Below are positions 1 through 64,000 of a stretch of 64,000 nucleotides of DNA, piece by piece. Position 1 is the first letter of the stretch. Each line of letters opens with the position of its first letter. Origin of the DNA: an uncultured virus (IMG/VR IMGVR_UViG_3300037512_001285) (taxonomy: Duplodnaviria > Heunggongvirae > Uroviricota > Caudoviricetes); the IMG/VR virus record IMGVR_UViG_3300037512_001285, positions 1-64,000 of that record; one strand, given 5' to 3'. The notes beneath the pieces are model-generated. The model was not told the DNA's origin, searched no databases, and saw nothing but the letters and a program-made list of their open reading frames with translations. Position numbers and translations under genes: made by a program.

Positions 1-1148
1 CAAAATGACAATAATTTAATACCAATTTCTCGACATTTTTTCCATTTATTATAATGATAATTACTATCTTTTAATGAATGCCAATAAATACCATTACATT
101 CGATCGCAATATTGTGTTCCGGGATAAATATATCTAATTCTTTCCCATTTAATATACTTTTATTATTTGTCTCATAAAATACATTATATTTGTCGAGAAT
201 ATCTCTTATAAATAATTCTATAGTAGTTCCTTTATTAGTATTGCCGGGACATAACACAACACATAACTCTCTATTTTCATAATTTCTTACAAAGTATTTA
301 TCATAGGGAATAATAAATTCTTTTTCATTACATTTATTGCATTCTGGATGGGGACATTTACATTTAAAAAATTTACCGTCGAAATTTTCAATCCTATCAA
401 TTATTATATCAGAATTATTAATATGGTTTTGAATTCTTGTTTGTTTTGACTTATCATTCAATTCTTTATTTTGAAGAGGATATATTGAGCCATATTTTTT
501 AAGACGGGTTTGTTTGCCTTTTTCCTGTATTTCTTGAGATTGAAATGGATACTCTACTCCGAATTTTTTTAAATTATTCTGTTTAATTAATTCCAAATTA
601 ATATAATTTTCATCTCCGTATTTCTCTAATTTAGTATGTTTTGCTTTTTCAATAATTTTTTGTTTCTCCTCATCTGAACGAGTAGAAACTGTTTCATTTA
701 TTTTCTCTCGAATCTTCTTGTTAGACAAAGGAAACTCACACCCATATTTTTCTAAACATGTTTTTTTGCGCTTTTCTAATATAATATCATTGTAGTTTTC
801 TCCATATCTATCAATCATGGTTTGTTTACATCTATTAACAAACCCATTATCCATTAGATATCTCTCTTTAAACGTTTCTTTTTGTTTCCGTAGTTTTTCT
901 TTATCCGTATTTGCACAGTTAGAACAACAATATTTACCATACCCATGAGAATATGATATGAAATTAAGTTTTTTACCACAATTTAAACAAACCGAATCTT
1001 TATCAATATGATATACATATTTGTATAATTTTTCGGCAAACACCCCATCAAAATTGTCCATCAAGTATTGATAAAATTCCGGATAGTTCTTTTTTATAAA
1101 AGATTCGGTTCTTTGCCCTCGAGTATTAAATGTTTCGGGTATGATCAT
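1..1148 (-). CDS. Putative homing endonuclease (Zn ribbon, T-x-x-E-K/R-Y-G repeats, C-terminal Vsr/DUF559-like nuclease); 3' end runs off the window
   Basis: Not in ORF track; partial manual translation from ATG 1148: MIIPETFNTRG..CLNCG..YCCSNC, repeats TMIDRYG/TCLEKYG, then ELDIFIPEHNIAIECNGIYWH. Confidence 0.75.
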   Translation of the reverse strand, partial: MIIPETFNTRGQRTESFIKKNYPEFYQYLMDNFDGVFAEKLYKYVYHIDKDSVCLNCGKKLNFISYSHGYGKYCCSNCANTDKEKLRKQKETFKERYLMDNGFVNRCKQTMIDRYGENYNDIILEKRKKTCLEKYGCEFPLSNKKIREKINETVSTRSDEEKQKIIEKAKHTKLEKYGDENYINLELIKQNNLKKFGVEYPFQSQEIQEKGKQTRLKKYGSIYPLQNKELNDKSKQTRIQNHINNSDIIIDRIENFDGKFFKCKCPHPECNKCNEKEFIIPYDKYFVRNYENRELCVVLCPGNTNKGTTIELFIRDILDKYNVFYETNNKSILNGKELDIFIPEHNIAIECNGIYWHSLKDSNYHYNKWKKCREIGIKLLSF

Positions 1149-1197
1149 ATCTATATAATAATATGGGGCACTTCTTTATTTAAATAAATATCAAATC

Positions 1198-1593
1198 TCA
1201 CCACTTCATAGGATCAAAATTATTAATTTTCTGTTCCTCTCTAACAATCAATTTGCTTGGGATATTGACATTCAATATTTCAACATATCGAGAAATCCAT
1301 AAAATGTTCTCCCTCCCATTAACATGATCAACAATCGCTACTGTAATATTAACATTCCAGTGATCATTATAATCGTGTACAATCATCTTGGGATAACGAT
1401 AATCACATTCCTCTAAATTACTATATGTATGATTAGCATAGAATAAATTATTGAATACGTTTGCAATCCTCTCCGGATCAAACATACAATAATTAGCAGT
1501 CTCTGAGAAATGTCCCAAAATCAACCCTCTCATTTGTGACACTATCTTCTCAAGAGTTATTTCATTGGTTATATTATTATCAAATATACTCAT
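1198..1593 (-). CDS. MSIF-tag family small protein
   Basis: Starts MSIFDNNITNE. Confidence 0.8.
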   Translation of the reverse strand: MSIFDNNITNEITLEKIVSQMRGLILGHFSETANYCMFDPERIANVFNNLFYANHTYSNLEECDYRYPKMIVHDYNDHWNVNITVAIVDHVNGRENILWISRYVEILNVNIPSKLIVREEQKINNFDPMKW

Positions 1594-1847
1594 ACAAAGG
1601 GGACTTTCGATTATAACAATAAAACATCTCCCATCTCTTCAATCCGTTCAATCCGCTCATAAAGCAACTCTTGTTCTATAAGATCTGGATTAAACTGGGA
1701 TATATACGGTATTAATAAATTCATCTAATATGAACTCATAGTTACCAGTACCATCCCAAGGACAATAGGGATCATCAAATAGTTCAGCAATTAAACCAAT
1801 ACACTTTACCCTCATACGTCCAAAATTATATTTTTTCAATTGTCATC
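1590..1847 (-). pseudogene. Decayed MSIF-family remnants
   Basis: Broken frames, including QFNPDLIEQE, which resembles the FNPDLIQDE start of the adjacent gene. Confidence 0.4.
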
Positions 1848-2060
1848 CTATTCATCAAGGCTCAAGAAAAATGTCTTCGTTGTATCTAGAATCATGGGCG
1901 AATACATCATAGACGCATATACAGGAGCTCGCTTACCGCCTTTTGTAGACCAATGACCAATATCAGTGGTTGCCCATATCAGGTCTCTTAATTCCTCCAT
2001 GGTCTTTACTCGTCTGATATCAGATTCATCTTGAATCAAGTCTGGATTAAATATACTCAT
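1848..2060 (-). CDS. MSIF-tag family protein, possibly truncated
   Basis: Starts MSIFNPDLIQ; only 70 aa, followed by broken frames. Confidence 0.6.
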   Translation of the reverse strand: MSIFNPDLIQDESDIRRVKTMEELRDLIWATTDIGHWSTKGGKRAPVYASMMYSPMILDTTKTFFLSLDE

Positions 2061-2350
2061 CTAAATTCTACTGGTTCTTCTATATTAAATTTTTGATGAT
2101 TAGGCCATGTTGGCTGGGTAACCTCGAGCTTCAAATGACCGAATCCCTCCCTATAACAAACTATATGCAAATGCGAATATGCCTGTTGAACTCGTCGAAC
2201 TATTTTCTTTACAGCCAATCCCGGATTATAACCAATATCATACATAATCCCTTCCGTGAGATTAAAGCCAAACTCCTCTTCACATAACATTTCAAAGTAC
2301 GTTTGTGGGTCTGGTAGGGTCTGGATTATGTCTTTATCAAATATGCTCAT
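2057..2350 (-). CDS. MSIF-tag family small protein
   Basis: MSIFDKDII; ATGA overlap. Confidence 0.8.
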   Translation of the reverse strand: MSIFDKDIIQTLPDPQTYFEMLCEEEFGFNLTEGIMYDIGYNPGLAVKKIVRRVQQAYSHLHIVCYREGFGHLKLEVTQPTWPNHQKFNIEEPVEFR

Positions 2351-2802
2351 TGTATATACTTTTCTCGAAGCTCTTTATACTTTTCTCGAAACTCTTGAAC
2401 TTGTTTTGCAACAAGATCTAAAGTCTCTTCTGGTATTTGAAGAACTATGTGTTGTAATTGTAAGTTCCCTCGTAATCTGTAACTTACTATCAAGTATTCT
2501 TGTATAAGTGGTTTCGAATTATCCTGTTCTTTACATATGTCGTATTCAATCAGGTTGGCAAAAGGTCCTTTCCAATCGGTTGGTGGAGTGGGCTCTGTAC
2601 ATAAATTCGACATATATTGATCTAGGACATACGACAGAAACCCTGAAGGACTAACCGCAGGCGGTGAAGTTAGTTGAGGTTCATTCATATACACATCCAC
2701 AAGTCTATTAAATTCTTGTTGGATTTGTATCCCTACGTTATCAACCACATACGGGCTATATCCCAAGTCCTTTGAAACTATATCTTTATCGAATAGGCTC
2801 AT
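2347..2802 (-). CDS. MSIF-tag family small protein
   Basis: MSLFDKDIV; ATGA overlap. Confidence 0.8.
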   Translation of the reverse strand: MSLFDKDIVSKDLGYSPYVVDNVGIQIQQEFNRLVDVYMNEPQLTSPPAVSPSGFLSYVLDQYMSNLCTEPTPPTDWKGPFANLIEYDICKEQDNSKPLIQEYLIVSYRLRGNLQLQHIVLQIPEETLDLVAKQVQEFREKYKELREKYIQ

Positions 2803-3161
2803 ATCGTTTGTAGTGGAGTAAACTTAAAATTATAAAGTTCTGTATGTATTGGCCCTTCAAGATTCTGTTTATAATACCGGATATCAACAACAATATCTAA
2901 TCCCGCATGTCCATATTTGTGTGGAAGGAGTGTAATGTGGAAGTCATTAACGTCTAAATCATTTCTTTCAAAAACCTGCTCATAATTACTTCTAACCAAA
3001 TTCCGCAATATTTCTTCCATAAAAACAATTCCCCAGAACTTACCTTTGACCACATAATCATTAATCCATATTGCCATCTGTGCATGGATATGTTTCTTTA
3101 TTTCCTCAAACATCTCTTCTACGGAAGTTTTGTTGGATATGTTTTCGCTAAATATACTCAT
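2799..3161 (-). CDS. MSIF-tag family small protein
   Basis: Start reassigned to MSIFSENIS at 3161. Confidence 0.8.
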   Translation of the reverse strand: MSIFSENISNKTSVEEMFEEIKKHIHAQMAIWINDYVVKGKFWGIVFMEEILRNLVRSNYEQVFERNDLDVNDFHITLLPHKYGHAGLDIVVDIRYYKQNLEGPIHTELYNFKFTPLQTI

Positions 3162-3163
3162 AT

Positions 3164-3658
3164 TCAATACAAATAGAAATAGGAATAATTCCAATCTGTG
3201 ACTTTTTCTTTTAGACAATTCATATCCTTATCGAAACGAAGAATTACTTCGCCTGTGGGTTCACATGAGCTCTCAATTTCATCTTTCATTCGTTGACGAG
3301 CTTCTGATATTTCAGCCCAACCAAGAGTATTCATTTTGTGTGAGTAACGCGCCCTGATATGTTCTTCCTGACTATCAGAAACTTTAATTACAATGTAAAG
3401 TTCTCCGTCTATATATCGGTATTTTCCAAAAGAACCAATATAAGCGTCAGCGTCAGGCACATACAAATTATATTTTGGTAAGAGTTCATAACACCAATCA
3501 TTAATTTTGTTGTAATTAAGATTTGCTCTGTTATTATCTCTGTTTCTGATAAAATATGATTTGTATGAGTCAATCTTTGCTCTCAAAGCAAGCATAAACT
3601 GAAACTTTCTTTTTACGTCTAACCGACGTTCAATTATGTTTTCACTAAATAACCCCAT
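3164..3658 (-). CDS. MSIF-tag family small protein
   Basis: MGLFSENII. Confidence 0.8.
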   Translation of the reverse strand: MGLFSENIIERRLDVKRKFQFMLALRAKIDSYKSYFIRNRDNNRANLNYNKINDWCYELLPKYNLYVPDADAYIGSFGKYRYIDGELYIVIKVSDSQEEHIRARYSHKMNTLGWAEISEARQRMKDEIESSCEPTGEVILRFDKDMNCLKEKVTDWNYSYFYLY

Positions 3659-3661
3659 ATC

Positions 3662-4108
3662 TTAAATCGTCCACCATTCGTGTTTAAGTTTTTCTATATT
3701 GTATTCCAACACCTTTCCATACTGATTAAGAACAATGTGGATGTTTCCATAGTTCTCCCAATAATTTTCATCACCGAAGCCGCTATAGTCATCCGTAGGG
3801 ATAGTAATAAAGTAATACCCGTCTTTCCACTCAACCCAGGGATATTCTGTTTTATAGTCAAACCTCCTATCTTTGGGATCATACATCTGTCCTTCGACAC
3901 ATAATATATTATTATATTTTGTGCTATTCTTAATACTTACAATATACATAAATATAAGATTACACACATTTGCTGGTCCATGAGTCTTTCTTGTTGCAAG
4001 AATATCTTTGCGATGTGCCTGTAACTTATCAATCACACTAAAGCAAAACTGATCGATGAGAGGAACGTGTACTTCTTTCTCGATTATGTCACTATCAAAT
4101 AGACTCAT
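3662..4108 (-). CDS. MSIF-tag family small protein
   Basis: MSLFDSDII. Confidence 0.8.
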   Translation of the reverse strand: MSLFDSDIIEKEVHVPLIDQFCFSVIDKLQAHRKDILATRKTHGPANVCNLIFMYIVSIKNSTKYNNILCVEGQMYDPKDRRFDYKTEYPWVEWKDGYYFITIPTDDYSGFGDENYWENYGNIHIVLNQYGKVLEYNIEKLKHEWWTI

Positions 4109-4156
4109 GTATTAAATCAACTTTATTGATCGATTCAAACTCTGTTTGAATTTATA

Positions 4157-4510
4157 TTAACAAAACTTCACAAAATATATAGATTTTATTCTCCCGTTAC
4201 TTCCCATTTGTATCTTCCACTTTACCCATACACCATACTTGCTATAGATGCGTTGTACTGTATTGTCAAGCGATTCTTGCCATGATTTGGGAAGATGCTT
4301 CATATTATGAAACATTTTTTTAATATCCTTTTTACTGTATGGTGGTGTATCAGAACTATCTACATCGATGAAATGACCACTCGTACGATCCCACGCGGTT
4401 TGAAATCCGCGTCTCTTGAGGTATTCGCGAGCAAGAATGTCATAACAAACATTATTCCAATTGGTGTCTTTTGGAATAGAAGGGGTGATGTTATTAGTGA
4501 ATATTCCCAT
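4157..4510 (-). CDS. MSIF-tag family small protein
   Basis: MGIFTNNIT. Confidence 0.8.
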   Translation of the reverse strand: MGIFTNNITPSIPKDTNWNNVCYDILAREYLKRRGFQTAWDRTSGHFIDVDSSDTPPYSKKDIKKMFHNMKHLPKSWQESLDNTVQRIYSKYGVWVKWKIQMGSNGRIKSIYFVKFC

Positions 4511-4766
4511 TTGAGTATTTATCTATTAATTTATCAAGATTAGCAAATTCGATTTTTTTCCAATATCCGTGTCGTCTAAATGGATCGACCCAATTAACAT
4601 ATACATCACTTTTTCTTAATTCTCCTATAATGTAATTCATTTTAGTGACACACATATTCTTATAAAGATCTCCATTCAGTTCATTGTATGTCTCCCCCCA
4701 TCGTTTGAGATCAAGGAGTTTTTCAAGAACTGTTTCATTAGTTACGTTATCACCAAATATGCTCAT
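4494..4766 (-). CDS. MSIF-tag family small protein
   Basis: MSIFGDNVT. Confidence 0.8.
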   Translation of the reverse strand: MSIFGDNVTNETVLEKLLDLKRWGETYNELNGDLYKNMCVTKMNYIIGELRKSDVYVNWVDPFRRHGYWKKIEFANLDKLIDKYSNGNIH

Positions 4767-5104
4767 AGACTAGGCACAGGAAGTTTAAGACAAAGAAACA
4801 CATTATCTGGACTAGGAAGAAAGTCTTCTTGAGATTCTGAATAGATTATAGATAAGGAAATCCTCGAAAAACAATTCTCATAAACTACATAATTCACAAT
4901 TACCTCAGGATGATACATATTGAATTTATTAAAACGATATATCACCCCGCTCAGAGCGCGTTGGCAAGCTTTCTCGGTTTCTATTATATTCCCACCATTC
5001 TGTATAAAGAGAAGTTCAAAGTTATCAGTATACCACCTCTTGAGAAGATCATGAAACTTCTCCAACGGAGAAGGTGTAGTTATATTATCGTCAAATACAC
5101 TCAT
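4763..5104 (-). CDS. MSIF-tag family small protein
   Basis: MSVFDDNIT; PLEKF shared with neighbouring gene 5101-5505. Confidence 0.8.
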   Translation of the reverse strand: MSVFDDNITTPSPLEKFHDLLKRWYTDNFELLFIQNGGNIIETEKACQRALSGVIYRFNKFNMYHPEVIVNYVVYENCFSRISLSIIYSESQEDFLPSPDNVFLCLKLPVPSL

Positions 5105-5505
5105 AAGACCGGTTTTTGATGAATATCAAAATTCATATGAAGGAATATTTTTGCTTTGTCGTGTACATATATAGTAGGGTCATCGCCGTAGTAAAGAGTG
5201 ACTTCTATATAGTATTTAGATTCTCCCGGATGTCGATCATAACGAGTGTGAAATGTTAAATGAACCCATGGCTGATAAATTTTATGCGCCTTGAACATGT
5301 CTTTGATCTTCTGCGATTCCCCTAACTCAGCGATACTATTTATATGTCCGTTAACCATAGCGTTAAATTCAGTTGCAGTCCATGATAGATTATAACTTGA
5401 TTTTTCGTAGACGCAATAAAAATTTTCTTCGAGATAGGATTTTATAAAATCATAAAATTTCTCTAGCGGAGTTTTGTCTGTTATGTGTTCACTAAATACA
5501 CTCAT
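5101..5505 (-). CDS. MSIF-tag family small protein
   Basis: MSVFSEHIT. Confidence 0.8.
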   Translation of the reverse strand: MSVFSEHITDKTPLEKFYDFIKSYLEENFYCVYEKSSYNLSWTATEFNAMVNGHINSIAELGESQKIKDMFKAHKIYQPWVHLTFHTRYDRHPGESKYYIEVTLYYGDDPTIYVHDKAKIFLHMNFDIHQKPVL

Positions 5506-5870
5506 TTTATTATTCCATTTATACCAACATTAAACTCACAAAGATACTCTTGGTGTACATGCATGTCACCAGATGGTTTAGCATAATAAAAATATACAGT
5601 ATATAGGGTTTTATGATTATGGCTGGTTTGAAATACTTCAAAACGATATATTTTTTCATCGTTATTTTTTGGATCACTGCTATAATCGTAGCTATAATCA
5701 TAAAACAACAATCTTTTACATACTAATTCCTGCCTGATATAGTAATACATCAATTGTTCATCAGCATTGTAGCGTATCATCTCTCTTGGAATGACTCTCC
5801 CTACAATCTCTTTACATTGATCGTAGAGTTCGTCAAGTGGGTGTTTGATATTATCACAAAACAGACTCAT
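5502..5870 (-). CDS. MSIF-tag family small protein
   Basis: MSLFCDNIK; paralog of 5854-6234 (LYD.CK, VGINGII). Confidence 0.8.
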   Translation of the reverse strand: MSLFCDNIKHPLDELYDQCKEIVGRVIPREMIRYNADEQLMYYYIRQELVCKRLLFYDYSYDYSSDPKNNDEKIYRFEVFQTSHNHKTLYTVYFYYAKPSGDMHVHQEYLCEFNVGINGIIK

Positions 5871-6234
5871 CGATTATTCCATTTATACCAACAGTAAATT
5901 GAGCAAGAGGTTTTCCTTGTTGCCCCCACAGATCATTAATAATTTCATCCAAAAAATAGAATCTTACTACATATGTGGGTATTCCCCGAATATACGCTCC
6001 AGTCTTTACATCTACCTCACTGATTTTATTAATATCTGATGAATTTCTTTCGGGCCACCACCTATTTGCTAGCAACCCTATACAGTTTAATTCGAACATT
6101 ATATCTCGTTGCATTGTCTCACATCTACCATTATAATGCATCATATTACCGGGAATAATTGTTCGACATATATCTTTACACGCGTCGTAGAGGTGGTCAA
6201 TAGGAAGCTGAATATCTTTATCAAATATGCTCAT
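5854..6234 (-). CDS. MSIF-tag family small protein
   Basis: Start reassigned to MSIFDKDIQ. Confidence 0.8.
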   Translation of the reverse strand: MSIFDKDIQLPIDHLYDACKDICRTIIPGNMMHYNGRCETMQRDIMFELNCIGLLANRWWPERNSSDINKISEVDVKTGAYIRGIPTYVVRFYFLDEIINDLWGQQGKPLAQFTVGINGIIDESVL

Positions 6235-6242
6235 GTATTTAA

Positions 6243-6455
6243 TTAACAATTAATACCGAAATATTTAAAGTATTGTTTCACCACTTTCTCATCTATATGA
6301 CTATATCGATCATATTGCTCCTTTTCCTTAAAATTACCAACCACTTTCTCCGGAGCACCAAGTAGGTATTTCATTATCCAATACTCTGGATAGTCGCGAC
6401 ATAGTTGTGCTTCTGAACAAGCACTCTCAACTGCTTTTTTATCGAATATGCTCAT
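6243..6455 (-). CDS. MSIF-tag family small protein
   Basis: Start reassigned to MSIFDKKAV. Confidence 0.75.
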   Translation of the reverse strand: MSIFDKKAVESACSEAQLCRDYPEYWIMKYLLGAPEKVVGNFKEKEQYDRYSHIDEKVVKQYFKYFGINC

Positions 6456-6843
6456 AAATACCCTCTCCAAATATATCTATTTTTAGATCTTTGACTTCTA
6501 CTTCCAGATCGTCATCATCCATTAATATTTTTTCATCAATAGCAAGCTTAATATTTACACGAAATTTATTGCCCCCTATCTTCTTCCTCACATCCGTCCT
6601 CGTACTGAGGACTCCCATCTCAACTAGTTCTCTATGATAAGTATTTACCCATAGATTAGCTAGGTCTTTATAAATGAGATCTGTTATATGATAATCATCT
6701 GTAAATATTTTCCAATGATCGGATGTATCCCTGTACTGAAGACTGTACTCTGCAAACTGCTCAAGAATTCGATCTCTGAACCAACAACGGATCTTCTCGG
6801 TCCGAGAAAGATCATTTGTTATATTATCGTTAAATATGCTCAT
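6439..6843 (-). CDS. MSIF-tag family small protein
   Basis: MSIFNDNIT; paralog of 7252-7623 (LWV, GV.STRT, GNKF). Confidence 0.8.
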   Translation of the reverse strand: MSIFNDNITNDLSRTEKIRCWFRDRILEQFAEYSLQYRDTSDHWKIFTDDYHITDLIYKDLANLWVNTYHRELVEMGVLSTRTDVRKKIGGNKFRVNIKLAIDEKILMDDDDLEVEVKDLKIDIFGEGIYEHIR

Positions 6844-6859
6844 GTATTTAATTATCCTA

Positions 6860-7255
6860 TTATTTTACACTAAATCCTTCAGCATAACTATTTGTACCAT
6901 AAGCAAACGAATAAAATCCCTCGGTGTGATCAAAAGTATTTGATTCTTCGAAGATTACTTCTTTTATATTTCCTTTCATATAAGTATCCTCGGGCCATAA
7001 GATATATTTGGGTCGCATCTTTTTACCGACACGATCATAATATCGTTGTATTCCCAACTGCAGAAAACAGTTAATTACAGAGGTTCTGCTAGGCGGATAC
7101 TTGTTAATGAGTCCTTTATATAATGTTCCCGCGGAATCCCATATGGAATTTTGAGTATTATAGTTCGGGTTCCACTCACGAAAGATATCACAAGCATATT
7201 GCAAAATGATTTCCGTGGTTGTTTTTGATGTTATATTATTACTAAAAATGCTCAT
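6860..7255 (-). CDS. MSIF-tag family small protein
   Basis: Start reassigned to MSIFSNNIT. Confidence 0.8.
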   Translation of the reverse strand: MSIFSNNITSKTTTEIILQYACDIFREWNPNYNTQNSIWDSAGTLYKGLINKYPPSRTSVINCFLQLGIQRYYDRVGKKMRPKYILWPEDTYMKGNIKEVIFEESNTFDHTEGFYSFAYGTNSYAEGFSVK

Positions 7256-7623
7256 AATATCATCCAATTTGATTCAACAATATCTACTTCTTTATCACTC
7301 CAAAACCCATGTTCTCTACAAGATGGATCTAGCGAGAATCTTATTATAACCTTAAACTTATTTCCGCGTTGTTTAATTTCAGTTCGCGTGCTATACACCC
7401 CTAAATGCTCCAACTGAGTCTTGTATTGTTTCACCCAAAGAAAAACGAGATGGTGATATATATATAATTTTTTAGTGGAAATACTTTGACAAAATTCACG
7501 CTCCCCTTTTTCGTGATATACTTGTTGACATAAATCCCACTGTTCCTTTATCTTACACAAGAACCACTTTTTAATCCTTTCGTTAGGGAGTTCATTTGTT
7601 ATATTATCGTCAAACACACTCAT
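7252..7623 (-). CDS. MSIF-tag family small protein
   Basis: MSVFDDNIT. Confidence 0.8.
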   Translation of the reverse strand: MSVFDDNITNELPNERIKKWFLCKIKEQWDLCQQVYHEKGEREFCQSISTKKLYIYHHLVFLWVKQYKTQLEHLGVYSTRTEIKQRGNKFKVIIRFSLDPSCREHGFWSDKEVDIVESNWMIL

Positions 7624-7952
7624 ACTTCAGTTACTACTATAGCTTTAGTGAGACCTGATAAATGTCCATTACCTCGAGGCCATCGTTCAACATGGAAAGT
7701 ATAATGTTTACCAGTAATTGTAGTCAACCTCATCATTCCTTTTGTGATGTAGTAAGACCACCCGTACAAATCTCCATTACCATTAAAGTTATAACGGATC
7801 AGTAAATTATAAAGATCACGACCACAAGAGATTGTGTTGTTGAAGGTATCCGTAAAACTGAGAGGACGACCGCTGGTATATTCATCCCAAGCGAAGTCAA
7901 AAACCCGTTCGGTGATGATCTGAGACGTGATATTATCGCTAAATATACTCAT
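7620..7952 (-). CDS. MSIF-tag family small protein
   Basis: Start reassigned to MSIFSDNIT. Confidence 0.8.
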   Translation of the reverse strand: MSIFSDNITSQIITERVFDFAWDEYTSGRPLSFTDTFNNTISCGRDLYNLLIRYNFNGNGDLYGWSYYITKGMMRLTTITGKHYTFHVERWPRGNGHLSGLTKAIVVTEV

Positions 7953-8010
7953 GTATATAAATGAATTAAAATTCATTAATTCAAACTCTGTATAAATTTA
8001 ATTACCAAAT

Positions 8011-8388
8011 CTACAACCAATCTTTATTGAATATAAATGTCCTTGTCTTAATTCCAGTAATTTCATCTTGTTGAGGATGATATTCGAGAGTTATAAGAAT
8101 ATATTCACCATCATCTTTGAATGTAAGGGAATTCTTAAATATAATCTCATAAGGAGCAAAGCAATCTGGGAACCACCAGAGTGGACAGGCATTGTTTAGT
8201 GCTTCAAAGAATATATCCCATTGAACAGTGAAGAACTCTTGCAGATCAAGATATGGATTGATATCAAGATTGGTCAAGTATAGATCACAGAAGAAATTAA
8301 AAGAATAGTCGAGGAGCATTCCGGTACGATCATTGTCATCTACCTCGACTTCTTTCTTGATTACTCCTTCTGTGTCAAATATACTCAT
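8011..8388 (-). CDS. MSIF-tag family small protein
   Basis: MSIFDTEGVI; TAATG overlap with the RNase H gene. Confidence 0.8.
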   Translation of the reverse strand: MSIFDTEGVIKKEVEVDDNDRTGMLLDYSFNFFCDLYLTNLDINPYLDLQEFFTVQWDIFFEALNNACPLWWFPDCFAPYEIIFKNSLTFKDDGEYILITLEYHPQQDEITGIKTRTFIFNKDWL

Positions 8389-9482
8389 TAAATCTCCTCA
8401 AATATACTTTCGATATCTGTGTCTTCCTGTGTCTTGGCAAGAAGTCTATAGTTGTTTCTCAACATCCCTACATCGACCTGTTTGTATTCGGTTTCATTCA
8501 TAGACTGAATAACCGGTGCTGGAATAGTCTCTTCATTCAACCAAACGAGCTTGATGTTGTAGTCAAGCATCTCAATGATGTCTTTCTTTTTGAACTTGTA
8601 AGGAGAGAACTTCTTGGAATGCATAATCCAATCAGCAATATCCTCGCGACATTCTTTTAAGTCCCCTACTGTTGTCATAGGGAGATCGTGTTCTTGATAC
8701 TTCTTCAAATCACCTTCGGAGAACCGATAAGTCCTCCCTCCTTTCTCAAAGCGAACCACCGCCTTAATATTATCTCCACTATCCCCACAAAGCACTTTCT
8801 CTATGACCACGTCATCTGGATTGACATATATTACTTTTCCTGTTGATCCCGCCTTTAGTGAATCAATCAATTGTGTATCATAGGCAAGCGGAGTCATAAA
8901 GAAATCCATTGGATCTTCTTCTTTATCTCCACTCTTATAACACTCTGGGAGACACAGTTGGCTCGTGCGATCACTATACCAAGCGGTGAAGGTTCCGTCC
9001 GCGGTCTTCTGAACAAGCTGTTGAAGGTCACGGTCAATACTCCATATGAGAACGTTAGTGCCTTCTGCATTAAGCCTCCTTGACCAGTACCACACCCAGT
9101 CATCGCCCTCAGCAGAGAGGGTCTGAGAGACAGTCACACCAACCCCACGAGCGTTGGTCATCAAATCATTAAGAGCATTAAAGACGTGTTCCCAATCAAC
9201 CTCTACTTGCTGCTCGCGATTACCCTTATACTTTGTTCCTTTGAGTTGAGTAGGAATAGGAAGTTGTTTACGCCAGCTACCCCCGTCACCAACAAGAACA
9301 ACATTATCCACAGCAGGGAACCTGTTGAGCATGATATTAATACTACGAGCTAACATATCTGTAAGATTCTGTTGAGCCTTCTGTAGAGCCACTTCCGGGA
9401 CTCCTTTCTCGAAACCACCGACAACACTAAATCTTGACATCAAGACATAGTTCATGTCGCAAACCAATGTAAGATTATTCAT
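8388..9482 (-). CDS. rnh: 5'-3' exonuclease/flap endonuclease (T4 RNase H-like)
   Basis: Motifs D-x-N, DGGSWRK, YKGNR, EGDD, SIDRDL.Q, GDSGDNI. Confidence 0.9.
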   Translation of the reverse strand: MNNLTLVCDMNYVLMSRFSVVGGFEKGVPEVALQKAQQNLTDMLARSINIMLNRFPAVDNVVLVGDGGSWRKQLPIPTQLKGTKYKGNREQQVEVDWEHVFNALNDLMTNARGVGVTVSQTLSAEGDDWVWYWSRRLNAEGTNVLIWSIDRDLQQLVQKTADGTFTAWYSDRTSQLCLPECYKSGDKEEDPMDFFMTPLAYDTQLIDSLKAGSTGKVIYVNPDDVVIEKVLCGDSGDNIKAVVRFEKGGRTYRFSEGDLKKYQEHDLPMTTVGDLKECREDIADWIMHSKKFSPYKFKKKDIIEMLDYNIKLVWLNEETIPAPVIQSMNETEYKQVDVGMLRNNYRLLAKTQEDTDIESIFEEI

Positions 9483-9516
9483 GAATTAATATATTAAAGG
9501 AGTTATTATTTGTTTA

Positions 9517-9729
9517 ATGAATATCCAACCTAAATCTAGATCGGATTGTAATAAACACGTAGTTAAACGTGAACATTACAGTAGAAAGAACGGAATTTGG
9601 AAACCAAAGAAACCTTTTGAAACTGAACAAGATGCGGTAAGCTGGATAAATAAATATAAAATGAGTGGCTATTCGGCATACATCTGTAAGGTGTGTGGCA
9701 AGTGGCATATTGGCAAAAAGAAAGTATGA
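9517..9729 (+). CDS. Small Zn-finger protein
   Basis: YICKVCGKWHIG motif; TTATTATT upstream. Confidence 0.65.
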   Translation: MNIQPKSRSDCNKHVVKREHYSRKNGIWKPKKPFETEQDAVSWINKYKMSGYSAYICKVCGKWHIGKKKV

Positions 9730-10052
9730 AACAATTAACCGAAAGTCTATTTGATAAGGATCTTACAATAAAGAATCTCTCACCCGCAGAGATAGCTAAT
9801 TTATACAAAGGGTATAAACTTAACAAAACCGATGGTACTAAGGATTGTTTTGGAACACTATTAAAGAAGGGTGATTTGGTTTTAGTATATCGCAATGCCT
9901 CCGGAATGAGTATAGGAGTGTATAATGGATTGTATAAAGAAAATAGGGGGAGACTTTGCGAAATTTTAATTCCTGATAGTGATTTAACGAGATCTCATGC
10001 TTGTTATTGTGATAGTGTATTTAAATTAACTAATATACCAGAAATTAAATAA
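9726..10052 (+). CDS. Putative virion-internal protein (capsid-targeting-like leader + SLFD tag)
   Basis: MKQLTE|SLFDKDL. Confidence 0.65.
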   Translation: MKQLTESLFDKDLTIKNLSPAEIANLYKGYKLNKTDGTKDCFGTLLKKGDLVLVYRNASGMSIGVYNGLYKENRGRLCEILIPDSDLTRSHACYCDSVFKLTNIPEIK

Positions 10053-10062
10053 AGAGCAATAT

Positions 10063-10497
10063 ATGAAAACAATAGTAGAATACATCAACGAAGGCCTTCG
10101 TCTTGACGAAGCAAAGAATGTTAAGAAAGATGACCTTCTCAAAGAGCTTGAACAAATAGCTAAATGGAATAACGAGAATAATATTAAGAAGTTAATGATT
10201 TCTTATTCTCCCGAAGACTCCAAAGTTTTTGGTAAGTCCCACTGGAAGGCTTGCGAAGAAGCAGTTGCATGGGTAAGTGATATCCTTAGAACCTTTGTCG
10301 ATAATGAAGATGATAAGGTTATTGACTTGAGTGGTCTCAGTGATTGGGTTGCCGACACTATCGATAATGAAAGTTATGATAATGAACTTAATGAAATGGA
10401 TGATGACTCAGAATCATCTCCATGGGATACCGATGCAATAATCAATCTCTTTAATACAGTCTCAACAAAAGTATGTAAAGAAGTATGGCTGATCTAA
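10063..10497 (+). CDS. Putative virion-internal protein
   Basis: MKTIVEYINE resembles the T4 internal-protein leader MKTYQEFIAE. Confidence 0.65.
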   Translation: MKTIVEYINEGLRLDEAKNVKKDDLLKELEQIAKWNNENNIKKLMISYSPEDSKVFGKSHWKACEEAVAWVSDILRTFVDNEDDKVIDLSGLSDWVADTIDNESYDNELNEMDDDSESSPWDTDAIINLFNTVSTKVCKEVWLI

Positions 10498-10991
10498 AAA
10501 ACAAAATAGACATCAAAGATATAGACCTTGAACAGTTTGATGCTGTATTGGTGCTTGACGGTGAATCTATTAATGAAGCCGGGCTCGGTGATTTAATGGG
10601 TAATAGTGGTTCAGATACTCGTGCAAATTCAGCAATAATAACTCCACAAATAGACCGAGGTGCTTATAGTCAGTATCTCAATTATCAAGACCCAAAAATA
10701 TATGCGAGTTGGTCATTTGGCCGTCAGCTCCAAAATCAACTAAATGGCATGGGTGCTGGGTTTGCTGCAGAAGTCGCAGACTTTGGACGTTACGTGAGTG
10801 CAAAAGTAACGTATAGTAATCCACCAACTGGTAAGACCGCATCAAAAGTATTTCTTGTTGTGTTTGAACCCGATGGTAAAAAAGGAAATATCTTTCAGAC
10901 ATCTAATCGTTATCGCACCTTCTCTGGTGTGGGACAAGCCGCTTCTTATATTAAGAGTTGTGTGAGTTCGTTAAGAGATAAAACTAATTAA
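10485..10991 (+). CDS. Hypothetical protein
   Basis: 168-aa ORF in operon; internal ESINEA. Confidence 0.65.
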   Translation: MADLKNKIDIKDIDLEQFDAVLVLDGESINEAGLGDLMGNSGSDTRANSAIITPQIDRGAYSQYLNYQDPKIYASWSFGRQLQNQLNGMGAGFAAEVADFGRYVSAKVTYSNPPTGKTASKVFLVVFEPDGKKGNIFQTSNRYRTFSGVGQAASYIKSCVSSLRDKTN

Positions 10992-10997
10992 TTGATT

Positions 10998-12425
10998 ATG
11001 AAACATTTACCGCAATTTATATTAGAATCACTTTTCCTCGAAGCTAATATGGCAAAGGAAACCCTTATACAAGAAACTCTTACTTGTATGTTTTTTGATG
11101 CCTGGTTTAACATGGACGAACGATTTGATAACATTAACGAGATTGTAGAGTATTATAATGCTAATAAAGATCTTATAGAAAAAATTGCAAGTGGTGCTGG
11201 ATTGACCATTAATGATTATGATGCGTTGTTTTTGGACTTAAATACCAAAGGTAAAAGTTCAGCGAAGGCGAAGCAATGGCAGAATTCATTTATATATCAG
11301 TGTGAGTCGTTTGAGAATTGGATAAATTCTCATAAGTCTTTTGATACGGATCTTGTATTTGTTCATCACGACACATCTATCGCAGTACATAATGGAAAAA
11401 TAGAAAATGGTTGGGGAATCGCTGATAGAGTTGATATTGGAACGAAGAAATTTGGATATAAGGACAAAGACATATATCAGAAAGCAGACATATATGCTAT
11501 TGTAAATAAGATAGGAAACACTCCTGAAGATGATATCAGTGAAGAAGTATCATACTGGGTAAAGTCAATCAATGGAGAGACCTCAGATAAGTTTGTAGGA
11601 ATATCTCTTAAGAAACTTGGACGTGCTCTCGGACATGTACATACATACGGAATTGATCAATCGGTTATTAACATTGATCCGAAGTCAATCAATTTCAAAT
11701 TTGATATATTCAATAATGTAGAATTTGATCCGGCACAAGGAGTACTCAAACCGGGCATAGTAACTACTTCTGTATTCTTTGATTTCGATGATGGGCAAGA
11801 AAAGAAAGAATGTAAGATTGATATTAGAGCTAATAGTAAAGGTCCTAAACATGCTATGATAGACCCTCATGTTAGCTATGGGGCGGCTGTGACAGTTGAG
11901 ATGGCTATGAAGGGAGCAAAAGCACTTGCTGGTAAAGCACAGTCACTTATATCCGAGTGGATCGGTGAGAAGATGGAATCCGCCAAGACTAAAGGTTCTG
12001 CAGATTATAAATCCAAATTAAATTACATCAAGTCAATCTTCGCTTCTGAGGGTGTAGACTTTGATGTGACATTAGATGATGCAACAACAAAATTCCTTAA
12101 TTTCCTTTCTGCTAATAACGAGAAGATCATGGATATGTATAAGTCATTTGAGAAGAACGGAAAGAACCTTGAGTCAATACAACCTTATCTTGACGAACTA
12201 GGAATCAATATGGATGGTTCTATAAAGGATATAATGGATGTACTATATGCTTCTACAAAATGGCATAACGTCTCTTGGAAAATCCTTTGTGATGTTGAAG
12301 CAATTGCAACGTACACAAAACAACATGGAATTAACGAAGCAATAACCCAAATATATAAGACCTGTAAAGGTATATCCGGGAAGGATTCAAAACCACATCT
12401 TCCATATGTTTTGATTGGAGAGTAA
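10998..12425 (+). CDS. PD-(D/E)xK restriction-like nuclease with capsid-targeting-like leader
   Basis: MKHLPQFILE leader; QE...KADIY...GISLKK catalytic-like pattern. Confidence 0.55.
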   Translation: MKHLPQFILESLFLEANMAKETLIQETLTCMFFDAWFNMDERFDNINEIVEYYNANKDLIEKIASGAGLTINDYDALFLDLNTKGKSSAKAKQWQNSFIYQCESFENWINSHKSFDTDLVFVHHDTSIAVHNGKIENGWGIADRVDIGTKKFGYKDKDIYQKADIYAIVNKIGNTPEDDISEEVSYWVKSINGETSDKFVGISLKKLGRALGHVHTYGIDQSVINIDPKSINFKFDIFNNVEFDPAQGVLKPGIVTTSVFFDFDDGQEKKECKIDIRANSKGPKHAMIDPHVSYGAAVTVEMAMKGAKALAGKAQSLISEWIGEKMESAKTKGSADYKSKLNYIKSIFASEGVDFDVTLDDATTKFLNFLSANNEKIMDMYKSFEKNGKNLESIQPYLDELGINMDGSIKDIMDVLYASTKWHNVSWKILCDVEAIATYTKQHGINEAITQIYKTCKGISGKDSKPHLPYVLIGE

Positions 12426-12452
12426 AAAAAAGGAACCTTAGGGTTCCTTTTT
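12425..12452. terminator. Bidirectional intrinsic terminator
   Basis: A-tract, GGAACC-TTAG-GGTTCC, T-tract, between convergent genes. Confidence 0.85.
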
Positions 12453-13707
12453 ATTTAATATCTACGTGTACTGCTTTATCTCTTCCGTTATTCTTGATAG
12501 TTCCAGAAGGAATGATGTATTCCTTTTTAAGGAGTTCCAGGATATGGCCTGGTGTGGTAAATTCGTCCTTATGGAAGATTTCGAAATGAACATTGAAGTC
12601 TTTTGAGTGTTTGATATCCAGGGGTTGTTTGGAATCAATCTTTAAGTGCGTCCAGCCTTCGAGTCTGGGATAGACAAACCCATCATGACAGGCGTTGATC
12701 CAGTCAACTGACTTTTCAGTAAACTTACCGTCAAAAAAGAAGTCCCTCCAATGTTCCTTCATATCCCTAATAAACAACTCTCGATCTTCGTTGGATATAT
12801 ATTTTGAATATGTATTCATTTTTACTCCTGCAAACCATCGAATACAATCTTCATCACTGATTTTTCTCAATTTAAAATCATTGTATTTATCAATCATTCC
12901 ATACCCCAACATGTCTTCCCCCACAGCGTTAACATCGGACTGAACCTGACAACTAAGACGACCACCAGCAGCTTTCATTTCAAGATTGACACCGGACTTT
13001 GTACAAAGATCCCCGTGTTTCTCTTTAGACATATCCTTAATCTTCAATCTCATTAGGTACTCACCATTACCTATTGCAGTTGAGCCGGCCTGTCTAATAT
13101 TATAGAGCTTATAAAGAAGTTCGGCTGGAATACCTGGAAACATTTTTTGATAACTATCGATGCCTTTGTTATACTGCTGAATAAACTCTATGCCAGTCCA
13201 TCTTCTTTTACAAAATTCATCATAGTAATCCTTACCATAAAGAGACTCCACCTTTACAAACGAATCAATAAATGTAAGGGCAATATCCTCTGTAAATCCT
13301 TCTATAGGGCGAATAATGCCTTTTGGAGACATTCGTGAAATAGGAAAGAAGAAACGATAGTATTTATAAACATTTGGAATAACAGTTACATAAAGCCATC
13401 GATCCTTAATAAATTCTTTCAAATTCTTTTCGTATAAAGAGACTCTCTCACGAATACGAGTAATTGTATCGTGTTTTAATTTACTTTGATTATAAGCAAT
13501 TTTTGTATTGGTTTTGTGGCGATTTCGGACACGGATCTCTCCGAGGACTGCGTAGAGAGTAGGAAGATCATATGCATATTTGGGTCTTGACTTACACCAT
13601 TCGATACGTTTGAGAATGGAGGATTCGGTTTTGTAGCGATTACGAATGATTTCCTTCTTATGGGGTTTCAGTTCGTTAGCTCTACGTTCTTTTTCTTCTT
13701 GCGCCAT
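12451..13707 (-). CDS. Putative PD-(D/E)xK-family nuclease
   Basis: IGNGEY...GDL...LEMKAAGGRL motif. Confidence 0.5.
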   Translation of the reverse strand: MAQEEKERRANELKPHKKEIIRNRYKTESSILKRIEWCKSRPKYAYDLPTLYAVLGEIRVRNRHKTNTKIAYNQSKLKHDTITRIRERVSLYEKNLKEFIKDRWLYVTVIPNVYKYYRFFFPISRMSPKGIIRPIEGFTEDIALTFIDSFVKVESLYGKDYYDEFCKRRWTGIEFIQQYNKGIDSYQKMFPGIPAELLYKLYNIRQAGSTAIGNGEYLMRLKIKDMSKEKHGDLCTKSGVNLEMKAAGGRLSCQVQSDVNAVGEDMLGYGMIDKYNDFKLRKISDEDCIRWFAGVKMNTYSKYISNEDRELFIRDMKEHWRDFFFDGKFTEKSVDWINACHDGFVYPRLEGWTHLKIDSKQPLDIKHSKDFNVHFEIFHKDEFTTPGHILELLKKEYIIPSGTIKNNGRDKAVHVDIK

Positions 13708-13710
13708 AAC

Positions 13711-14115
13711 TTAAATCAAATTTTCAAGACAATACTTTATTGCTGCTTCACAAGCTTCTTCATAGGTTTCAAGTTCCACCGTATCATAAATAGGAACTAT
13801 AGGTATATCTTTTTTTCCTATGTTAATAACATCAAAATCATACCATATTCTTCTTCCGTCATAGTCTCCAACCATTATTTCTATAAACAAGTTATGTACC
13901 TCCCTCAACCACTTCATTGCTATTTGGAGGGTCACTAAAGGACACTTCTCTTCACAATCAATAGAAGCCTCAATAGCCATATCTTTTGAAGGGAATGTTT
14001 CATACTTGTTATAATGTCTGCCACTCTTGCCAAGTAGCATACCATTACTATTCTTAAACCCCTTTTCTTTTAGGAGTTTAGCAATTTCAAAACTAACGTA
14101 GTCTTCTGTAATCAT
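13711..14115 (-). CDS. Hypothetical protein (MITEDYVS family)
   Basis: Paralog of 14297-14695. Confidence 0.8.
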   Translation of the reverse strand: MITEDYVSFEIAKLLKEKGFKNSNGMLLGKSGRHYNKYETFPSKDMAIEASIDCEEKCPLVTLQIAMKWLREVHNLFIEIMVGDYDGRRIWYDFDVINIGKKDIPIVPIYDTVELETYEEACEAAIKYCLENLI

Positions 14116-14296
14116 ATTTATTTTTCCACATCAAGCAAAAAATGAATTAAAACTGTCAACGGCCAGAAAGCAATCAATACGCCATCAGAAAGCGACTCCA
14201 AAAAATCATCAGTGTCATATAATACGCCAATCTTATCACATATCAGTGTTCCCAATAATGAATAAACTAAAAATATTAATATTATCTGAATCATAT

Positions 14297-14695
14297 CTAA
14301 ATCAAATTTTCAAGACAATACTTTATCGCAGATTCACAAGCGTCTTCGTAAGAATCTTCTACGTATGTAGAAGCCTTGCATCCATAGTTCTTTTGATAAA
14401 CAGACCACTCAAAAACCTTTCCTGTCATGTCTTCTGTAATTCGTATAAACAAGCCATATACTTCCCTCAACCATTTCATTGCCATTTGAAGAGTTGGTAT
14501 ATAGAAAAGAAGCTTGTATCTTGGATTAGATTTATTTTTGTCATCATATTGTACTGTTCTATATGTCCTGTCTCCAGAAGGGTCACCACCCCAGTAAGAA
14601 GTAGATTCTGCATACCATACGGTACATGGGCTATCAAACCCCTTTTCTTTTAGGAGTTTGGCTGTTTCAAGACTAACGTAATCTTCTGTAATCAT
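14297..14695 (-). CDS. Hypothetical protein (MITEDYVS family)
   Basis: Shared MITEDYVS.E.AKLLKEKGF, AMKWLREV, AIKYCLENLI. Confidence 0.8.
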   Translation of the reverse strand: MITEDYVSLETAKLLKEKGFDSPCTVWYAESTSYWGGDPSGDRTYRTVQYDDKNKSNPRYKLLFYIPTLQMAMKWLREVYGLFIRITEDMTGKVFEWSVYQKNYGCKASTYVEDSYEDACESAIKYCLENLI

Positions 14696-14870
14696 AATTA
14701 ATAAGAGGTGTCTTTACAAATTGATTCCCCGCAAAGTTTGATTTCCACAGTAATATTGTGTTCATCAGGTTCCATCCAAGTATCATAATAACCAACATCG
14801 TGTTCTGGATGCCGAACTTCGACTGTTAAATTCTCTTTTAGAAATTGTATTAGTTCTTCCTTATTCATAT

Positions 14871-15137
14871 CTATTCCTCCTTTCTCGTATCAAGAACTTG
14901 GTCAATATAAGTTCGTGCGTAAAACCGGATATCATCTTTCCATACTTGGCGACGCATTTTTATAAGTTGTCCATCTTTGTAGAAAAAGAATGTCAATCCT
15001 TTCCCCAGACCAGATAACATAATAACATCGTATCCTTTATAGGACATTGTTTGTAGATGTTGTGGATTATGTCGTTGTTTCAAATATTCAAATTTCTCGC
15101 TGTAAGAATATCTTGCATTCCTTTCGAATTCGGTCAT
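14871..15137 (-). CDS. Hypothetical protein
   Basis: ORF in tight operon. Confidence 0.65.
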   Translation of the reverse strand: MTEFERNARYSYSEKFEYLKQRHNPQHLQTMSYKGYDVIMLSGLGKGLTFFFYKDGQLIKMRRQVWKDDIRFYARTYIDQVLDTRKEE

Positions 15138-15140
15138 ATT

Positions 15141-15410
15141 CTACCTCTCATTTCTTGCGTTAACCCCAAGTTCGTAGAAGTGGCGAAGCATTTTATTGCA
15201 CTCACACCAAGTCCATTTCCCATTTTTACAGGAATCTTCATCACCTATCCAATTAAGAATCTCTTTCTCCAAATCCACCTCCGGCTGCTCCTGCTGGAGA
15301 GAGGTGATGAAATTATACAAATCATCCATAGCCAACTTTAATTGCCAGCTTGGATATTTATCTTTCAGTCTTTCTATCTCGGCAATCAGCTTTTCTGTGT
15401 CAATGTACAT
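15141..15410 (-). CDS. Hypothetical protein
   Basis: IDTEKLIAEIERL, QQEQPEVDLEKEI, recalled from Bacteroidales phage proteins. Confidence 0.7.
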   Translation of the reverse strand: MYIDTEKLIAEIERLKDKYPSWQLKLAMDDLYNFITSLQQEQPEVDLEKEILNWIGDEDSCKNGKWTWCECNKMLRHFYELGVNARNER

Positions 15411-15495
15411 AGACTATAATTTTTTCAATTGTTTATATATAACAAATTATTAAAAAACATTTAACTATTTTATATGAAATCATAATTATATTAAC

Positions 15496-17349
15496 ATGAG
15501 TTCATTCAATCCAATAAAAGAAGATAAAGAAGGAGTAATCGCAAAACGAACTATATGGTCTACCCAGTCGGTTAATATGGCACTTCGTGGCCTAGAACAA
15601 GGACGTAAGTTGGTCGCTAATCCGTTCTACGAGAACAACACAAAAATTCTCAAAGGGGACTTGGTGTTTGAGAGAACTCCTGAGGAGATTGCCGAATGGA
15701 AGCATTGTGCAAACGACATCATATATTTTGTAGAGAAGTATTGTAAGTTGATGACTCCAGAGGGAATTCAAAATATCGTCTTACGAGATTATCAAGAAGC
15801 ATACTTGCGTCACCTAGAGAAACATAGGTTATCTGTGATGCTCTCTGCACGACAGGCTGGTAAGACAACGACATCTGCACTGTTTATGTTGCATTATATA
15901 TGTTTCAACTTTGATAAGAATGCACTCGTGTTGGGTAACAAAAGGAAGACCGCAATTGAAATACTTGACAAGGCGAAAAAGATATTTATCGAACTCCCGT
16001 ACTTCTTGAGACCCGGTGTATATAAATGGAACGAAGCTGAGATCGTTCTAGATAACGGATGTAGACTGATGGCGGAAGCAACCACGATCAACTCGGGTAT
16101 TTCATTCACGTTCCACTGCGTCCTCGCAGACGAGTTTGGGCACATTGCTCCAAACATCTTGGATAAGTTCTACGAAAACCTATTTCCTACTATCACTGCT
16201 GCAAAGGCACGATTTATGATTACCTCCACACAGAACGGATATAATCTCTTTTATCGTATATATAAAGCAGCTGAAGCTGGGGAGAATGAATATGCTGCGT
16301 TTAAGGTTGACTGGGATCAGATACCTGAATGGAACCCCGATAAGCGTTGCTGGGAACCGAGAACCGAAGAGTGGCACCGGATGCAGATAGCAAACTACGG
16401 CTCTGAAGAAGCCTTCAATCGTCAGTTCGGTACGGACTTTGATGTGGATGCTAACACATTGATTAATAAGAAGATACTAAAGACCTGTCAACACGATTGT
16501 CAAGAATTCATTAATAAAGACATTCCCGGAGTGTCACTAGCCAATCATTATTATTGGAGTCCTGACTACGACCCAGTATCACAGCTCAGAAAAGATTATA
16601 TTATCGCACTCGGAGACCTGGCGGAAGGAGTAGAGAAAGACTATACGCATTTTAATATATGTAGGCTTATTGAACCTGACTCCGATAAACTTGAATGTGT
16701 GGGGTACTACAGGTCAAATAACGTAGATCGAAAGGATATTGCGAAGTCTCTTATGGAACTCTGTTCGATTCAATGTGACCAGAACCACACTCTTCTTTCA
16801 TTCGAGAGAAACACCTACGGAGAACTCTTCCTTAAACACATAGAGGACTTCGAAGAGAAAAACACCATTCCTGGATTTGATAAGAGTGTGTTGGTTAAGT
16901 TCTTTAATGATAGTGGAACGAGATTTGAATATGGTGTTAGGATTACTCGCGGAAACAAATCCAATATGTGTATTCTCTTTAAGGAGGATTTTGAGAAGGG
17001 GCGAGTTATAAACAAATCAACAATCTTCTGTTCCGAGCTTTTGAACTTCTCCGATCCCGAAGAGAAAGGTGTTTGGAAAGCTGCGTTTGGTCATGACGAT
17101 GCTGTGATGTCTATGATTCAATATGAAGCGGTAAAGAAGACCCTTCAGTTTACACTCCTCAAACAGGAATTCGATTCAATGGCCGGGCAAACCGATACAA
17201 GTTATAATCCATATTCTAATATATATGATACATTGACTCCTACCTCAGATGATATTTATGGGAGATTTTTAGAATCGGGGTGTAAAACGTTTGCTGAGTT
17301 TGAATCAAAGGAATCAGAGAGACGATTAGGTGGATGTAGATTGATGTAA
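15496..17349 (+). CDS. terL: Terminase large subunit (T4 gp17-like)
   Basis: LRDYQ, Walker A RQAGKT, Walker B VLADEF, ITST.NG, nuclease GDLAEG...HDD. Confidence 0.95.
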   Translation: MSSFNPIKEDKEGVIAKRTIWSTQSVNMALRGLEQGRKLVANPFYENNTKILKGDLVFERTPEEIAEWKHCANDIIYFVEKYCKLMTPEGIQNIVLRDYQEAYLRHLEKHRLSVMLSARQAGKTTTSALFMLHYICFNFDKNALVLGNKRKTAIEILDKAKKIFIELPYFLRPGVYKWNEAEIVLDNGCRLMAEATTINSGISFTFHCVLADEFGHIAPNILDKFYENLFPTITAAKARFMITSTQNGYNLFYRIYKAAEAGENEYAAFKVDWDQIPEWNPDKRCWEPRTEEWHRMQIANYGSEEAFNRQFGTDFDVDANTLINKKILKTCQHDCQEFINKDIPGVSLANHYYWSPDYDPVSQLRKDYIIALGDLAEGVEKDYTHFNICRLIEPDSDKLECVGYYRSNNVDRKDIAKSLMELCSIQCDQNHTLLSFERNTYGELFLKHIEDFEEKNTIPGFDKSVLVKFFNDSGTRFEYGVRITRGNKSNMCILFKEDFEKGRVINKSTIFCSELLNFSDPEEKGVWKAAFGHDDAVMSMIQYEAVKKTLQFTLLKQEFDSMAGQTDTSYNPYSNIYDTLTPTSDDIYGRFLESGCKTFAEFESKESERRLGGCRLM

Positions 17350-17378
17350 AAAAAAAAGAACCCCGAAGGGTTCTTTTT
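17349..17378. terminator. Bidirectional intrinsic terminator
   Basis: A-tract, GAACCC-CGAA-GGGTTC, T-tract. Confidence 0.85.
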
Positions 17379-18124
17379 TAGTCCTGATAAGGAACCGGAT
17401 CTTTCAATCCGTTCTTCTCAAATGCTTCTAGTCGTTCTGTACAACTACCACACTTCCCACAGCTCCTACCTTCAGGGTCCGGATCATAGCATGTGTGGGT
17501 ATTGGAAAGGAACTCATCACGGTCCTCATCATTCCATCCAAGAGTCTTCATCGCCTTCAACCCCTCTGCAAGAACTTCCGCTTTATCAATATCAACAAAC
17601 GGTGCTTCGTAAGCTACTTTGTCTGCGTTCCAATCAGAAATCCTAAATGCCTTCTCACATGCCTCACGAGATTCAGGACGACAGTCGGGATAGATAGTAT
17701 GGTCTCCGGCATGGATACCAAGACTGATGATGACATTCTCTCCACTCTCTACTGCCCAGTTGATCGCTTTACTAAATACAACTGCACTAAAGAGTACATT
17801 CCTAAGGGGAACTACTGTACTCTTCATATTCTCTGCAGCATAGTGTCCGTGAGGAATATCCTTTCCAGTACTCGCTACAAGTGAACTGGTATTTCCAGAG
17901 AATACATCAACCATATTAATAATCTGATGACTGACCGGAAGACCCTTTGCTCGTAAGAACGCGATGTTTTTGGTAATCTTCTCAAGTTCAATCCTATGTT
18001 TCTGACCGTAGTCAAAACTATAACATCTTACTTCCTTGCCTTCTGCAAGGAGCTTTAGTAAAAGCATGCTGCTATCCAATCCGCCGGAGCAGCTAAGAAC
18101 GGCCTTCTTTGCAAAATTACTCAT
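17378..18124 (-). CDS. queC: 7-cyano-7-deazaguanine synthase
   Basis: SGGLDS, FDYGQKH, VPLRN, YPDCR, TCY...CGKCGSC. Confidence 0.95.
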   Translation of the reverse strand: MSNFAKKAVLSCSGGLDSSMLLLKLLAEGKEVRCYSFDYGQKHRIELEKITKNIAFLRAKGLPVSHQIINMVDVFSGNTSSLVASTGKDIPHGHYAAENMKSTVVPLRNVLFSAVVFSKAINWAVESGENVIISLGIHAGDHTIYPDCRPESREACEKAFRISDWNADKVAYEAPFVDIDKAEVLAEGLKAMKTLGWNDEDRDEFLSNTHTCYDPDPEGRSCGKCGSCTERLEAFEKNGLKDPVPYQD

Positions 18125-18671
18125 ATCTTAAATCTCCATAATTTTTCATTATATCCTCAACAATTGCCACTCTTTCCTCAACAGTTCCTCTCAACTCAAT
18201 GTAATCAACGCCCATTCCATCAAGCAGGTCTTTAATGTTCTTATCGATTGCTTTCCTGAAATCTTCATCCATTGAACGGAAACCATCATACTCCACATCA
18301 AACTCAATAGGAACATAGAAATAAACAGTATCGTTTCCATACTTCTCTTGGAACTCCACGAGTCTCTCTATCTGGTCATCCAAGAACTTCTCTCCTTCCT
18401 CTCCCTTGTCCTGCATGTTATAACAAGTATATGCAATAACATCTGTCAATCCACGATCAGAAATGAATGGAATTTCCTCTTTACTCAACACCTGTTCATA
18501 AGTGTCAAAGATCCTTGTCTGTCCCCTCATGTTTCCTTGTTCGTTGACCGGGATCTGTTCGTCCTTTGCAAGATTCCTAACCACTTCAGTTACAATGTTT
18601 ATCTTCCCTTCAAAATGTTTTAATATAGAAGTTTTTCCCACACCTTGTGCTCCTGTTAATATATACCTCAT
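18117..18671 (-). CDS. P-loop nucleotide/nucleoside kinase-like protein (AAA_28/NadR-like)
   Basis: GAQGVGKT, SDRG..D, DGFR. Confidence 0.75.
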   Translation of the reverse strand: MRYILTGAQGVGKTSILKHFEGKINIVTEVVRNLAKDEQIPVNEQGNMRGQTRIFDTYEQVLSKEEIPFISDRGLTDVIAYTCYNMQDKGEEGEKFLDDQIERLVEFQEKYGNDTVYFYVPIEFDVEYDGFRSMDEDFRKAIDKNIKDLLDGMGVDYIELRGTVEERVAIVEDIMKNYGDLRYE

Positions 18672-18696
18672 AATTAATTAGTTATAAAATTTAACA

Positions 18697-19737
18697 TTAA
18701 TCTTTTACAGTATTAATATATTGTTTTATCTTATTAAATTTATCCCTTAACTCCTCCGGAATCATCCCTTCAGTCATCGTTTCGATATTGTATCCTTCAA
18801 ACTTCTTAATGTCTACTGTTGTGTTCTCGTTCTCGTCCGGTTGAGGAATCCTCCATATATTCTTAAACTTCTTTGTCCACTGTGAGTAAGCATCCGCGTA
18901 TTTCTTTTGAGCCACCTTAGACCTATCTATATATATCTCTATATAGTCATCCTTCTTAACAGACTTCGGAATCTCAAATATCTCGTCATTATAGAATCTC
19001 CAGAATCGGATACTCTTGGTGTTTGGAATAAACTTTAGTTCACCACCATCCTCGTATTCGTAGAATCCCCTTTCGGAGTTGTTATCAGTAAATGTCAATG
19101 CAAATACACTGCCGAGATTCTTGATATTGTCTTTAAAGTATGGGGTATGAATATGTCCTGAGATAATATTCTGACATTCTATATCCGTTTTTTCACGAAC
19201 CAAGTCAGCATGTGTAAAGATGTGTGTGATGTCGGCGTCGGGGGAGCGATCCGGATCATTTCTAAAGTTTTCTAAATATTCCACCAGATCGTCATGTTTG
19301 ATCCACTCATACCATGGAACATACAAGCATACTTCATTCCCCCAAGTATCTCCTTGTTTAGATCGGGATATTATGTTAAAAATAGAAGGATATTTTAATT
19401 GTAATTGTTGAAACATTAGTGTTACCGTATCCACGTCTTCTATCCGTTCCCCGTAGTAATCATGATTTCCAGAAACTATGATAAACTTATCTACTATCTC
19501 ACATATCTGTAAAAATAGATCCACCACTGTTGTTGCTATATAAGTATTAATTGTTGAACGACTGTCAAACACATCCCCACAATGAATGAGACGAACCATA
19601 TATCCATCTTTCTTTCTCTTTTTAAGATGCGGAATGAGTTGTTTGTCAAAAAACTCCTTTTGAGACTTCAACCACGTCATACTACAATTATGTGTCCCAA
19701 AATGAGTATCTGTTATAAGAACTGTTATATACTTCAT
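18697..19737 (-). CDS. Recombination nuclease subunit (T4 gp47/SbcD/Mre11-like)
   Basis: DTHFG, GDVFD, GNHD, SGHIH, LGS..ALTF.D. Confidence 0.85.
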   Translation of the reverse strand: MKYITVLITDTHFGTHNCSMTWLKSQKEFFDKQLIPHLKKRKKDGYMVRLIHCGDVFDSRSTINTYIATTVVDLFLQICEIVDKFIIVSGNHDYYGERIEDVDTVTLMFQQLQLKYPSIFNIISRSKQGDTWGNEVCLYVPWYEWIKHDDLVEYLENFRNDPDRSPDADITHIFTHADLVREKTDIECQNIISGHIHTPYFKDNIKNLGSVFALTFTDNNSERGFYEYEDGGELKFIPNTKSIRFWRFYNDEIFEIPKSVKKDDYIEIYIDRSKVAQKKYADAYSQWTKKFKNIWRIPQPDENENTTVDIKKFEGYNIETMTEGMIPEELRDKFNKIKQYINTVKD

Positions 19738-20651
19738 TAATAATTACGGAATATATTTACGTTATATTCAATAAGTCTCTGTGTATGAAGGTCAAACTCC
19801 TCCAACATAAAGTCATCAATAATTGTTTTTGGTTTTGCTTTCTCAAGTCCTAGTACTTCGCCTTCAATAGCAAGTTTAACGGGATATCCAGTATCCATAC
19901 TCACTGGACTGTTTTTAGAGAAAAGCGTCTTCAGGTACTTCTTCTCTGCAGGACAATGACTACCAAGGAAATGAAGTAATGTATATTGAGGCTTCCCATC
20001 AGGGGCAAGTATATCCAATCCCCAATGTTTCATCCACATACACCTACCCATCGCATACCGTACATCTTCTGTACAGATATTATAACCAGCAGTTGCAAAC
20101 TCATATGCAATATCTCCATCACATTCATCTATCTCTTCTTTAAGGAATGTATTATGAAATGGGATAGCAATGTTGGTGTATCCCATATTAAAGAGCGTAG
20201 TTAGGCAACTATTGAATTCCTCAACTGTGTTTCCTTGAACAACAGCAATCGGCTGAGGAAAAAGCTCTCCAACAACACGGTCAGCATCTTCAATTTCTGA
20301 AAAATATTTTTCTATATTCCTCTGGTGGTTGGTTTTGAACTTCAGGACATCAAGCACTGTCTTATCCTTATCCATCAGGGTATCTGGAAGGATATAATAG
20401 TCTGGATTGAGTTCAATGATGGCTTTCTCATATGCATCCAGGTCAAGTTCCTGTCCTTTAACAAAGAACTCATACGCGGAGTTATCAAAAATCATTCTCC
20501 GTTCGGGATGCTTCTCTCGCATCTCGTCAAAGTACTTCTTATACTCCGGTTCGGTTGTATATAAGTGAAATAATACGAAATCGAAATCGTTGAGCTTCTC
20601 ATTACAATCATTGAGAAGTGTAATAGGTAATTCTGAGTTTGTTCTAATCAT
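19737..20651 (-). CDS. Guanine transglycosylase-like protein (TGT/DpdA-like)
   Basis: IFDNSA.E, LPD, VVQG, HFLG, SMDT motif order of the TGT barrel; near queC. Confidence 0.65.
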   Translation of the reverse strand: MIRTNSELPITLLNDCNEKLNDFDFVLFHLYTTEPEYKKYFDEMREKHPERRMIFDNSAYEFFVKGQELDLDAYEKAIIELNPDYYILPDTLMDKDKTVLDVLKFKTNHQRNIEKYFSEIEDADRVVGELFPQPIAVVQGNTVEEFNSCLTTLFNMGYTNIAIPFHNTFLKEEIDECDGDIAYEFATAGYNICTEDVRYAMGRCMWMKHWGLDILAPDGKPQYTLLHFLGSHCPAEKKYLKTLFSKNSPVSMDTGYPVKLAIEGEVLGLEKAKPKTIIDDFMLEEFDLHTQRLIEYNVNIFRNY

Positions 20652-20680
20652 GAAATAATATATAAAAAAGAAGGAATCAA

Positions 20681-22156
20681 TTAAGATTCCTCCTCCATGT
20701 CATGTTCGCCAGCATCGTGGCTCTTCTTCTCAAGATCATAGTGAGCCTTCGTCTTGAGCTTCCAGGCCCGAGGGAGCGGATCGTTGTTGATTCGGATAAC
20801 TACTCCTTCGCGTGGTGCCTTCATCCGACAGAGTGGTTCCTGGAGCTCCATACCAAGCAAGGTCTTGTCGGTCTTCATCTTTTCGAGAAGCTCAAGTGAC
20901 CACCCCTCGTCGTCGTGATTGAGATCGGGATAGAGCTCGCCAAGTACTCCATCATAAAGGATCGGTACTGTCATGAGTCTCTCTACTCCTTCGTACTTAT
21001 GTTCGATAGCAAAGTGTGCTCGGAGATTATCTGTCCATGTAGCCACCTCACCAAGGTTCCACTCGCGTCTGTTTCCTTTTCTGTCTACTTCAACAATCCT
21101 ATAAGGCATAAACTTCCACTCACCAGGACGGCAACCGTAGTCGTGTCCTTTCTGAATCATCTTTGTAGTTCCACCGACGTATCCTACTATCTCACCATAG
21201 ACAATCATCCCCGTGGTGATGTGGTCTGCTAGTAGGTCGCGGACCGGTGCCCAGATGTCGCTTCCATAGAAGTAATTTGCCTCACGAGGAACGTCATAGA
21301 CCTTCTCATTACGAATCTTCGTCCGGGAAGCATACAAAAGTCTATATTCCTTTGGATGGAAGATACTATAAAGGATCTTCTTGAATTTATTATCCGTCTG
21401 CTTATAACAAAGGACATTTGCGAAGATACCACTACTACCGTGTACCTTAACAGAAATAGTTACATCATCCGTCGGACGGAATCCCTTGTAGCAGTCTTCG
21501 AAGTGAGGTGTGTCGTAGTGATACTTGAACTGTCCGGGAACAAGCACACGAGCGCGTCTAAGGTTCTTTGAACGCTGCTGGTAGTGCTTCTGGTCATTGG
21601 CTTTCTGTTCTACAGGCCGCTTACCACCAACCAAGTACTTCTCGCAGAACACTTCATCCCCAACCACATCGAAACTCTCTCCAACAACATCTTCAAACTC
21701 ATACTCAGACCACTGATTGAGGATAGGGTATGCTGCTTGGAGACTCTTGATGTCAGCAAGATACCCCTGAGAGTAAACACCACGAATCTTAATCTGTTTT
21801 ACTCGTCCGTTGGTCTCAAAGTATCCACCCATCCCACTCAGTTCCTCAAGAGACTTACCAGAGCATAGTGCCTCGGTGACCTCTTCAAAGTTGTCGTTGA
21901 GTTGATAGGATTCACTAGAAATTCTATATAAGTTATTCTTACTCAAGAACTTATGTGAGAGACTAGTCTCTACAGGAACATATACATAGATGTTATCTCG
22001 GGGAAGATCCTTTGATATAACCACATCTCGTCCGCATACGATTGCTCGTACGAGTCGATCTGCTCCCGGAATGGGGAACACAGCATCAATCTTGGTAAAG
22101 GTAGCTCTGTAGTTTACAAAACCGCCTTCTGATTGCTTGAATAAATCTTTAAGCAT
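20681..22156 (-). CDS. RNA ligase with N-terminal OB-like domain
   Basis: PIPGADRL; motif I KVHGS, YGE, EGVV, KLK. Confidence 0.85.
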   Translation of the reverse strand: MLKDLFKQSEGGFVNYRATFTKIDAVFPIPGADRLVRAIVCGRDVVISKDLPRDNIYVYVPVETSLSHKFLSKNNLYRISSESYQLNDNFEEVTEALCSGKSLEELSGMGGYFETNGRVKQIKIRGVYSQGYLADIKSLQAAYPILNQWSEYEFEDVVGESFDVVGDEVFCEKYLVGGKRPVEQKANDQKHYQQRSKNLRRARVLVPGQFKYHYDTPHFEDCYKGFRPTDDVTISVKVHGSSGIFANVLCYKQTDNKFKKILYSIFHPKEYRLLYASRTKIRNEKVYDVPREANYFYGSDIWAPVRDLLADHITTGMIVYGEIVGYVGGTTKMIQKGHDYGCRPGEWKFMPYRIVEVDRKGNRREWNLGEVATWTDNLRAHFAIEHKYEGVERLMTVPILYDGVLGELYPDLNHDDEGWSLELLEKMKTDKTLLGMELQEPLCRMKAPREGVVIRINNDPLPRAWKLKTKAHYDLEKKSHDAGEHDMEEES

Positions 22157-22160
22157 AACT

Positions 22161-22520
22161 TTATCCTCTTAAATAATTCTTCCACCAGTCAACTGCATCA
22201 GATACCGTTGCGTTAATTGCATACGTATAAGGATCTGGTCTGTTTGGATCGGCGGTTGCGTTAGTTGCATTATCTCCGCACATTATAGTGTTCCTCTCCC
22301 ACGGAGTTTCGTCTCTATAAGGTTCTGTAGTCCATGGCTTATACGGTTCGGTCACCCACGGGTTCTGATAAGGAATATATACATATTCCTTTTCGTTTTC
22401 ATAAATTGATATTATAAGCGTGAGAGCATCAGCAAAATCGATTTTCTTGTCCTCTACTAATTTCTGTACTATATCGAGAGCCTTCCTTTGGGTCTCGGTG
22501 AGTTGTTTTGAAGTATTCAT
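22161..22520 (-). CDS. Hypothetical protein
   Basis: ORF with short PW-TEPY repeat. Confidence 0.65.
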   Translation of the reverse strand: MNTSKQLTETQRKALDIVQKLVEDKKIDFADALTLIISIYENEKEYVYIPYQNPWVTEPYKPWTTEPYRDETPWERNTIMCGDNATNATADPNRPDPYTYAINATVSDAVDWWKNYLRG

Positions 22521-22526
22521 GATTAA

Positions 22527-22557
22527 ATATATAAAAAAAGACCTCTTTGTTTAGAGG
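22527..22557 (-). promoter_or_regulatory. Candidate early/middle promoter (C/T)TAAA-N16-18-TATATAT overlapping a terminator hairpin
   Basis: Also near 15435, 30850, 35408, 45925 and, as TATTTAT, 51385. Confidence 0.5.
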
Positions 22558-22567
22558 CTTTTGTCGT

Positions 22568-23689
22568 TTATTTAAATGATTCATATAAATAATCTGATAA
22601 ATCCATACATTCCTTAACTTTCCCATGTTTGTCGATGTAAACTTTATGTTCTGCATCTTTTGGAGATCCGTCCGGCCAATAGAATTTACCACCGCGTGGA
22701 CCTGTATGGGTCGTTACTTTCTTTTTCTTTCCGTCCTTATCGGTGATCTCTTCTTGTTTTATGATATTACCATCCTTATCTTTTTCGACTTCTTTTTCAG
22801 ACCCTTTATTTTTTGGAGCAAAATCAGATAGATCTCCTTTTTTTGCAAATTTTCGTTCATTCTTTCTAGCATTTTTGGCTGCTTCCTCATAAGTGGCTAA
22901 ATCTGTTGAGGATATATGTTTTGAAATTTTTTCTATTTTCTTTAATCCTTTATCAACTTTTTTCCTTCCTCTATCTGTATCCCATTCTTCAATTTTAGTC
23001 ACCAATCTATCATAATTTTTCCTACCAACAGTGGATTTTAAAGCATCTTCAAATTCATCAGGGCTTCTTTCTTCACCATTTTCATCATATATACAATGAT
23101 TTAATAGAAGGTATTGTTTTTTTAATGAATTTCGAACTTTTTCATCATCTGCTGTTTGAGAAGCCGAATACATAATCATCATTCGTTTTTTAAGATCATC
23201 CATAGATTTTTTATTTTCCGCTTCTTTATCAGCTTGTGCATTTTGATATTTGACATATTGTGATGCTCCCCAAGTCGCAACAGCAATAGCTTTTCCAACA
23301 TATGGGATATCCTTTACATGTTTACTTACCACCGATTTTAAAATATCTCCCCCAGCATCTACACCAAATTGTTTCAGCTTACGTAATTGTTGTTCTCTTT
23401 TGGCGTCTTCTTTTTCGGATTCGGTAATTTGAGTATCCACAAAAAGAGATTCAGATAAAAATCCTTCAATATCCTCATCAGAAATATCTGCCATTTTTAA
23501 GAATTCATCATCTTTCTTATTTTTCTCCTCATCCTCTTTTGAGTCCTTTTCTTCATCATCAACCACTTCTTCAAGATCATCCGCATCGAGTTTGCCTTTT
23601 TTCCAGGTTTTAAAATAATCTATGACTTTCTTACGAAGATCATCGTCTTCTATATCATTAATATTTATATTTAATCCTTCTTTTATCAT
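22568..23689 (-). CDS. Highly charged hypothetical protein, possibly virion-associated
   Basis: D/E/K-rich; HTGPRGGKFYW; internal ESLF. Confidence 0.7.
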   Translation of the reverse strand: MIKEGLNININDIEDDDLRKKVIDYFKTWKKGKLDADDLEEVVDDEEKDSKEDEEKNKKDDEFLKMADISDEDIEGFLSESLFVDTQITESEKEDAKREQQLRKLKQFGVDAGGDILKSVVSKHVKDIPYVGKAIAVATWGASQYVKYQNAQADKEAENKKSMDDLKKRMMIMYSASQTADDEKVRNSLKKQYLLLNHCIYDENGEERSPDEFEDALKSTVGRKNYDRLVTKIEEWDTDRGRKKVDKGLKKIEKISKHISSTDLATYEEAAKNARKNERKFAKKGDLSDFAPKNKGSEKEVEKDKDGNIIKQEEITDKDGKKKKVTTHTGPRGGKFYWPDGSPKDAEHKVYIDKHGKVKECMDLSDYLYESFK

Positions 23690-23699
23690 GATCTCAAAC

Positions 23700-24059
23700 T
23701 TAATTTAAAATGGCTTCTATTTTATCCTTATCAGAACTATTATCCACATATGGTAAAATGACTTTTTTAATCACATTATCAATACCATCATCCACATCAC
23801 ATTGATCCTTAGCATCTTTTCCTATTTTATTTATATTACCTTTCAATATCTTAAGTAATATATCGAATTCTTTTTTATGATTAGGATATTTTTGTACAAA
23901 CTCATCCACCCATTCATCTAATTTCGAATTTGCTAAATCCAAACCGACCGTTATTAAAACACGCTTCAATAATGGTAATAATTTTGTTCCGATTTGTTTT
24001 AATAAAGCTGGAGAGATAAACGCTTCATCAACCACCAAATATGTATATAAATCTTTCAT
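23700..24059 (-). CDS. Putative virion-internal protein
   Basis: Start reassigned to MKDLYTYLVVDE. Confidence 0.6.
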   Translation of the reverse strand: MKDLYTYLVVDEAFISPALLKQIGTKLLPLLKRVLITVGLDLANSKLDEWVDEFVQKYPNHKKEFDILLKILKGNINKIGKDAKDQCDVDDGIDNVIKKVILPYVDNSSDKDKIEAILN

Positions 24060-24145
24060 ACTATTATAATAATACTTGAAATTGGTGTTGTTTTGGTTTA
24101 AATATTTAAACACAATTTTTATTTTACCCATTATTATTTTCATAT

Positions 24146-27100
24146 ATGGCATTAAATAACGTAAATAAACCAAAACAAAACACTCCAGATTTTGCGAGTG
24201 TAACTAATCTTGTTAATAGCTTTGTAAATTCTATACAAAGCCTTGATAAGATAAACAAGAAAAATATTAGAAAAAATGTATCCGTACTCAAATCTGTGGT
24301 ACCGGATATAATTAAATTTGTGAATATTGGTGAACAGTTATCTAATTTAAACGTCCATATTGATCAAACTTCTTTAAATAACAATAAAATAGTTTTAGAA
24401 CATATGACTAAGACTATATCTGTTATGAAAGAAATGAGTGAGTTGAAGGTACCATCAATGATGATATTTTATTACAAATTAAGTAAGTTTAGAAATCAGC
24501 TTGGTAGTATCTTAAATATATTCTTTGGCAAGCACGGAATAATTGATTATTTTAACGCACTAGATTTCACAAATGCATCTGATAAAAAAGAAGTTGTTGA
24601 TGAAAAAACACATAAGATTTTTTCATTCAAAAGAAAAAAAACTATTGATTTAAAAAATACAAAGACATCTATAAGTCTATTTGAAGAATTAGTAGACTCT
24701 ACTATCGGTATAGTCAAAAAAACATCTGAACTTGGTATGATGGTCTTTAAGGCTAGTATTGTACAAAGAGCTACTTTACCGCTATTGAAGAAAATCATAC
24801 GAAATTATATAGATTTATTAGATAATAGACATCTTAAAAAACTCACACAAGACAGTGAGAAAAATTCTATAATATTTATCGAACAAAATATTAGAGCAAT
24901 CTTCAATATTATAAAAACCGTTTCGAGTCTTGACGAAGAAGATGAAAAGAATGCTAAACAAGCCGAAAAGGTAATCCATAGTGTATTGCTCAATATGATG
25001 AAGATAATAAAAGCAATATCTAGATTCTCTGAAAGAATGAAAGCTATAAATATCGAAGACATGAGCAATTCGGTTAAAGCTATTAAAGGAATTGTTGATA
25101 GTATGCTCTTCGTTATTGGTGAAATTCTTCTTCTCGCAATAAGTTCGGTACCTTTAGCCTATGCATTTATGCCTGCTCTCATTTCAATAATTATGATAGG
25201 AGGGTTTATTAGAACCGTCATGTGGACTGTAAAAAGGATTGGTAGAAGAAGAGATTATTCGCAAACACTTATAGCTGTTCGTAATATAGAAAAGATAGTA
25301 AGATTGATGGTTTTGATGGTGGGCGAAATATTAGTTGCATTTGCAATTATTGCAATGGCTGCACCGTATATAATAATGTATTGGAAATCCACAGCTAAAA
25401 TATTTGCCGTTATAGCATTAGCTATTCTTGCAATTGCTAGACTTGCTAGATTAGTCGAGTGGATAATTCGCTGGGGTGGAAATAGATTAGAAATGGGTCT
25501 TTTCTTGATCATGATACTTATAGGAGATATCCTAATAACATGCGGTGCATTGTTATTGCTTGGCTATATGGGGAAATTATTCTTCAAGAATAATATATGG
25601 CTGGCTGCAATGGGTATGTTTATCATAGTATCTGGTGTGATAACAGCTATATCCATTCTTGGGTATATGATAATGTTAATGATTCCTGGAATAGAAGCTT
25701 TCGCTTTAGGTATAAGTCTTATAGCGTTATCTATTTTGGCAATGCTTATAATAGGTAAGGAATTATTACTTCTTACCGAATTCGAATTCGATCAAGATGA
25801 TCGAGAAGCTGTTCGAGAAACAACTAAAACTATTATAGGAGCTTCTATGGATGTGATAGATGCTGTGTTTAATGGGTTTGATGAAGAAGGAAATATTATT
25901 AAAGAACCAACGGATGATCATGGACGTAAAATAGGATTATTTAGAAAAGTATTTAGATCAATCTTTAAAGGTTCTGCTCTTATTGTCGAGGCACTCGCAA
26001 CATCAGTGGTTTTGGTCCTCACAGTAGTATCTGTCACCATGACGCTTATCTTAGGTGCAGAATTACAATTCGTTGCTCAATATAAAATTGATAGAAAAAC
26101 CGTTGAAGAAAATGTTTCAAAAATAATGAATACCGCCGAATATTGTATTTATTCGGTTTTTGAAGATATGTCTACAACAAGGACAAGAAACACCGATGGT
26201 TCATATACAGTAACTCGACATATTCCAAAACGCACTATTATGGCATCTCTTCATCATTTCTTTTCTGGTCTCGCTAATATTCTTGAGTTGGTCGTTTCTG
26301 TTGGTAAGTTAGCTGTTATCATGATATCAATAGGGTTAATCAGATTAACAGGAGAAACTCTTAAATGGGTAACTAAATTTGATACAACAGAAGTAAGTAG
26401 TGCTGGTGAAAAAGCAGCATCTATCATGAAAGCCGCAAATGCTTGTGTTGAAGTGATATTTAACCCCAATGAAGATGAAGGAAACGGGAAGAAAAAGAAA
26501 ACGAGAGTGAATAGAGGTAATCCGAAACGCAAATTATGGAGATTAGTAAAAGAAGTATTTAAGAATATCAGCAATGATATGTTCGTGGAGATGGGTAAAA
26601 CTGGTGTTGTCTTAGCTGCTATTAGTTTGATAGTATTAGTAGCAAAAGAATTAGATTATTTAGCTAAATACACACTTCCCGAAGATAATACTATTGTTGC
26701 TAACGCTCAAAATATTATATCTACTGCAAAAGCATGTGCTGATATTGCTTTTGGTGAAGATATAATAAAAGATAGTAACGATGAACTGAATACAAAACTC
26801 GAGAAATTTGGTCAGTTTGCAAATTCAGTAGAATCTACAAACAAGGCAATAGTTAGGATATATAATTCGATTAATAATATCGATGCTGTTAAACTAGGAA
26901 AAGCCGCAAGAATATTGACAGAAGTTCGTGATGGTAAACGAAATTCCTTTATTCGCGATGCTGTTGAGTATATGAAAGATATATCACAAAACAGTTTCGA
27001 TATTAAAAGATATAATGAAAACGTCCATGCGCTTGACACACTCGTAACTGTATTAGATAAGTTTGTTAAGGTTGGGGAAAGAAAAGGATTCATTAAATAT

Positions 27101-27526
27101 AAGGAAGGATTAAAAGACACAGAAAAATTCCTTAAAGTAATAAATGACTCTAATCTAAATAAACTAGAAACTGCATATAAATTATTCAAAGAGATAGCAG
27201 ATATCAGTAAGAGTATTAATGGTAACTTCCAGGGATTGGCTGATACTATTAACTATAAGTTGGTACGGGCGTTGAATAATATAAAATCAACACTCGATCA
27301 GTTACAATCTGGTGAGATTACTGTTAAGTCGGAGATAGTGCATTCAACTGATCTTGGTGAAGGCAATAAGAAGGCAAAATATTATAATGCAGAAAAACGA
27401 GAATGGACAGAATATGATCCTAGGTGGTCTTTATCCGAAGATCTTCAATATATCAGATTATTATTACAGGGTTCTATTACCGCAGAAGATTCAAAACGTG
27501 GTGCTGCGGTTCACGATGCAAAATAA
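24146..27526 (+). CDS. Large helical membrane-segment protein (tape-measure-like)
   Basis: 1126 aa, many hydrophobic segments, imperfect repeats (IM.TA..C...F). Confidence 0.55.
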   Translation: MALNNVNKPKQNTPDFASVTNLVNSFVNSIQSLDKINKKNIRKNVSVLKSVVPDIIKFVNIGEQLSNLNVHIDQTSLNNNKIVLEHMTKTISVMKEMSELKVPSMMIFYYKLSKFRNQLGSILNIFFGKHGIIDYFNALDFTNASDKKEVVDEKTHKIFSFKRKKTIDLKNTKTSISLFEELVDSTIGIVKKTSELGMMVFKASIVQRATLPLLKKIIRNYIDLLDNRHLKKLTQDSEKNSIIFIEQNIRAIFNIIKTVSSLDEEDEKNAKQAEKVIHSVLLNMMKIIKAISRFSERMKAINIEDMSNSVKAIKGIVDSMLFVIGEILLLAISSVPLAYAFMPALISIIMIGGFIRTVMWTVKRIGRRRDYSQTLIAVRNIEKIVRLMVLMVGEILVAFAIIAMAAPYIIMYWKSTAKIFAVIALAILAIARLARLVEWIIRWGGNRLEMGLFLIMILIGDILITCGALLLLGYMGKLFFKNNIWLAAMGMFIIVSGVITAISILGYMIMLMIPGIEAFALGISLIALSILAMLIIGKELLLLTEFEFDQDDREAVRETTKTIIGASMDVIDAVFNGFDEEGNIIKEPTDDHGRKIGLFRKVFRSIFKGSALIVEALATSVVLVLTVVSVTMTLILGAELQFVAQYKIDRKTVEENVSKIMNTAEYCIYSVFEDMSTTRTRNTDGSYTVTRHIPKRTIMASLHHFFSGLANILELVVSVGKLAVIMISIGLIRLTGETLKWVTKFDTTEVSSAGEKAASIMKAANACVEVIFNPNEDEGNGKKKKTRVNRGNPKRKLWRLVKEVFKNISNDMFVEMGKTGVVLAAISLIVLVAKELDYLAKYTLPEDNTIVANAQNIISTAKACADIAFGEDIIKDSNDELNTKLEKFGQFANSVESTNKAIVRIYNSINNIDAVKLGKAARILTEVRDGKRNSFIRDAVEYMKDISQNSFDIKRYNENVHALDTLVTVLDKFVKVGERKGFIKYKEGLKDTEKFLKVINDSNLNKLETAYKLFKEIADISKSINGNFQGLADTINYKLVRALNNIKSTLDQLQSGEITVKSEIVHSTDLGEGNKKAKYYNAEKREWTEYDPRWSLSEDLQYIRLLLQGSITAEDSKRGAAVHDAK

Positions 27527-27592
27527 TTTATGAATATCTTGATAAACCAAACAATTTCATCTATTCTTTAAGCAATAAACAAAAGAGAATAG

Positions 27593-28195
27593 ATGAAATT
27601 TTTTATAGTAGGGCTTCATGCGAGTGGTAAACAAGAGATACTTGATATTCTCGAGAAACAAGGAGCAAACGTAGGGAGACTCTTTTCAAATATTGAAGGA
27701 GCGAGTCCAGAAATTTATAATTCATATAATTACGAACTAATGTCCACGACGGATATTAATGAAATGTTTGAAAATAAAGCATATATGTTCTTGCAAGAAT
27801 TGGAGTCGTCTGCAACTACCAAGTCATACAAGTACTACGAGGGTCTTTCCATGTGGACTTATGACAATAACCAGGTCTTTGCACTCAGCCCCGATCAGTT
27901 CATATCTATTCCACAAAAAGCATATAGAAATGATGAAGTGGTCATTATCTGGGTAGATAGTGATAAGCATAATCGGACCAACAGATACCATCTCGAAAAA
28001 CGATCCTACAGCTTTAAGGAACGTGAAGAGATAGAGACACGAGACATCGCGGTCTTTGGACGATCGGTCTACTCCTTACCTAACTCACATATCATCTACT
28101 TCGCAAACGAAGAACCGGGACGCGTCGCCTGCTCGGTACTGACTCTATTACAACACCCCGAATACTTACCATTATACGAAAAATACTTTGATTAA
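27593..28195 (+). CDS. Degenerate guanylate-kinase-like P-loop protein
   Basis: FIVGLHASGK at N-terminus. Confidence 0.5.
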   Translation: MKFFIVGLHASGKQEILDILEKQGANVGRLFSNIEGASPEIYNSYNYELMSTTDINEMFENKAYMFLQELESSATTKSYKYYEGLSMWTYDNNQVFALSPDQFISIPQKAYRNDEVVIIWVDSDKHNRTNRYHLEKRSYSFKEREEIETRDIAVFGRSVYSLPNSHIIYFANEEPGRVACSVLTLLQHPEYLPLYEKYFD

Positions 28196-28201
28196 ACACA
28201 T

Positions 28202-29020
28202 ATGATGAACGGAATGAATTTTGGAATGGATGGCCCTACCGTAACTGGGTGGTGGTATAATCCTTCAACAGGAGATAGATTCAACGCAGTTGATACTTAC
28301 TTCGAAGACAATAACCTTTTGATCAAGACATCTGAAGGTAGATTATTGAATTACAATCAGATACAGAATTATGTTCATGTCGAGAAACCCGATATGATCC
28401 CAGATAAACCCATTTCTAAACTCCCCACAACAACCGAAGACGATATCCCCGCAGAAGTACTCGCAGAGATTGATAACGGTGAAGATAACGGTGGGATTTT
28501 AATTCCTGATGATAATATCTATGGAGTAGGTGGTCCGAAGCTGGGACCAGCTGATGCTCTTGGAAATATCTATCGTGGAACTGAACCCGCGGCCAAACCA
28601 GCTATTCAGGATTTCGCAATCATCGATCGTGCACTTGCTGGTAAGGACATCCCCAGTCTCAATGCAGACATTACCTGGGATCAGTTCCCAAAACGTGAAG
28701 TGGAAATGCTTGTAGACGTAATGAATATTTCTGAGGATGAAATAGTACAGTATTATATTAATAAAGTGACTATAGATACTGTAAAGGACATGGTTGCTGA
28801 AGGGATACGATCGTATATATATCATTCTCTTCATGACGATGGATCTAATGGACAGTTCGTGGGTTCTCACGTAAAGGTAACCTCAGGTCCTGAACTCGAT
28901 AGAATGCTTGAAGAAGAAAGGAAGAAACGTGAAGCGGAGGAACAATACAAGCAGGGACTCGTAGTAGACCCCAACAATGTTCCTAAGGAAAAGAAAACAA
29001 AGAAAAAAGTAAATGGCTAA
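28202..29020 (+). CDS. Hypothetical protein
   Basis: 272-aa ORF in operon. Confidence 0.75.
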   Translation: MMNGMNFGMDGPTVTGWWYNPSTGDRFNAVDTYFEDNNLLIKTSEGRLLNYNQIQNYVHVEKPDMIPDKPISKLPTTTEDDIPAEVLAEIDNGEDNGGILIPDDNIYGVGGPKLGPADALGNIYRGTEPAAKPAIQDFAIIDRALAGKDIPSLNADITWDQFPKREVEMLVDVMNISEDEIVQYYINKVTIDTVKDMVAEGIRSYIYHSLHDDGSNGQFVGSHVKVTSGPELDRMLEEERKKREAEEQYKQGLVVDPNNVPKEKKTKKKVNG

Positions 29021-29564
29021 ACCAGGAGACCCAGATTTTGATCCTTCAGACTTAATTGATAACGAAGAAGACGTTGTTAATATCGATACAGACCGTATTG
29101 ACTCGGAGTCACTTAAAGAAGCCTCGGACCTAGTAGAGAACCTCAAGGATATCTATTCCGATCCTGAGTTCATGAAAGCTAATCCAAAATTTGCAACGCG
29201 TCTCAAAGCTGAAGTCGAAAACTTGAGGATATTGATAAAGATTCGTAAGAGTGACGAAGTCGCACACGATGTCCTCTTGGGTGCTATTGGTCGTAATAGT
29301 GCCAATGCCTCTTTGTACAGATCACTTTCTGATATCCAAAGAACCATTCTCTCAACCACATCTGAACTCACAGATAAGGTCAAAGACATTAATACTATGT
29401 TAAAGAATATCCAACTTGAACTTAACTTCCAACCGGGGCCTAATCCAGAGTCTGGAAAGAGTGGTGGAGAATCACAAGACACCCAACCAGAACAATCAAC
29501 GTTTCGTGGGTCGAAGGATTTCATCAAACAGATGAGACAAGAGCTTGAAGAAGAAAATGAATAA
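29013..29564 (+). CDS. Hypothetical coiled-coil protein
   Basis: 183 aa, overlaps previous stop. Confidence 0.75.
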   Translation: MAKPGDPDFDPSDLIDNEEDVVNIDTDRIDSESLKEASDLVENLKDIYSDPEFMKANPKFATRLKAEVENLRILIKIRKSDEVAHDVLLGAIGRNSANASLYRSLSDIQRTILSTTSELTDKVKDINTMLKNIQLELNFQPGPNPESGKSGGESQDTQPEQSTFRGSKDFIKQMRQELEEENE

Positions 29565-29572
29565 AGGAACCT

Positions 29573-29854
29573 TTACTGGTTCCTTTCTTTGTCATTCATC
29601 ATCTTGAATGCTTTTTTTGACCATGGTATAACCGCATACACTATAGCCCAGCAACAGAATGCTATTATAGCACCGTCAAAGATAAGAGCCCAGAGCGGTA
29701 CCATACCGGCGAGAATCATTAAGATAAACCAAGCCAGACAACAGCCTATTCCAAAAGCTCCGAGCAGGAGAACACAACCCAGGAATGTACTACCGGTTTT
29801 CGGATTAGTATTGATTTTATCAACAATCTGTTTAATTTTATTCCAAATTTCCAT
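29573..29854 (-). CDS. Small membrane protein
   Basis: Two hydrophobic segments. Confidence 0.7.
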   Translation of the reverse strand: MEIWNKIKQIVDKINTNPKTGSTFLGCVLLLGAFGIGCCLAWFILMILAGMVPLWALIFDGAIIAFCCWAIVYAVIPWSKKAFKMMNDKERNQ

Positions 29855-30022
29855 ATTACTTTCTATCTTGATCGCTGCAATAACTATCTTTGTCTTTTAC
29901 ATAATGTCCGGCTTTGCAATAATCATATCCTCCGCGGTAATTTTTGCAGTGGCTACAAACCTCCGGTGTTCTGAGGGATTTTGCGAGATAATACAATCCC
30001 TGTAAAATAAGTGGATTAAACA

Positions 30023-30652
30023 TTACTCAATAGATTTATAATATAGAAGTGTAGGATTGTTCTTATGAACGTCAATACCGGGGTACTTCTTTAAGAACTC
30101 ACCAACATCAAACGCATTGGTAATCAAATGATAACCGTGTTTGGTTGGAACTGCTTTCTGAGCGATCCTACCGCGATCATCTCGTCTACCACGCAAAGTA
30201 TTAACAAACTCCGCAACCTTCAAGACATCTTCGTATTCAAAATCATCCAAATCTACAACAAACTGTTTATCGCCAGAGACGTATGACTGTCCTGCAGCAG
30301 TGGAGTAAACCCCACGGAGTCCAATCCAGTTCTGAGAGACAAAGGTAAGCGAGGTGTCAATCAATGCCTTGTTGGCAACCTCTTTCAGAGAACGTCTTGT
30401 TGGATGAATGTATGCGCGTCCGTTCACCACACCACAGATACCAACGATCTCATCTTTCAACTGTAAGAACTGTTCCTTTGACCGGATGACATAGTACTTA
30501 ACAAGTCTGTTTTTGTTGTTTCCACTTACGTGGTTTCCATCTTTACCCCTCACGAGAATCTGCAAGAAATAGAACTCATCCTCAGTCAAAGGACGACGTT
30601 CATCGAAGAGGTACTCACCTAGGAGTTCAAAGTTGTCTACTAATCCATTCAT
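30023..30652 (-). CDS. AEP (primase-polymerase) superfamily-like protein
   Basis: VVDLDD and PTKHGYHLI match AEP motifs I and II. Confidence 0.5.
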   Translation of the reverse strand: MNGLVDNFELLGEYLFDERRPLTEDEFYFLQILVRGKDGNHVSGNNKNRLVKYYVIRSKEQFLQLKDEIVGICGVVNGRAYIHPTRRSLKEVANKALIDTSLTFVSQNWIGLRGVYSTAAGQSYVSGDKQFVVDLDDFEYEDVLKVAEFVNTLRGRRDDRGRIAQKAVPTKHGYHLITNAFDVGEFLKKYPGIDVHKNNPTLLYYKSIE

Positions 30653-30923
30653 AATGACGTCAAATTTTTGTTTTAATAGCGATTCTCACAAATCCTGATA
30701 AATTATATATCCGAAAAATTTCTCGCTTTATTTGAAGTTTTTTCTAAACCATGCATCAAATGTCTTTCTGGTGGAGCGTTCGTCGATCGGGTACTGTGAA
30801 ATGGGTTTTTTATTGTGTTTCTTGCTCATAGTTGTATCTGTTTGAATATATATATATAACAAAAGACTCCACATCATTTAGTGAAGTCTTATTTGGATTT
30901 ACAATTTACAAATTGTGAATCTC

Positions 30924-31094
30924 TTACTCTTCAACAACAGTAAGAGTACTGTCAGCGACCTCGAGAACCTCAACAGCTGCGCTGTCTACGGACTCAACAA
31001 CGGTCCCATCAACTGCCTTCTGATTGCTACATGTGCAAGCACCTGCAAACATTAACATTGCTGACATAGCAAGAATTGCAAAAACTTTCTTCAT
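30924..31094 (-). CDS. Small lipoprotein (56 aa)
   Basis: Manual translation MKKVFAILAMSAMLMFAGAC-TCSNQKAVDGTVVESVDSAAVE...; below ORF-track cutoff. Confidence 0.75.
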   Translation of the reverse strand: MKKVFAILAMSAMLMFAGACTCSNQKAVDGTVVESVDSAAVEVLEVADSTLTVVEE

Positions 31095-31109
31095 AATTAA
31101 AAAATTTAT

Positions 31110-31628
31110 TTATCTATTTAATATATTGATTGCCTCACGCATCTTTAATTCCGTCAATCCAGTCTCTCCCGGATGACACTCTTGTGCCGCCTGTAGAAAG
31201 TCACAACAACAATGTACAAAGTGTCCCTGTAGTTGGTCTTCTGTGAAATCCTTATCATCATCAAGGATGACATAATTGTCGCAAGGATGAACCCTCAGGA
31301 ACAGTTCCACTTCTTCACCACGATCAGGCCACGTCAACACACCATTCTCGTCTTCGTGTGTAAGCGAAGGGGTGATGTCAAAGTCTGTCGGGATACCAAC
31401 GGTTTCAAAATATTTCTTCAACTCCATGTCGAGCCTCCAGCTGGAACTCACTACAAGTCTGGCACCGGTCTCCGTAAGTATCTGATTCAGTCTCTTAACA
31501 CATTCAGGATCGAAGCATTCTTCCCACCAGCAGGTAAAAGGCCGCTTGGCTTCGACCTCTCTGATTTTATTAATATACCAATCCTCGTGGTTGAGGACTC
31601 CGTCTATATCTAGAAATAAATACTTCAT
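31110..31628 (-). CDS. HAD-family phosphatase (RNA-repair-associated type)
   Basis: FLDIDGVLN, VSSSWR, ILDD. Confidence 0.85.
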   Translation of the reverse strand: MKYLFLDIDGVLNHEDWYINKIREVEAKRPFTCWWEECFDPECVKRLNQILTETGARLVVSSSWRLDMELKKYFETVGIPTDFDITPSLTHEDENGVLTWPDRGEEVELFLRVHPCDNYVILDDDKDFTEDQLQGHFVHCCCDFLQAAQECHPGETGLTELKMREAINILNR

Positions 31629-31876
31629 CTGTACTTCTTATTAAATATTTTTCTCAACCCTTTTCGATGAAAGAGTTTTAGCCCGTATAATTCTCTTCTG
31701 CGTTTACATACAGGACATACAAAGTATTCTATAATATCAGGTTCATAATAATGAGGTTCTAGTTGAATATCACTTTTCTCCACTTCTAATATACTTCCGC
31801 AATGATAACATTTATAGATGTATTTCGGATTTTTCGGGGGAATCTGATCGTTTCTATGTTCTTCTATTACCTTCAT
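31625..31876 (-). CDS. Zn-ribbon protein
   Basis: CYHCG...CPVC. Confidence 0.7.
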   Translation of the reverse strand: MKVIEEHRNDQIPPKNPKYIYKCYHCGSILEVEKSDIQLEPHYYEPDIIEYFVCPVCKRRRELYGLKLFHRKGLRKIFNKKYR

Positions 31877-31880
31877 ATCT

Positions 31881-32249
31881 TTACTTAATTATGTGAAAAT
31901 CAATGTATTGTCCGAAGTACCACTTCAAAAACTCCTTTTCTCGCTCACCCCAGTAAACCGAACCCTCATCGGTATCCACCCACGGGAACGCAGACGAGAT
32001 AGTGAGTGTATTGAGTCGACCCGTGACAATCTCTTCTATATCATATTCCATATCAGGATTACTGAGCATCGCTTTCTGAATATTTGAATAGAACTCCGGA
32101 TACCACTTCCGAGTCTTTAACCAACACTCAATCTCAACGGGTTCTCGACCAACGAGTTTATAATACTTTAAGTTATTCTGCTGAATAATGTAGATTACTA
32201 TTGGAGCAACCAATAGGAGTATAAATAATATCCAAAGAAATGTCATCAT
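31881..32249 (-). CDS. Membrane-anchored hypothetical protein
   Basis: N-terminal hydrophobic helix; FPW.DT.EG..YW. Confidence 0.7.
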   Translation of the reverse strand: MMTFLWILFILLLVAPIVIYIIQQNNLKYYKLVGREPVEIECWLKTRKWYPEFYSNIQKAMLSNPDMEYDIEEIVTGRLNTLTISSAFPWVDTDEGSVYWGEREKEFLKWYFGQYIDFHIIK

Positions 32250-32252
32250 AGC

Positions 32253-33332
32253 TTAACAGTTTTGAATTCCTTTTTTATATGCGGCAGCCGCTGCTGGTGT
32301 GATTCGCGAAAGCACAGAATTGATTCTGAACTCCTCGAGATTGTATGCATTACAGTAAGACATAGAACTCTTAATTGCAGATTCAATCTGTTCTGTCCTT
32401 TCCGCGAGCGTACAATCTACCTGGACGACATCAATAATACCTTCACTGTTCTTGAGAGTGGTGTTACCCATGTCTATCTGTGCTCGTTTAGTAGACATAC
32501 CCCAGTACTCTTTGAATCGAACTGGATTAGATGTGCCTACCTGAGTGGCGTCACAGAGCACAGGACTAGCACTTTCTTCAACCGAACAAAGGAACCGCCC
32601 ACACATCACCGCATCCGCGCCCAGCGCAAGTGCCTTGCAGATATCTTCACTATCACCTATTCCACCATCAGCAATGAGCTTCAGGTAGCGTCTACCATTG
32701 AACTCAAAGGTGCTCCTGTAGAAGTGGCTTTCTGCAATGAGAGATGCCATTGGATAGTGTACACCCGTCTGTGCAGAAGTTGTACATACACTACCACCAC
32801 CGATCCCAAGACGGACCCAATCAGCAAAGTCGTTATATGCGATGGTTGTGATAGTTCGTGGGTTAGCTATATTACCAACCATTATCTCGGACCCCGGAGC
32901 AATAATATCGAGTCTCTCACGGAGAATCTTGCCTACCGTGATGACATCTTCCATATGACCATTGGCCTGGTCAATACAGATTTTAACCGGGCCGAAATTC
33001 TTAAAGAATTTAGAAAACTCCGCCAATTCATCAATAAGACGTTTCGTTTCATGAAGACCGAAAGCAACCCAGGTACCTGTCCTCAAGAGCTCGAGTCTCA
33101 TACTATAATCAATAGTCCTAGGGTAGATGGCATGAAAGTCTTTATTAAAAAGATCGAAGTTCTGCTCGTCTACCACACAGTTCATAGGAGAGACAAACAC
33201 AGGGAGTTTTCCATCGGACATCCTCGCGTTACACTCTTTTGTACGAGAATGAACCTTTGTCTGTTTTGAAGGAATGATAGCGACCTCACACAGTTCAAGG
33301 AGAGGTTCTTGTATGTTTTTGATTATATTCAT
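32253..33332 (-). CDS. guaC: GMP reductase / IMP dehydrogenase family protein
   Basis: SPM, DQANG, GIGGGSVCTT, IADGG, KALALGAD.VM.G, YWGMS; no CBS domains. Confidence 0.85.
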   Translation of the reverse strand: MNIIKNIQEPLLELCEVAIIPSKQTKVHSRTKECNARMSDGKLPVFVSPMNCVVDEQNFDLFNKDFHAIYPRTIDYSMRLELLRTGTWVAFGLHETKRLIDELAEFSKFFKNFGPVKICIDQANGHMEDVITVGKILRERLDIIAPGSEIMVGNIANPRTITTIAYNDFADWVRLGIGGGSVCTTSAQTGVHYPMASLIAESHFYRSTFEFNGRRYLKLIADGGIGDSEDICKALALGADAVMCGRFLCSVEESASPVLCDATQVGTSNPVRFKEYWGMSTKRAQIDMGNTTLKNSEGIIDVVQVDCTLAERTEQIESAIKSSMSYCNAYNLEEFRINSVLSRITPAAAAAYKKGIQNC

Positions 33333-33335
33333 ATA

Positions 33336-33779
33336 TTATTCGTTTATAATTCCGTATTCCTTAGCACAATTCCAGTTAATCTTAAATACATTATCATGAT
33401 CAAGTAACCACACGTCAAAACCGAGGATTTTGAACTTATAAGTTATCTTTTTAATCATCTTTTCACCAGTCGCCGTACCTTGATTGTATGGAGTTATTCC
33501 AAATATCTCAGCCGGAAAATCTGTAGTGAATCTACTTACACTTACAGTGTGATTGTCTAGTCCCAGCTTCACATAATAATATATATAAGATACTACATCA
33601 TTTATAACGGAATCTATTGTTTCTTCAGGAATAAAATCAAGACATTGAAAGTCATCCCGGCTGTACATATAATCTACAGCGGAATGACCTATATTCTTAC
33701 TCACACTATCATGCAGATTGAAAATTGTCTGTGCGGTGATAGTAGGAGATTCTATTATATCTTTATCAAAGAGACTCAT
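33336..33779 (-). CDS. MSIF-tag family protein (outlier)
   Basis: MSLFDKDIIES. Confidence 0.8.
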   Translation of the reverse strand: MSLFDKDIIESPTITAQTIFNLHDSVSKNIGHSAVDYMYSRDDFQCLDFIPEETIDSVINDVVSYIYYYVKLGLDNHTVSVSRFTTDFPAEIFGITPYNQGTATGEKMIKKITYKFKILGFDVWLLDHDNVFKINWNCAKEYGIINE

Positions 33780-34171
33780 GCGTCAGTAGAAATTCCACCA
33801 CCGAGATCTGTCAGTGGACTTGCTACACCGTTCAACGGATTTTCACTATCTCCGTCTTCCGGAAGTCTATATCCACAGAGACCAGCGAGCTCGTAACAAC
33901 GATTATCCAACAGGGTCTTACACGACTCGCGAATAATCAAAAGCACGTCGTTAGGGAGATCAATCTCAAGAGGGAAGTGCCAGAAGTTAGGGAGCCACCT
34001 GAGTTGGTACCCCACAGTCTTGACGAGCGTCGGACTCTCCCGCTTAAATTCAAATCCACTCTGATCCAGGAAGATCTGAATCTTCTCTATCTCTGCCGAG
34101 AGAGGAATCTCTGTCTTAAAAACATCAAATGCGTGTTTCCTGAGTTTCTTGATTTCGTTTTCTGTCCACAT
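33776..34171 (-). CDS. Hypothetical protein
   Basis: ORF with ATGA overlap. Confidence 0.65.
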   Translation of the reverse strand: MWTENEIKKLRKHAFDVFKTEIPLSAEIEKIQIFLDQSGFEFKRESPTLVKTVGYQLRWLPNFWHFPLEIDLPNDVLLIIRESCKTLLDNRCYELAGLCGYRLPEDGDSENPLNGVASPLTDLGGGISTDA

Positions 34172-34190
34172 ATTATAAATTGTTTAATGG

Positions 34191-34610
34191 TTAATTTTCT
34201 TCTTCCCAATTGATTTCTATATACTTACCAAGCATCGTTGGGTCGTCATCGTATACGTCCCATTTTATTTTCATCTTGAATCCGCGTTCCTGAAAATATT
34301 TACAAAACTCAACGAACTTCGGTTCTAGGTCTTTCCCGTGAATACCCTTGTTATCATACATTAGTTTTTTCACGTTTGTCCCTTTCTTAAAAGCACTAGT
34401 TAATCCCAACGCTTTCGGACAAATCCTATGATAATAAACCACACGCGGAACGGAATACTTTACTTCATCGTAAATAACTCCCAATAGTTTATCACAAGTG
34501 GTCTCGAGAGGTTCTCCTTCTGGTGGAACCATCCGTTTACTTATGAGATCCCTCAGAAAACTTGCGGTGATGGGGTTATCCGCGTTTATATTATCGTTAA
34601 ATATGCTCAT
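34191..34610 (-). CDS. MSIF-tag family protein (outlier)
   Basis: Start reassigned to MSIFNDNIN; ITA and GF...I.W shared with 33336-33779. Confidence 0.8.
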   Translation of the reverse strand: MSIFNDNINADNPITASFLRDLISKRMVPPEGEPLETTCDKLLGVIYDEVKYSVPRVVYYHRICPKALGLTSAFKKGTNVKKLMYDNKGIHGKDLEPKFVEFCKYFQERGFKMKIKWDVYDDDPTMLGKYIEINWEEEN

Positions 34611-34633
34611 GAATTTATTTAACAAATTCTTCG

Positions 34634-35365
34634 TTATTCTTTAGCGATCTCAACCGAGAATGGTGGATAGTTCTTCTTGTAGTCTTCATCTAACATACTT
34701 ACGTTAACCACTTTCGTTCCATTTCCCCCATCGGTCTCGTGGTGATCCCCGCTGTGAACGTGTCCACAAAACACATAACCGATCTGCTTAAAGTAAATAG
34801 CATCTGTGAGTTCCTGGCATCCGAAGTTTCGACCCCAGTTCCATCCCCTCTGAAGAACGGTTCCTGCATCACCAATCCGTGGAGGGCAGTGAGTGAGGAG
34901 CACGTCAACCCGATCTGGAATTTTAGCATACTCTTGCTCTAGTTTGAAGTGATCTCCGTAGAACGCCCATGACTGTAAGTCGGGACACCAAGAAGTACCA
35001 TAGAAGGTAAACCCTTCATATTTCCATCCGTTGTCACAAAGGATAACGAGTTTATGTTGCCCTTTGAGAGAGCCAGGCATAAGGAGTCTGGACATCATCT
35101 CACCATTATTCATATGGTCCGGCCCGATGTGTTGTGCAAAGAAGTCATGATTTCCAAAGACCATCACTACTTTCTTAAAAGGAAGGGAGTCGGTCCATGG
35201 GATGAACACCTGGCAGAACCACGCGATGGACTGTACGTCGTTGCGTTGAAGATCAAGCGGAACTACATCTCCACATATACAGAGGACATCTCCCTCCTCG
35301 AAGAAATCGGGCTTCGGGAGATTTCCGTGAAGGTCACTAATTGCTGATAATTTAAGTTTTCTCAT
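34634..35365 (-). CDS. Calcineurin-like metallophosphoesterase
   Basis: SDLHG, GD, GNHD, THCPP, GHVH. Confidence 0.9.
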   Translation of the reverse strand: MRKLKLSAISDLHGNLPKPDFFEEGDVLCICGDVVPLDLQRNDVQSIAWFCQVFIPWTDSLPFKKVVMVFGNHDFFAQHIGPDHMNNGEMMSRLLMPGSLKGQHKLVILCDNGWKYEGFTFYGTSWCPDLQSWAFYGDHFKLEQEYAKIPDRVDVLLTHCPPRIGDAGTVLQRGWNWGRNFGCQELTDAIYFKQIGYVFCGHVHSGDHHETDGGNGTKVVNVSMLDEDYKKNYPPFSVEIAKE

Positions 35366-35466
35366 ATTGTAATTACGAAGTCTTTTGGTTGAGACTCCTC
35401 AACTAAAATATATAAAAAAAGACCCCCTTGTTTAGGAGGTCTTTTGGAGTGAAATTTTGGTAATTA

Positions 35467-36810
35467 TTAAATCACGCCGTCATCGCCGTTATTAACGCCA
35501 CGCAAATCATAATCAATAAACGCAATATAATATCCGAAATCTTCGGCGTATGTTTTCCAATCGTCTCCGGTATACCCATGAATTACATTAACAAATACTA
35601 TTGCTGCAAGATATACATGAGATTCTGATGGATCTGGGGGGAATGATGAGTAAAAAATACAAGGATATTCCCATATTTCGCTCAAATACATATGAGTTTT
35701 CGTTCTCCAAGCAATGTCATTTGTATCCAAGACTTTATATCCAGTTATTGAAGTATCGTCTTTTACTGTTATATCATATAGTTGCTGATTCATAGGTTCA
35801 TTCCACATACCATTTTGACTCGTATACATATATCCTCCATAAACCGGCCCACTAATAGTTCCTTCGGAATCAAATACAAATTCATATGTTGAATTATATA
35901 TATATCCGGGTTGTAATGCTGGTTGCCATGTATTATCACCAACATATCCGGGGAAAGAATAATTCAAATCATTAGTAATATTTTTTAGTAATAATATTTT
36001 TGGTTGAACTGGGGCGTCGGGAATAAATGGTAAACTTACTGTGCTGATTGATCCAGGACAGTTATAATTTGATAAAAGTGTACAAAGACTTGAAAAATAA
36101 TTATCGGAATCTCGTTCAGGAAGATTTTCATAATCAGATATAAAATCTAAAATACTATATTCACACATTGTATCAATAGATTCCTTGGTTAAAATAAAAG
36201 CATTATTTTTATCCTTTGGATAATATTTTTGACCATATGTAACCAAATTATCTTCTTCAAGGCTCTGAAACCAACTATAATATCCTTCTTCGCCAAGCTC
36301 ATTTATCATTTTATTTATAAATGTTTGAGCATCATCATTGATATTAAAATCATTATCAAGAGTGCTTTTTACAAATGATATTTGATTCGATGATAAATTA
36401 ACATGATATATTTGTTCTACCCAAAATGCCCCCATATCATATCTATGAGCCGACGGTGTATTTGTAAGTATTCCGTCATAATAATCAGTTGGTATTGAAT
36501 CCAATAATCCATTTTTAGCGACATAGTCGCCAGATGGAGATCCACCAGACACATCAACGTCAGCATACTCGTAAGCAGCAACGTTAACAGTGCCGTTTTC
36601 TGTAATTTCAATAGTACCAGTAGGAGTACTTCCACCAGATACATTCACTTCTGCTGTGGCGTAATCGGTGACATCTACCTCACCGTTCTCTGTAATCTGG
36701 ATGGTTCCGGTAGGAGAATCATGTATATCAAGAGACTCAGCAAGCTCGTCTGAAGGAACTACTTGAGTTATATAACCCGCGTTTTTAAGTTTATCAACTA
36801 TTTCACTCAT
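35467..36810 (-). CDS. Putative virion structural/fibre protein
   Basis: Tandem PTGTI.ITENG.V.V..Y..A.V.VSGG repeats; acidic body. Confidence 0.55.
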   Translation of the reverse strand: MSEIVDKLKNAGYITQVVPSDELAESLDIHDSPTGTIQITENGEVDVTDYATAEVNVSGGSTPTGTIEITENGTVNVAAYEYADVDVSGGSPSGDYVAKNGLLDSIPTDYYDGILTNTPSAHRYDMGAFWVEQIYHVNLSSNQISFVKSTLDNDFNINDDAQTFINKMINELGEEGYYSWFQSLEEDNLVTYGQKYYPKDKNNAFILTKESIDTMCEYSILDFISDYENLPERDSDNYFSSLCTLLSNYNCPGSISTVSLPFIPDAPVQPKILLLKNITNDLNYSFPGYVGDNTWQPALQPGYIYNSTYEFVFDSEGTISGPVYGGYMYTSQNGMWNEPMNQQLYDITVKDDTSITGYKVLDTNDIAWRTKTHMYLSEIWEYPCIFYSSFPPDPSESHVYLAAIVFVNVIHGYTGDDWKTYAEDFGYYIAFIDYDLRGVNNGDDGVI

Positions 36811-36843
36811 TTCAAATTCTTTTATTTATACTATAATAATCAT

Positions 36844-36874
36844 AAAAAAAGACCCTCCTCGAAAGGAAGGTCTT
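36844..36874 (-). terminator. Intrinsic terminator ending the tRNA operon
   Basis: AGACCTTCC-TTTCGA-GGAGGGTCT followed by T-tract. Confidence 0.75.
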
Positions 36875-36881
36875 GGGTATG

Positions 36882-36953
36882 AGCCGGAAGTCGGAGTCGA
36901 ACCAACAACCTACGGTTTACAAAACCGTTGCTCTGCCATTGAGCTATTCCGGC
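36882..36953 (-). tRNA. tRNA-Thr(TGT)
   Basis: Cloverleaf; ACGGT-TTTGTAA-ACCGT. Confidence 0.9.
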
Positions 36954-36962
36954 GGGTATTTG

Positions 36963-37034
36963 AGTGAAGTGGAGGAATCAAACCTCCGTCTCCTGCCTTC
37001 TCGGCTAGGTGTTCTCTCACTAAACTAATTCCAC
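36963..37034 (-). ncRNA. tRNA-like RNA lacking a canonical anticodon loop
   Basis: Acceptor, D and T arms present; anticodon arm CCTAGCC-GAGAA-GGCAGG. Confidence 0.5.
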
Positions 37035-37439
37035 TGTTACGGTCCTCTATCGCGGTCCCGTATAAACACATCGTCGGATTTCTACCGAAGGCATTAGCGC
37101 GTTTGCCAATTTTCACTTCTTGCAAGTCTCTGCATCAGTATAAGCCGAATATTCTCATCAGAGATCCGTTATTACAAACTACAATCGCTTCAGTGATTTC
37201 GTTCCGGTTTGCCGTCATAGTCGCTGACGGTTTCCTCATTGGCTGTAGATAGGATAGGATTATGTATTATCCCTATCTCTCACTCCTCAAGACACTGACG
37301 TACGGTTCAGCACTCTCTTTAAGTCTCTGTTGTCGTGGTAGTCTCCTGGACTCGAACAGGAGTAGGACCATTCTGCATCTATCTTATACCTTCAAAGAAC
37401 TAATATAAAATAACTAAAATCTGAAAGAAATTTAATATG

Positions 37440-37517
37440 TGGTAGTCCCGGAGAGATTCGAACTCTCACTGAATAGATCCTAAGTCTATTGCCATCTTCC
37501 AGTTGGGCTACGGGACC
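37440..37517 (-). tRNA. tRNA-Leu(TAG), short variable loop
   Basis: ATAGA-CTTAGGA-TCTAT; encoded CCA. Confidence 0.85.
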
Positions 37518-37906
37518 AAGTAAAAAAAAAATCATCACCTGTACCTACTCGCTGCACGGCACATCTCCCGGTAACGTCAGTCTCGAGGACCAACGCGTCT
37601 TCGATAAAATCCAGGGCTCTTTTGGAACGATCTCTTGAGCTAAAGTGATGTAAATATCAAGTTTAGTATATACCCTAAACTAAGGTGGAGTCCCTATTAA
37701 CGGAACCGAGCCGATACCTTGCTCGAAAAATTACAAATGAAGATTTATACTCTCAGCCAAATGACTTACGTCATCACCTTATGAAGTTAAAATTCGGGTA
37801 TTTAGTCAACATTAACTTTACAACATTAACTTTACAACATTATTCAAATAAATACTTTATGACTATCCCTTAATTGGTCCACTACATAAGATGTAAAAGA
37901 AAAAGA

Positions 37907-38022
37907 GCGAAAAGTAATGACGTTGGTCAGGCGGGGATTCGAACCCCGGTCTCTTCATCATTAGTGAAGTGTCTTGTCCTCTAGACTACCCGATCGGACT
38001 AGCGAATAGGAACTTTATATGC
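37907..38022 (-). ncRNA. Y-RNA-like element C (encloses a tRNA-like domain)
   Basis: GCATATAAAGTTCCTATT...TTACTTTTCGC flanks. Confidence 0.55.
37924..37995 (-). tRNA. tRNA with AAT anticodon (Ile), embedded in element C
   Basis: CTTCA-CTAATGA-TGAAG; TTCGAAT T-loop; one acceptor mismatch. Confidence 0.6.
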
Positions 38023-38043
38023 TCTTTAAAAAAAAAAACACTC

Positions 38044-38176
38044 GCGGAAAGTAAGCAATATTTCGTCGGCTATGCCATTTGCCTATCTCCCGAGAGTATG
38101 AATGATTTTTTGCCGGGAGAGCTGGACTCGAACCAGCATACAACGAATCCAGATTAGCAATAGGAACTTTCTATGC
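38044..38176 (-). ncRNA. YrlA-like Y RNA (element B)
   Basis: Terminal stem, T arm, closed acceptor stem TCTCCCG/CGGGAGA, D arm. Confidence 0.65.
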
Positions 38177-38191
38177 AAGTGTAAGGTACAA

Positions 38192-38274
38192 GCGAGAAGT
38201 AATACAACTCCGGCTATGTCGGAATTGAAGGAATCGAACCTTCGTTGACCATTTTAAATAGGAACTTCTTTTGC
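38192..38274 (-). ncRNA. Y-RNA-like element A
   Basis: Same terminal motif; T arm plus closed acceptor AATTCCG/CGGAGTT. Confidence 0.55.
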
Positions 38275-38278
38275 TTGT

Positions 38279-38355
38279 TGGTGGGCACGGGTGGATTCGA
38301 ACCACCGGCTTTCACTTTGTAAGAGTGACGGTCTAAACCACTGGCGTACGCGCCC
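38279..38355 (-). tRNA. tRNA-Val(TAC)
   Basis: TCACT-CTTACAA-AGTGA; CCA. Confidence 0.9.
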
Positions 38356-38654
38356 ATAGATGCCGCATTTACGGTAGTGCGGCCAACCCAAGAATCGCTC
38401 TTCGAGCGAACCCGTAACCCCTCTCGACAACTTGGTCGACGGGAAATACCCAAACTAACACATGATGTCTCAGTCTCTCGGAAAGGATTTCTTCCGGTAC
38501 TCTTCCAGTAATACCTCTTTATGATACCATATACGTTCTATATTTGGATTAATAACGTTGCTCTACATATACCCATATTACCTCTTGCGGTCCACACCTT
38601 GGCATTGTTCCAATCTACCAAGTTCATTCCGTGAATTGTTAGTTGTACAAGACG

Positions 38655-38726
38655 TGGACACATGTGGGATTTGCACCCCTCTGTCACATTGCAAATGTGA
38701 CGTGCTACTATTACACTACATGGCCC
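38655..38726 (-). tRNA. tRNA-Ala(TGC), atypical T-loop
   Basis: TCACA-TTTGCAA-TGTGA. Confidence 0.7.
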
Positions 38727-39013
38727 ATATGAAACACATCTACCACAGATTGACAGTCACTAGCCTTTATTACTCCAATCTCCTTATTTGTAATGAGACC
38801 ATTGTTTAACTATTACAGGCATACCTCCCTACCTCGATGTGTTATAAAAAAAGAACTAATGATACTCACCTCAGCACCAATCTTGGCGTACTTCCCATCG
38901 AGTATCTGACCACCTCTCTTTATTAGTTCTTAATTAAGAGCATAATTGATACTAGTCTCAATTAATTGTTATATTAGAGCGGTATATCACCTCACTCTCT
39001 AATATATCTCTTG

Positions 39014-39084
39014 CGGTCCATAGGAGTGCTGCCCTCCTGACCTTGGCGTGACAAGCCAATAGTTTACTGTTAGCCTAATGGACC
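39014..39084 (-). tRNA. tRNA-Asp(GTC), atypical T-loop
   Basis: TTGGC-TTGTCAC-GCCAA. Confidence 0.8.
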
Positions 39085-39091
39085 AATATTG

Positions 39092-39164
39092 CGGCTCGGA
39101 CAGGGTACGATCCTGTAACCTATTGATTAACAGTCAATTGCGCTACCAATTGCGCTACCGAGCC
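39092..39164 (-). tRNA. tRNA-Asn(GTT)
   Basis: ATTGA-CTGTTAA-TCAAT. Confidence 0.9.
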
Positions 39165-39176
39165 ATGCTCATATGT

Positions 39177-39905
39177 TTATTTGTAATTTTCTTTTATATA
39201 TTTTTTCAATTCTTCCGATTTATGTGGTAATCCAAATCTTTTACAATAATTTTGTATAGTCATAAAAGAAACACCGTATTTCTTTCTTAAACTATCCATA
39301 ATATAATTACATTCGGTTAAATCTTCAATCAACTTTTCTTTCGTTATTTGAACCTTTAAGTTATTTATTGATTTTTGCACACAACTTTTTGAACAAAATC
39401 TTTGTTGTTTATATTTTACTTCAAATTCTTTACCACAGTATTCACAATTTTTAATAACATGTTTTCCCCATTTAACACTACTGTGACAAAAATTATCAGT
39501 TTGTGAATGACAATTAGGACAAAGCAATTGTAAATTTTCTAATCTATTATCACAACGATTTCCATTTATATGATGAAGTTGGAGAGTTATTGGACTATTG
39601 TTCCATTCAGTAATACCACAACATTCGCATTTATTTTCTTTATATTTTAATATTCTCTTTTTTAATTGGCCTGTTCCTATAAAATGATCATGAATGGAAA
39701 ATAACTCTTCATCCGTGAACATTTTTTTATTAGGATTATATTTTATATTTTTATCAAAATGCGAAATATCTATATTATATATAGTTATAAGTTTTTTAAT
39801 TCTATCATAATTATTATTAGTTGGTCTTAATCCAACTATATTACAAACGTTAAATATATTATTACTATTTTTAACGGCTTCTTCTAAAATTTCTTTGTTA
39901 ATCAT
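39177..39905 (-). CDS. HNH homing endonuclease
   Basis: CECCG, LQLHHINGNRCDNRLENLQLLCPNCH. Confidence 0.9.
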   Translation of the reverse strand: MINKEILEEAVKNSNNIFNVCNIVGLRPTNNNYDRIKKLITIYNIDISHFDKNIKYNPNKKMFTDEELFSIHDHFIGTGQLKKRILKYKENKCECCGITEWNNSPITLQLHHINGNRCDNRLENLQLLCPNCHSQTDNFCHSSVKWGKHVIKNCEYCGKEFEVKYKQQRFCSKSCVQKSINNLKVQITKEKLIEDLTECNYIMDSLRKKYGVSFMTIQNYCKRFGLPHKSEELKKYIKENYK

Positions 39906-39968
39906 ATTCTAACCCTCAACTTTATATAAAAATAATAAAGTGTGGGTTAGAATTTATTTAATAATTTG

Positions 39969-40039
39969 TTGCGGTACCTGGACTCGAACCCGGAAGCTCT
40001 CCTTCAAAGGGAGGCATGTTACCATTACATCATACCGCA
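39969..40039 (-). tRNA. tRNA-Gln(TTG)
   Basis: CCTCC-CTTTGAA-GGAGA. Confidence 0.85.
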
Positions 40040-40045
40040 ATTCTG

Positions 40046-40656
40046 TGACCCCAGGGGGACTCGAACCCACCGACCCCAACATTCTTACCACTATAGCTTT
40101 CGCTACCAATTATCCTCTGTTTCTGCTTTTACTTTTGCCTATTCAGTTGCCTTTGTTTCCCTTTTCAGCATATCTCAAGAAACATGTTTCCGAGTAATTG
40201 TTTGTGGTCTGGACTCTATCTTAACCATATTGAAATCTTGCAAGTAATTATCTCTTCTTATAGCTACAATGATTAGTGTGGTTTCAGCTCCACCGATTTG
40301 ATAACATTTCAACTTAGGTTCCTCCTGTATAGTCTCTACACACTGTCTAAGATTTAACTACCCTTCATATAGTCGTTATCTTGGGTAAGTGGTCTTACGA
40401 TTCCACTACATCTTTAACATTGGCTCGGTATTGGCATATATGGACTGTCTTCTTCCGTCTGGACTCTAAAGCGATGCTTCTGTGTTACCACCAGCATTAA
40501 CCAGGAGTGGTTTGTTATTTAGACGATTGTCCGCAACAATGCTCCGTACATCCATACTTAGCTTTTGCCGAATTAGGGAGGATTTTCAATGTATCTTTCA
40601 ACACAAAGTTCCAATTTTTCAAAAGTGTTGTGCTCTACCAACTGAGCTATGAGGTC
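40046..40656 (-). tRNA. tRNA-Lys(TTT) split by a group I intron (exons 40656-40621 and 40083-40046)
   Basis: Joined exons give CAACA-CTTTTAA-TGTTG and a full cloverleaf. Confidence 0.9.
40084..40620 (-). mobile_element. Group I self-splicing intron, 537 nt, no ORF on its coding strand in the track
   Basis: P (AATTCGGCAAAAGC), Q (AATACCGAGCC), R (GTAGAGACTATAC), S (AAGATAGAGTCC); follows exon U, ends in G; P9.0 ACCAC/GTGGT. Confidence 0.9.
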
Positions 40657-40681
40657 CTTCCATTTTTCTATGAGTTATTTG

Positions 40682-40840
40682 TAGCATATCTTGGAGTCGA
40701 ACCAAGTATTTCCAGGGTAATCTTCCTGGCGAGCTTTGTGTCCGGTAGACCTTTATCCTAACAGAAAGAATTTATTTGCACTTCAACTCAATCCTGGATG
40801 TGGTTTCCACTTCTGTGTGTCTCCGACACTCTCATATGCC
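40682..40840 (-). ncRNA. tRNA-like RNA with long insert; possible mini-tmRNA
   Basis: Acceptor GGCATAT/ATATGCT, T arm, internal GCA-AAT...TAA frame. Confidence 0.45.
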
Positions 40841-40915
40841 GACAAGTCAGTGTGTATGCATCACCTCCTGAACTTGTGAAACAGGTTTATATGTATGACA
40901 ACTTCGCCTGTTTTG

Positions 40916-40992
40916 TCGGGGTGGAGGGATTTGAACCCCCGTGCAACCAGCTACGGTTTCGACAAGGTATAAGCTTGAGCCGATACACCCCG
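40916..40992 (-). ncRNA. Non-canonical tRNA-like RNA (TAT loop, rearranged arms)
   Basis: Acceptor CGGGGTG/CACCCCG, T arm, CAAG-CTTATAC-CTTG hairpin where the D arm should be. Confidence 0.55.
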
Positions 40993-40998
40993 AATGTG

Positions 40999-41074
40999 CT
41001 GGGATGAGAGGACTCGAACCTCCAACCGTCGACTTAACGGGCCGCTGCTCTCAACCAATTAAAGCTACATCCCA
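40999..41074 (-). tRNA. tRNA-Asn(GTT), C33 variant
   Basis: CGGC-CCGTTAA-GTCG. Confidence 0.75.
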
Positions 41075-41080
41075 ATATAG

Positions 41081-41207
41081 TGAATATGGTCGGATTCGAA
41101 CCAACATAGCCTGTTACTTCTCATCACCTCCCTTTAACATCGTCATGAAAGGTTCAAACGGAATATAGATTTTCTCCAGTAGCACATCCAATCTGCTTCA
41201 CATATTC
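41081..41207 (-). ncRNA. tRNA-like RNA with expanded anticodon arm
   Basis: Acceptor GAATATG/CATATTC, D and T arms intact; 127 nt. Confidence 0.55.
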
Positions 41208-41208
41208 G

Positions 41209-41286
41209 CGGCCCATAAGGGAGTCGAACCCTTCTTCTTACATACGCTGACGACGTAGTTCCACCTCACGGGTGGCCTAATGAGCC
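41209..41286 (-). ncRNA. Atypical tRNA-like RNA (GTC loop)
   Basis: Acceptor GGCTCAT/ATGGGCC, T arm, odd D hairpin CCACC/GGTGG. Confidence 0.5.
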
Positions 41287-41380
41287 ATTATTATAGACCG
41301 GGACTTACATTGTGCTACTCATGACTAACACCAACTATCTATTGATAGTGTCGGATTCAAACCGTACTCCTAACGCCAAG

Positions 41381-41453
41381 TAGACCCGGGGAGACTCGAA
41401 CTCCCATCACCCTGTTTAAGAGACAGGTGCATCAACCATTCTGCCACGAGTCC
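41381..41453 (-). tRNA. tRNA-Lys(CTT)
   Basis: CCTGT-CTCTTAA-ACAGG. Confidence 0.9.
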
Positions 41454-41539
41454 ATAGAATGCTCATCTAACCTTTAATTCAACTTTTACAACCAATTACC
41501 GGATGAGCCTGCAAGTTTTAGTCAACTATTCCTAGAAAG

Positions 41540-41617
41540 TGGTACTCCCAGAAGGACTCAAACCTTCAACCTTGTCCTTAGGACGGACCTGCTCTCGTTC
41601 AATTGAGCTATGGGAGC
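41540..41617 (-). tRNA. tRNA-Arg(CCT)
   Basis: GTCC-GTCCTAA-GGAC; CCA. Confidence 0.85.
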
Positions 41618-41629
41618 AAATGTTAAATC

Positions 41630-41686
41630 GCGAGAAGTAATAGTCAAAATAACTAGTTGTGTTTTCTTAATAGGAACTTCTTATGC
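41630..41686 (-). ncRNA. Minimal Y-RNA-like element D
   Basis: GCATAAGAAGTTCCTATT...TTACTTCTCGC with no tRNA domain. Confidence 0.5.
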
Positions 41687-41697
41687 AATTTCAATGT

Positions 41698-41937
41698 TTA
41701 TTCAGCTTTCTCGTCTTTCTTGGTCTTCTTGGGGAAGAGTTTCTTATAGAGAGTGTAGAATCCGAATCCCTCTACAGCAAGGTTAGCACCAGCAACCCAA
41801 CCATAGAAACTACCAATAGCACCAAGTGCAACTGCGTTCCATACTCCTGCTGCAGCGATCAATGCCGCGAAGCAAGCAAGTCCGAAACCAGCAACTTTTG
41901 CAAACTGAATCAATGTTTCTTTATTACTATCTGTCAT
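41698..41937 (-). CDS. Small two-TM membrane protein
   Basis: Hydrophobic helices, basic C-terminus. Confidence 0.7.
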   Translation of the reverse strand: MTDSNKETLIQFAKVAGFGLACFAALIAAAGVWNAVALGAIGSFYGWVAGANLAVEGFGFYTLYKKLFPKKTKKDEKAE

Positions 41938-41973
41938 AATCGATTATGTTTATTTATGAGATTGAGAATCTCG

Positions 41974-42056
41974 TGGGCAGGGAGGGATTCGAACCCCCGA
42001 AGGCGTCAGCCAACAGATTTACAGTCTGCCCGTTTTGACCACTTACCTACCTACCC
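41974..42056 (-). tRNA. tRNA-Tyr(GTA)
   Basis: GCAGA-CTGTAAA-TCTGT; long variable arm. Confidence 0.9.
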
Positions 42057-42205
42057 AAAATCGAATATCAAACTAACTTTCCTTATTTTGATGTATAGTC
42101 ACCTCAAAGGGTCCTCCTCAGAGACCGATCCAATGTCGGATTTCACTATATACTTTCCGTGTTGCGTCTGCCACCTTATTTGATATTCTTAATCTAAATT
42201 AATTA

Positions 42206-43309
42206 TTACTTTTTACTCTTTTGAAATCTCCCTAATTTCCATCCCTTGGATAAATATTCTTCTACTAATTCGATTTTAATGAATGTATTAATTTCATCTT
42301 TATTTACCCATCTCATATTTTTTCGTAAATTAGACATTTTTTTATTTTTCCAATGTCTTCCTTTATTTACCCCAACCAATTCGCCAGATAAATATTTTGG
42401 GTCATTTTTATCAATCATATATGTATTTCCATTAATATCTTTCACAGATATTTTTCCATTTATGGTTTTTCGTTTTGGTCTAAATAATTCACCCGATAAA
42501 TATCTTGGATCATTGGTTGATACAAAATATTTGTTTCCCTCTTTATCAACCGCAGATATTTTCCCTTTATTATAAGGGACTAATTCACCCGATAAATATT
42601 TTGGATCATTGGTTGATACAAAAAATGAATTGTTATTATTATCTACAACTTTCACTTTACCCTTAAAATAATTTGGTTGGGGGCTTTGTAACTTTTTTGT
42701 TCCATATATATATTTATCTGTTTTTCCTCTTTTGAACCCCAAATTTAAATAATGATTAAGATCGTCTTTATAAATAAATCTTATATCATTATTTTTATGA
42801 ATCCAACATCTATCACGATTTGATTCCAATATTTTTTCTTTATTAAAATGAACCTTTCTGCCTTTAATCCATCCATTAACCAGATATTTTTCTAATTCTC
42901 CTTTTTTGATAGATTTCGAAGTATCGTCTTTATATACCCAACACTTTCCGAATTGAGAATTTTTCTCTCCCTTTTGACTATCCTTATTTGATTTACTAAG
43001 TTTTTGTAAATCATTTTCTGTTAAGAAATACCCACCAATGGATAAATTATAGCAATTTGGATTGTTAATCAATTCTTCATTAACTATTTCTTTTTCGAGA
43101 TTTGATAATTCTTCAAGCGAATTACAAAATTGAACAATTTCTTTTGTAAAATTTTCTATACCATATTTTACATATGCATCTTGAAGCCTTTTTCCAGACC
43201 CCATATATCCATCATTCAAATTATTTGTAGAATGAATCCCATAATAAAAATGTCCATTAATATTATTTGTTATTTTATATAAATAGTAATATTTTTTGTT
43301 AAAATCCAT
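42206..43309 (-). CDS. GIY-YIG (Seg-like) homing endonuclease
   Basis: YLYKITN..NG.FYYGIH, YMGSG; C-terminal NDP.YLSGEL repeats. Confidence 0.85.
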   Translation of the reverse strand: MDFNKKYYYLYKITNNINGHFYYGIHSTNNLNDGYMGSGKRLQDAYVKYGIENFTKEIVQFCNSLEELSNLEKEIVNEELINNPNCYNLSIGGYFLTENDLQKLSKSNKDSQKGEKNSQFGKCWVYKDDTSKSIKKGELEKYLVNGWIKGRKVHFNKEKILESNRDRCWIHKNNDIRFIYKDDLNHYLNLGFKRGKTDKYIYGTKKLQSPQPNYFKGKVKVVDNNNNSFFVSTNDPKYLSGELVPYNKGKISAVDKEGNKYFVSTNDPRYLSGELFRPKRKTINGKISVKDINGNTYMIDKNDPKYLSGELVGVNKGRHWKNKKMSNLRKNMRWVNKDEINTFIKIELVEEYLSKGWKLGRFQKSKK

Positions 43310-43388
43310 AATCCTAAAATTGTTTTGTGGGTATTTAACTAAATAATAATAAAATAATTACAATTAATTTAACAAATAATTAAATGTG

Positions 43389-43471
43389 TGGTCCTGGGGG
43401 GAGTTGCACCCCCACACCCATATGAGTAAGGGTTTTTAAGACCCTTGTGTCTACTATTCCACCACAAGACC
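43389..43471 (-). tRNA. tRNA-Leu(TAA)
   Basis: AGGGT-CTTAAAA-ACCCT; long variable arm. Confidence 0.85.
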
Positions 43472-43518
43472 ATTAAATTGTTATCTCAAATAATATGAGT
43501 TAACTCATTGATTATTAG

Positions 43519-43592
43519 TCTGGTAGGAGAGATTCGAACTCCCGAAATCTTGGTCCCAAACCAAGCCCCTTAGACCGCTCGGACACTACCAG
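43519..43592 (-). tRNA. tRNA-Pro(TGG)
   Basis: CTTGG-TTTGGGA-CCAAG. Confidence 0.85.
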
Positions 43593-43749
43593 ATAGAGTA
43601 AAAAGAAGAATAATTCTTTCCAAGTCAACGCGTGTACATCGAATGATCATCAGATCCCTCTTTATCTGAATTGCAGCCGCAGTATAAATGCGGTTCGGAA
43701 GGAGAATCATTCCGATTCTTTATCCAACCTATATTGCGAGGATTCTTCT

Positions 43750-44691
43750 TTATTTTTCATATAATGAAATAAAATCCTTTCCATATTTGTTTTTAACATA
43801 ATCTATATATGGTTTAATTTCATTTTCATCAATTATCTTAATATTGTTTTCTTTACAACATTTTTCTTTTTCGACCCAACTCCTATCCTTGAATCCTTTA
43901 ATTTCAACCAATTGATTTTCATTGATAATAAAATCTGGGGTGTATGTATGTGTTGTTCCATTATATTTATAATTAAAACGAACTTTACATCGTTTAATTG
44001 GGATATCATGTTCAATACAATATACTAAATAAGCCAATTCCCACGAACTGTCACAATGAATACCATTATAATATCCCATAATTCCTTTGCACGGAATTTT
44101 TCCTTCTTCTCTTAATTTAGACATCGAAATGCTTAATTTTAATCTGGATTGTTTTGTGTCGTTTTTTTTATCATCCCAAAAAGAAATTAATTCACCCGAT
44201 TCAAATTTTTCTCTAATTGTATTAGTTGATTTATCATAAATTTTCTTTATATATTCTTGAGAAAAATTATCCCAGCCAGCCATTGTATGATTTAATTCAT
44301 GCGGTCTCTTTTTTATTTCAGTTCCAAGACAATTATGATGATATTTACAATGAGATAAATGAGCATTAAGAGATTGAGGATTATCAAATTCTCTTCCACA
44401 TTCACATTTGTATAAATTTTCTGATATTTTATATTTTGATTGTTTGTGTTCAAAATGATAATCTTTGCAATGACCATGATGACTCCTTAAAGAATTATAA
44501 GTCTTAAATTTTCTATGACAACATTCGCATTCAAATTCAAAATCACCATATTCTTTTATCTCTTGTAGTTTTTTATTTTTTCGTTCTTCCAAAATCCCCG
44601 GACATTTATGCGCGTTATACGCATTAATGCTCTTAAATTCTCGCCCACAATATTTACATATTATCTTATTCATAATTAAATAATAAAGCAA
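43750..44691 (-). CDS. Putative homing endonuclease (Zn fingers + TnsA-like PD-(D/E)xK)
   Basis: Three C..C....H-C fingers; DSSWE...YTPDF...EIKG; start probably 44673. Confidence 0.75.
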   Translation of the reverse strand: MLYYLIMNKIICKYCGREFKSINAYNAHKCPGILEERKNKKLQEIKEYGDFEFECECCHRKFKTYNSLRSHHGHCKDYHFEHKQSKYKISENLYKCECGREFDNPQSLNAHLSHCKYHHNCLGTEIKKRPHELNHTMAGWDNFSQEYIKKIYDKSTNTIREKFESGELISFWDDKKNDTKQSRLKLSISMSKLREEGKIPCKGIMGYYNGIHCDSSWELAYLVYCIEHDIPIKRCKVRFNYKYNGTTHTYTPDFIINENQLVEIKGFKDRSWVEKEKCCKENNIKIIDENEIKPYIDYVKNKYGKDFISLYEK

Positions 44692-44719
44692 ATTTGGAGA
44701 ATTTGGTAGACTATAGCTG

Positions 44720-44804
44720 TAGGGAAGGTGGGACTCGAACCCACATGGGACCTGCCCACTGGTTCCTTAGACCAGCCTGTATACCAAAATTCCAGCACTT
44801 CCCC
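44720..44804 (-). tRNA. tRNA-Leu(AAG)
   Basis: CTGGT-CTAAGGA-ACCAG; long variable arm. Confidence 0.85.
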
Positions 44805-44813
44805 GACTTTTTG

Positions 44814-44888
44814 TAGCGCTAGCGGAGCTCGAATCCGCAATCTTTACCTTGAGAGGGTAATGTCCTCAACCAATTAGACGATAGCGCC
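44814..44888 (-). tRNA. tRNA-Glu(CTC)
   Basis: TTACC-CTCTCAA-GGTAA. Confidence 0.9.
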
Positions 44889-45152
44889 ATACTAAAAAAT
44901 AACAATCGTCAGACCTCGACCATATATTTAGAATTAAGTCGACATCATCTCCATATATCTCCAAGTATCGAACATCAGTTCCTTGTAATCCCGGAAATAC
45001 TATTACATCTAAAAAATCCCGGGTGGATTTCATTTTTACATAATATTTATTTTACTCTTACTTTACTCCTGTACATCTTGTTGGTAAAATAAATATTTAA
45101 TTTGATTTATTAATATTTATTAATACATAATCATTACAAGGACGATTGTTAA

Positions 45153-45228
45153 TGGTAGCCCGTGGGGGACTTGAACCCACCGCCTCTGCCTTGAAAGGGC
45201 AGCGTGTTTGCCACTTCACTAACGGGCC
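45153..45228 (-). tRNA. tRNA-Glu(TTC)
   Basis: CTGCC-CTTTCAA-GGCAG; CCA. Confidence 0.9.
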
Positions 45229-45605
45229 GTATGCGCCGGGTGTTTTTGACCGAGCCCAGCATCTCGGGACTGAACTGTTAACGCTACAGTCATCCAACGA
45301 CCTTTCCATAGTCCACTTGCTTTCCCTCCGTTCTCAAACCGAACATCTCTGGTACTCACCTTCAATAGCTATAACGTGCAGGTCCTGTAACCGTCGTCGA
45401 AACGAACCTGATTATAACCAGTAGGTCTTTAGCCGGTTACTATAACCACCAGGAGTGCGTTTAAGACCTACAAACACTTACACATCTCTCTGATGAATAT
45501 ACTGTCCAAATATTATAAGATAAGACAATCACAGAACGTATATCAGATTCCTTTTGAGTCATGTGCTTTTATTGCGACTCGGTAAGGTTGAATGCATAAA
45601 CTGCG

Positions 45606-45678
45606 TGGACCTGGGCGGGATCGAACCACCGACGCAAGGATCTTCAGTCCTTCGCTCTACCAACTGAGCTACAGGTCC
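45606..45678 (-). tRNA. tRNA-Phe(GAA)
   Basis: AAGGA-CTGAAGA-TCCTT. Confidence 0.92.
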
Positions 45679-45979
45679 ATAGAGCCAAGACATTACTGCC
45701 CTGGCGAGTACCTCCCCACTGGAGGCACACCCTATAAGGCCTATCCCTACAAGGATTTCTTTTCAGCTCCTCTCCAAGCAGTCTTCACAGATACCACCCA
45801 AAGAGGTTTTTTACTCATATTATATTTCTTTCAGACTTGTCAATGAACTAGATATCTACTTGTGCTGAGCGCCAGCCTCGGACGTTTCCTGTTCCTCCTC
45901 CACTTTCAATATCTCTTACAGATTATATATACTAAACTCACATCGAACATTTAGTGATTTTCTTATATATTTTCTCTTG

Positions 45980-46052
45980 TGACCCCAGTGAGACTCGAAC
46001 TCACGATCCACTCTTTAAAGGAGAGTTGCTTTACCAGCTCAGCTATGAGGTC
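45980..46052 (-). tRNA. tRNA-Lys(TTT), intronless, C33
   Basis: ACTCT-CCTTTAA-AGAGT; same acceptor stem as the intron-containing copy. Confidence 0.8.
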
Positions 46053-46139
46053 ATAGTATTTCACTGACCTCATGGTGAGATCAGCACTTAATTATGTTTT
46101 CGTTTAATCTGTATCATATCTTCTTTTAATCTTATCTTG

Positions 46140-46216
46140 TATGGTAGACGAGACTCGAACTCGCATAAATGTCTGCATCCCAAATGCAGCCGGTGAACCA
46201 ATTACCGTACTACCAT
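46140..46216 (-). tRNA. tRNA-Pro(TGG), second copy
   Basis: CTGCA-TTTGGGA-TGCAG. Confidence 0.85.
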
Positions 46217-46451
46217 ATGTAAATAAAAAAATCTCAAGTGCTACTTTTCTTTTGCACCTGAGATTCTCTTTCTCCTAACGTCTTTCTATCACTTCATCAT
46301 CTCGTACGGTGCATATACTACCTTTCCTCGTCTTTGAGTTGATCAAAGAGGGCAACGGGTAAATATGCATTATACTTTCTCATGATAGATTTATGTTCTG
46401 TAATTAAAATAATAAGGAGTTTCTAAAAATTTAACAACGCTACAAATTTTT

Positions 46452-47264
46452 TTACATCCCTGTATCAAACTGCTCGGGAACGAACCTTACAACGAACCTC
46501 ACTCTATTGTCAAAGTCATCTGGACTAGCAGACTCACATACCCGCATCTCGTATTCGAATCCACCCGTCCCACTATAGTAGTGGTCCTGGTCTCCGTGTT
46601 CGAGAACCCAATCTTCCATACGCTTGATCATATCATAGACGTGTCTTTTGATAGCATAAATAGTAGGTACTTTATTCTCATATTCATTTCCCAATGAGTC
46701 CTCCCACTTAAACCACTTCCAATCAAGACACCTCATTACCTTATGAATCTTCGTCCAGTCCATATACAACATACACTCATCCACCTGATCGCGGAACTGC
46801 TTATATGAGCGTGGATCGGTAAGGAACTCCTTGAGTGTGGTCTTCTGTGGTACTCCGTCAAGCACTTCTTTGACAAACTCCTTCTTATTCTCCACTTCAG
46901 TGGAGACTGGCTCAAGCGTATCTGGGTCCATCTCTACTGTCTTCAATGTCTTTAGGTCAACGGTGGACACCAACCCACCAAGAAGTTTATCATTAAGGAA
47001 GTTCTGAAGGCAATACAAGAACAAGGACTTTTCCTTTTCATATACATCTTCTAATGTCTCATATCCTTTACAGTCAAAGAATGGATGCTTGAGCACCTCT
47101 TCTGTAAACTCTTCTATATTGTCTTTAAGAGCCTTGTAGTAGTCATCCGCAGTCCATCTGTCTAGGAGACCCGGGGTTCCGTCTGGTCCCACCGGCGCAA
47201 CCATCATCTTGTATTCTTTACAGATGTGCTTGAGAAAGTCTTCGAATTCTTTCGTTATAATCAT
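46452..47264 (-). CDS. Hypothetical protein
   Basis: 270 aa; DW.KIHKVM..LDWKW, TGGF. Confidence 0.75.
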   Translation of the reverse strand: MIITKEFEDFLKHICKEYKMMVAPVGPDGTPGLLDRWTADDYYKALKDNIEEFTEEVLKHPFFDCKGYETLEDVYEKEKSLFLYCLQNFLNDKLLGGLVSTVDLKTLKTVEMDPDTLEPVSTEVENKKEFVKEVLDGVPQKTTLKEFLTDPRSYKQFRDQVDECMLYMDWTKIHKVMRCLDWKWFKWEDSLGNEYENKVPTIYAIKRHVYDMIKRMEDWVLEHGDQDHYYSGTGGFEYEMRVCESASPDDFDNRVRFVVRFVPEQFDTGM

Positions 47265-47355
47265 ATCATTTATATTTTAATTAATTAAGTATTCCAATAA
47301 AGAATATCATCATAATCGGGCAAATTATCCATTTTATAATTGGTTAGGGGTTTAA

Positions 47356-47985
47356 TTAATATATTACTTGCTTGTTTAGTTTGTTTAAGATGTCGCGTAT
47401 CTCAACCGGATAATAGTCATTGTTATCTACTCCGACATCATATGTAAGACCCGGTTTAAGTATCAAGTCAAATCCTGGCTGGTCTACCTCACTCCTTACT
47501 CTCGGTCCACTATGGATATGACCGTGAAGGTTAAGTGTCCCTCTCCGAAAGTGTGGCCAGGTCGCAAGCGGGAAGTGACTGAGCATCAGTTCGTGTTCAC
47601 GAGATGGTTTATCTTCATCAATCCCACTCACAAAGATCATTGCTGTATCGGATATCAGGTCTACCCTATCCATCTTCTTCACTAACTTAAACTGATCGTC
47701 CGTGTCGTGATTGCCTGGAAGGATAAATATGTGTCCTCCGCGCAATTCATCTATCTTCTTTTTCACAGCCACCGGGTCTTTCCTCCAACAGAAGTCTCCA
47801 AGCACAAACACAACGTCGTCATCCCCCACCACTTCGTTCCACCTATCAGTCAAGGCCTTATTCATATCTTTGATATCACCCCAAGGCCTGTTACAGAACC
47901 TCACTACGTTGACATGGTCGAAGTGCTGATCGCTAGTGAACCAACACCTTGCTCCAGGCTGTAGTCTTATATGAATTCTGTCCAT
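47356..47985 (-). CDS. Calcineurin-like metallophosphoesterase
   Basis: FTSDQHF.H, GDF, GNHD, HGHIH, DVGVD. Confidence 0.9.
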   Translation of the reverse strand: MDRIHIRLQPGARCWFTSDQHFDHVNVVRFCNRPWGDIKDMNKALTDRWNEVVGDDDVVFVLGDFCWRKDPVAVKKKIDELRGGHIFILPGNHDTDDQFKLVKKMDRVDLISDTAMIFVSGIDEDKPSREHELMLSHFPLATWPHFRRGTLNLHGHIHSGPRVRSEVDQPGFDLILKPGLTYDVGVDNNDYYPVEIRDILNKLNKQVIY

Positions 47986-48141
47986 AGGTCTACTTAATTA
48001 ACTTCTTTACTTTCTCTCTATCAAACTCCACTACGGCGCCTGTCCTTTTATTCTTACAGACAAACATACCTTCTTTCACATCGACTATCATCCAATGTTC
48101 TTTGTTGTATGTGAATGCTTCACCAATTCCTATTTGCATAC

Positions 48142-48732
48142 TCATAATATTTCTAATTTAATTTTACTCAATTTCTCTCCCCACTTGATAATCATCTTTT
48201 TAAACCAACTGCATTTAATCCTAGTCTTGAATATACTAACGATCATCTTATCATGTCCAAACGCTGTCCCGTTAGCATATAATTCGGGTCTTGCAATGAT
48301 GTCTTTCACTGTCCACAATCCAATGTCATCTACCTCATCTTTCTCACCATTACAATTCCTCTTATCAAGTTTCCTTACTATCTCCATCGCGGAGTTTACC
48401 TTTATCACACCATAGAACGAACACACAACATTCTGAGCCTTGGAATGGGGATTTGTTGATATGGATGCGAGTGTCAATGGTCCATCAAACCTCACTCCTG
48501 TCTCTTCGTAGCACTCTCTCCTTGCGGCTTCTTCAAGTGTCTCGTCAAAGTCCAGGTACCCACCAGGAACATTCCATTTTCCTACAGCGGACGGACATCC
48601 GGGCCCTCGTTTAGAAACCAGGATGAACCATTCCTTAAGGTTCTTATCATATATATACAGATACATCGAACAGGCAACTGATCGACTGTACCAATAGGTC
48701 TTGCCCTCGTGTTCGAAAGGAAAGTTCTTCAT
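48142..48732 (-). CDS. Nudix hydrolase
   Basis: Nudix box GGYLDFDETLEEAARRECYEETG. Confidence 0.9.
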   Translation of the reverse strand: MKNFPFEHEGKTYWYSRSVACSMYLYIYDKNLKEWFILVSKRGPGCPSAVGKWNVPGGYLDFDETLEEAARRECYEETGVRFDGPLTLASISTNPHSKAQNVVCSFYGVIKVNSAMEIVRKLDKRNCNGEKDEVDDIGLWTVKDIIARPELYANGTAFGHDKMIVSIFKTRIKCSWFKKMIIKWGEKLSKIKLEIL

Positions 48733-48873
48733 CGACTTGCTCCTTTTACTTGTAAACAATCCGGATAGTTATAATATACTTTTACCTCAGCATCATCAGC
48801 ATCTCTTGCTTCAACTGTTACTGCCTTGGTCTGACCATCAATGGTCTCATAAACTACTCTAAATTTTTCCATA

Positions 48874-49206
48874 TTAATTATTTAATGTTTTTGGCCATTC
48901 AATACCTTTATCCACATAACGTTGATAATCTTTATCAGCAATGGATTTCTGCCTATTATAATATTTCAAAGCATCCTTGTATGTTTTAATATGAGATAAT
49001 TCTTCTTTATACCTTTCTGGATCATAGCAAGGATTTAATTCCCCAACACATTCATGCAAGAATTGTCTCCATGGATTCTTAAACGTCCTATCCCACCAAG
49101 TCATTTCTTCCGGTCGGATCCTCCAATAGATGTATCTATACTCAGAACCACACGTTTCATAACAAAACTGAACTTTACACTTGCTATAATCTCGTTTATA
49201 TTTCAT
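48874..49206 (-). CDS. Hypothetical protein
   Basis: ORF in operon. Confidence 0.65.
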   Translation of the reverse strand: MKYKRDYSKCKVQFCYETCGSEYRYIYWRIRPEEMTWWDRTFKNPWRQFLHECVGELNPCYDPERYKEELSHIKTYKDALKYYNRQKSIADKDYQRYVDKGIEWPKTLNN

Positions 49207-49207
49207 A

Positions 49208-49822
49208 TTACTTAAGGTGTTTTTTGATGTCTTTAATTTTTGTACGGAAATCTTCCATCATCCCTTCAATCTCACTCACATCCTTTCCCTTCTTCTTCCA
49301 ATCGCTCTTTTTGACGGAAAGGTTACTAAGTCTCCTTTTGAGATCTTCGAGATTCTTTTCGCTATACCACTCCTTCTCAAATTCTTTGTTTTTACGCGCG
49401 ATCTCGGCCTGAATAATAGTATTACTCATCTTTTCGGTTTCTTTTGAAATTTGCGCGGTTTTTGTCTCATTAATCACAGCTTTCCTGACCGTTTGCTTCT
49501 TTGCGTCTTTTCTCCGCGCGCGCGGCTTCTTAATCAACCCTTCATCAAAGATATAATCTAGACTCTGTCCAAAGACCTCGTGCCAGTTCCAATCCCGCTC
49601 TTTCTCATTCCATCCATCATGGATAGTAAGTACTTTGACCTTCTGCCCGCCAATCCATATATCCATCAGGGTGGTGCCATCGGCCTTCGTCTCAACTCCA
49701 CCTTCAAACCCGCCCCACTGACTGAGCTTCGCCCAGGCATCACTCCATGTGATGTTCTTACTTACACCAGGTTCAACCGCATTGACCAAGGACCAAATTT
49801 TTGCACTTACTTTTCTATCCAT
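49208..49822 (-). CDS. Hypothetical basic protein
   Basis: 204-aa ORF. Confidence 0.7.
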   Translation of the reverse strand: MDRKVSAKIWSLVNAVEPGVSKNITWSDAWAKLSQWGGFEGGVETKADGTTLMDIWIGGQKVKVLTIHDGWNEKERDWNWHEVFGQSLDYIFDEGLIKKPRARRKDAKKQTVRKAVINETKTAQISKETEKMSNTIIQAEIARKNKEFEKEWYSEKNLEDLKRRLSNLSVKKSDWKKKGKDVSEIEGMMEDFRTKIKDIKKHLK

Positions 49823-49866
49823 ATCTTTATCTGTTTGTATTTAATTAACAAAAAAGGTTCAGATCT

Positions 49867-50583
49867 TTAGAAGAATCTGAACCCAACACCAACACCAACC
49901 TGCGGACCCACGTCAATTTGTTTGGTAATCAGACCGTACTGGAAACCAAATCCACCATATGCACCAAGTGTCCAACGAGATATCTTTTTCTCAAACCGGC
50001 TACCGTCAATCACAGCCCCTTCAATACTAGTGACATTGAAGTAAGGGTTGGGACTTGTTACAAATATCTTATAATCGCCCCCTAACCCCACCTTCAACGG
50101 GACATTCATGTCAATATTATATACCTTCAGGACGGGGTTGTTCGGGTCTAATAGGGAGAAGTTTTCATCAAACTTCAACCAGTCATCACAATAACTCATT
50201 CTATATGAATTAGTTAGAGTATCATGAACGACTTCTGTAACATATACTGTATCCTTTATCTTCAGCTGTGCTTCGAGTTTAGAGATGTATGCGAGCTTAC
50301 TTCCAAGTGCCTTCTCGTAGTCACGAACCTGTTGTTTTGATATATCAAGCGCTTCCTGCAGGTCTCGTTTTTCAATTATCAACGACCCGTTCTCAAACAA
50401 AACTTCGTCGTGTTTTGTTTTGATGACGCTAACAGAATCCTGTAGGACTTCATAGTTGTGTTTCCAGTTGTTGTTCGATCTCTGGATATTGACATTACTA
50501 GTCCAGGCCCAAGCCAATAGACCAATCAATACAACCATCACCCCAGCAATAATCCAATTAACTTTCTTCTTGTTTATTTCCAT
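49867..50583 (-). CDS. Membrane-anchored coiled-coil protein, spanin candidate
   Basis: N-terminal TM, coiled coil, Gly/aromatic beta-hairpin ending in FRFF. Confidence 0.55.
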   Translation of the reverse strand: MEINKKKVNWIIAGVMVVLIGLLAWAWTSNVNIQRSNNNWKHNYEVLQDSVSVIKTKHDEVLFENGSLIIEKRDLQEALDISKQQVRDYEKALGSKLAYISKLEAQLKIKDTVYVTEVVHDTLTNSYRMSYCDDWLKFDENFSLLDPNNPVLKVYNIDMNVPLKVGLGGDYKIFVTSPNPYFNVTSIEGAVIDGSRFEKKISRWTLGAYGGFGFQYGLITKQIDVGPQVGVGVGFRFF

Positions 50584-51028
50584 CTTTACCTATTATATAT
50601 ATTTTACCATTTCCTCTATAAGGTCCCTCTTTCCATCTTCTATCACGGACATAGTGCTTCTTTACTGACTCACATAGACACTCACTACAAATAGTTGTAT
50701 ACCATCCGTCAACTGTAATCCCGACACCTTCTCGAGTCCCACACATCTCACACACGCGGTAGGATTCGTCTTCGGCTTCCTTGACCATCGCGCTGAGCCG
50801 ATCACATGTCTCCTTATCCACATTCTCGCCAGACCAATAGAATCTCAGTCCTCCCCACTTCTCTTTAATCTGTGTTATTTCAAGATATGAGTCCGTTCCG
50901 GCATGCTCTTCGTTGTATCTTATTACGAAATCAACGAGGGGTTGATAGAGTTCTTTCCATCCATCACCACACTCAATACCGAACCATTCATATGATGTCG
51001 GCGGGTGTATGTTATTCATCACATTCAT
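50558..51028 (-). CDS. Phage protein with Zn ribbon
   Basis: ECGDGW, QIKEKWGGLRFY, CEMCG...CSEC. Confidence 0.75.
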   Translation of the reverse strand: MNVMNNIHPPTSYEWFGIECGDGWKELYQPLVDFVIRYNEEHAGTDSYLEITQIKEKWGGLRFYWSGENVDKETCDRLSAMVKEAEDESYRVCEMCGTREGVGITVDGWYTTICSECLCESVKKHYVRDRRWKEGPYRGNGKIYIIGKDGNKQEES

Positions 51029-51383
51029 GTGCTATCTCTGCTAATCCCTTAATTCTCTTTGGAGTGAAGGTCGCTTCATATTCCTCTGGAGTGAATCCCT
51101 GAAGTCTCTCCTGGTACTGTCCTTTAAGGTCTTCGAACATCCCCACACATACCTCACCGAGAGCGTTTGAGTCCTTTCTTCTGTTTTTATTTGTCTTGTC
51201 TCTGTATACTGCAGTGCAGTACTTGTCTGCTAGAGACACCCAACTCTCAACCATATTAGTAATACACGTAAGTTGTTCCTGCGTCTCGGTTGATTCAATA
51301 CAAGCAGATATCTTGTTATATCCGTTTAATATTTTTGCATAACTTTCACTGTACATACTCATATACATATAATACTTTATCAT
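51012..51383 (-). CDS. Hypothetical protein
   Basis: ORF in operon. Confidence 0.65.
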   Translation of the reverse strand: MIKYYMYMSMYSESYAKILNGYNKISACIESTETQEQLTCITNMVESWVSLADKYCTAVYRDKTNKNRRKDSNALGEVCVGMFEDLKGQYQERLQGFTPEEYEATFTPKRIKGLAEIAHECDE

Positions 51384-51456
51384 ATATAAATAACAAAGAG
51401 AGACTGTATATTTAATACCGTCTCTCTTCCTTTGAGTGATATAGTTAGTGTTAAAC

Positions 51457-52044
51457 TTAAATAGCCAAGAGGTAAGTCTTCATTATCTTGAACAACTCGT
51501 CATAATATGTCTTTGTGTAATTGATAATAGGACGAGCATTCTTGAGTAACTTGAGTTCCTTAGTCTTACTTGCAAGAGCAGCTTCGATATCCTTAATCAT
51601 CTTCTCATTGGTGTCCTTATCATTATCTACGCGGGCACGAACTTCCTTCACAAGATTAACTAGGTCGAACGCCTGTTCAACTGTGATATTACGATCAGCA
51701 ATCTCATCGCGTAATTTCTTAAGTACATCAACAAATGTATGCTCTGCAATTTCCAAGTTCTTGTTATTCAATTCATCATCTTCTGATGCAAGCAAGTCGA
51801 TATAGTAATCGTTTCCCTCACCAACAAAGTATGGAAGATAATCTTCAATAACAAAAGGTTTCTTTTTATCCTCTTCCGGGGGTTCTGCAACTGTCTCGGG
51901 TTCGTCAACGATTGATGTTGATGACGAAGCAGAAATGTTTGTTGCTCCACTTTGTAAGAGTTTGTTCATTTCTTCATTATAATCCTGTACATTATCAAAT
52001 TCTTTACCATTGATAACCCCATTAAAAACAACTTTTCTCATCAT
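51457..52044 (-). CDS. Hypothetical coiled-coil protein
   Basis: 195 aa. Confidence 0.7.
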   Translation of the reverse strand: MMRKVVFNGVINGKEFDNVQDYNEEMNKLLQSGATNISASSSTSIVDEPETVAEPPEEDKKKPFVIEDYLPYFVGEGNDYYIDLLASEDDELNNKNLEIAEHTFVDVLKKLRDEIADRNITVEQAFDLVNLVKEVRARVDNDKDTNEKMIKDIEAALASKTKELKLLKNARPIINYTKTYYDELFKIMKTYLLAI

Positions 52045-52051
52045 ATATTAG

Positions 52052-52354
52052 TTAATTTAATAAGTTTTCTAATTGTGGTTGAGTAAGAAGCCCTGTTGAC
52101 CTATAAGTCACTTCACCGTTTTCTATCAAAAGAACAACAGGAACACTTCTAACTCCGAACTCATCTACTATCTCATCAGCTGAGTCCGCGTCTACTTCAA
52201 TAAAATACACATCTGTGTGGAATTTTTCAATATCTTCTATGTTTTTTTGCACCATCTTACATGGACCACACCATGGTGTTCCTATCTTAACGAGACAGAG
52301 ATCGTGTTCGGATATCGCCTTGTTGAAAATATCTAAATCATTAATTACTACCAT
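52052..52354 (-). CDS. trxA: Thioredoxin
   Basis: WCGPC, SVP. Confidence 0.92.
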   Translation of the reverse strand: MVVINDLDIFNKAISEHDLCLVKIGTPWCGPCKMVQKNIEDIEKFHTDVYFIEVDADSADEIVDEFGVRSVPVVLLIENGEVTYRSTGLLTQPQLENLLN

Positions 52355-52829
52355 CTTTCCAAAATTTATTTGTTATATCATATTCAATAACTTCATGAAA
52401 ATTATACAGTCTGCCAATCTTATATAGTCGTTGATTGGTTGTTCTGGAGTTGATTGGGCCAAGCTCTTTCTTATATGATCCTACTTTAATATAGTCAAAG
52501 GTCCATCCAAATTCAAATAGATTTATATTGTCATCCCCGCTATACCAGGCAGTCTTGTATCCTTTACCGGAGACATGACTTGCCAGGGCTAGGAGTCTCT
52601 TTTTGTCCCCGTCTCCACCCATAAACAAGATACATGTAATTCCCGGGTTATTCTCAATAAGCCTGTCCAACGTATCTTCGTCGAGCTCCTCTCCACAATC
52701 TGTTTGGAGATATGGGCTATGACACCCGGGACACCTGTGGGGGCAACAACTCAGATTGATGGCGAGAGACACCTCGTCTGGTATCTCTGCAAATACAACT
52801 TGGGTATCTTGTGGTACAAACTTTATCAT
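52341..52829 (-). CDS. nrdG: Anaerobic RNR activating radical SAM protein
   Basis: CPHRCPGCH, GGD, K.G.Y, TNQR; start MIKF. Confidence 0.9.
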   Translation of the reverse strand: MIKFVPQDTQVVFAEIPDEVSLAINLSCCPHRCPGCHSPYLQTDCGEELDEDTLDRLIENNPGITCILFMGGDGDKKRLLALASHVSGKGYKTAWYSGDDNINLFEFGWTFDYIKVGSYKKELGPINSRTTNQRLYKIGRLYNFHEVIEYDITNKFWKDGSN

Positions 52830-53032
52830 GCTATATATAATCCGCAGCAGCAATGACAGTGTTCTCTGTATTCACGACAGGGACACACGGTGTCATCGTC
52901 ATGAAATTTTGGAGGGACACAAGGACAGTACTCTTTACCGTACTTCTCTTTCTTTGCCGCCTTTGCTTTATTTATTGCTTTGACCCGTTCTTTATCGGGA
53001 TTTATTGTGTATTTAGGTTCGATTCCTAACAT
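52826..53032 (-). CDS. Ferredoxin-thioredoxin reductase catalytic-subunit-like protein
   Basis: KYG..YCPC...CPC...CCCGLY. Confidence 0.8.
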   Translation of the reverse strand: MLGIEPKYTINPDKERVKAINKAKAAKKEKYGKEYCPCVPPKFHDDDTVCPCREYREHCHCCCGLYIA

Positions 53033-53034
53033 AT

Positions 53035-54105
53035 TTAACAAGATTTTTTATAACCATGAACTTTAAATAGATGACATTCTTTGCAATAAGTTATAAGATT
53101 CTCAAGATCATTCAATCTTGAATCATTTCTCATTATATCATATAATTCTTGTTCATTTTTAATAATATTTAATTCTGGATGTTCATTAAGTATCTCTTCA
53201 AATAATTCTTTAAATGATATTATATGATGAACTTGGAGTTTCTTTTTACTCCCACATAATTGACATTTATAATTATCTCTCTTTAATATCTCGGGAATTT
53301 GATTTACCCGAAAATATTCACGAAGCCTCATATATAATCCTGTTCTACCACCTTTCCAATTGGGATGATTCTCTCCTATAAATCGCCCTTTTCTCGCTTC
53401 TGAATTACCTCTCACCTTAATGCCGAATTTCTTTAATCTATTATCAACAACACTAGGAGCTACATCATATTGAACTCCTATATCCTTTTTAGACATTTTA
53501 TTAGTTACATACATGTCATATAACTTTTCGAAATCGTCTAAATCGGAAGGATATTCTTTTTTATTATGGGAAAATTGTGATTCTGATAAAGATCTGGTTT
53601 TTATAACACCACTACATTTTATGTGTTTTAATACAGTTGCTGAAGTAAAACCAACCATTTTAGATATTTCTGGACCAGACAATCCCTGATTATATAATGA
53701 TATTATCAAATCGTCTTTTGATTTATCAGACTCATATGTAGACATCATGTTATGATATACTGTCGGATCTCTTTTTAACCCTAATTCTTTTGCTCTTCTA
53801 CGAATCGGACCAGAATCACAATGAAATGTTTCCCTCATAATTCGCATGGGAACCCCATTCAAATACATTTCCGTTAATAATTTATCATCAAAAACCAATT
53901 TATTATAAGCTTCAAAGTGATATTCTTTATTCGGAATGTTTCCTGTTGGTCTAGTTGGTATTTTATATTTTTTTATCCAATATAAAACCTTTTCTTTTTT
54001 AAGATTTAATAATTTGCCAATTTCTGAACAAGTCATTTGTTTATTGACATATAAATCAAACAGTTCTTCTTTTGTAATCGGAAAATTTTTAGTGGTGTCT
54101 TTCAT
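53035..54105 (-). CDS. HNH homing endonuclease with HTH repeats
   Basis: HPNWKGG, RDNYKCQLCG, VHH, NL.T.C..CH; start MKDTT. Confidence 0.85.
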   Translation of the reverse strand: MKDTTKNFPITKEELFDLYVNKQMTCSEIGKLLNLKKEKVLYWIKKYKIPTRPTGNIPNKEYHFEAYNKLVFDDKLLTEMYLNGVPMRIMRETFHCDSGPIRRRAKELGLKRDPTVYHNMMSTYESDKSKDDLIISLYNQGLSGPEISKMVGFTSATVLKHIKCSGVIKTRSLSESQFSHNKKEYPSDLDDFEKLYDMYVTNKMSKKDIGVQYDVAPSVVDNRLKKFGIKVRGNSEARKGRFIGENHPNWKGGRTGLYMRLREYFRVNQIPEILKRDNYKCQLCGSKKKLQVHHIISFKELFEEILNEHPELNIIKNEQELYDIMRNDSRLNDLENLITYCKECHLFKVHGYKKSC

Positions 54106-54191
54106 GTATAAATAATAATAAAACAACCAATAAAAATAAATCAACCCACAGCCACCCGAGAATTTCAATCCAATAAAAAAAAAGAGATTGA

Positions 54192-56336
54192 TTACTCAAC
54201 CTCTTTACTATAGATTCGTTTTGATTCTTCTATCTTTCGAGCATTTTCAAAGTTTTTGACGGGGCGGAGATAACCAATAATTCTCGTCCAATCGGTTACT
54301 TCCTCCGATCCACACACAGGACAAACACTAAAATGTCTCTTTTCAATATGATTGCAATGATCACAGGAACATTGCTTTATATTAAAAGTATAGTAGTTTG
54401 TACCTTCACCAATTGCAAAATCCATCAACTTTAAGTATTGTTCTTTTGAAAGATGTGAATCCAGGTTGATGTGGCACCCAACACCACCAGAAAGATTCTT
54501 TACAAAATCTCTACCGTGCATTCTGAGTTTATCAAGAACTGAAGTCTTGGGGTCATCTGCAAGATAAAAATATGAATTGTAAAGAACTCTATCTTTAGGT
54601 ACCCAATATCCATCTTCTCTGTCCCAGTTATAATTCTTTCCACCAAGGCTTTCTGCTGGCACAAACTCAAGATTCATCTTGTATTTTTTATCCATTATCT
54701 TGTCTTCTTCTCTTGAGATCAGTCCGGTCAGATATTGACAAAATTCTTTATAATCATCATTACAACTACATTTCAAACCAACATATTCTGCAGCTTCATT
54801 AAATCCATTAACCCCTATTGTAGAGAACAATTTGTCCATTGTGATATATCCCGCCGTTGATGCAGACAACATTCCTTTCTTCTCTACATCATACAGAAGA
54901 TTTTTATAAGCGATATGATATTTGATGACTCTGTTAACAATATCGCAAAAATATGATTCAAACTCATTTGTTTTGTAATTGCGCCTTTTAACAACAGGGT
55001 CTCCATTCCCAATGGATCTAAAATAATTTTGAATTATTCTGTTAAGATTTAACGTAATTACATTACACGACCCAGTGGCCACACCAGAGAGTCCGTTGGT
55101 AAAACTAAATTCTTTGGCGTCCGGTGACAGGGAATTGCGAAGCCTGCAACAGCTGGCCAGTGAGTCAGGACTATCAGAGAGATATAAGAAAAACGAATGC
55201 CCTTCTGACCACATTTCAGCGGTGAAGTTTTTGTATTCTTTATCAATAACATCTTGGCCATCTGTGAGAAGAGCCATAGTTTCAACAGGGAATGTGAGAA
55301 GCGTCTTGCTTCTTTCATTATTAAACCACTTCATAAAATCTTTTTGTAACCAACTTACTCTTTCCCAAGATGGTTGTGTTCCGTCAGGAAAATAAAAGTT
55401 ATCAAAAAGAGAATGCCAATAACCAGAATCATAATAAGAAATATTGGTGAATGGACTTTGGCTAGATCTGTTTCCGCTTGGTTGATTCCAGCAATAAATC
55501 ACTTGTTGGAATGCCTGATGAATTTTTCCGTGTATGGTTTTTCTATTTTTTACAAACTCGGTATCCGCCCAATCATCAAGATGATTTATGTAATCATCCC
55601 CAAATTCTTTTGTGCAGAAATAATCAAAGAAATTAAAAAACTCACCAAAAGCAACAGCACCTTTACATTGACTCGCTAAGAGAAATGTTAAATTAACCAA
55701 TTGACCACAAAATGAATTGAGATTTTTTGGAGCAACAATATTCAAACCATCCATATTTTTGGTTCCATCAATCAACAATGGATACAGAGTAACTGCTTCA
55801 CAATAATTCTTTACTGAAGGAGAAGACGCCTCATCATGGATATAAATAATGTGATTGTTTATATCCTTCTCATATTGATCTGCAACCTCTGGTGATGTTT
55901 TCTTTAATTCGCGACGCATTCTGTATCTATGACTTGCTCTGTTTGTGGTTTTATATACCTCACCATCGAGATTTGATACATTTTTGTTTGTAACGTTTGC
56001 ATTTGGATCTGTTTCTGAAGAGGATGCGGCATTATCAGACGAATCCATATATTCATCCATATATTTGATTCTGTTTTTTATAAAAGACAGATCTTCTCCA
56101 TGTTTTATATATGAACGCGCTACTTTTTTATTGATAGACATCAGCTGATCCTCAACCATTTCACGAATGTCTGCTGTGGATATTCCATCGAATATATCCA
56201 AGTTATTGACGATATCGTTAGCCAATCCTTCATCATATTTTTGTTTAGAATGTTTATAGGCAGCATATATGCCACTTTTTACTTTACTGGGCTCGTAAAG
56301 TTCATACGAACCGTCACTCTTTCTAACATTAATCAT
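54192..56336 (-). CDS. nrdD: Anaerobic (class III) ribonucleotide reductase with ATP cone
   Basis: V.K.DG cone, YIHD, SCCRL, PAE, CxxC-CxxC, RIIGYL. Confidence 0.95.
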   Translation of the reverse strand: MINVRKSDGSYELYEPSKVKSGIYAAYKHSKQKYDEGLANDIVNNLDIFDGISTADIREMVEDQLMSINKKVARSYIKHGEDLSFIKNRIKYMDEYMDSSDNAASSSETDPNANVTNKNVSNLDGEVYKTTNRASHRYRMRRELKKTSPEVADQYEKDINNHIIYIHDEASSPSVKNYCEAVTLYPLLIDGTKNMDGLNIVAPKNLNSFCGQLVNLTFLLASQCKGAVAFGEFFNFFDYFCTKEFGDDYINHLDDWADTEFVKNRKTIHGKIHQAFQQVIYCWNQPSGNRSSQSPFTNISYYDSGYWHSLFDNFYFPDGTQPSWERVSWLQKDFMKWFNNERSKTLLTFPVETMALLTDGQDVIDKEYKNFTAEMWSEGHSFFLYLSDSPDSLASCCRLRNSLSPDAKEFSFTNGLSGVATGSCNVITLNLNRIIQNYFRSIGNGDPVVKRRNYKTNEFESYFCDIVNRVIKYHIAYKNLLYDVEKKGMLSASTAGYITMDKLFSTIGVNGFNEAAEYVGLKCSCNDDYKEFCQYLTGLISREEDKIMDKKYKMNLEFVPAESLGGKNYNWDREDGYWVPKDRVLYNSYFYLADDPKTSVLDKLRMHGRDFVKNLSGGVGCHINLDSHLSKEQYLKLMDFAIGEGTNYYTFNIKQCSCDHCNHIEKRHFSVCPVCGSEEVTDWTRIIGYLRPVKNFENARKIEESKRIYSKEVE

Positions 56337-56416
56337 ATTGTAAAATATTTAATTTTCTGAGAAAAAATAGAGGCACCTGTAAAAACAACTGCCTCTGGTA
56401 AGGTATTTATTATGAA

Positions 56417-56887
56417 TTATTTACGTACAAATTTAAGATTTAAGTTTTGACAGGGGAAGATTTGTATTTCATCAAAGTCCCCATCTAACATATTTTGTTC
56501 CTGCCCAACCACATACCGGCCGTTCTTATAAATCTGAACAGAAACATGTTTATACTTCTCTGATAGGCTCGCTTGATAATATGGATGTAATATCAAATTA
56601 AGATAATCCTTAAAGAGGTCTGTGGTCTCAGTATCCGGAGTAAATTTAATCTCATTAATTATTTTTAATAGCCCTCTGTATATTGTTTCATTCTCCGTAT
56701 CACATTTAATTTTAGATTCTTTTCTAATTCTAACGGCACTCATATATTTTGAAAAGAATATCGTGTTGTGATCACTAAAATATGTATTTAATATTGGAGA
56801 TTCAACCAACTTAAATACGTCACCAAAGGTTAGATCTTTAGTGATATTCTTTTCTGTGTCAAATAGGCTTTCTACTAAACTCTTCAT
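56417..56887 (-). CDS. Putative virion-internal protein
   Basis: MKSLVE|SLFD. Confidence 0.65.
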   Translation of the reverse strand: MKSLVESLFDTEKNITKDLTFGDVFKLVESPILNTYFSDHNTIFFSKYMSAVRIRKESKIKCDTENETIYRGLLKIINEIKFTPDTETTDLFKDYLNLILHPYYQASLSEKYKHVSVQIYKNGRYVVGQEQNMLDGDFDEIQIFPCQNLNLKFVRK

Positions 56888-57399
56888 GACTTTACTTTGT
56901 CCTTTTGGTATAGACGTTCCTTATACCAACCAGGGAGTTTTTTAAGGGAATCACAATCATCAAACATACCATATATGTATTTTAGTTTACGGGGATTCCA
57001 TTTCTCCAGATTTTGATTGAAACGTTCACATCCCTCAAACATGGATTCTGCATCTTTAAGATTACTTACATCCCACCCAGATATATCACAGTTAAAATAC
57101 TTACAATTACAGAACATTTCATACATGCATGTTACTTTCTTTGTATTCCACTTTGAGACATCATAGTTGTACAAATAATACGGTATATCACTTTCGGGAT
57201 CATAGAATATATGTCCCATATCATCAACATCTTTGGTGTTTATCCAATTGAGATCAACAGTTTCTCCTTCTTTGGGGTTAACTGTTTTTAAGTATTCGTA
57301 TACAGTCTGGTGTAACTCCTCCCAAGACTTTGGGTGAGCATTAAATGTGTCTTTAGAAATCAAATCCTTATCAAACAAACTCTCTGCTAAACTCTTCAT
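56884..57399 (-). CDS. DUF285/BspA-like repeat protein with capsid-targeting-like leader
   Basis: MKSLAE|SLFDKDL; W(N/D)..V..M..MF repeats. Confidence 0.75.
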   Translation of the reverse strand: MKSLAESLFDKDLISKDTFNAHPKSWEELHQTVYEYLKTVNPKEGETVDLNWINTKDVDDMGHIFYDPESDIPYYLYNYDVSKWNTKKVTCMYEMFCNCKYFNCDISGWDVSNLKDAESMFEGCERFNQNLEKWNPRKLKYIYGMFDDCDSLKKLPGWYKERLYQKDKVKS

Positions 57400-57439
57400 A
57401 CTAAACAATAAATTATTTAGATCTTTGATAATCAATTCA

Positions 57440-59140
57440 TTATCTTACTGCATAACCATGTCCATCGAGGATTGGACGAGCCAAGTCATTGATGACACAT
57501 TGTTCGTGATTAGTTGTATACTTTATAGTTTCCTTCAATATGTCTTCGTCAGACATCCAGCCACGATAGTATTTAATATTAGTCATAGCCACAGGCCACC
57601 CATGGATCTGACATTGTCCTTCAGAAATGAAATTACCCACAGTTTCGTTAGTGACATTATTGGCGGAGTTCTTCTTTAAAACGTATGAAAGATTAAATGC
57701 TTTATTAAAGTCTCCTGTTTGATTAAATATGGGATTCTCAAAGTCCCACCAATACATTTCTGGTTTTAAAAGATAAGGAGGCATGTCACTACGATGAACA
57801 TAAAGATATACATTCATATCAATAGTTAGGTTACGGGCATTCCATTTGAGAATAACCATATACGTACTAAACGGCTCAAGTTCTGCAGTAAAATCACTCC
57901 AAGATAAATAGAATTTTTCTCCATCCGAATTAACTGTAACGCTTATATCACCAAACCGCAATATTTCTTTTTCTGACAATACGGAAGGGTCACCGGGTGT
58001 CTCTATTATAAATGACAACCACCCAGCCTCTCCACATATAGGTTCTTGATAAATAACACAACCGTTTTCGTTTTTGAATCTATATATATTTCTTGCAGTT
58101 ATATTATTGTGGTGACAATACAATTTATCTTGTACTGTTATATAATCTATTTGATTGTATTCGTTTGCCGATATTTGTTTTCTTACAGCATCCTCCATAA
58201 ATATATCATATAAGTTTGTTGCCGAGAATCGTGGTGAACTCAACTGTGGGCTACCACTCTCTCTTTCTTGCTCAATAGTTTCTTTCTCACCAAATGTATC
58301 TTCATACTTATTCACAAGCCATCCATCAATTAAGTCGCTAAAGTCTCCCTTATCCACATTAGTCTTTTCATTATATTTGACTAAAGCTAATTTCCATGTA
58401 GTAGGTCTCCATAAGAGTCCTTCATTCTTTTCATCGTATGCGCTGTTAACTTCCCATAACCTCTTCATGAGTGGAACATAGACAAGGTCTCGTTGTTTTG
58501 GAAATGCTGTATCACCAAATGCTCTCGCAAACTGACTCTTACTTAACTCAGTCTCCCAGTCAATTTCCCAATCAAAATCAAAATCTGTGAGTTTTGGATT
58601 ACTGGAAGGCATAGTACCATCAGGAATCATGAGTTTCATTTGTTTGATATCAACAACATTATGTAACGTCCACTCCTTGAAAGTATAGTCAACAGATTCT
58701 GGATTTGGAGTCACTCGTAAGTAGTAAATGGGAATACCCAACATACATATAATTGAATCAGCCATTTGTTGTTGCAACTCTAATGCACAATCAAGCCCCG
58801 TATATGGTTGGAAGAGATTACTTCCTTCACAAAAATCCTTTAAGAATGCATTACTCTGATCAAAGCAGATACTATAACAATTAGTAAGCATACCATTATA
58901 GTACACTTTACTCAATCCACCAAAGATTAAGATTCTCAAAAAGTAATCACTTTCGAGATTCTTTGCAAGTGTATTATACTGCATCCAACTAACCCAACTT
59001 GTCCAACAAGCCCCGTCAGTACTCCAACTGAACTGACACTCGGCTGTGACATCAACATCAAGATTATCTACGATCTTTACAGGACCATAAACTACTGCTT
59101 CATTAAAGGTTATTATGCGTTTTATAGGACATCCAGTCAT
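57440..59140 (-). CDS. Neck/head-completion protein (T4 gp14-like domain)
   Basis: GIPIYYLR, FG...PK..DLVY.PL...LWEV; near portal. Confidence 0.6.
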   Translation of the reverse strand: MTGCPIKRIITFNEAVVYGPVKIVDNLDVDVTAECQFSWSTDGACWTSWVSWMQYNTLAKNLESDYFLRILIFGGLSKVYYNGMLTNCYSICFDQSNAFLKDFCEGSNLFQPYTGLDCALELQQQMADSIICMLGIPIYYLRVTPNPESVDYTFKEWTLHNVVDIKQMKLMIPDGTMPSSNPKLTDFDFDWEIDWETELSKSQFARAFGDTAFPKQRDLVYVPLMKRLWEVNSAYDEKNEGLLWRPTTWKLALVKYNEKTNVDKGDFSDLIDGWLVNKYEDTFGEKETIEQERESGSPQLSSPRFSATNLYDIFMEDAVRKQISANEYNQIDYITVQDKLYCHHNNITARNIYRFKNENGCVIYQEPICGEAGWLSFIIETPGDPSVLSEKEILRFGDISVTVNSDGEKFYLSWSDFTAELEPFSTYMVILKWNARNLTIDMNVYLYVHRSDMPPYLLKPEMYWWDFENPIFNQTGDFNKAFNLSYVLKKNSANNVTNETVGNFISEGQCQIHGWPVAMTNIKYYRGWMSDEDILKETIKYTTNHEQCVINDLARPILDGHGYAVR

Positions 59141-59157
59141 GTATAAATAATAAAGGA
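59138..59157 (-). promoter_or_regulatory. Candidate late-promoter motif TTATTATT
   Basis: TCCTTTATTATTTATACATG, identical at 60805-60824; variants before portal and endonuclease genes. Confidence 0.55.
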
Positions 59158-59184
59158 GACCCTTGTGGATCTCCCGTATCTTTT

Positions 59185-59586
59185 TTATACAACCTCACTT
59201 GCTAGCTTTTGAGGATCACTTATCTTGAAGACATATTCCGATGGTCTACTTATTCTTTCAATTGATTCAGACCATGAATACCTACCTTCTTTTGGAAGGA
59301 AAAGAGCGATACTTACTTGTTTCTTTACAGCAATTGCTTTCCCTATATTAAGTCTCTTTCCTGTTCCCCAATGACCACCAGCATCCAAGAACACCACCCA
59401 ATCACCGGGTTCAACCTTCCTACCGAGACAATCACATCCCGTTCCACTAATAGTTACGCCGCCGTTACCAACAAGCCAATCAATTAATTGTTTCTCCCAG
59501 TTGGGTCCACTTTCGATGTTCTTATCAAGATCAAAGACGCTCTCGTCAACAGTAGCATCTGATATGTATTCTTTAATGTCTTTCAT
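59185..59586 (-). CDS. Putative virion-internal protein
   Basis: MKDIKEYI...DE|SVFD; DC.G....GD.V shared with 9726-10052. Confidence 0.65.
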   Translation of the reverse strand: MKDIKEYISDATVDESVFDLDKNIESGPNWEKQLIDWLVGNGGVTISGTGCDCLGRKVEPGDWVVFLDAGGHWGTGKRLNIGKAIAVKKQVSIALFLPKEGRYSWSESIERISRPSEYVFKISDPQKLASEVV

Positions 59587-59622
59587 ATTATCTTCCTTTT
59601 GTATATTTATTTTTGCCATTTC

Positions 59623-60156
59623 TTATACGAATATATTTTCAATTACATTTCCACCCATATCATATACAATACCTCCACAGAGTTCAGGATGCTTATTAAC
59701 CATCTTTTTAATAATTGGTTCAGCTTCGCGGATGGCTTTATTATCCTCGCGCGCTTTAAGAATAACCCTATCATAGTCTGCCTCTGTAGCACTATCATGG
59801 AGTTCGTCTTCGTCCACATCACCATTTTCATAGTCAGTCAGAACATCAGGATCGTACTGAATAAATGCCACCTCGAACCCGTCTTGTGCTTCATTTAAAG
59901 ACTCTGTGCAAACTTCTATATCATTTCTCTTAATAACATCATTGTCTAGGATAAAGTATGAAGCAATGAAAAGTTTTTTACAATCATCTCCTTCTTTTTT
60001 ATATACCGCCCAATTGTTTTTTGATGTTTTATGAACACATATATCTTTCATATCAATGTTTGGATCATATGCTTTACACATACCAACAAACTCGCGATAT
60101 TTGCGTTCACATCTATCAATATTGCCTTCGTTTATTATTTGAGCTAAATGTTTCAT
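59623..60156 (-). CDS. Putative virion-internal protein
   Basis: MKHLAQIINE; internal ESLNEA. Confidence 0.65.
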   Translation of the reverse strand: MKHLAQIINEGNIDRCERKYREFVGMCKAYDPNIDMKDICVHKTSKNNWAVYKKEGDDCKKLFIASYFILDNDVIKRNDIEVCTESLNEAQDGFEVAFIQYDPDVLTDYENGDVDEDELHDSATEADYDRVILKAREDNKAIREAEPIIKKMVNKHPELCGGIVYDMGGNVIENIFV

Positions 60157-60174
60157 ATTCAATTAATTATATAT

Positions 60175-60807
60175 TTATTTCTTATCTTCATAAATAAAAA
60201 GAGTTACTTGAATACTATATTTTTCTTCGTTATAACTAGCTTTATCTGCAATCACATTCCAAAGAGCCACTTTCCATCCATCAATATTCATAGTCGGTCT
60301 AGTATGTAACTGATTCAAATCTCTACCAGACAATACAATTTCTTGTTCATCCGTTACAAATGGTACATTTGAAAAGTCTTTCGTCTTGAAGAAATCCACG
60401 AGTGTTAAATACATCTTATTGATATATTCATACTCTGGCATTTTCTTATTTATGTTGTTATCAAACACACTTTCTTCAATAGTTGTATTAAATAATTGTT
60501 CTATTGCTCGTGAAAGCGTGGACTTATTTATATTATTAGAGCCAAGATCAAGAGTGGTCATCAATACTATTTTATAACCGACATACTTGGTATTCTCACT
60601 TTTGTATCTTACAATATCCCCTTTATTCCACCACCATTTTCCAGCATCCACCTTTTCCCAACTTGATAGATTATTATCTTTATGATTTGGCCATTTTGGT
60701 AAAGTATCTACTAGTTCATCACATACTTCAGTTGCGACCTCTTTGTAGTTATCACTGGTCTTCCAGCGCCTCAATGCTTCGAATATGTAATTTACTAAAT
60801 GCTTCAT
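60175..60807 (-). CDS. Putative virion-internal protein
   Basis: MKHLVNYIFE; internal IEE|SVFDNNI. Confidence 0.65.
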   Translation of the reverse strand: MKHLVNYIFEALRRWKTSDNYKEVATEVCDELVDTLPKWPNHKDNNLSSWEKVDAGKWWWNKGDIVRYKSENTKYVGYKIVLMTTLDLGSNNINKSTLSRAIEQLFNTTIEESVFDNNINKKMPEYEYINKMYLTLVDFFKTKDFSNVPFVTDEQEIVLSGRDLNQLHTRPTMNIDGWKVALWNVIADKASYNEEKYSIQVTLFIYEDKK

Positions 60808-60851
60808 GTATAAATAATAAAGGAGATCATTTAGATCTCCTAGATTTGAAT

Positions 60852-62846
60852 TTATTCTTCTTCGGAAGATTTCTTCTTTTTCTTTTTCTTTGTTTGTTTT
60901 TGATCGTCATCCTCAACAGGTTTGTTCTCTTTTTTCTTTTCTGCTTCTTTCTTTTGTTTATCCTTAATGAGATCTTCTACAACAAGTTTTAGTGAATCAT
61001 CTTGAAGAAGTTTTTCTGTTATGTTTGCTGCTATCTTATTCACTATAGATTCCCAATCATAGTTATCGCCATTTACCCTATCCAAGGCAGCAGAACCCTG
61101 ATCCAAGGCAGCAGCGCCCTTATCTGCAGCAGCCATAGCTTCAGCATCAGATGCTTCGCCACCAGCGAGATGAAGTTCTTCAATTTCATCTTGTTTGAGT
61201 TTGTTATTGAGTTTGAGGTCTTGATCTGATAATTTCAGGTATTTCTTCACCAAGAACTCAGATGAGAAGTACTTAATTTCATTTCCTTCAACATCCATAT
61301 CAATCATACTGTCTTTCATTGTTTGGATATGGTCGACGCGCTTTTGCATCAACTCTAATTCCATCATCTCTTCAAACAGATTGTAACTCTTAAACTGAAG
61401 GCTCACGGCTTCAAGAATTTGTTTATTCTCTTGTAGCTCTGGAATATCAAGTGCAAGCTGAATCTTAAGGGGTTTAAGCATAATTTGTGCAAATTGATTA
61501 CGAAGTCTATTCACAAATCTTGCAAAGTCAATCTCAATCCTTGCAGTGTTTGTTGCATCCGTACCAAACCATGTCTCACCACTTTCTTGGTCAAACCTAC
61601 TGAGAGGAATCTTAGAAATCTTATAAAGTTGGTTCTTGAAGTACTTCAACTGATCGTTATCATTGAGATCAGGACCATCACCACCGATACTCTCAATCTG
61701 TGGGCTACCACTATCACCTTCGGGCATCCAATACTCTTTATTGAATGGCATTGTCGCCTGTCCGTTAATTGTCAATTCGCCAGTATCGCCAATGAACTTG
61801 ATATCTTCTTTATATCTATTCATTGCACTCATAACAGTTTGTTGACCAGTGGCTTTGTTCATACCCTTAATAGGAATAGTGAACTTCATCTTATAGGAAC
61901 TGTTAGTAATTGTCCAAATAAGTTGAGCCTGCTCAACAATACGATAGATATTAAACGGACGAATAAGTCTCTCGAGATAACTCACGCGCGAAATAGCATT
62001 GGTTTCTTGATATGCTATATAAATAACCTGACTATCAAGAAGAGTACGTTCACGTCCTTGAATACCCTTAAACTGCACCCAATACCATTTACCATTTTCA
62101 TATTTTCTAGTGAGCGTGGCAGCATCAAGTGGAACAAGCCCAATGATTCTTGTAGGCTTCTCAAGCGAGTCATACACAATTTCCCAACTTAAGTTACCTT
62201 CAACTAACCATCTCTTAAAATCATCCCATGCATTATACTTCCAATTCAACATCTTATAAAAACGACGAAAATGAGTATTCATAGAATCCTCTACTTTCTT
62301 CGCAGCTTCTTTAGCAAGATCTTGTATCTCAAGTGGTTCAATAAATGGTTCTGCAAAATAAGTCAAATCACCATCATACACGATGCCTTCATTTGACATT
62401 GTATCCAGGATATCTTCAAGTTCTGGTTGAACTGCAAGTTTACGGAGAGCTTCTCTCTTCTGTGCATAATCCTTTTCAAAGAAGTTTTTATCAGCATTAC
62501 TCTTTACCTTCCAAGAATTAATCATTTGATTGAATAAGTCTTGATTCTCGAGCTGTGTTTCTTTAGGAAGGAGATTCTTATCTGCAGGGATAGCGCGCAT
62601 GTTTTTTACAACATCGTCTTCATAGTCCATTCCCCAACGGGCCATGTTAGAAAAGAACTTTGCGATGGTTCTCTTCTTTTTCTTCTGCTCCTGTTCCTGT
62701 GCATATCTTGGACGGAAGTTTGTAGTTACATTAAATCCTGGTATATTCTTTGGATCAAGTGGTTGCCCGAGTTCATATCCTTCTCCAATAAACACACTAC
62801 TGCCATCGCTTCCTGGTTTTCTTTCTATTTGAGTAGATTCATTCAT
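60852..62846 (-). CDS. Portal protein (T4 gp20-like)
   Basis: PELEDILD, WLVEG, SYLER..RPFN, EYWMP, LKYF...LY..SKIP.SR, EI.F.RFV.RLR. Confidence 0.92.
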   Translation of the reverse strand: MNESTQIERKPGSDGSSVFIGEGYELGQPLDPKNIPGFNVTTNFRPRYAQEQEQKKKKRTIAKFFSNMARWGMDYEDDVVKNMRAIPADKNLLPKETQLENQDLFNQMINSWKVKSNADKNFFEKDYAQKREALRKLAVQPELEDILDTMSNEGIVYDGDLTYFAEPFIEPLEIQDLAKEAAKKVEDSMNTHFRRFYKMLNWKYNAWDDFKRWLVEGNLSWEIVYDSLEKPTRIIGLVPLDAATLTRKYENGKWYWVQFKGIQGRERTLLDSQVIYIAYQETNAISRVSYLERLIRPFNIYRIVEQAQLIWTITNSSYKMKFTIPIKGMNKATGQQTVMSAMNRYKEDIKFIGDTGELTINGQATMPFNKEYWMPEGDSGSPQIESIGGDGPDLNDNDQLKYFKNQLYKISKIPLSRFDQESGETWFGTDATNTARIEIDFARFVNRLRNQFAQIMLKPLKIQLALDIPELQENKQILEAVSLQFKSYNLFEEMMELELMQKRVDHIQTMKDSMIDMDVEGNEIKYFSSEFLVKKYLKLSDQDLKLNNKLKQDEIEELHLAGGEASDAEAMAAADKGAAALDQGSAALDRVNGDNYDWESIVNKIAANITEKLLQDDSLKLVVEDLIKDKQKKEAEKKKENKPVEDDDQKQTKKKKKKKSSEEE

Positions 62847-62908
62847 AGTTAAATAATAACGGTATAGTTAACATAAAAAAAGAACTTTCAAAAGAAAGTT
62901 CTTTTAAA

Positions 62909-63395
62909 TTAACTTAACCAACCTTTACTCTTCCACTTTTTAAATATTGATGAAAGTTTGGCTGTTGCTGGGCTATGTTTACGTATCCAAAGAGATAATC
63001 CATTTTGTTTATAGACTTTCATTACATCTTTAACAGGAACTGATACTGAATAAACCTCAATATCATATCCACCACGATCTCCAACCTGACCCCAATAGGC
63101 ATAATCTACATTAATATCATCAACCTTATTCCAATTCACTTTACCAATTATTCTATCGAGATTCTTAGGAATAGACCAATGTTTGCCATCATCCCATTTT
63201 ACCCCTCCGTTTGCACACATATACCCACTACAATCTTCTGGAGTCCATATGAGACATACATGATTCCTACCTTTCATATGAAAGATTATCATCAACATGT
63301 TCTTTTGATACAAGTGCAAGAACATGTACATTATCATCACTGGTAGCTGGACCAGTGAGCATTGCTTCGTTTACTATATCGGTTAGATGTTTCAT
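62909..63395 (-). pseudogene. Frameshifted virion-internal-protein-like gene
   Basis: MKHLTDIVNE frame stops at 63267; the +1 frame continues to 62909. Confidence 0.55.
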
Positions 63396-63396
63396 A

Positions 63397-63963
63397 TTAG
63401 AATCTTCCGTATTTCTTTTCAATATATTTCCATGCTTCAACTGGATCATCAATGAATGTCCTTGGAACGTCGGACCATTCATCATACTTATGGTTGCTCT
63501 CTTCTGCGCTCTTTGGTTCGATCCACTCAACTGGACGAAGGGTCTTACCAACACGACTTGCAGCTGCGGTTACAAGGAATGACCATTCGAACATATTTAT
63601 CGAGATGAATGGGTTATATACTACGACATAACCTTTAGGATTAACTCCACGAGAAGTGTCAAAGTAGAGCTCAAGAACGTTACCATCTTTGGTGATTTTT
63701 GACTTCTGCCATTGTTTGATGTTATTGTCAACCATTATCTTATCAACCTCAATCATTGACTTCATCTTCTTCGCTAACTCCTCAGGTTTTTCGCGACCTT
63801 CTTTTATACGAGCAATAAGAATATCCTCAACTGTTGAGTTCTTATTATAAGGCATTAATATTCTTTTGAATATATATCTCAAATCCTCACCAGAGAGTAT
63901 ATCTGCAAAATCCTTAACGGGATCGAAAATAGATTCTTTTACATATGATACAAGATGTTTCAT
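63397..63963 (-). CDS. Putative virion-internal protein
   Basis: MKHLVSYVKE|SIFD. Confidence 0.7.
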   Translation of the reverse strand: MKHLVSYVKESIFDPVKDFADILSGEDLRYIFKRILMPYNKNSTVEDILIARIKEGREKPEELAKKMKSMIEVDKIMVDNNIKQWQKSKITKDGNVLELYFDTSRGVNPKGYVVVYNPFISINMFEWSFLVTAAASRVGKTLRPVEWIEPKSAEESNHKYDEWSDVPRTFIDDPVEAWKYIEKKYGRF

Positions 63964-64000
63964 TATTCCATATCTTCTTTTTTAATATGAACACACTTGG

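Follow-up and report, generated by a model that had tools for sequence, protein, structure and literature searches.

A short N-terminal tag on dozens of small proteins of a cattle-gut T4-like jumbo phage, with or without a capsid-targeting-type leader

The 64,000-nucleotide stretch of DNA analysed in this study (hereafter the window) originates from a cattle-gut T4-like jumbo phage, the complete record of which is G001. In this genome, an acidic tag of 7–10 residues is found directly after the initiator Met (37 genes, referred to as bare) or after a 6- or 10-residue leader ending in [LI]-x-E (29 genes, referred to as leadered), so that 66 of about 305 genes (approximately one fifth) carry it. 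With a probability that we put at roughly 45%, this tag is a lineage-specific docking address of head-delivered proteins, which has been reused without the leader by early proteins. A description of the tag was not found in the literature.

Tagged genes of the window

A first-pass annotation had reported 19 minus-strand genes (1198–8388, 70–164 aa) and two outlying ones starting with M[SG][ILV]F[DSNTGC], and all 21 were confirmed. The chance of such a start is at most 0.0017 per gene, i.e. 0.5 expected among the 305 called genes of G001, while 36 were observed (this list holds 36 of the 37 bare genes, one having been removed by an overlap filter). The same tag had been missed behind a putatively cleavable leader in five window genes and inside a sixth. 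The genes are as follows (a slash marks the end of the leader):

8388..9482, minus: RNase H / 5'-3' exonuclease, operon head; ends IESIFEEI, clamp-box-like and distinct from the tag
9483..9500, minus: AATATATT-type motif, over-represented ahead of replication and metabolic genes; putative middle/early-type promoter
8011..8388, minus: bare-tag gene 1, MSIFDTEGVI, 125 aa, family F28
7620..7952, minus: bare-tag gene 2, MSIFSDNI, 110 aa, F40; TTATATA motif upstream
7252..7623, minus: bare-tag gene 3, MSVFDDNI, 123 aa, F19; paralog of 6439-6843
6860..7255, minus: bare-tag gene 4, MSIFSNNI, 131 aa, singleton
6439..6843, minus: bare-tag gene 5, MSIFNDNI, 134 aa, F19
6243..6455, minus: bare-tag gene 6, MSIFDKKAV, 70 aa, F31
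5854..6234, minus: bare-tag gene 7, MSIFDKDI, 126 aa, F8; modelled as two helices and a 4-strand sheet; pLDDT stays <50 across the tag
5502..5870, minus: bare-tag gene 8, MSLFCDNI, 122 aa, F8
5101..5505, minus: bare-tag gene 9, MSVFSEHI, 134 aa, F13; modelled as three helices and a 3-strand sheet
4763..5104, minus: bare-tag gene 10, MSVFDDNI, 113 aa, F13
4494..4766, minus: bare-tag gene 11, MSIFGDNV, 90 aa, F41
4157..4510, minus: bare-tag gene 12, MGIFTNNI, 117 aa, F14
3662..4108, minus: bare-tag gene 13, MSLFDSDI, 148 aa, F7
3164..3658, minus: bare-tag gene 14, MGLFSENI, 164 aa, F42
2799..3161, minus: bare-tag gene 15, MSIFSENI, 120 aa, F20
2347..2802, minus: bare-tag gene 16, MSLFDKDI, 151 aa, F21
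2057..2350, minus: bare-tag gene 17, MSIFDKDI, 97 aa, F15
1848..2060, minus: bare-tag gene 18, MSIFNPDL, 70 aa, singleton body
1594..1847, minus: 254-base gap; degenerate tags (ELFDD, SQFNPDLI) in two short frames of about 40 aa, possible remnants
1198..1593, minus: bare-tag gene 19, MSIFDNNI, 131 aa, singleton
33336..33779, minus: outlying bare-tag gene, MSLFDKDI, 147 aa
34191..34610, minus: outlying bare-tag gene, MSIFNDNI, 139 aa
9726..10052, plus: leadered-tag gene, MKQLTE/SLFDKDL
56417..56887, minus: leadered-tag gene, MKSLVE/SLFDTEKNI
56884..57399, minus: leadered-tag gene, MKSLAE/SLFDKDLI, DUF285 (LRR-like) body, behind the head-closure gene
59185..59586, minus: leadered-tag gene, 15-residue leader ending TVDE/SVFDLDKNI
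60175..60807, minus: CTS-like start MKHLVNYIFE and internal tag IEE/SVFDNNI; adjoins the portal gene
63397..63963, minus: leadered-tag gene, MKHLVSYVKE/SIFDPV, 10-residue CTS-like leader

The description of the array as consecutive genes mostly coupled by ATGA-type overlaps had to be amended: 4-base ATGA overlaps occur at only 8 of the 18 internal junctions (17-base overlaps at 3, gaps of 2–254 bases at 7), and gene 19 is set apart from the others by 254 bases. Arrays in related genomes are colinear, with gains and losses, and flank the SSB and RNase H genes.

In all, 155 bare-tag and 103 leadered-tag proteins were counted after removal of two antisense frames from the listing and of two false bare rows (L084:12-188 and L004:4566-4805) from the class counts, the promoter-box comparison and the clamp-motif comparison (within families, only L084:12-188 was removed from the promoter-box/homolog count); one duplicate and two doubtful leadered rows were removed before the tag and codon counts. 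Four of the six matches of a DNA pattern scan (L007, L008, L010 and L011) were dropped as antisense frames of another phage. In RNA data, a few short pieces were found in one run, all of them contigs, which say nothing on timing or level; holes in their coverage likewise carry no weight. The first 50 kb of the 225-kb phage PTm1 contain one MSVFD start and, by the patterns used, no CTS-type start.

Selection on the tag and diversity of the bodies

The MSIFD-type core proved to be part of a longer motif, S/G-[ILV]-F-[DSN]-x-[ND]-[IL], with Ile at residue 8 in 22 of 37 genes. Only M1 and F4 are invariant throughout the alignment of a family of 22 members, and the tag is retained in homologs with 37% body identity; five of the six members of family F87 lack it, which counts against the preferred reading. 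Codons had been said to vary within the tag. This is true of third positions, but Ser is encoded by AGY in 31 of 33 cases and Ile by ATA in 21 of 22, while in the bodies these codons are far less frequent (38% of Ser and 44% of Ile), and because of this bias shared descent is visible in the tag DNA too. The comparison of synonymous and non-synonymous variation proposed earlier gave pS well above pN in the tags of G001 (0.68–0.81 vs 0.26–0.34), as well as between bare and leadered tags (pS/pN of 0.76/0.33 in G001 and 0.94/0.27 in G004, a distant relative). Conservation of the tag at the DNA level was not found, as pS within genomes is 0.68–1.03 and synonymous sites are saturated. The sequence comparison thus supports selection acting on the peptide. 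TAnnTTTG is a promoter box of Bacteroidota; it lies inside the tag in 12 of 157 cases, and the tag was rejected as a host promoter box. It was also rejected as a copy of a stretch of the putative scaffold, protease or capsid protein.

The bodies behind the tag, previously regarded as unrelated apart from a few paralog pairs, are indeed variable: the 19 of the array form 16 BLAST families, including three paralog pairs, and homologs were found in relatives for 16 of them. However, two families without a detectable sequence link share a helix-helix-sheet layout in both structures modelled (genes 5854-6234 and 5101-5505), in which tag residues 1–9 are of low confidence and lie outside the confident fold. 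A possible sign of common ancestry was obtained for part of the set, with 8 of 25 held-out families scoring in the top 5% of decoys and 1 of 561 family profile pairs (a leadered one) exceeding 90% probability. The models suggest that part of the bodies, including many of those in the array, descend as old paralogs from a single helix-helix-sheet scaffold. The tag also heads DUF285 and other clearly different bodies, and the bodies of F26 and F33 swap between two N-terminal variants.

Searches of Pfam and PHROGs with the 21 bare genes of the window gave no match at E<=0.001, and the other bare G001 proteins scanned likewise matched no family at this threshold; in a further family search with 88 proteins, the sole match was DUF285, in two leadered proteins. 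A word-index homolog search with 3662-4108 returned only itself, in the ESM Atlas one bare protein matched unnamed clusters while a leadered one yielded nothing usable, and BFVD gave no match at E<=0.001. The best fold-search scores were Z 6.6 (rmsd 3.8, 98 aligned) and 5.3 (rmsd 3.4, 86 aligned); the matches (the N-terminal part of IMPase, gp25/TssE, the sheath C-terminal domain and pilins) were judged to be generic helix-sheet folds and no function was assigned.

The leadered class, its regulation and the tag in relatives

Leadered genes have the same tag at a prohead-protease-type site, after a propeptide of the T4 type that mostly reads MK[ST]LxE. Among the 103 leadered proteins, retrieved with a pattern that itself demanded Glu at the leader end and Ser/Gly after it, the leader ends in [IL]-x-E before a small residue, as in a T4-type capsid-targeting propeptide (CTS), with Leu/Ile at -3 in 100; it is 6 residues long in 77 and a full 10 residues in 19. 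The 19 array genes and the two outlying ones have no such propeptide; of the 155 bare proteins, 24 show [ILV]xE at residues 8–10. As to CTS positions 4 and 7, the 10-residue leaders are hydrophobic at both, the 6-residue ones have Leu4 but Ser7, and bare tags have Phe4 and Asn/Asp7. A CTS-like start that lacks the tag is found in another 11 genes, and one family of G003 includes members with and without the leader.

Family searches of the head module (Peptidase_S77, E 2e-07; PHROG head maturation protease, E 3e-44; Gp23, E 5.5e-25) revealed a gp21-type prohead protease (S77/S80) and a gp23-type capsid protein, and the protease and putative scaffold contain 20 [ILV]xE[SAG] sites vs 4.7+-2.0 expected. 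Of the docking partners suggested in the first-pass annotation, a protease or compartment came closest, in that 29 other genes have the tag directly behind a prohead-protease-type site. Protease sites within the bodies are weakly depleted in the leadered class (10 vs 12.8 expected; bare, 19 vs 13.8), which was not repeated in G004.

A late-type motif precedes 15 of 18 structural genes vs 2 of 19 replication genes, and 4 of 10 leadered operon heads vs 0 of 11 bare ones. An operon walk assigned bare genes to middle (27), late (1) or no (8) motif, 17 of the 27 middle calls resting on one upstream site, and leadered genes to late (16), middle (5), both (4) or none (4), with motifs that are AT-rich and were hand-picked by the analyst. 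Leadered genes lean to late-type promoters, and bare genes sit in replication operons; the five leadered genes with a middle call count against the preferred reading. The classes also differ in chemistry: Lys content is 7.9% (bare) vs 10.2% (leadered) and median pI 6.1 vs 8.5 (p=0.003), and the difference recurs in G004, with values of 7.3% vs 10.7% and 6.1 vs 7.9 (p=0.10). In T4, lysines of internal proteins contact DNA (PMC3012670, in excerpt).

In G004, 25 bare genes start with M-I-Q-D-x-D-x-x-[VI] and 10 leadered genes with MR[TP]LWE/A-I-[QN]-D-x-D-x-x-[VI]; their bodies include one homologous pair only and none homologous to G001-type bodies. In the sequences compared, both classes thus switch their tag in concert from one phage lineage to another. 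The core that the tags share, [SAGM][ILV]x[DNSE]x[DENH], was written after the tags had been inspected; it covers 91 of the 114 tags of three genomes vs 1 of 238 other G001 starts. Bare tags of G004 retain Met where the leadered ones have Ala, and a free Ser/Gly terminus is therefore not general. In the relative G008, a complete record, 8 tags are leadered (I-L at the core) and about one is bare, and G009 has 7 and 0, respectively; the tag can thus occur solely on head cargo, in line with a head role too.

Interpretation and comparison with known systems

By analogy with T4, the leader would be a propeptide for capsid targeting that the prohead protease cleaves off behind Glu, and leadered proteins would consequently be packed and ejected with the DNA. 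Met is removed before Ser or Gly, which would give the bare class the same start as the cleaved leadered class. The tag would then be the mature N-terminus of head-delivered proteins, reused without the leader on a large early/middle gene set, and may serve as a linear docking motif for one lineage-specific partner met by both classes in the infected cell (candidates are a co-ejected or early phage protein and a variable host surface). Docking would bring many small, fast-turnover binders to one place, the leader being the delivery route, the tag the address and the body the payload. From the modular arsenal envisaged in the earlier annotation, a selected peptide on variable bodies is kept, and the idea of unrelated payloads is partly contradicted. 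More tentatively, about one fifth of the genes may form a two-route, one-address effector system, in which a single docking peptide specific to the lineage recruits dozens of fast-evolving binders to one hub, and hub and tag drift together.

The main rival, which we regard as rather unlikely, is that the tag is the second half of a head-loading/ejection signal binding the prohead core, protease or portal, bare proteins being packaged uncleaved. It would explain the tag on leadered proteins of G008 and G009, almost without a bare class, and its change between lineages is expected with a phage-encoded partner; moreover, the 6-residue leader is shorter than the 10-residue T4 CTS, in which positions 4 and 7 are the targeting residues (PMC9026906, in excerpt) and in Alt straddle the cut, and in bare tags position 4 is Phe and position 8 is often Ile (with the 24 cases of [ILV]xE mentioned above). 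Against packaging stand the bare operon heads, none of which has the late-type motif, the ordinary Lys content and pI of bare proteins, the tagless CTS-like proteins together with the leadered ones already having a full 10-residue leader, and the lack of a tag copy in the putative scaffold, protease and capsid protein. An inherited gene-start cassette without a shared partner seems improbable; in this reading, bare genes would derive from leadered ones by leader loss and duplication, 5'-end recombination would pass the cassette on to new bodies, and any selection would be local (folding arm, expression). The AGY/ATA bias, the N-terminal swaps of F26 and F33, the common layout with 8 of 25 families above decoys, the colinear arrays with gains and losses, and a tag-doubling 33-base insert that recurs unchanged in 9 leadered genes across families and genomes all argue for it; however, synonymous sites of the tag are saturated within genomes, and the tag is kept at 37% body identity, outside the confident fold, and on DUF285 and other distinct bodies.

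Still less probable is an N-terminal stability or degradation signal for a protease or unfoldase, setting the lifetime of injected and early proteins. The position of the tag at the mature N-terminus of both classes and its low confidence in the models are compatible with it, as is a frame, presumably ClpP-like (identified by a short motif), after the array in 7 related loci; but this frame is absent after the G001 array, no ClpP family was found in the subset of G001 proteins scanned, and a conserved host protease hardly explains the LF-to-IQ switch. Docking in the host beta sliding clamp, an option of the first-pass annotation, is very unlikely. The bacterial consensus is Q1-L2-x-L4-F5 (PMC4549789, in excerpt), and the phage probably uses the host clamp, since its polymerase ends EMSLFDF and those of relatives Q[ML]xLF (Q-[ML]-x-L-F in 83 of 119); loose first-pass searches of G001 and G003 found no phage clamp of the gp45 or beta family. 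The leadered class has the S-L-F core, the RNase H end IESIF resembles a leader-tag junction, and SSB and RNase H are flanked by arrays. However, position 4 is Leu in 82 of 83 polymerase motifs, and position 2 is never Glu, whereas bare tags have Leu in 40 of 155 (mostly Ile/Val) and no Gln at 1; in the leadered class, Glu stands at 2, and 11 of 103 have Gln at 1. The tag is also N-terminal, has extra acidic and aliphatic positions, and its Leu4-Phe5 core is not kept across relatives (I-Q in G004, I-L in G008). Because the G004 tag switched to IQD while its polymerase kept QVSLF (and RNase H SLF), the tag does not appear to be a beta-clamp motif.

If the docking-address reading is true, the capsid-targeting idea of T4 gains a second layer, a signal surviving maturation and common to leaderless genes; one motif would mark 66 functionally unassigned genes of about 305 as one functional class, and sequence alone would separate injected from early-made members. 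The natural variants SLFD, SILD and AIQD constitute a built-in specificity test for partner finding. If packaging is true instead, the virion cargo would be unusually large (up to about 77 internal proteins) and the cleavage-free loading signal would also be new.

The closest known system is T4. Its head module is of the same type, IPI, IPII and IPIII carry 10-residue MKxLxE[YF]IxE leaders cut after Glu by gp21 (in the T4 sequence, those of IPII and IPIII end in IAE), and in its internal proteins, too, the start is conserved while the small bodies that follow are diverse (PMC9026906 and PMC3012670, both in excerpt). Unlike here, where a second motif would stay on the mature protein, the conserved part described for T4 in these excerpts is the removed propeptide; moreover, 29 leadered genes compare with four in T4, and 37 more are tagged without a leader. 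T4 Alt begins MELITE/LFDED, so that a 6-residue leader ending in [IL]-x-E precedes (S)LFD.D here as well. Cleavage of Alt takes place at ITE-6 (PMC5694885, in excerpt), and its residues after the cut overlap CTS positions; it is, however, a single large ADP-ribosyltransferase, a family which no tagged protein matched. No bare LFD array was seen in the two T4 regions examined. DarB of P1 resembles the leadered proteins in having a short N-terminal signal loading an injected protein, whereas the N-termini of P1 Dar proteins, as described in the excerpt of the same source (PMC9024508), have no consensus and no repeated motif or array.

The tagged array and the phage that carries it

All 19 minus-strand genes of the array (1198..8388) and the two outlying genes (at 33336 and 34191) were present and begin, as the first-pass annotation had reported, with the shared N-terminal tag (consensus S/G-[ILV]-F-[DSN]-x-[ND]-[IL]). 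The coupling of these genes was looser than the prevalent ATGA overlap described there: 8 of the 18 junctions are ATGA overlaps, while the other 10 comprise three 17-base overlaps and seven gaps, one of them of 254 bases. Judged from its sequence, the window belongs to a T4-like jumbo phage; its terminase shares ~32% identity with Tenacibaculum phage terminases. A record of the same phage rated complete (G001; 239,809 bases, RNase H 100% identical to that of the window) encodes a gp23-type capsid protein, a prohead protease, a split family B polymerase, a gp32-type SSB and three sigma-like factors. Tag-type starts occur there in 36 of the 305 listed genes, against 0.5 expected by chance. Arrays whose tag directly follows Met (bare) are located between the RNase H and SSB genes and also after SSB, with a conserved order interrupted by gains and losses; in two relatives (G003 and G004) RNase H adjoins SSB and no array lies at that place.

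The sequencing runs containing the array, three of which may be the source, are labelled bovine gut metagenome, and at least half of the words were found in 7 of the 9 runs. The best match of QueC (a Bacteroidales bin, 48%) and a polymerase homolog named from a Parabacteroides bin weakly hint at a Bacteroidota host. Other features observed in these genomes are:

Window 1-1148 and many other G001 sites: abundant genes resembling homing endonucleases, one of which interrupts the stretch from the array to SSB (by eye)
After SSB-flanking arrays of relatives, in loci L002, L003, L083, L084, L085, L088 and L091: ClpP-like frame, absent there in G001
L013:3100-4482, minus strand: Sigma-70-like protein (460 aa), one of the three sigma-like genes of G001, with a start like the T4 capsid targeting sequence (CTS); possibly carried in the virion
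Window 45979-46052, minus strand: called tRNA gene whose anticodon, TTA, would decode the UAA stop; 19 tRNA genes are present
L015:8853-10861, minus strand: reverse transcriptase and bAvd-like gene, likely a diversity-generating retroelement, adjoining a 1160-aa protein
L020:6747-7649, minus strand: untagged protein matching Pfam Acb3 (CBASS inhibitor; E 4.7e-18)
Window 17378-18124, L014:17715-18671 and L019:14021-15419: QueC-like, FolE2, radical SAM and PTPS genes, making up a 7-deazaguanine pathway that may serve DNA modification
Record of the window (G000), 63963-71664, past the window end: AAA ATPase beside VWA-like and peptidase-like genes (by eye only)

A leadered class with the tag behind a predicted protease site

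The earlier survey of tags had overlooked genes in which the tag follows the Glu of a short propeptide (leadered). Of the roughly 305 genes of G001, 37 are bare and 29 leadered, 66 in total. Across all loci, 101 families were formed by distinct proteins, 157 of them bare (a number from which two false rows were afterwards removed) and 103 leadered. The leader has 6 residues in 77 and 10 residues in 19 of the 103, with Leu or Ile at -3 in 100. Sites of the form [ILV]xE[SAG] number 20, compared with 4.7 expected, in the protease and a putative scaffold assigned without a family match, and the tag also follows internal KSLxE sites in six fusion proteins having a CTS-like start. In nine leadered genes of different families the tag is doubled by one common insert, which points to an exchange among gene starts:

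Doubled-tag 33-base insert: loci L042, L043, L057, L059, L069, L070 and L091

We infer that leadered proteins are cleaved and packaged in the head. The prohead protease would cut the leader after Glu, so that these proteins would begin with the tag; since the tag is placed behind the predicted cleavage site, cleavage would give them the same start as bare proteins after Met removal.

The two classes differ in their upstream motifs. A TTATTATT-type motif was found upstream of 15 of 18 structural versus 2 of 19 replication or metabolic genes, and of 4 of 10 leadered versus 0 of 11 bare operon heads. With gene sets and motifs chosen by the analyst, and 17 bare calls resting on one common site, the operon walk assigned bare genes to a middle (27), a late (1) or no (8) motif, and leadered genes to late (16), middle (5), both (4) or none (4). 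In G004 two of the 10 leadered genes and one of the 25 bare genes have the late motif in front; the middle motif stands before none of the 10 and five of the 25. Leadered bodies contain more Lys and are more basic than bare ones in both lineages.

Bodies and change of the tag between lineages

Models of two body families (pLDDT 76.9 and 77.1, built from 7 and 6 sequences) both consist of two or three helices and a sheet of 3-4 strands, in which residues 1-10 reach pLDDT 40 and 49. They have many top structural matches in common (every Z < 7), and in leave-one-family-out scoring, set against 105 decoys, 8 of 25 families reached the top 5%; the array is therefore in part an old paralog set. Direct profile comparison between families gave almost no links. 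The proposal of unrelated bodies thus holds only in part, and the single fold named beforehand as evidence against it was half found. The tag itself is portable, since it also occurs on DUF285 bodies and on the separate bodies of G004. No payload function was found for the tagged bodies.

G004 (a 97-kb fragment, RNase H 45% identical) contains no G001-type bare arrays. In its loci L036 and L037, 25 genes start M-I-Q-D-x-D-x-x-[VI] and 10 start MR[TP]LWE followed by A-I-[QN]-D-x-D-x-x-[VI], a second, independent-looking array system in a related phage; the bodies are mutually unrelated, one pair excepted. In G003 a single family carries SLFDSEDDLL-type tags, some members having a leader and others none, and the G010 and G011 fragments have CTS-like starts only. 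Because the complete genome G008 holds SILD tags in eight leadered genes and about one bare tag, and G009 seven leadered and no bare ones, the leadered proteins probably carried the tag first, with the bare arrays arising by later expansion, an order drawn from genome comparison rather than from a tree. The two classes share one tag in any given genome, and this tag differs between genomes; its partner is thus likely lineage-specific.

Possible roles of the tag and likeness to T4

In the reading we favour, at a probability of about 0.45, the leader would serve delivery of the protein in the head, the tag would act as a shared docking address inside the infected cell, and the variable body would be the payload. 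That the tag instead loads or ejects both classes is a less probable account, and sequence alone cannot separate the two. Selection on the peptide, as first proposed, is supported by a pS well above pN in G001 tags (0.68-0.81 and 0.26-0.34, with positions 1-3 fixed by the search pattern); positions 4-7 within families behave likewise (0.69 and 0.33; bodies 0.76 and 0.42). In searches with body-only profiles, homologs with a visible start retain the tag, except in family F87 (five of six without it). A profile search among 1.84 billion proteins yielded 65 matches, of which 48 are homologs newly added to known families; all 65 are tagged, an outcome not independent of a profile that contained the tag. 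The AGY and ATA bias of tag codons reveals that the tag DNA is of common descent. It is rather unlikely that the tag is an inherited cassette, and a role as degron is more doubtful still.

Docking to the sliding clamp, an option raised at the outset, is very improbable: tags lack Gln1, bare tags mostly lack Leu4, and in G004 the polymerase retains QVSLF while the tags read IQD. A very slight chance is left to this option, owing to the RNase H tail IESIF, which resembles the leader-tag junction. The family B polymerase of this T4-like phage (L018:15552-16463, minus strand) and its relatives terminate in a bacterial beta-clamp motif: 83 of 119 homologs end Q-x-x-[LMI]-F, with Leu at position 4 in 82 and Glu at position 2 in none, in agreement with the consensus given in PMC4549789. 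Loose searches of G001 and G003 turned up neither a gp45 nor a beta family. The SSB ends in EDLPF, which we take to be like the bacterial SSB tail, and these features suggest that the host clamp is used.

In the literature consulted, mostly freely readable papers, we found neither an account of the tag nor one of a motif retained after cleavage and shared with leaderless arrays. In the T4 record, the 10-residue leader at the start of IPII and IPIII ends IAE, and Alt begins MELITE, then LFDED; two papers place Alt cleavage at ITE-6 (PMC5694885), and assign targeting by the CTS to residues 4 and 7 and processing to 8 and 10 (PMC9026906). The bare array has no propeptide and is not placed with the T4 internal proteins, whereas the leadered class resembles them in its propeptide and in the [IL]-x-E site that ends it and, by analogy, appears to work as they do.

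Follow-up and report, generated by a model that had tools for sequence, protein, structure and literature searches.

Capsid-targeting leaders and packaged proteins of described phages

The closest described counterparts of the system reported here are IpI, IpII and IpIII, internal proteins of phage T4, whose 10-residue capsid-targeting signal (CTS) is removed by the prohead protease gp21. The stretch of 64,000 nucleotides that we analyzed (the window) is part of the 240-kb genome of an uncultured T4-like jumbo phage (complete copy, G001), the hosts of which are likely Bacteroidales. Like T4, this phage has 10-residue MK leaders ending in [ILV]-x-E on small and perhaps mostly unrelated proteins, a gp21-type protease and a gp23-type capsid protein, and its candidate cargo genes lie partly outside late control (for T4, PMC9697503). 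It departs from T4 in that about 65 genes carrying a shared N-terminal segment (the tag), together with further plain leaders, take the place of three internal proteins; in that most leaders are shortened to six residues and merge into a conserved SLFD-x-[DN]-[IL], which 35 genes carry without any MK; and in that the proteins are neutral to acidic rather than basic. The T4 internal proteins, as described in PMC12373910, have only the leader in common, unlike the tagged proteins.

A further parallel is T4 Alt, a packaged and ejected ADP-ribosyltransferase that is cut at ITE-6 (PMC5694885). Its six-residue propeptide is followed by a hydrophobic-Phe-Asp stretch in 7/7 Alt sequences: T4 Alt and all six distant homologues fetched start with [ILF]-x-E/[VL][FL][DE] (here and below, a slash follows the Glu of a candidate cut), a likeness that favors a head-loading reading of the tag. 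A protein search with T4 Alt gave, among the matches listed, near-identical copies only. Alt differs from the tagged proteins in that Ser or Gly is absent after the cut, in being a single large enzyme and in that the stretch may belong to a folded domain. The ejection proteins of phiKZ, 201phi2-1 and SPN3US are likewise comparable, with tens of head proteins cut at Glu, redundant propeptide cut sites and paralogues with identical N termini (PMC5694885, PMC9026906); these phages belong to another group, their propeptides mostly exceed 100 residues, and the passages on them in the two articles make no mention of a Met-start twin class. In our literature search, which covered mainly journals outside subscription, neither the tag nor a Met-start twin of a post-cleavage N terminus was described.

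A common N-terminal segment after Met or behind a leader

About 65 small uncharacterized proteins of this phage begin with one common short peptide, either directly after Met or behind a leader predicted to be cleavable. Under a stricter filter, 35 of the 323 genes of G001 start with Met-[SG]-[ILV]-F-[DSN]-x-[DN]-[IL], and in 30 this segment follows an MK...[ILV]-x-E leader, the two sets together amounting to 33.1 kb, or 13.8% of the genome. Before that filter, 36 Met forms stood against an expectation of 0.43, and 31 Glu forms against one of 1.8. A second record of the same phage (G012) was left out of all counts, and prohead proteases of distant loci that start with LE/G[IV]F[ST]E were taken out ahead of tag counting. 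Among the 93 genes of the window, 21 have the Met form, 19 of them in one array:

1198..8388, minus strand: 19 Met-start genes of 70-164 aa in one array (M-[SG]-[ILV]-F-[DSNTGC]-x-[DNH]-I), many with 4-nt overlaps; a 5'-3' exonuclease gene lies upstream; no PHROG or Pfam family matches these genes at E<=0.001
5854..6234, minus strand: Met-form gene of the array with a folded model (mean pLDDT 79.6), in which residues 1-9 form a low-confidence arm followed by two helices and a beta-meander
33336..33779, minus strand: Met-form gene, MSLFDKDIIE, whose residues 8-10 make up a protease-type I-x-E
34191..34610, minus strand: Met-form gene, MSIFNDNI

The leader-bearing genes of the window comprise short and long leaders, canonical leaders and internal copies of the tag:

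9726..10052, plus strand: short-leader gene, MKQLTE/SLFDKDL (leader 9726-9743, tag 9744-9764), whose body has a homologue in G008 that carries a plain 10-residue leader
10063..10497, plus strand: canonical 10-residue leader MKTIVEYINE, untagged
10998..12425, plus strand: canonical leader MKHLPQFILE followed by SLFL, an incomplete tag
56417..56887, minus strand: short-leader gene, MKSLVE/SLFDTEKNI (tag 56849-56869), of the largest paralog family in the leader class; the arm is of low confidence in its model
56884..57399, minus strand: short-leader gene, MKSLAE/SLFDKDL(I) (tag 57361-57381), with a DUF285 (BspA-like repeat) body
59185..59586, minus strand: long-leader gene, MKDIKEYISDATVDE/SVFDLDKNI (tag 59521-59541)
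60175..60807, minus strand: canonical leader MKHLVNYIFE with an internal IEE/SVFDNNI at residue 113 (60451-60471); a two-module fusion, similar to one in G004 that has INE/SIFDNNV
63397..63963, minus strand: canonical leader MKHLVSYVKE followed by SIFD, a partial tag (63913-63933)

An earlier note on this DNA had recognized a four-residue S-[ILV]-F-D tag from eight examples, all of which we located at the positions it quoted. Most carry the full tag, which is seven to nine residues long and may begin with Gly in both classes. The exceptions are ILE/SLFLEAN (10998) and LSE/SLFVDTQ (residue 81 of the 22568 gene), which lack the tag's Asp and the later [DN]-[ILV], and the 63963 example, which has SIFD and is missing the rest. 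The enrichment that the note had proposed to check is borne out: E-S-[ILV]-F-D occurs within 20 residues of an MK in 5/93 genes of the window and 23/323 of G001, whereas 200 shuffles averaged 0.01 and never exceeded 1.

With positions -1 and +1 unconstrained, 90/110 matches among 629 core-clade proteins had Met or Glu and then Ser or Gly; shuffles yielded 11.1 matches, 0.17 of them of this kind. All nine internal strict tags among the hit proteins (P0001-P0243) are preceded by Glu, and eight by [ILV]-x-E, with MK lost in four. The occurrence of [ILV] at P3 in 77/77 leader forms is no evidence because the search pattern imposed it. Orthologues with bodies only 38-45% identical keep the tag, positions +1 to +3 of which had served in gene selection.

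The tag class is absent, save for single genes, from G007, G008 and G009 (the last two being incomplete records), and our patterns revealed none in the part of Lak-A1 that was scanned, four slices of 50 kb each (200 of 542 kb, code 15). Relatives have different post-Glu segments, SILD in G006 and GL[RK]INK in G009, the latter also on a DUF285 body; their matching Met-start class amounts to one MSVLD gene in G006. One metatranscriptome run covers a small part of the region, with several short contigs 99-100% identical to genes of both classes; such contigs are uninformative on transcription, strand and timing.

Overlap and register of the tag with the capsid-targeting leader

In the short leaders, SLFD occupies positions 7-10 of the 10-residue capsid-targeting signal: MK[ST]LxE corresponds to canonical residues 1-6, which other leaders continue with YINE, FINE or S-[ILV]. 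Lys2, Leu4, Glu6 and Leu8 agree with the canonical leader, and Ser7 and Asp10 differ; T4 targeting tolerates Asp10, according to PMC9026906. Leu is found at +2 in 42/44 short-leader genes versus 9/17 long-leader genes (p 3e-4), and +2 is therefore constrained as leader position 8. Six residues and then SLFD are seen in 21/30 tagged leader genes of G001 and a leader of exactly 10 residues in 6/30; the long-leader genes have the features known from T4. Leaders of 10 residues with MK, hydrophobic residue 4, aromatic residue 7, [ILV]8 and Glu10 number 13 in G001.

Unrelated bodies repeatedly carry tandem tag copies whose DNA is nearly identical, which favors a head-loading reading. Against it, the full tag is kept in the body-proximal copy of 20 tandem duplicates, with SLFD alone in the first copy, and in two proteins the second Glu is retained but not the first, a pattern that suits a tag which the mature protein requires. 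In G002 and G005, moreover, the tag comes after a complete 10-residue leader and would be redundant there as a loading signal.

The Met form, too, sits in the register of the canonical leader. A protease-type [ILV]-x-E ends exactly at register residue 10 in 11/46 Met-form and 8/30 short-leader families, versus 6/218 untagged small proteins, and any [ILV]-x-E in +8..+20 is present in 22/46 and 15/30 families, versus 19% and 13% of body windows; in the peptides MKSLVESLFDKDLVEKD and MSLFDKDIIESPT, the candidate cut sites are E6, E15 and E10. Scored on a matrix of 114 canonical leaders, all from records that lack the Met form, the 46 Met-form starts have a mean of -8.3, versus -14.6 +/- 1.0 for shuffles (maximum -11.7 in 1000), and positions 6-10 by themselves, which had no part in the choice of the tag, outscore untagged genes (p 2e-8). 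Training leaders such as MKLFTEQILE closely resemble the Met-form MSLFSENIIE. Several features argue against a head-loading reading of this class: its median of -9.2 is far under the 14.7 of true leaders, Glu10 is present in 14/46 families and missing in 32/46, and Lys2 and the aromatic residue 7 of the canonical leader are lacking, residues 4 and 7 being needed for T4 targeting (PMC9026906). We thus propose for the Met-start genes only that their segment may work as T4 leaders do, not that it is one of them.

Prohead protease and upstream motifs

The gp21-type prohead protease (G001:164331-165809; phrog_207, E 3e-44; Pfam S77/S80 above cut-off) has His, Ser and Asp motifs that are invariant in 6/6 aligned sequences, and the gp23-type capsid protein (G001:117993-119756) matches Gp23 with E 5e-25. 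Its protease domain covers about residues 1-165, and a putative core protein is encoded at G001:210509-211762. A PDB sequence search with the protease as query matched nothing, and complex prediction that paired its scaffold-like tail (residues 214-492) and the arm of a Met-form protein (residues 1-35) gave a score of 0.02.

A TATTAT motif of the structural genes, trained on 18 structural versus 39 replication units, is found upstream of 14/29 leader units versus 0/23 Met units in four records (p 6e-5), and of 9/15 versus 0/13 in G001. This split would match that between late (leader) and non-late (Met-start) genes. In the window, the motif and the portal gene are placed as follows:

59141..59153, minus strand: TTATTATTTATAC, a putative late promoter, preceding a head-closure gene that leads the unit containing the 56417 and 56884 genes
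60808-60820: second copy of the TTATTATTTATAC motif, preceding the unit with the 59185 and 60175 genes
60852..62846, minus strand: portal protein (phrog_213, E 1e-70), a T4-type head context

ATATAT, picked by eye as an "early" motif, failed to tell the classes apart when put through the trained test (5/23 Met versus 4/29 leader units); what is established for the Met-start genes is their lack of the late motif and nothing further. An early-type promoter would in any case fail to place their products outside the virion because T4 ipI, ipII and ipIII are early transcripts of late proteins (PMC9697503).

Families, folds and charge of the tagged proteins

The 65 tagged genes fall into 59 groups by pairwise comparison. 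At least nine leader families merge into one superfamily (hhalign 85-99%), and the counts given above are not wholly independent because tagged families share descent. PHROGs and Pfam scans of the tagged proteins found DUF285 on a few (2/129 hit proteins), one weak PHROG of unknown function and nothing else, with no match to an enzyme family. Fold searches with two models returned no viral match at E<=0.001; the best PDB Z scores, 6.5 and 4.1, place the models weakly near gp25/TssE/IraD-like folds at a level without meaning, and ESM Atlas gave no usable match for the two tagged proteins queried. Both folded models render the tag as a low-confidence arm. Median pI values of 5.65 and 6.31 set the tagged proteins apart from the basic T4 internal proteins, which argues against head loading; pI exceeds 8 in 10/66 Met forms and 15/61 leader forms.

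A proposed divergent head-loading signal and its alternatives

On the basis of these observations, we consider it about an even chance that the tag is a divergent, duplicated T4-type head-loading signal on two differently timed sets of cargo, and we rank this as most likely, above a new address read after infection. A CTS-derived segment, x-[SG]-[ILV]-F4-D-x-[DN]-[IL]8-x-(E10), beginning with Met or with Glu in its place and keeping the canonical 10-residue spacing, would bind the core and load many small proteins into the prohead in this clade. In late genes it would act in tandem behind an MK leader with which it overlaps; in genes without the late motif it would act alone, on a product made earlier and loaded later, as with T4 IpI-III. 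The gp21-type protease would cut at the leader Glu and also after the tag wherever E10 is kept; where E10 is missing, the tag would remain as a short flexible arm, comparable to the post-cut residues of T4 Alt. The cargo would then be injected at infection, probably against host defenses. Packaging is a firmer prediction in the case of leader-class proteins than in that of Met-start ones, and a load of about 65-80 cargo species, compared to four in T4, argues against the proposal. If it is right, the signal can act without an MK leader and often without a cut, which would provide a wider rule for predicting injected phage proteins; about 65 unannotated proteins per genome, and likewise the leader form's at least 315 clusters at 50% identity, would be candidate injected counterdefense factors; and T4 Alt, with its six-residue propeptide, might be targeted by residues straddling the cut.

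The earlier note had proposed instead that the tag is an address. In that model, as elaborated here, the leader would load and mask the protein, and cleavage of virion cargo or Met removal from early proteins would free the same Ser/Gly N terminus for one factor of phage or host that localizes the protein, activates it or times its turnover, with the early Met-start proteins never packaged. We hold this to be a possible but distinctly less probable account. Part of our results fits it: T4-type leaders and a gp21-type protease are both in the genome, the segment, which opens with Ser or Gly, nearly always has Met or Glu before it (the 90/110 matches), the upstream motifs of the two classes differ as late from non-late genes would, with TATTAT before leader but not Met units, and fusions retain Glu ahead of an internal copy, as do all internal strict tags among the hit proteins. 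The conservation of a low-confidence arm between divergent orthologues, its presence on different folds (DUF285 included) and the full tag in body-proximal tandem copies also speak for an address. Survival of the tag on a free N terminus, however, fits poorly with its filling leader positions 7-10 in the short form and with the leader register of the Met form; the protease-type site right after the tag, in about one-quarter of the families of both classes, would strip the address from packaged copies. Ser or Gly after Glu or Met is the usual preference of prohead-type proteases and of Met-removing enzymes and would be expected in any case. The relatives' other post-Glu segments lack a matching Met-start class apart from the one MSVLD gene, that of G009 sits on the same DUF285 body, and no candidate reader or receptor was found. 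That one factor reads the free [SG]-[ILV]-F-D-x-[DN]-[IL] on some 30 proteins that are injected and 35 early ones that are newly made is a tentative suggestion; if it were so, two peptidases would expose one arm, 14% of the genome would serve a single docking site early in infection, and an undescribed N-terminal addressing pathway would operate in phage infection.

Somewhat less probable again is a 5' cassette that was inherited and has no dedicated reader. On this account MK-leader genes are ordinary CTS cargo, Met-start genes arose from them by leader loss and promoter change and go unpackaged, and the segment is kept because it aids the initiation of translation, the stability of the N terminus or the capping of a helix (S-x-x-D). 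In its favor, two Met-start genes of G002 belong to the body family of leader genes (E 3e-6 to 1e-3; 3e-16 by profile), nine or more leader families form one superfamily, tag DNA is copied between genes, and Ser has an AGY codon in 24/26 leader and 29/31 Met genes of G001. Yet AGY is also codon 2 of 29/36 untagged MS genes, synonymous codons vary under constant tag residues, and G002 encodes the same peptide with TCN/GGN. Five Met-form families have no profile link to one another or to leader families (best probability 3.7%), 61 and 45 full-length homologues, gathered with profiles that contained the N terminus, show no change of class, and this account gives no reason why E10 should be enriched in the Met class.

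ClpS N-degrons are N-terminal Leu, Phe, Tyr or Trp exposed by processing; the tag is ruled out as one of these, its processed first residue being Ser or Gly in both classes.

Mimicry of the host beta-clamp-binding motif, QL[SD]LF, tethering proteins to replicating DNA, is very improbable: a clamp was not found in G001, G002 and G006 and the polymerase C terminus is EMSLFDF in this phage, with Q-[LM]-[SDN]-L-F at that of six relatives, but the tag, which shares the letters SLF, is N terminal and lacks the conserved Gln (two places before Ser/Asp in 10/77 leader forms and impossible in Met forms), allows Ile/Val at the Leu position (50/66 Met forms), never has Asp at +1 and requires [DN]-[IL] further on, and tagless relatives keep the polymerase motif.

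The phage and its genome

The window covers the opening 64 kb of a virus contig of 74 kb and recurs at 100% identity in a record of 239,809 bp (G001) that closes on itself; on these grounds G001 is taken as the whole genome. The phage is T4-like and a myophage, with a portal, large terminase, gp23-type capsid protein, tail sheath and family B polymerase; the closest named portals (Sphingomonas PAU, Tenacibaculum PTm1 and Lak) are 32 to 36% identical. We infer a Bacteroidales host from a DUF3575 gene, the best QueC match (48%) and the small number of genes with Shine-Dalgarno-like sites (16 of 246). Genetic code table 11 suits the genome well. One of the 19 window tRNAs (45979-46052, minus strand) has anticodon TTA and would read TAA, which is nevertheless the main stop codon. 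G001 also has a Bacteroidales-type gene cluster and a reverse transcriptase adjoining long tail-fibre-like genes:

G001:87510-91468 and 121453-122628, lipoprotein/DUF3575-OmpA cluster and reverse transcriptase region

A shared N-terminal segment in two contexts

A segment of the form [SG]-[ILV]-F-D-x-[DN]-[IL], here called the tag, follows either the start Met (Met form) or an MK...[ILV]-x-E leader (leader or Glu form). The pattern is real. All strings quoted in the earlier note lie where it placed them, and six of its eight examples have S-[ILV]-F-D; the other two, at 10998 and 22568, are SLF only and not tags. The enrichment test that it proposed, for E-S-[ILV]-F-D near MK, is positive for 5 of the 93 genes in the window and 23 of the 323 in G001, versus 0.01 in 200 shuffles. 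M-[SG]-[ILVM]-F starts number 36 in G001 (0.43 expected) and E-[SG]-[ILVM]-F close to the start 31 (1.8 expected); a stricter filter gives 35 Met-form and 30 leader genes, or 13.8% of the genome. With residues -1 and +1 left unconstrained, Met or Glu followed by Ser or Gly accounts for 90 of 110 matches, versus 0.17 of 11.1 in shuffles. Positions +6 and +7, which played no part in selecting genes, agree between the classes in the core clade (G001, G003, G004, G013, G014 and seven loci; 66 Met and 77 Glu forms): +6 is D/N/H in 52 Met forms and D/N in 58 Glu forms, and +7 is I/L/V in 47 and 57, respectively. A profile from the first 30 residues of 49 genes with the six-residue short leader MK[ST]LxE retrieved at least 315 clusters at 50% identity.

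The leader class is of a known kind on a larger scale. The new elements are a Met-start class that has the same segment and a separate promoter class, together with the register and second cut site linking it to the capsid-targeting signal; a search of the published literature found no account of the tag.

Proposed roles: head-loading signal or N-terminal address

The reading that we rank first, and give about an even chance, is that the tag is a divergent, duplicated head-loading signal. Late proteins would bear leader plus tag and early proteins the tag alone; both would attach to the core of the prohead and be trimmed by the protease wherever Glu permits. The T4-type prohead protease that the earlier note had presumed is present, with His, Ser and Asp motifs invariant across six relatives:

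G001:164331-165809, gp21-type protease fused to a scaffold-like tail

Repeats of [WY]-[ILVC]-x-(x)-E, spaced 12 residues apart, occur in its tail (residues 268-352); they resemble positions 7-10 of the leader and may be a basis for co-assembly. The tagged cargo is probably counter-defence, by analogy with T4 IpI-III, each described as inhibiting a GmrSD restriction enzyme (PMC12373910).

The earlier note proposed instead that the leader masks an address, freed at the N terminus by the protease or by Met removal. Methionine aminopeptidase removes Met when Ser or Gly is next. T4 gp21 is described as cutting after Glu (PMC9026906). In support of two routes, besides the presence of the protease, the two classes differ in TATTAT, a hexamer picked from annotated units alone (found before 14 of 18 structural and 5 of 39 replication units): it lies upstream of 14 of 29 leader units versus none of 23 Met units (four records, p 6e-5), and in G001 alone of 9 of 15 versus none of 13, a split stable at three gap settings (p 0.0008-0.02). 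Glu precedes the internal tag in all nine strict natural fusions, four of which have lost MK; window gene 60175 is a fusion of this kind. In both predicted structures the tag is a low-confidence arm ahead of a folded body. The best remaining evidence for the address comes from 20 tandem duplicates: the full tag survives in the copy next to the body, and the first copy retains only SLFD.

Five lines of evidence argue against an address that must survive, and we consider it unlikely, ranking it second. The common leader MK[ST]LxE equals residues 1-6 of the canonical 10-residue leader, so that SLFD fills positions 7-10; in T4 IpIII, residues 4 and 7 of that leader are reported to serve targeting and 8 and 10 cutting (PMC9026906). 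Leu occupies tag position +2 in 42 of 44 short-leader genes versus 9 of 17 long-leader genes. Numbering from Met or the leader Glu puts Phe of the tag at position 4, Ile/Leu at position 8 and, often, Glu at position 10. Sites of the form [ILV]-x-E that end exactly at position 10 were seen in 11 of the 46 Met-form families, in 8 of the 30 short-leader families and in 6 of 218 untagged small proteins used as controls; a cut there in a packaged protein would remove the tag. When scored against 114 canonical leaders taken from other records, the starts of Met forms exceed both shuffles and controls, even if only positions 6-10 are counted, yet fall far short of true leaders. T4 Alt is reported to be cleaved at ITE-6 (PMC5694885); LFDED follows the cut, and all six distant Alts fetched have [ILF]-x-E and then [VL][FL][DE]. 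Finally, ipI, ipII and ipIII of T4 are tabulated as early transcripts and late proteins (PMC9697503), so the missing late promoter does not exclude a protein from the head; in the same table the RNA of alt is classed as middle and its protein as late, and the paper's text describes alt as late.

Tagged bodies and their history

Pairwise comparison places the 65 tagged G001 genes in 59 groups. Profile comparison merges at least nine leader-class families into one superfamily; five Met-form families show no such link, either among themselves or with leader families (best 3.7%). The tag is portable, since DUF285 bodies carry it too. Core-clade orthologues retain their class, and in the relative G002 two Met forms belong to a body family that also holds leader forms, so the leader was lost at least once. 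Unrelated genes in four records bear a tandem insert, SLFDSKTQMTE, whose DNA is nearly identical from one to the next; this suggests that 5' cassettes have been copied. That the tag is an inherited cassette with no reader ranks third, somewhat less likely even than the address.

Among relatives, G002 and G005 place the tag behind full leaders, and the post-leader segment in G006 is SILD after Glu. In G009 it is GL[RK]INK, after Glu, and at least seven genes have it, DUF285 again being the body of some. No Met-start class was found in G006 or G009 beyond a single MSVLD gene in G006. In G001 a small leader-bearing protein with a poly-Lys run continues into a tagged module (KKKKKKMKSLAE followed by SLFD); in G002 and G009 a small gene of its own encodes the first part.

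G009:801-2395 and 228866-230511, GL[RK]INK-bearing region
G001:233028-233687, poly-Lys leader protein fused to tagged module

Other genes

Mimicry of a clamp-binding motif ranks last and is very improbable: the polymerase C terminus is a host-clamp motif, and no phage clamp (G001, G002, G006), clamp loader or gp41-type helicase turned up, but the tag lacks clamp-motif features. The polymerase is in two pieces around an intervening gene in G001 and in one piece in G002, G005, G006, G008 and G009. The last residues of the 5'-3' exonuclease are IESIFEEI, and six of seven relatives retain a hydrophobic-IF-[ED] tail, a possible motif for binding a clamp or a partner.

G001:187552-188463 and 189696-191669, split family B polymerase ending in host beta-clamp-type motif
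Window 8388-9482, minus strand, 5'-3' exonuclease
G001:76100-77482, outside the window, sigma-70-like protein with leader
Window 13711-14695, minus strand, MITEDYVS paralogues (phrog_12005)

The 460-aa sigma-70-like protein begins with the canonical leader MHNFTQYITE, kept in G002, G004, G006, G007 and G008, and may be a sigma factor that is packaged in the head to serve early transcription. The two window paralogues starting MITEDYVS, with five such starts in G004, are a second small family with a common N terminus.
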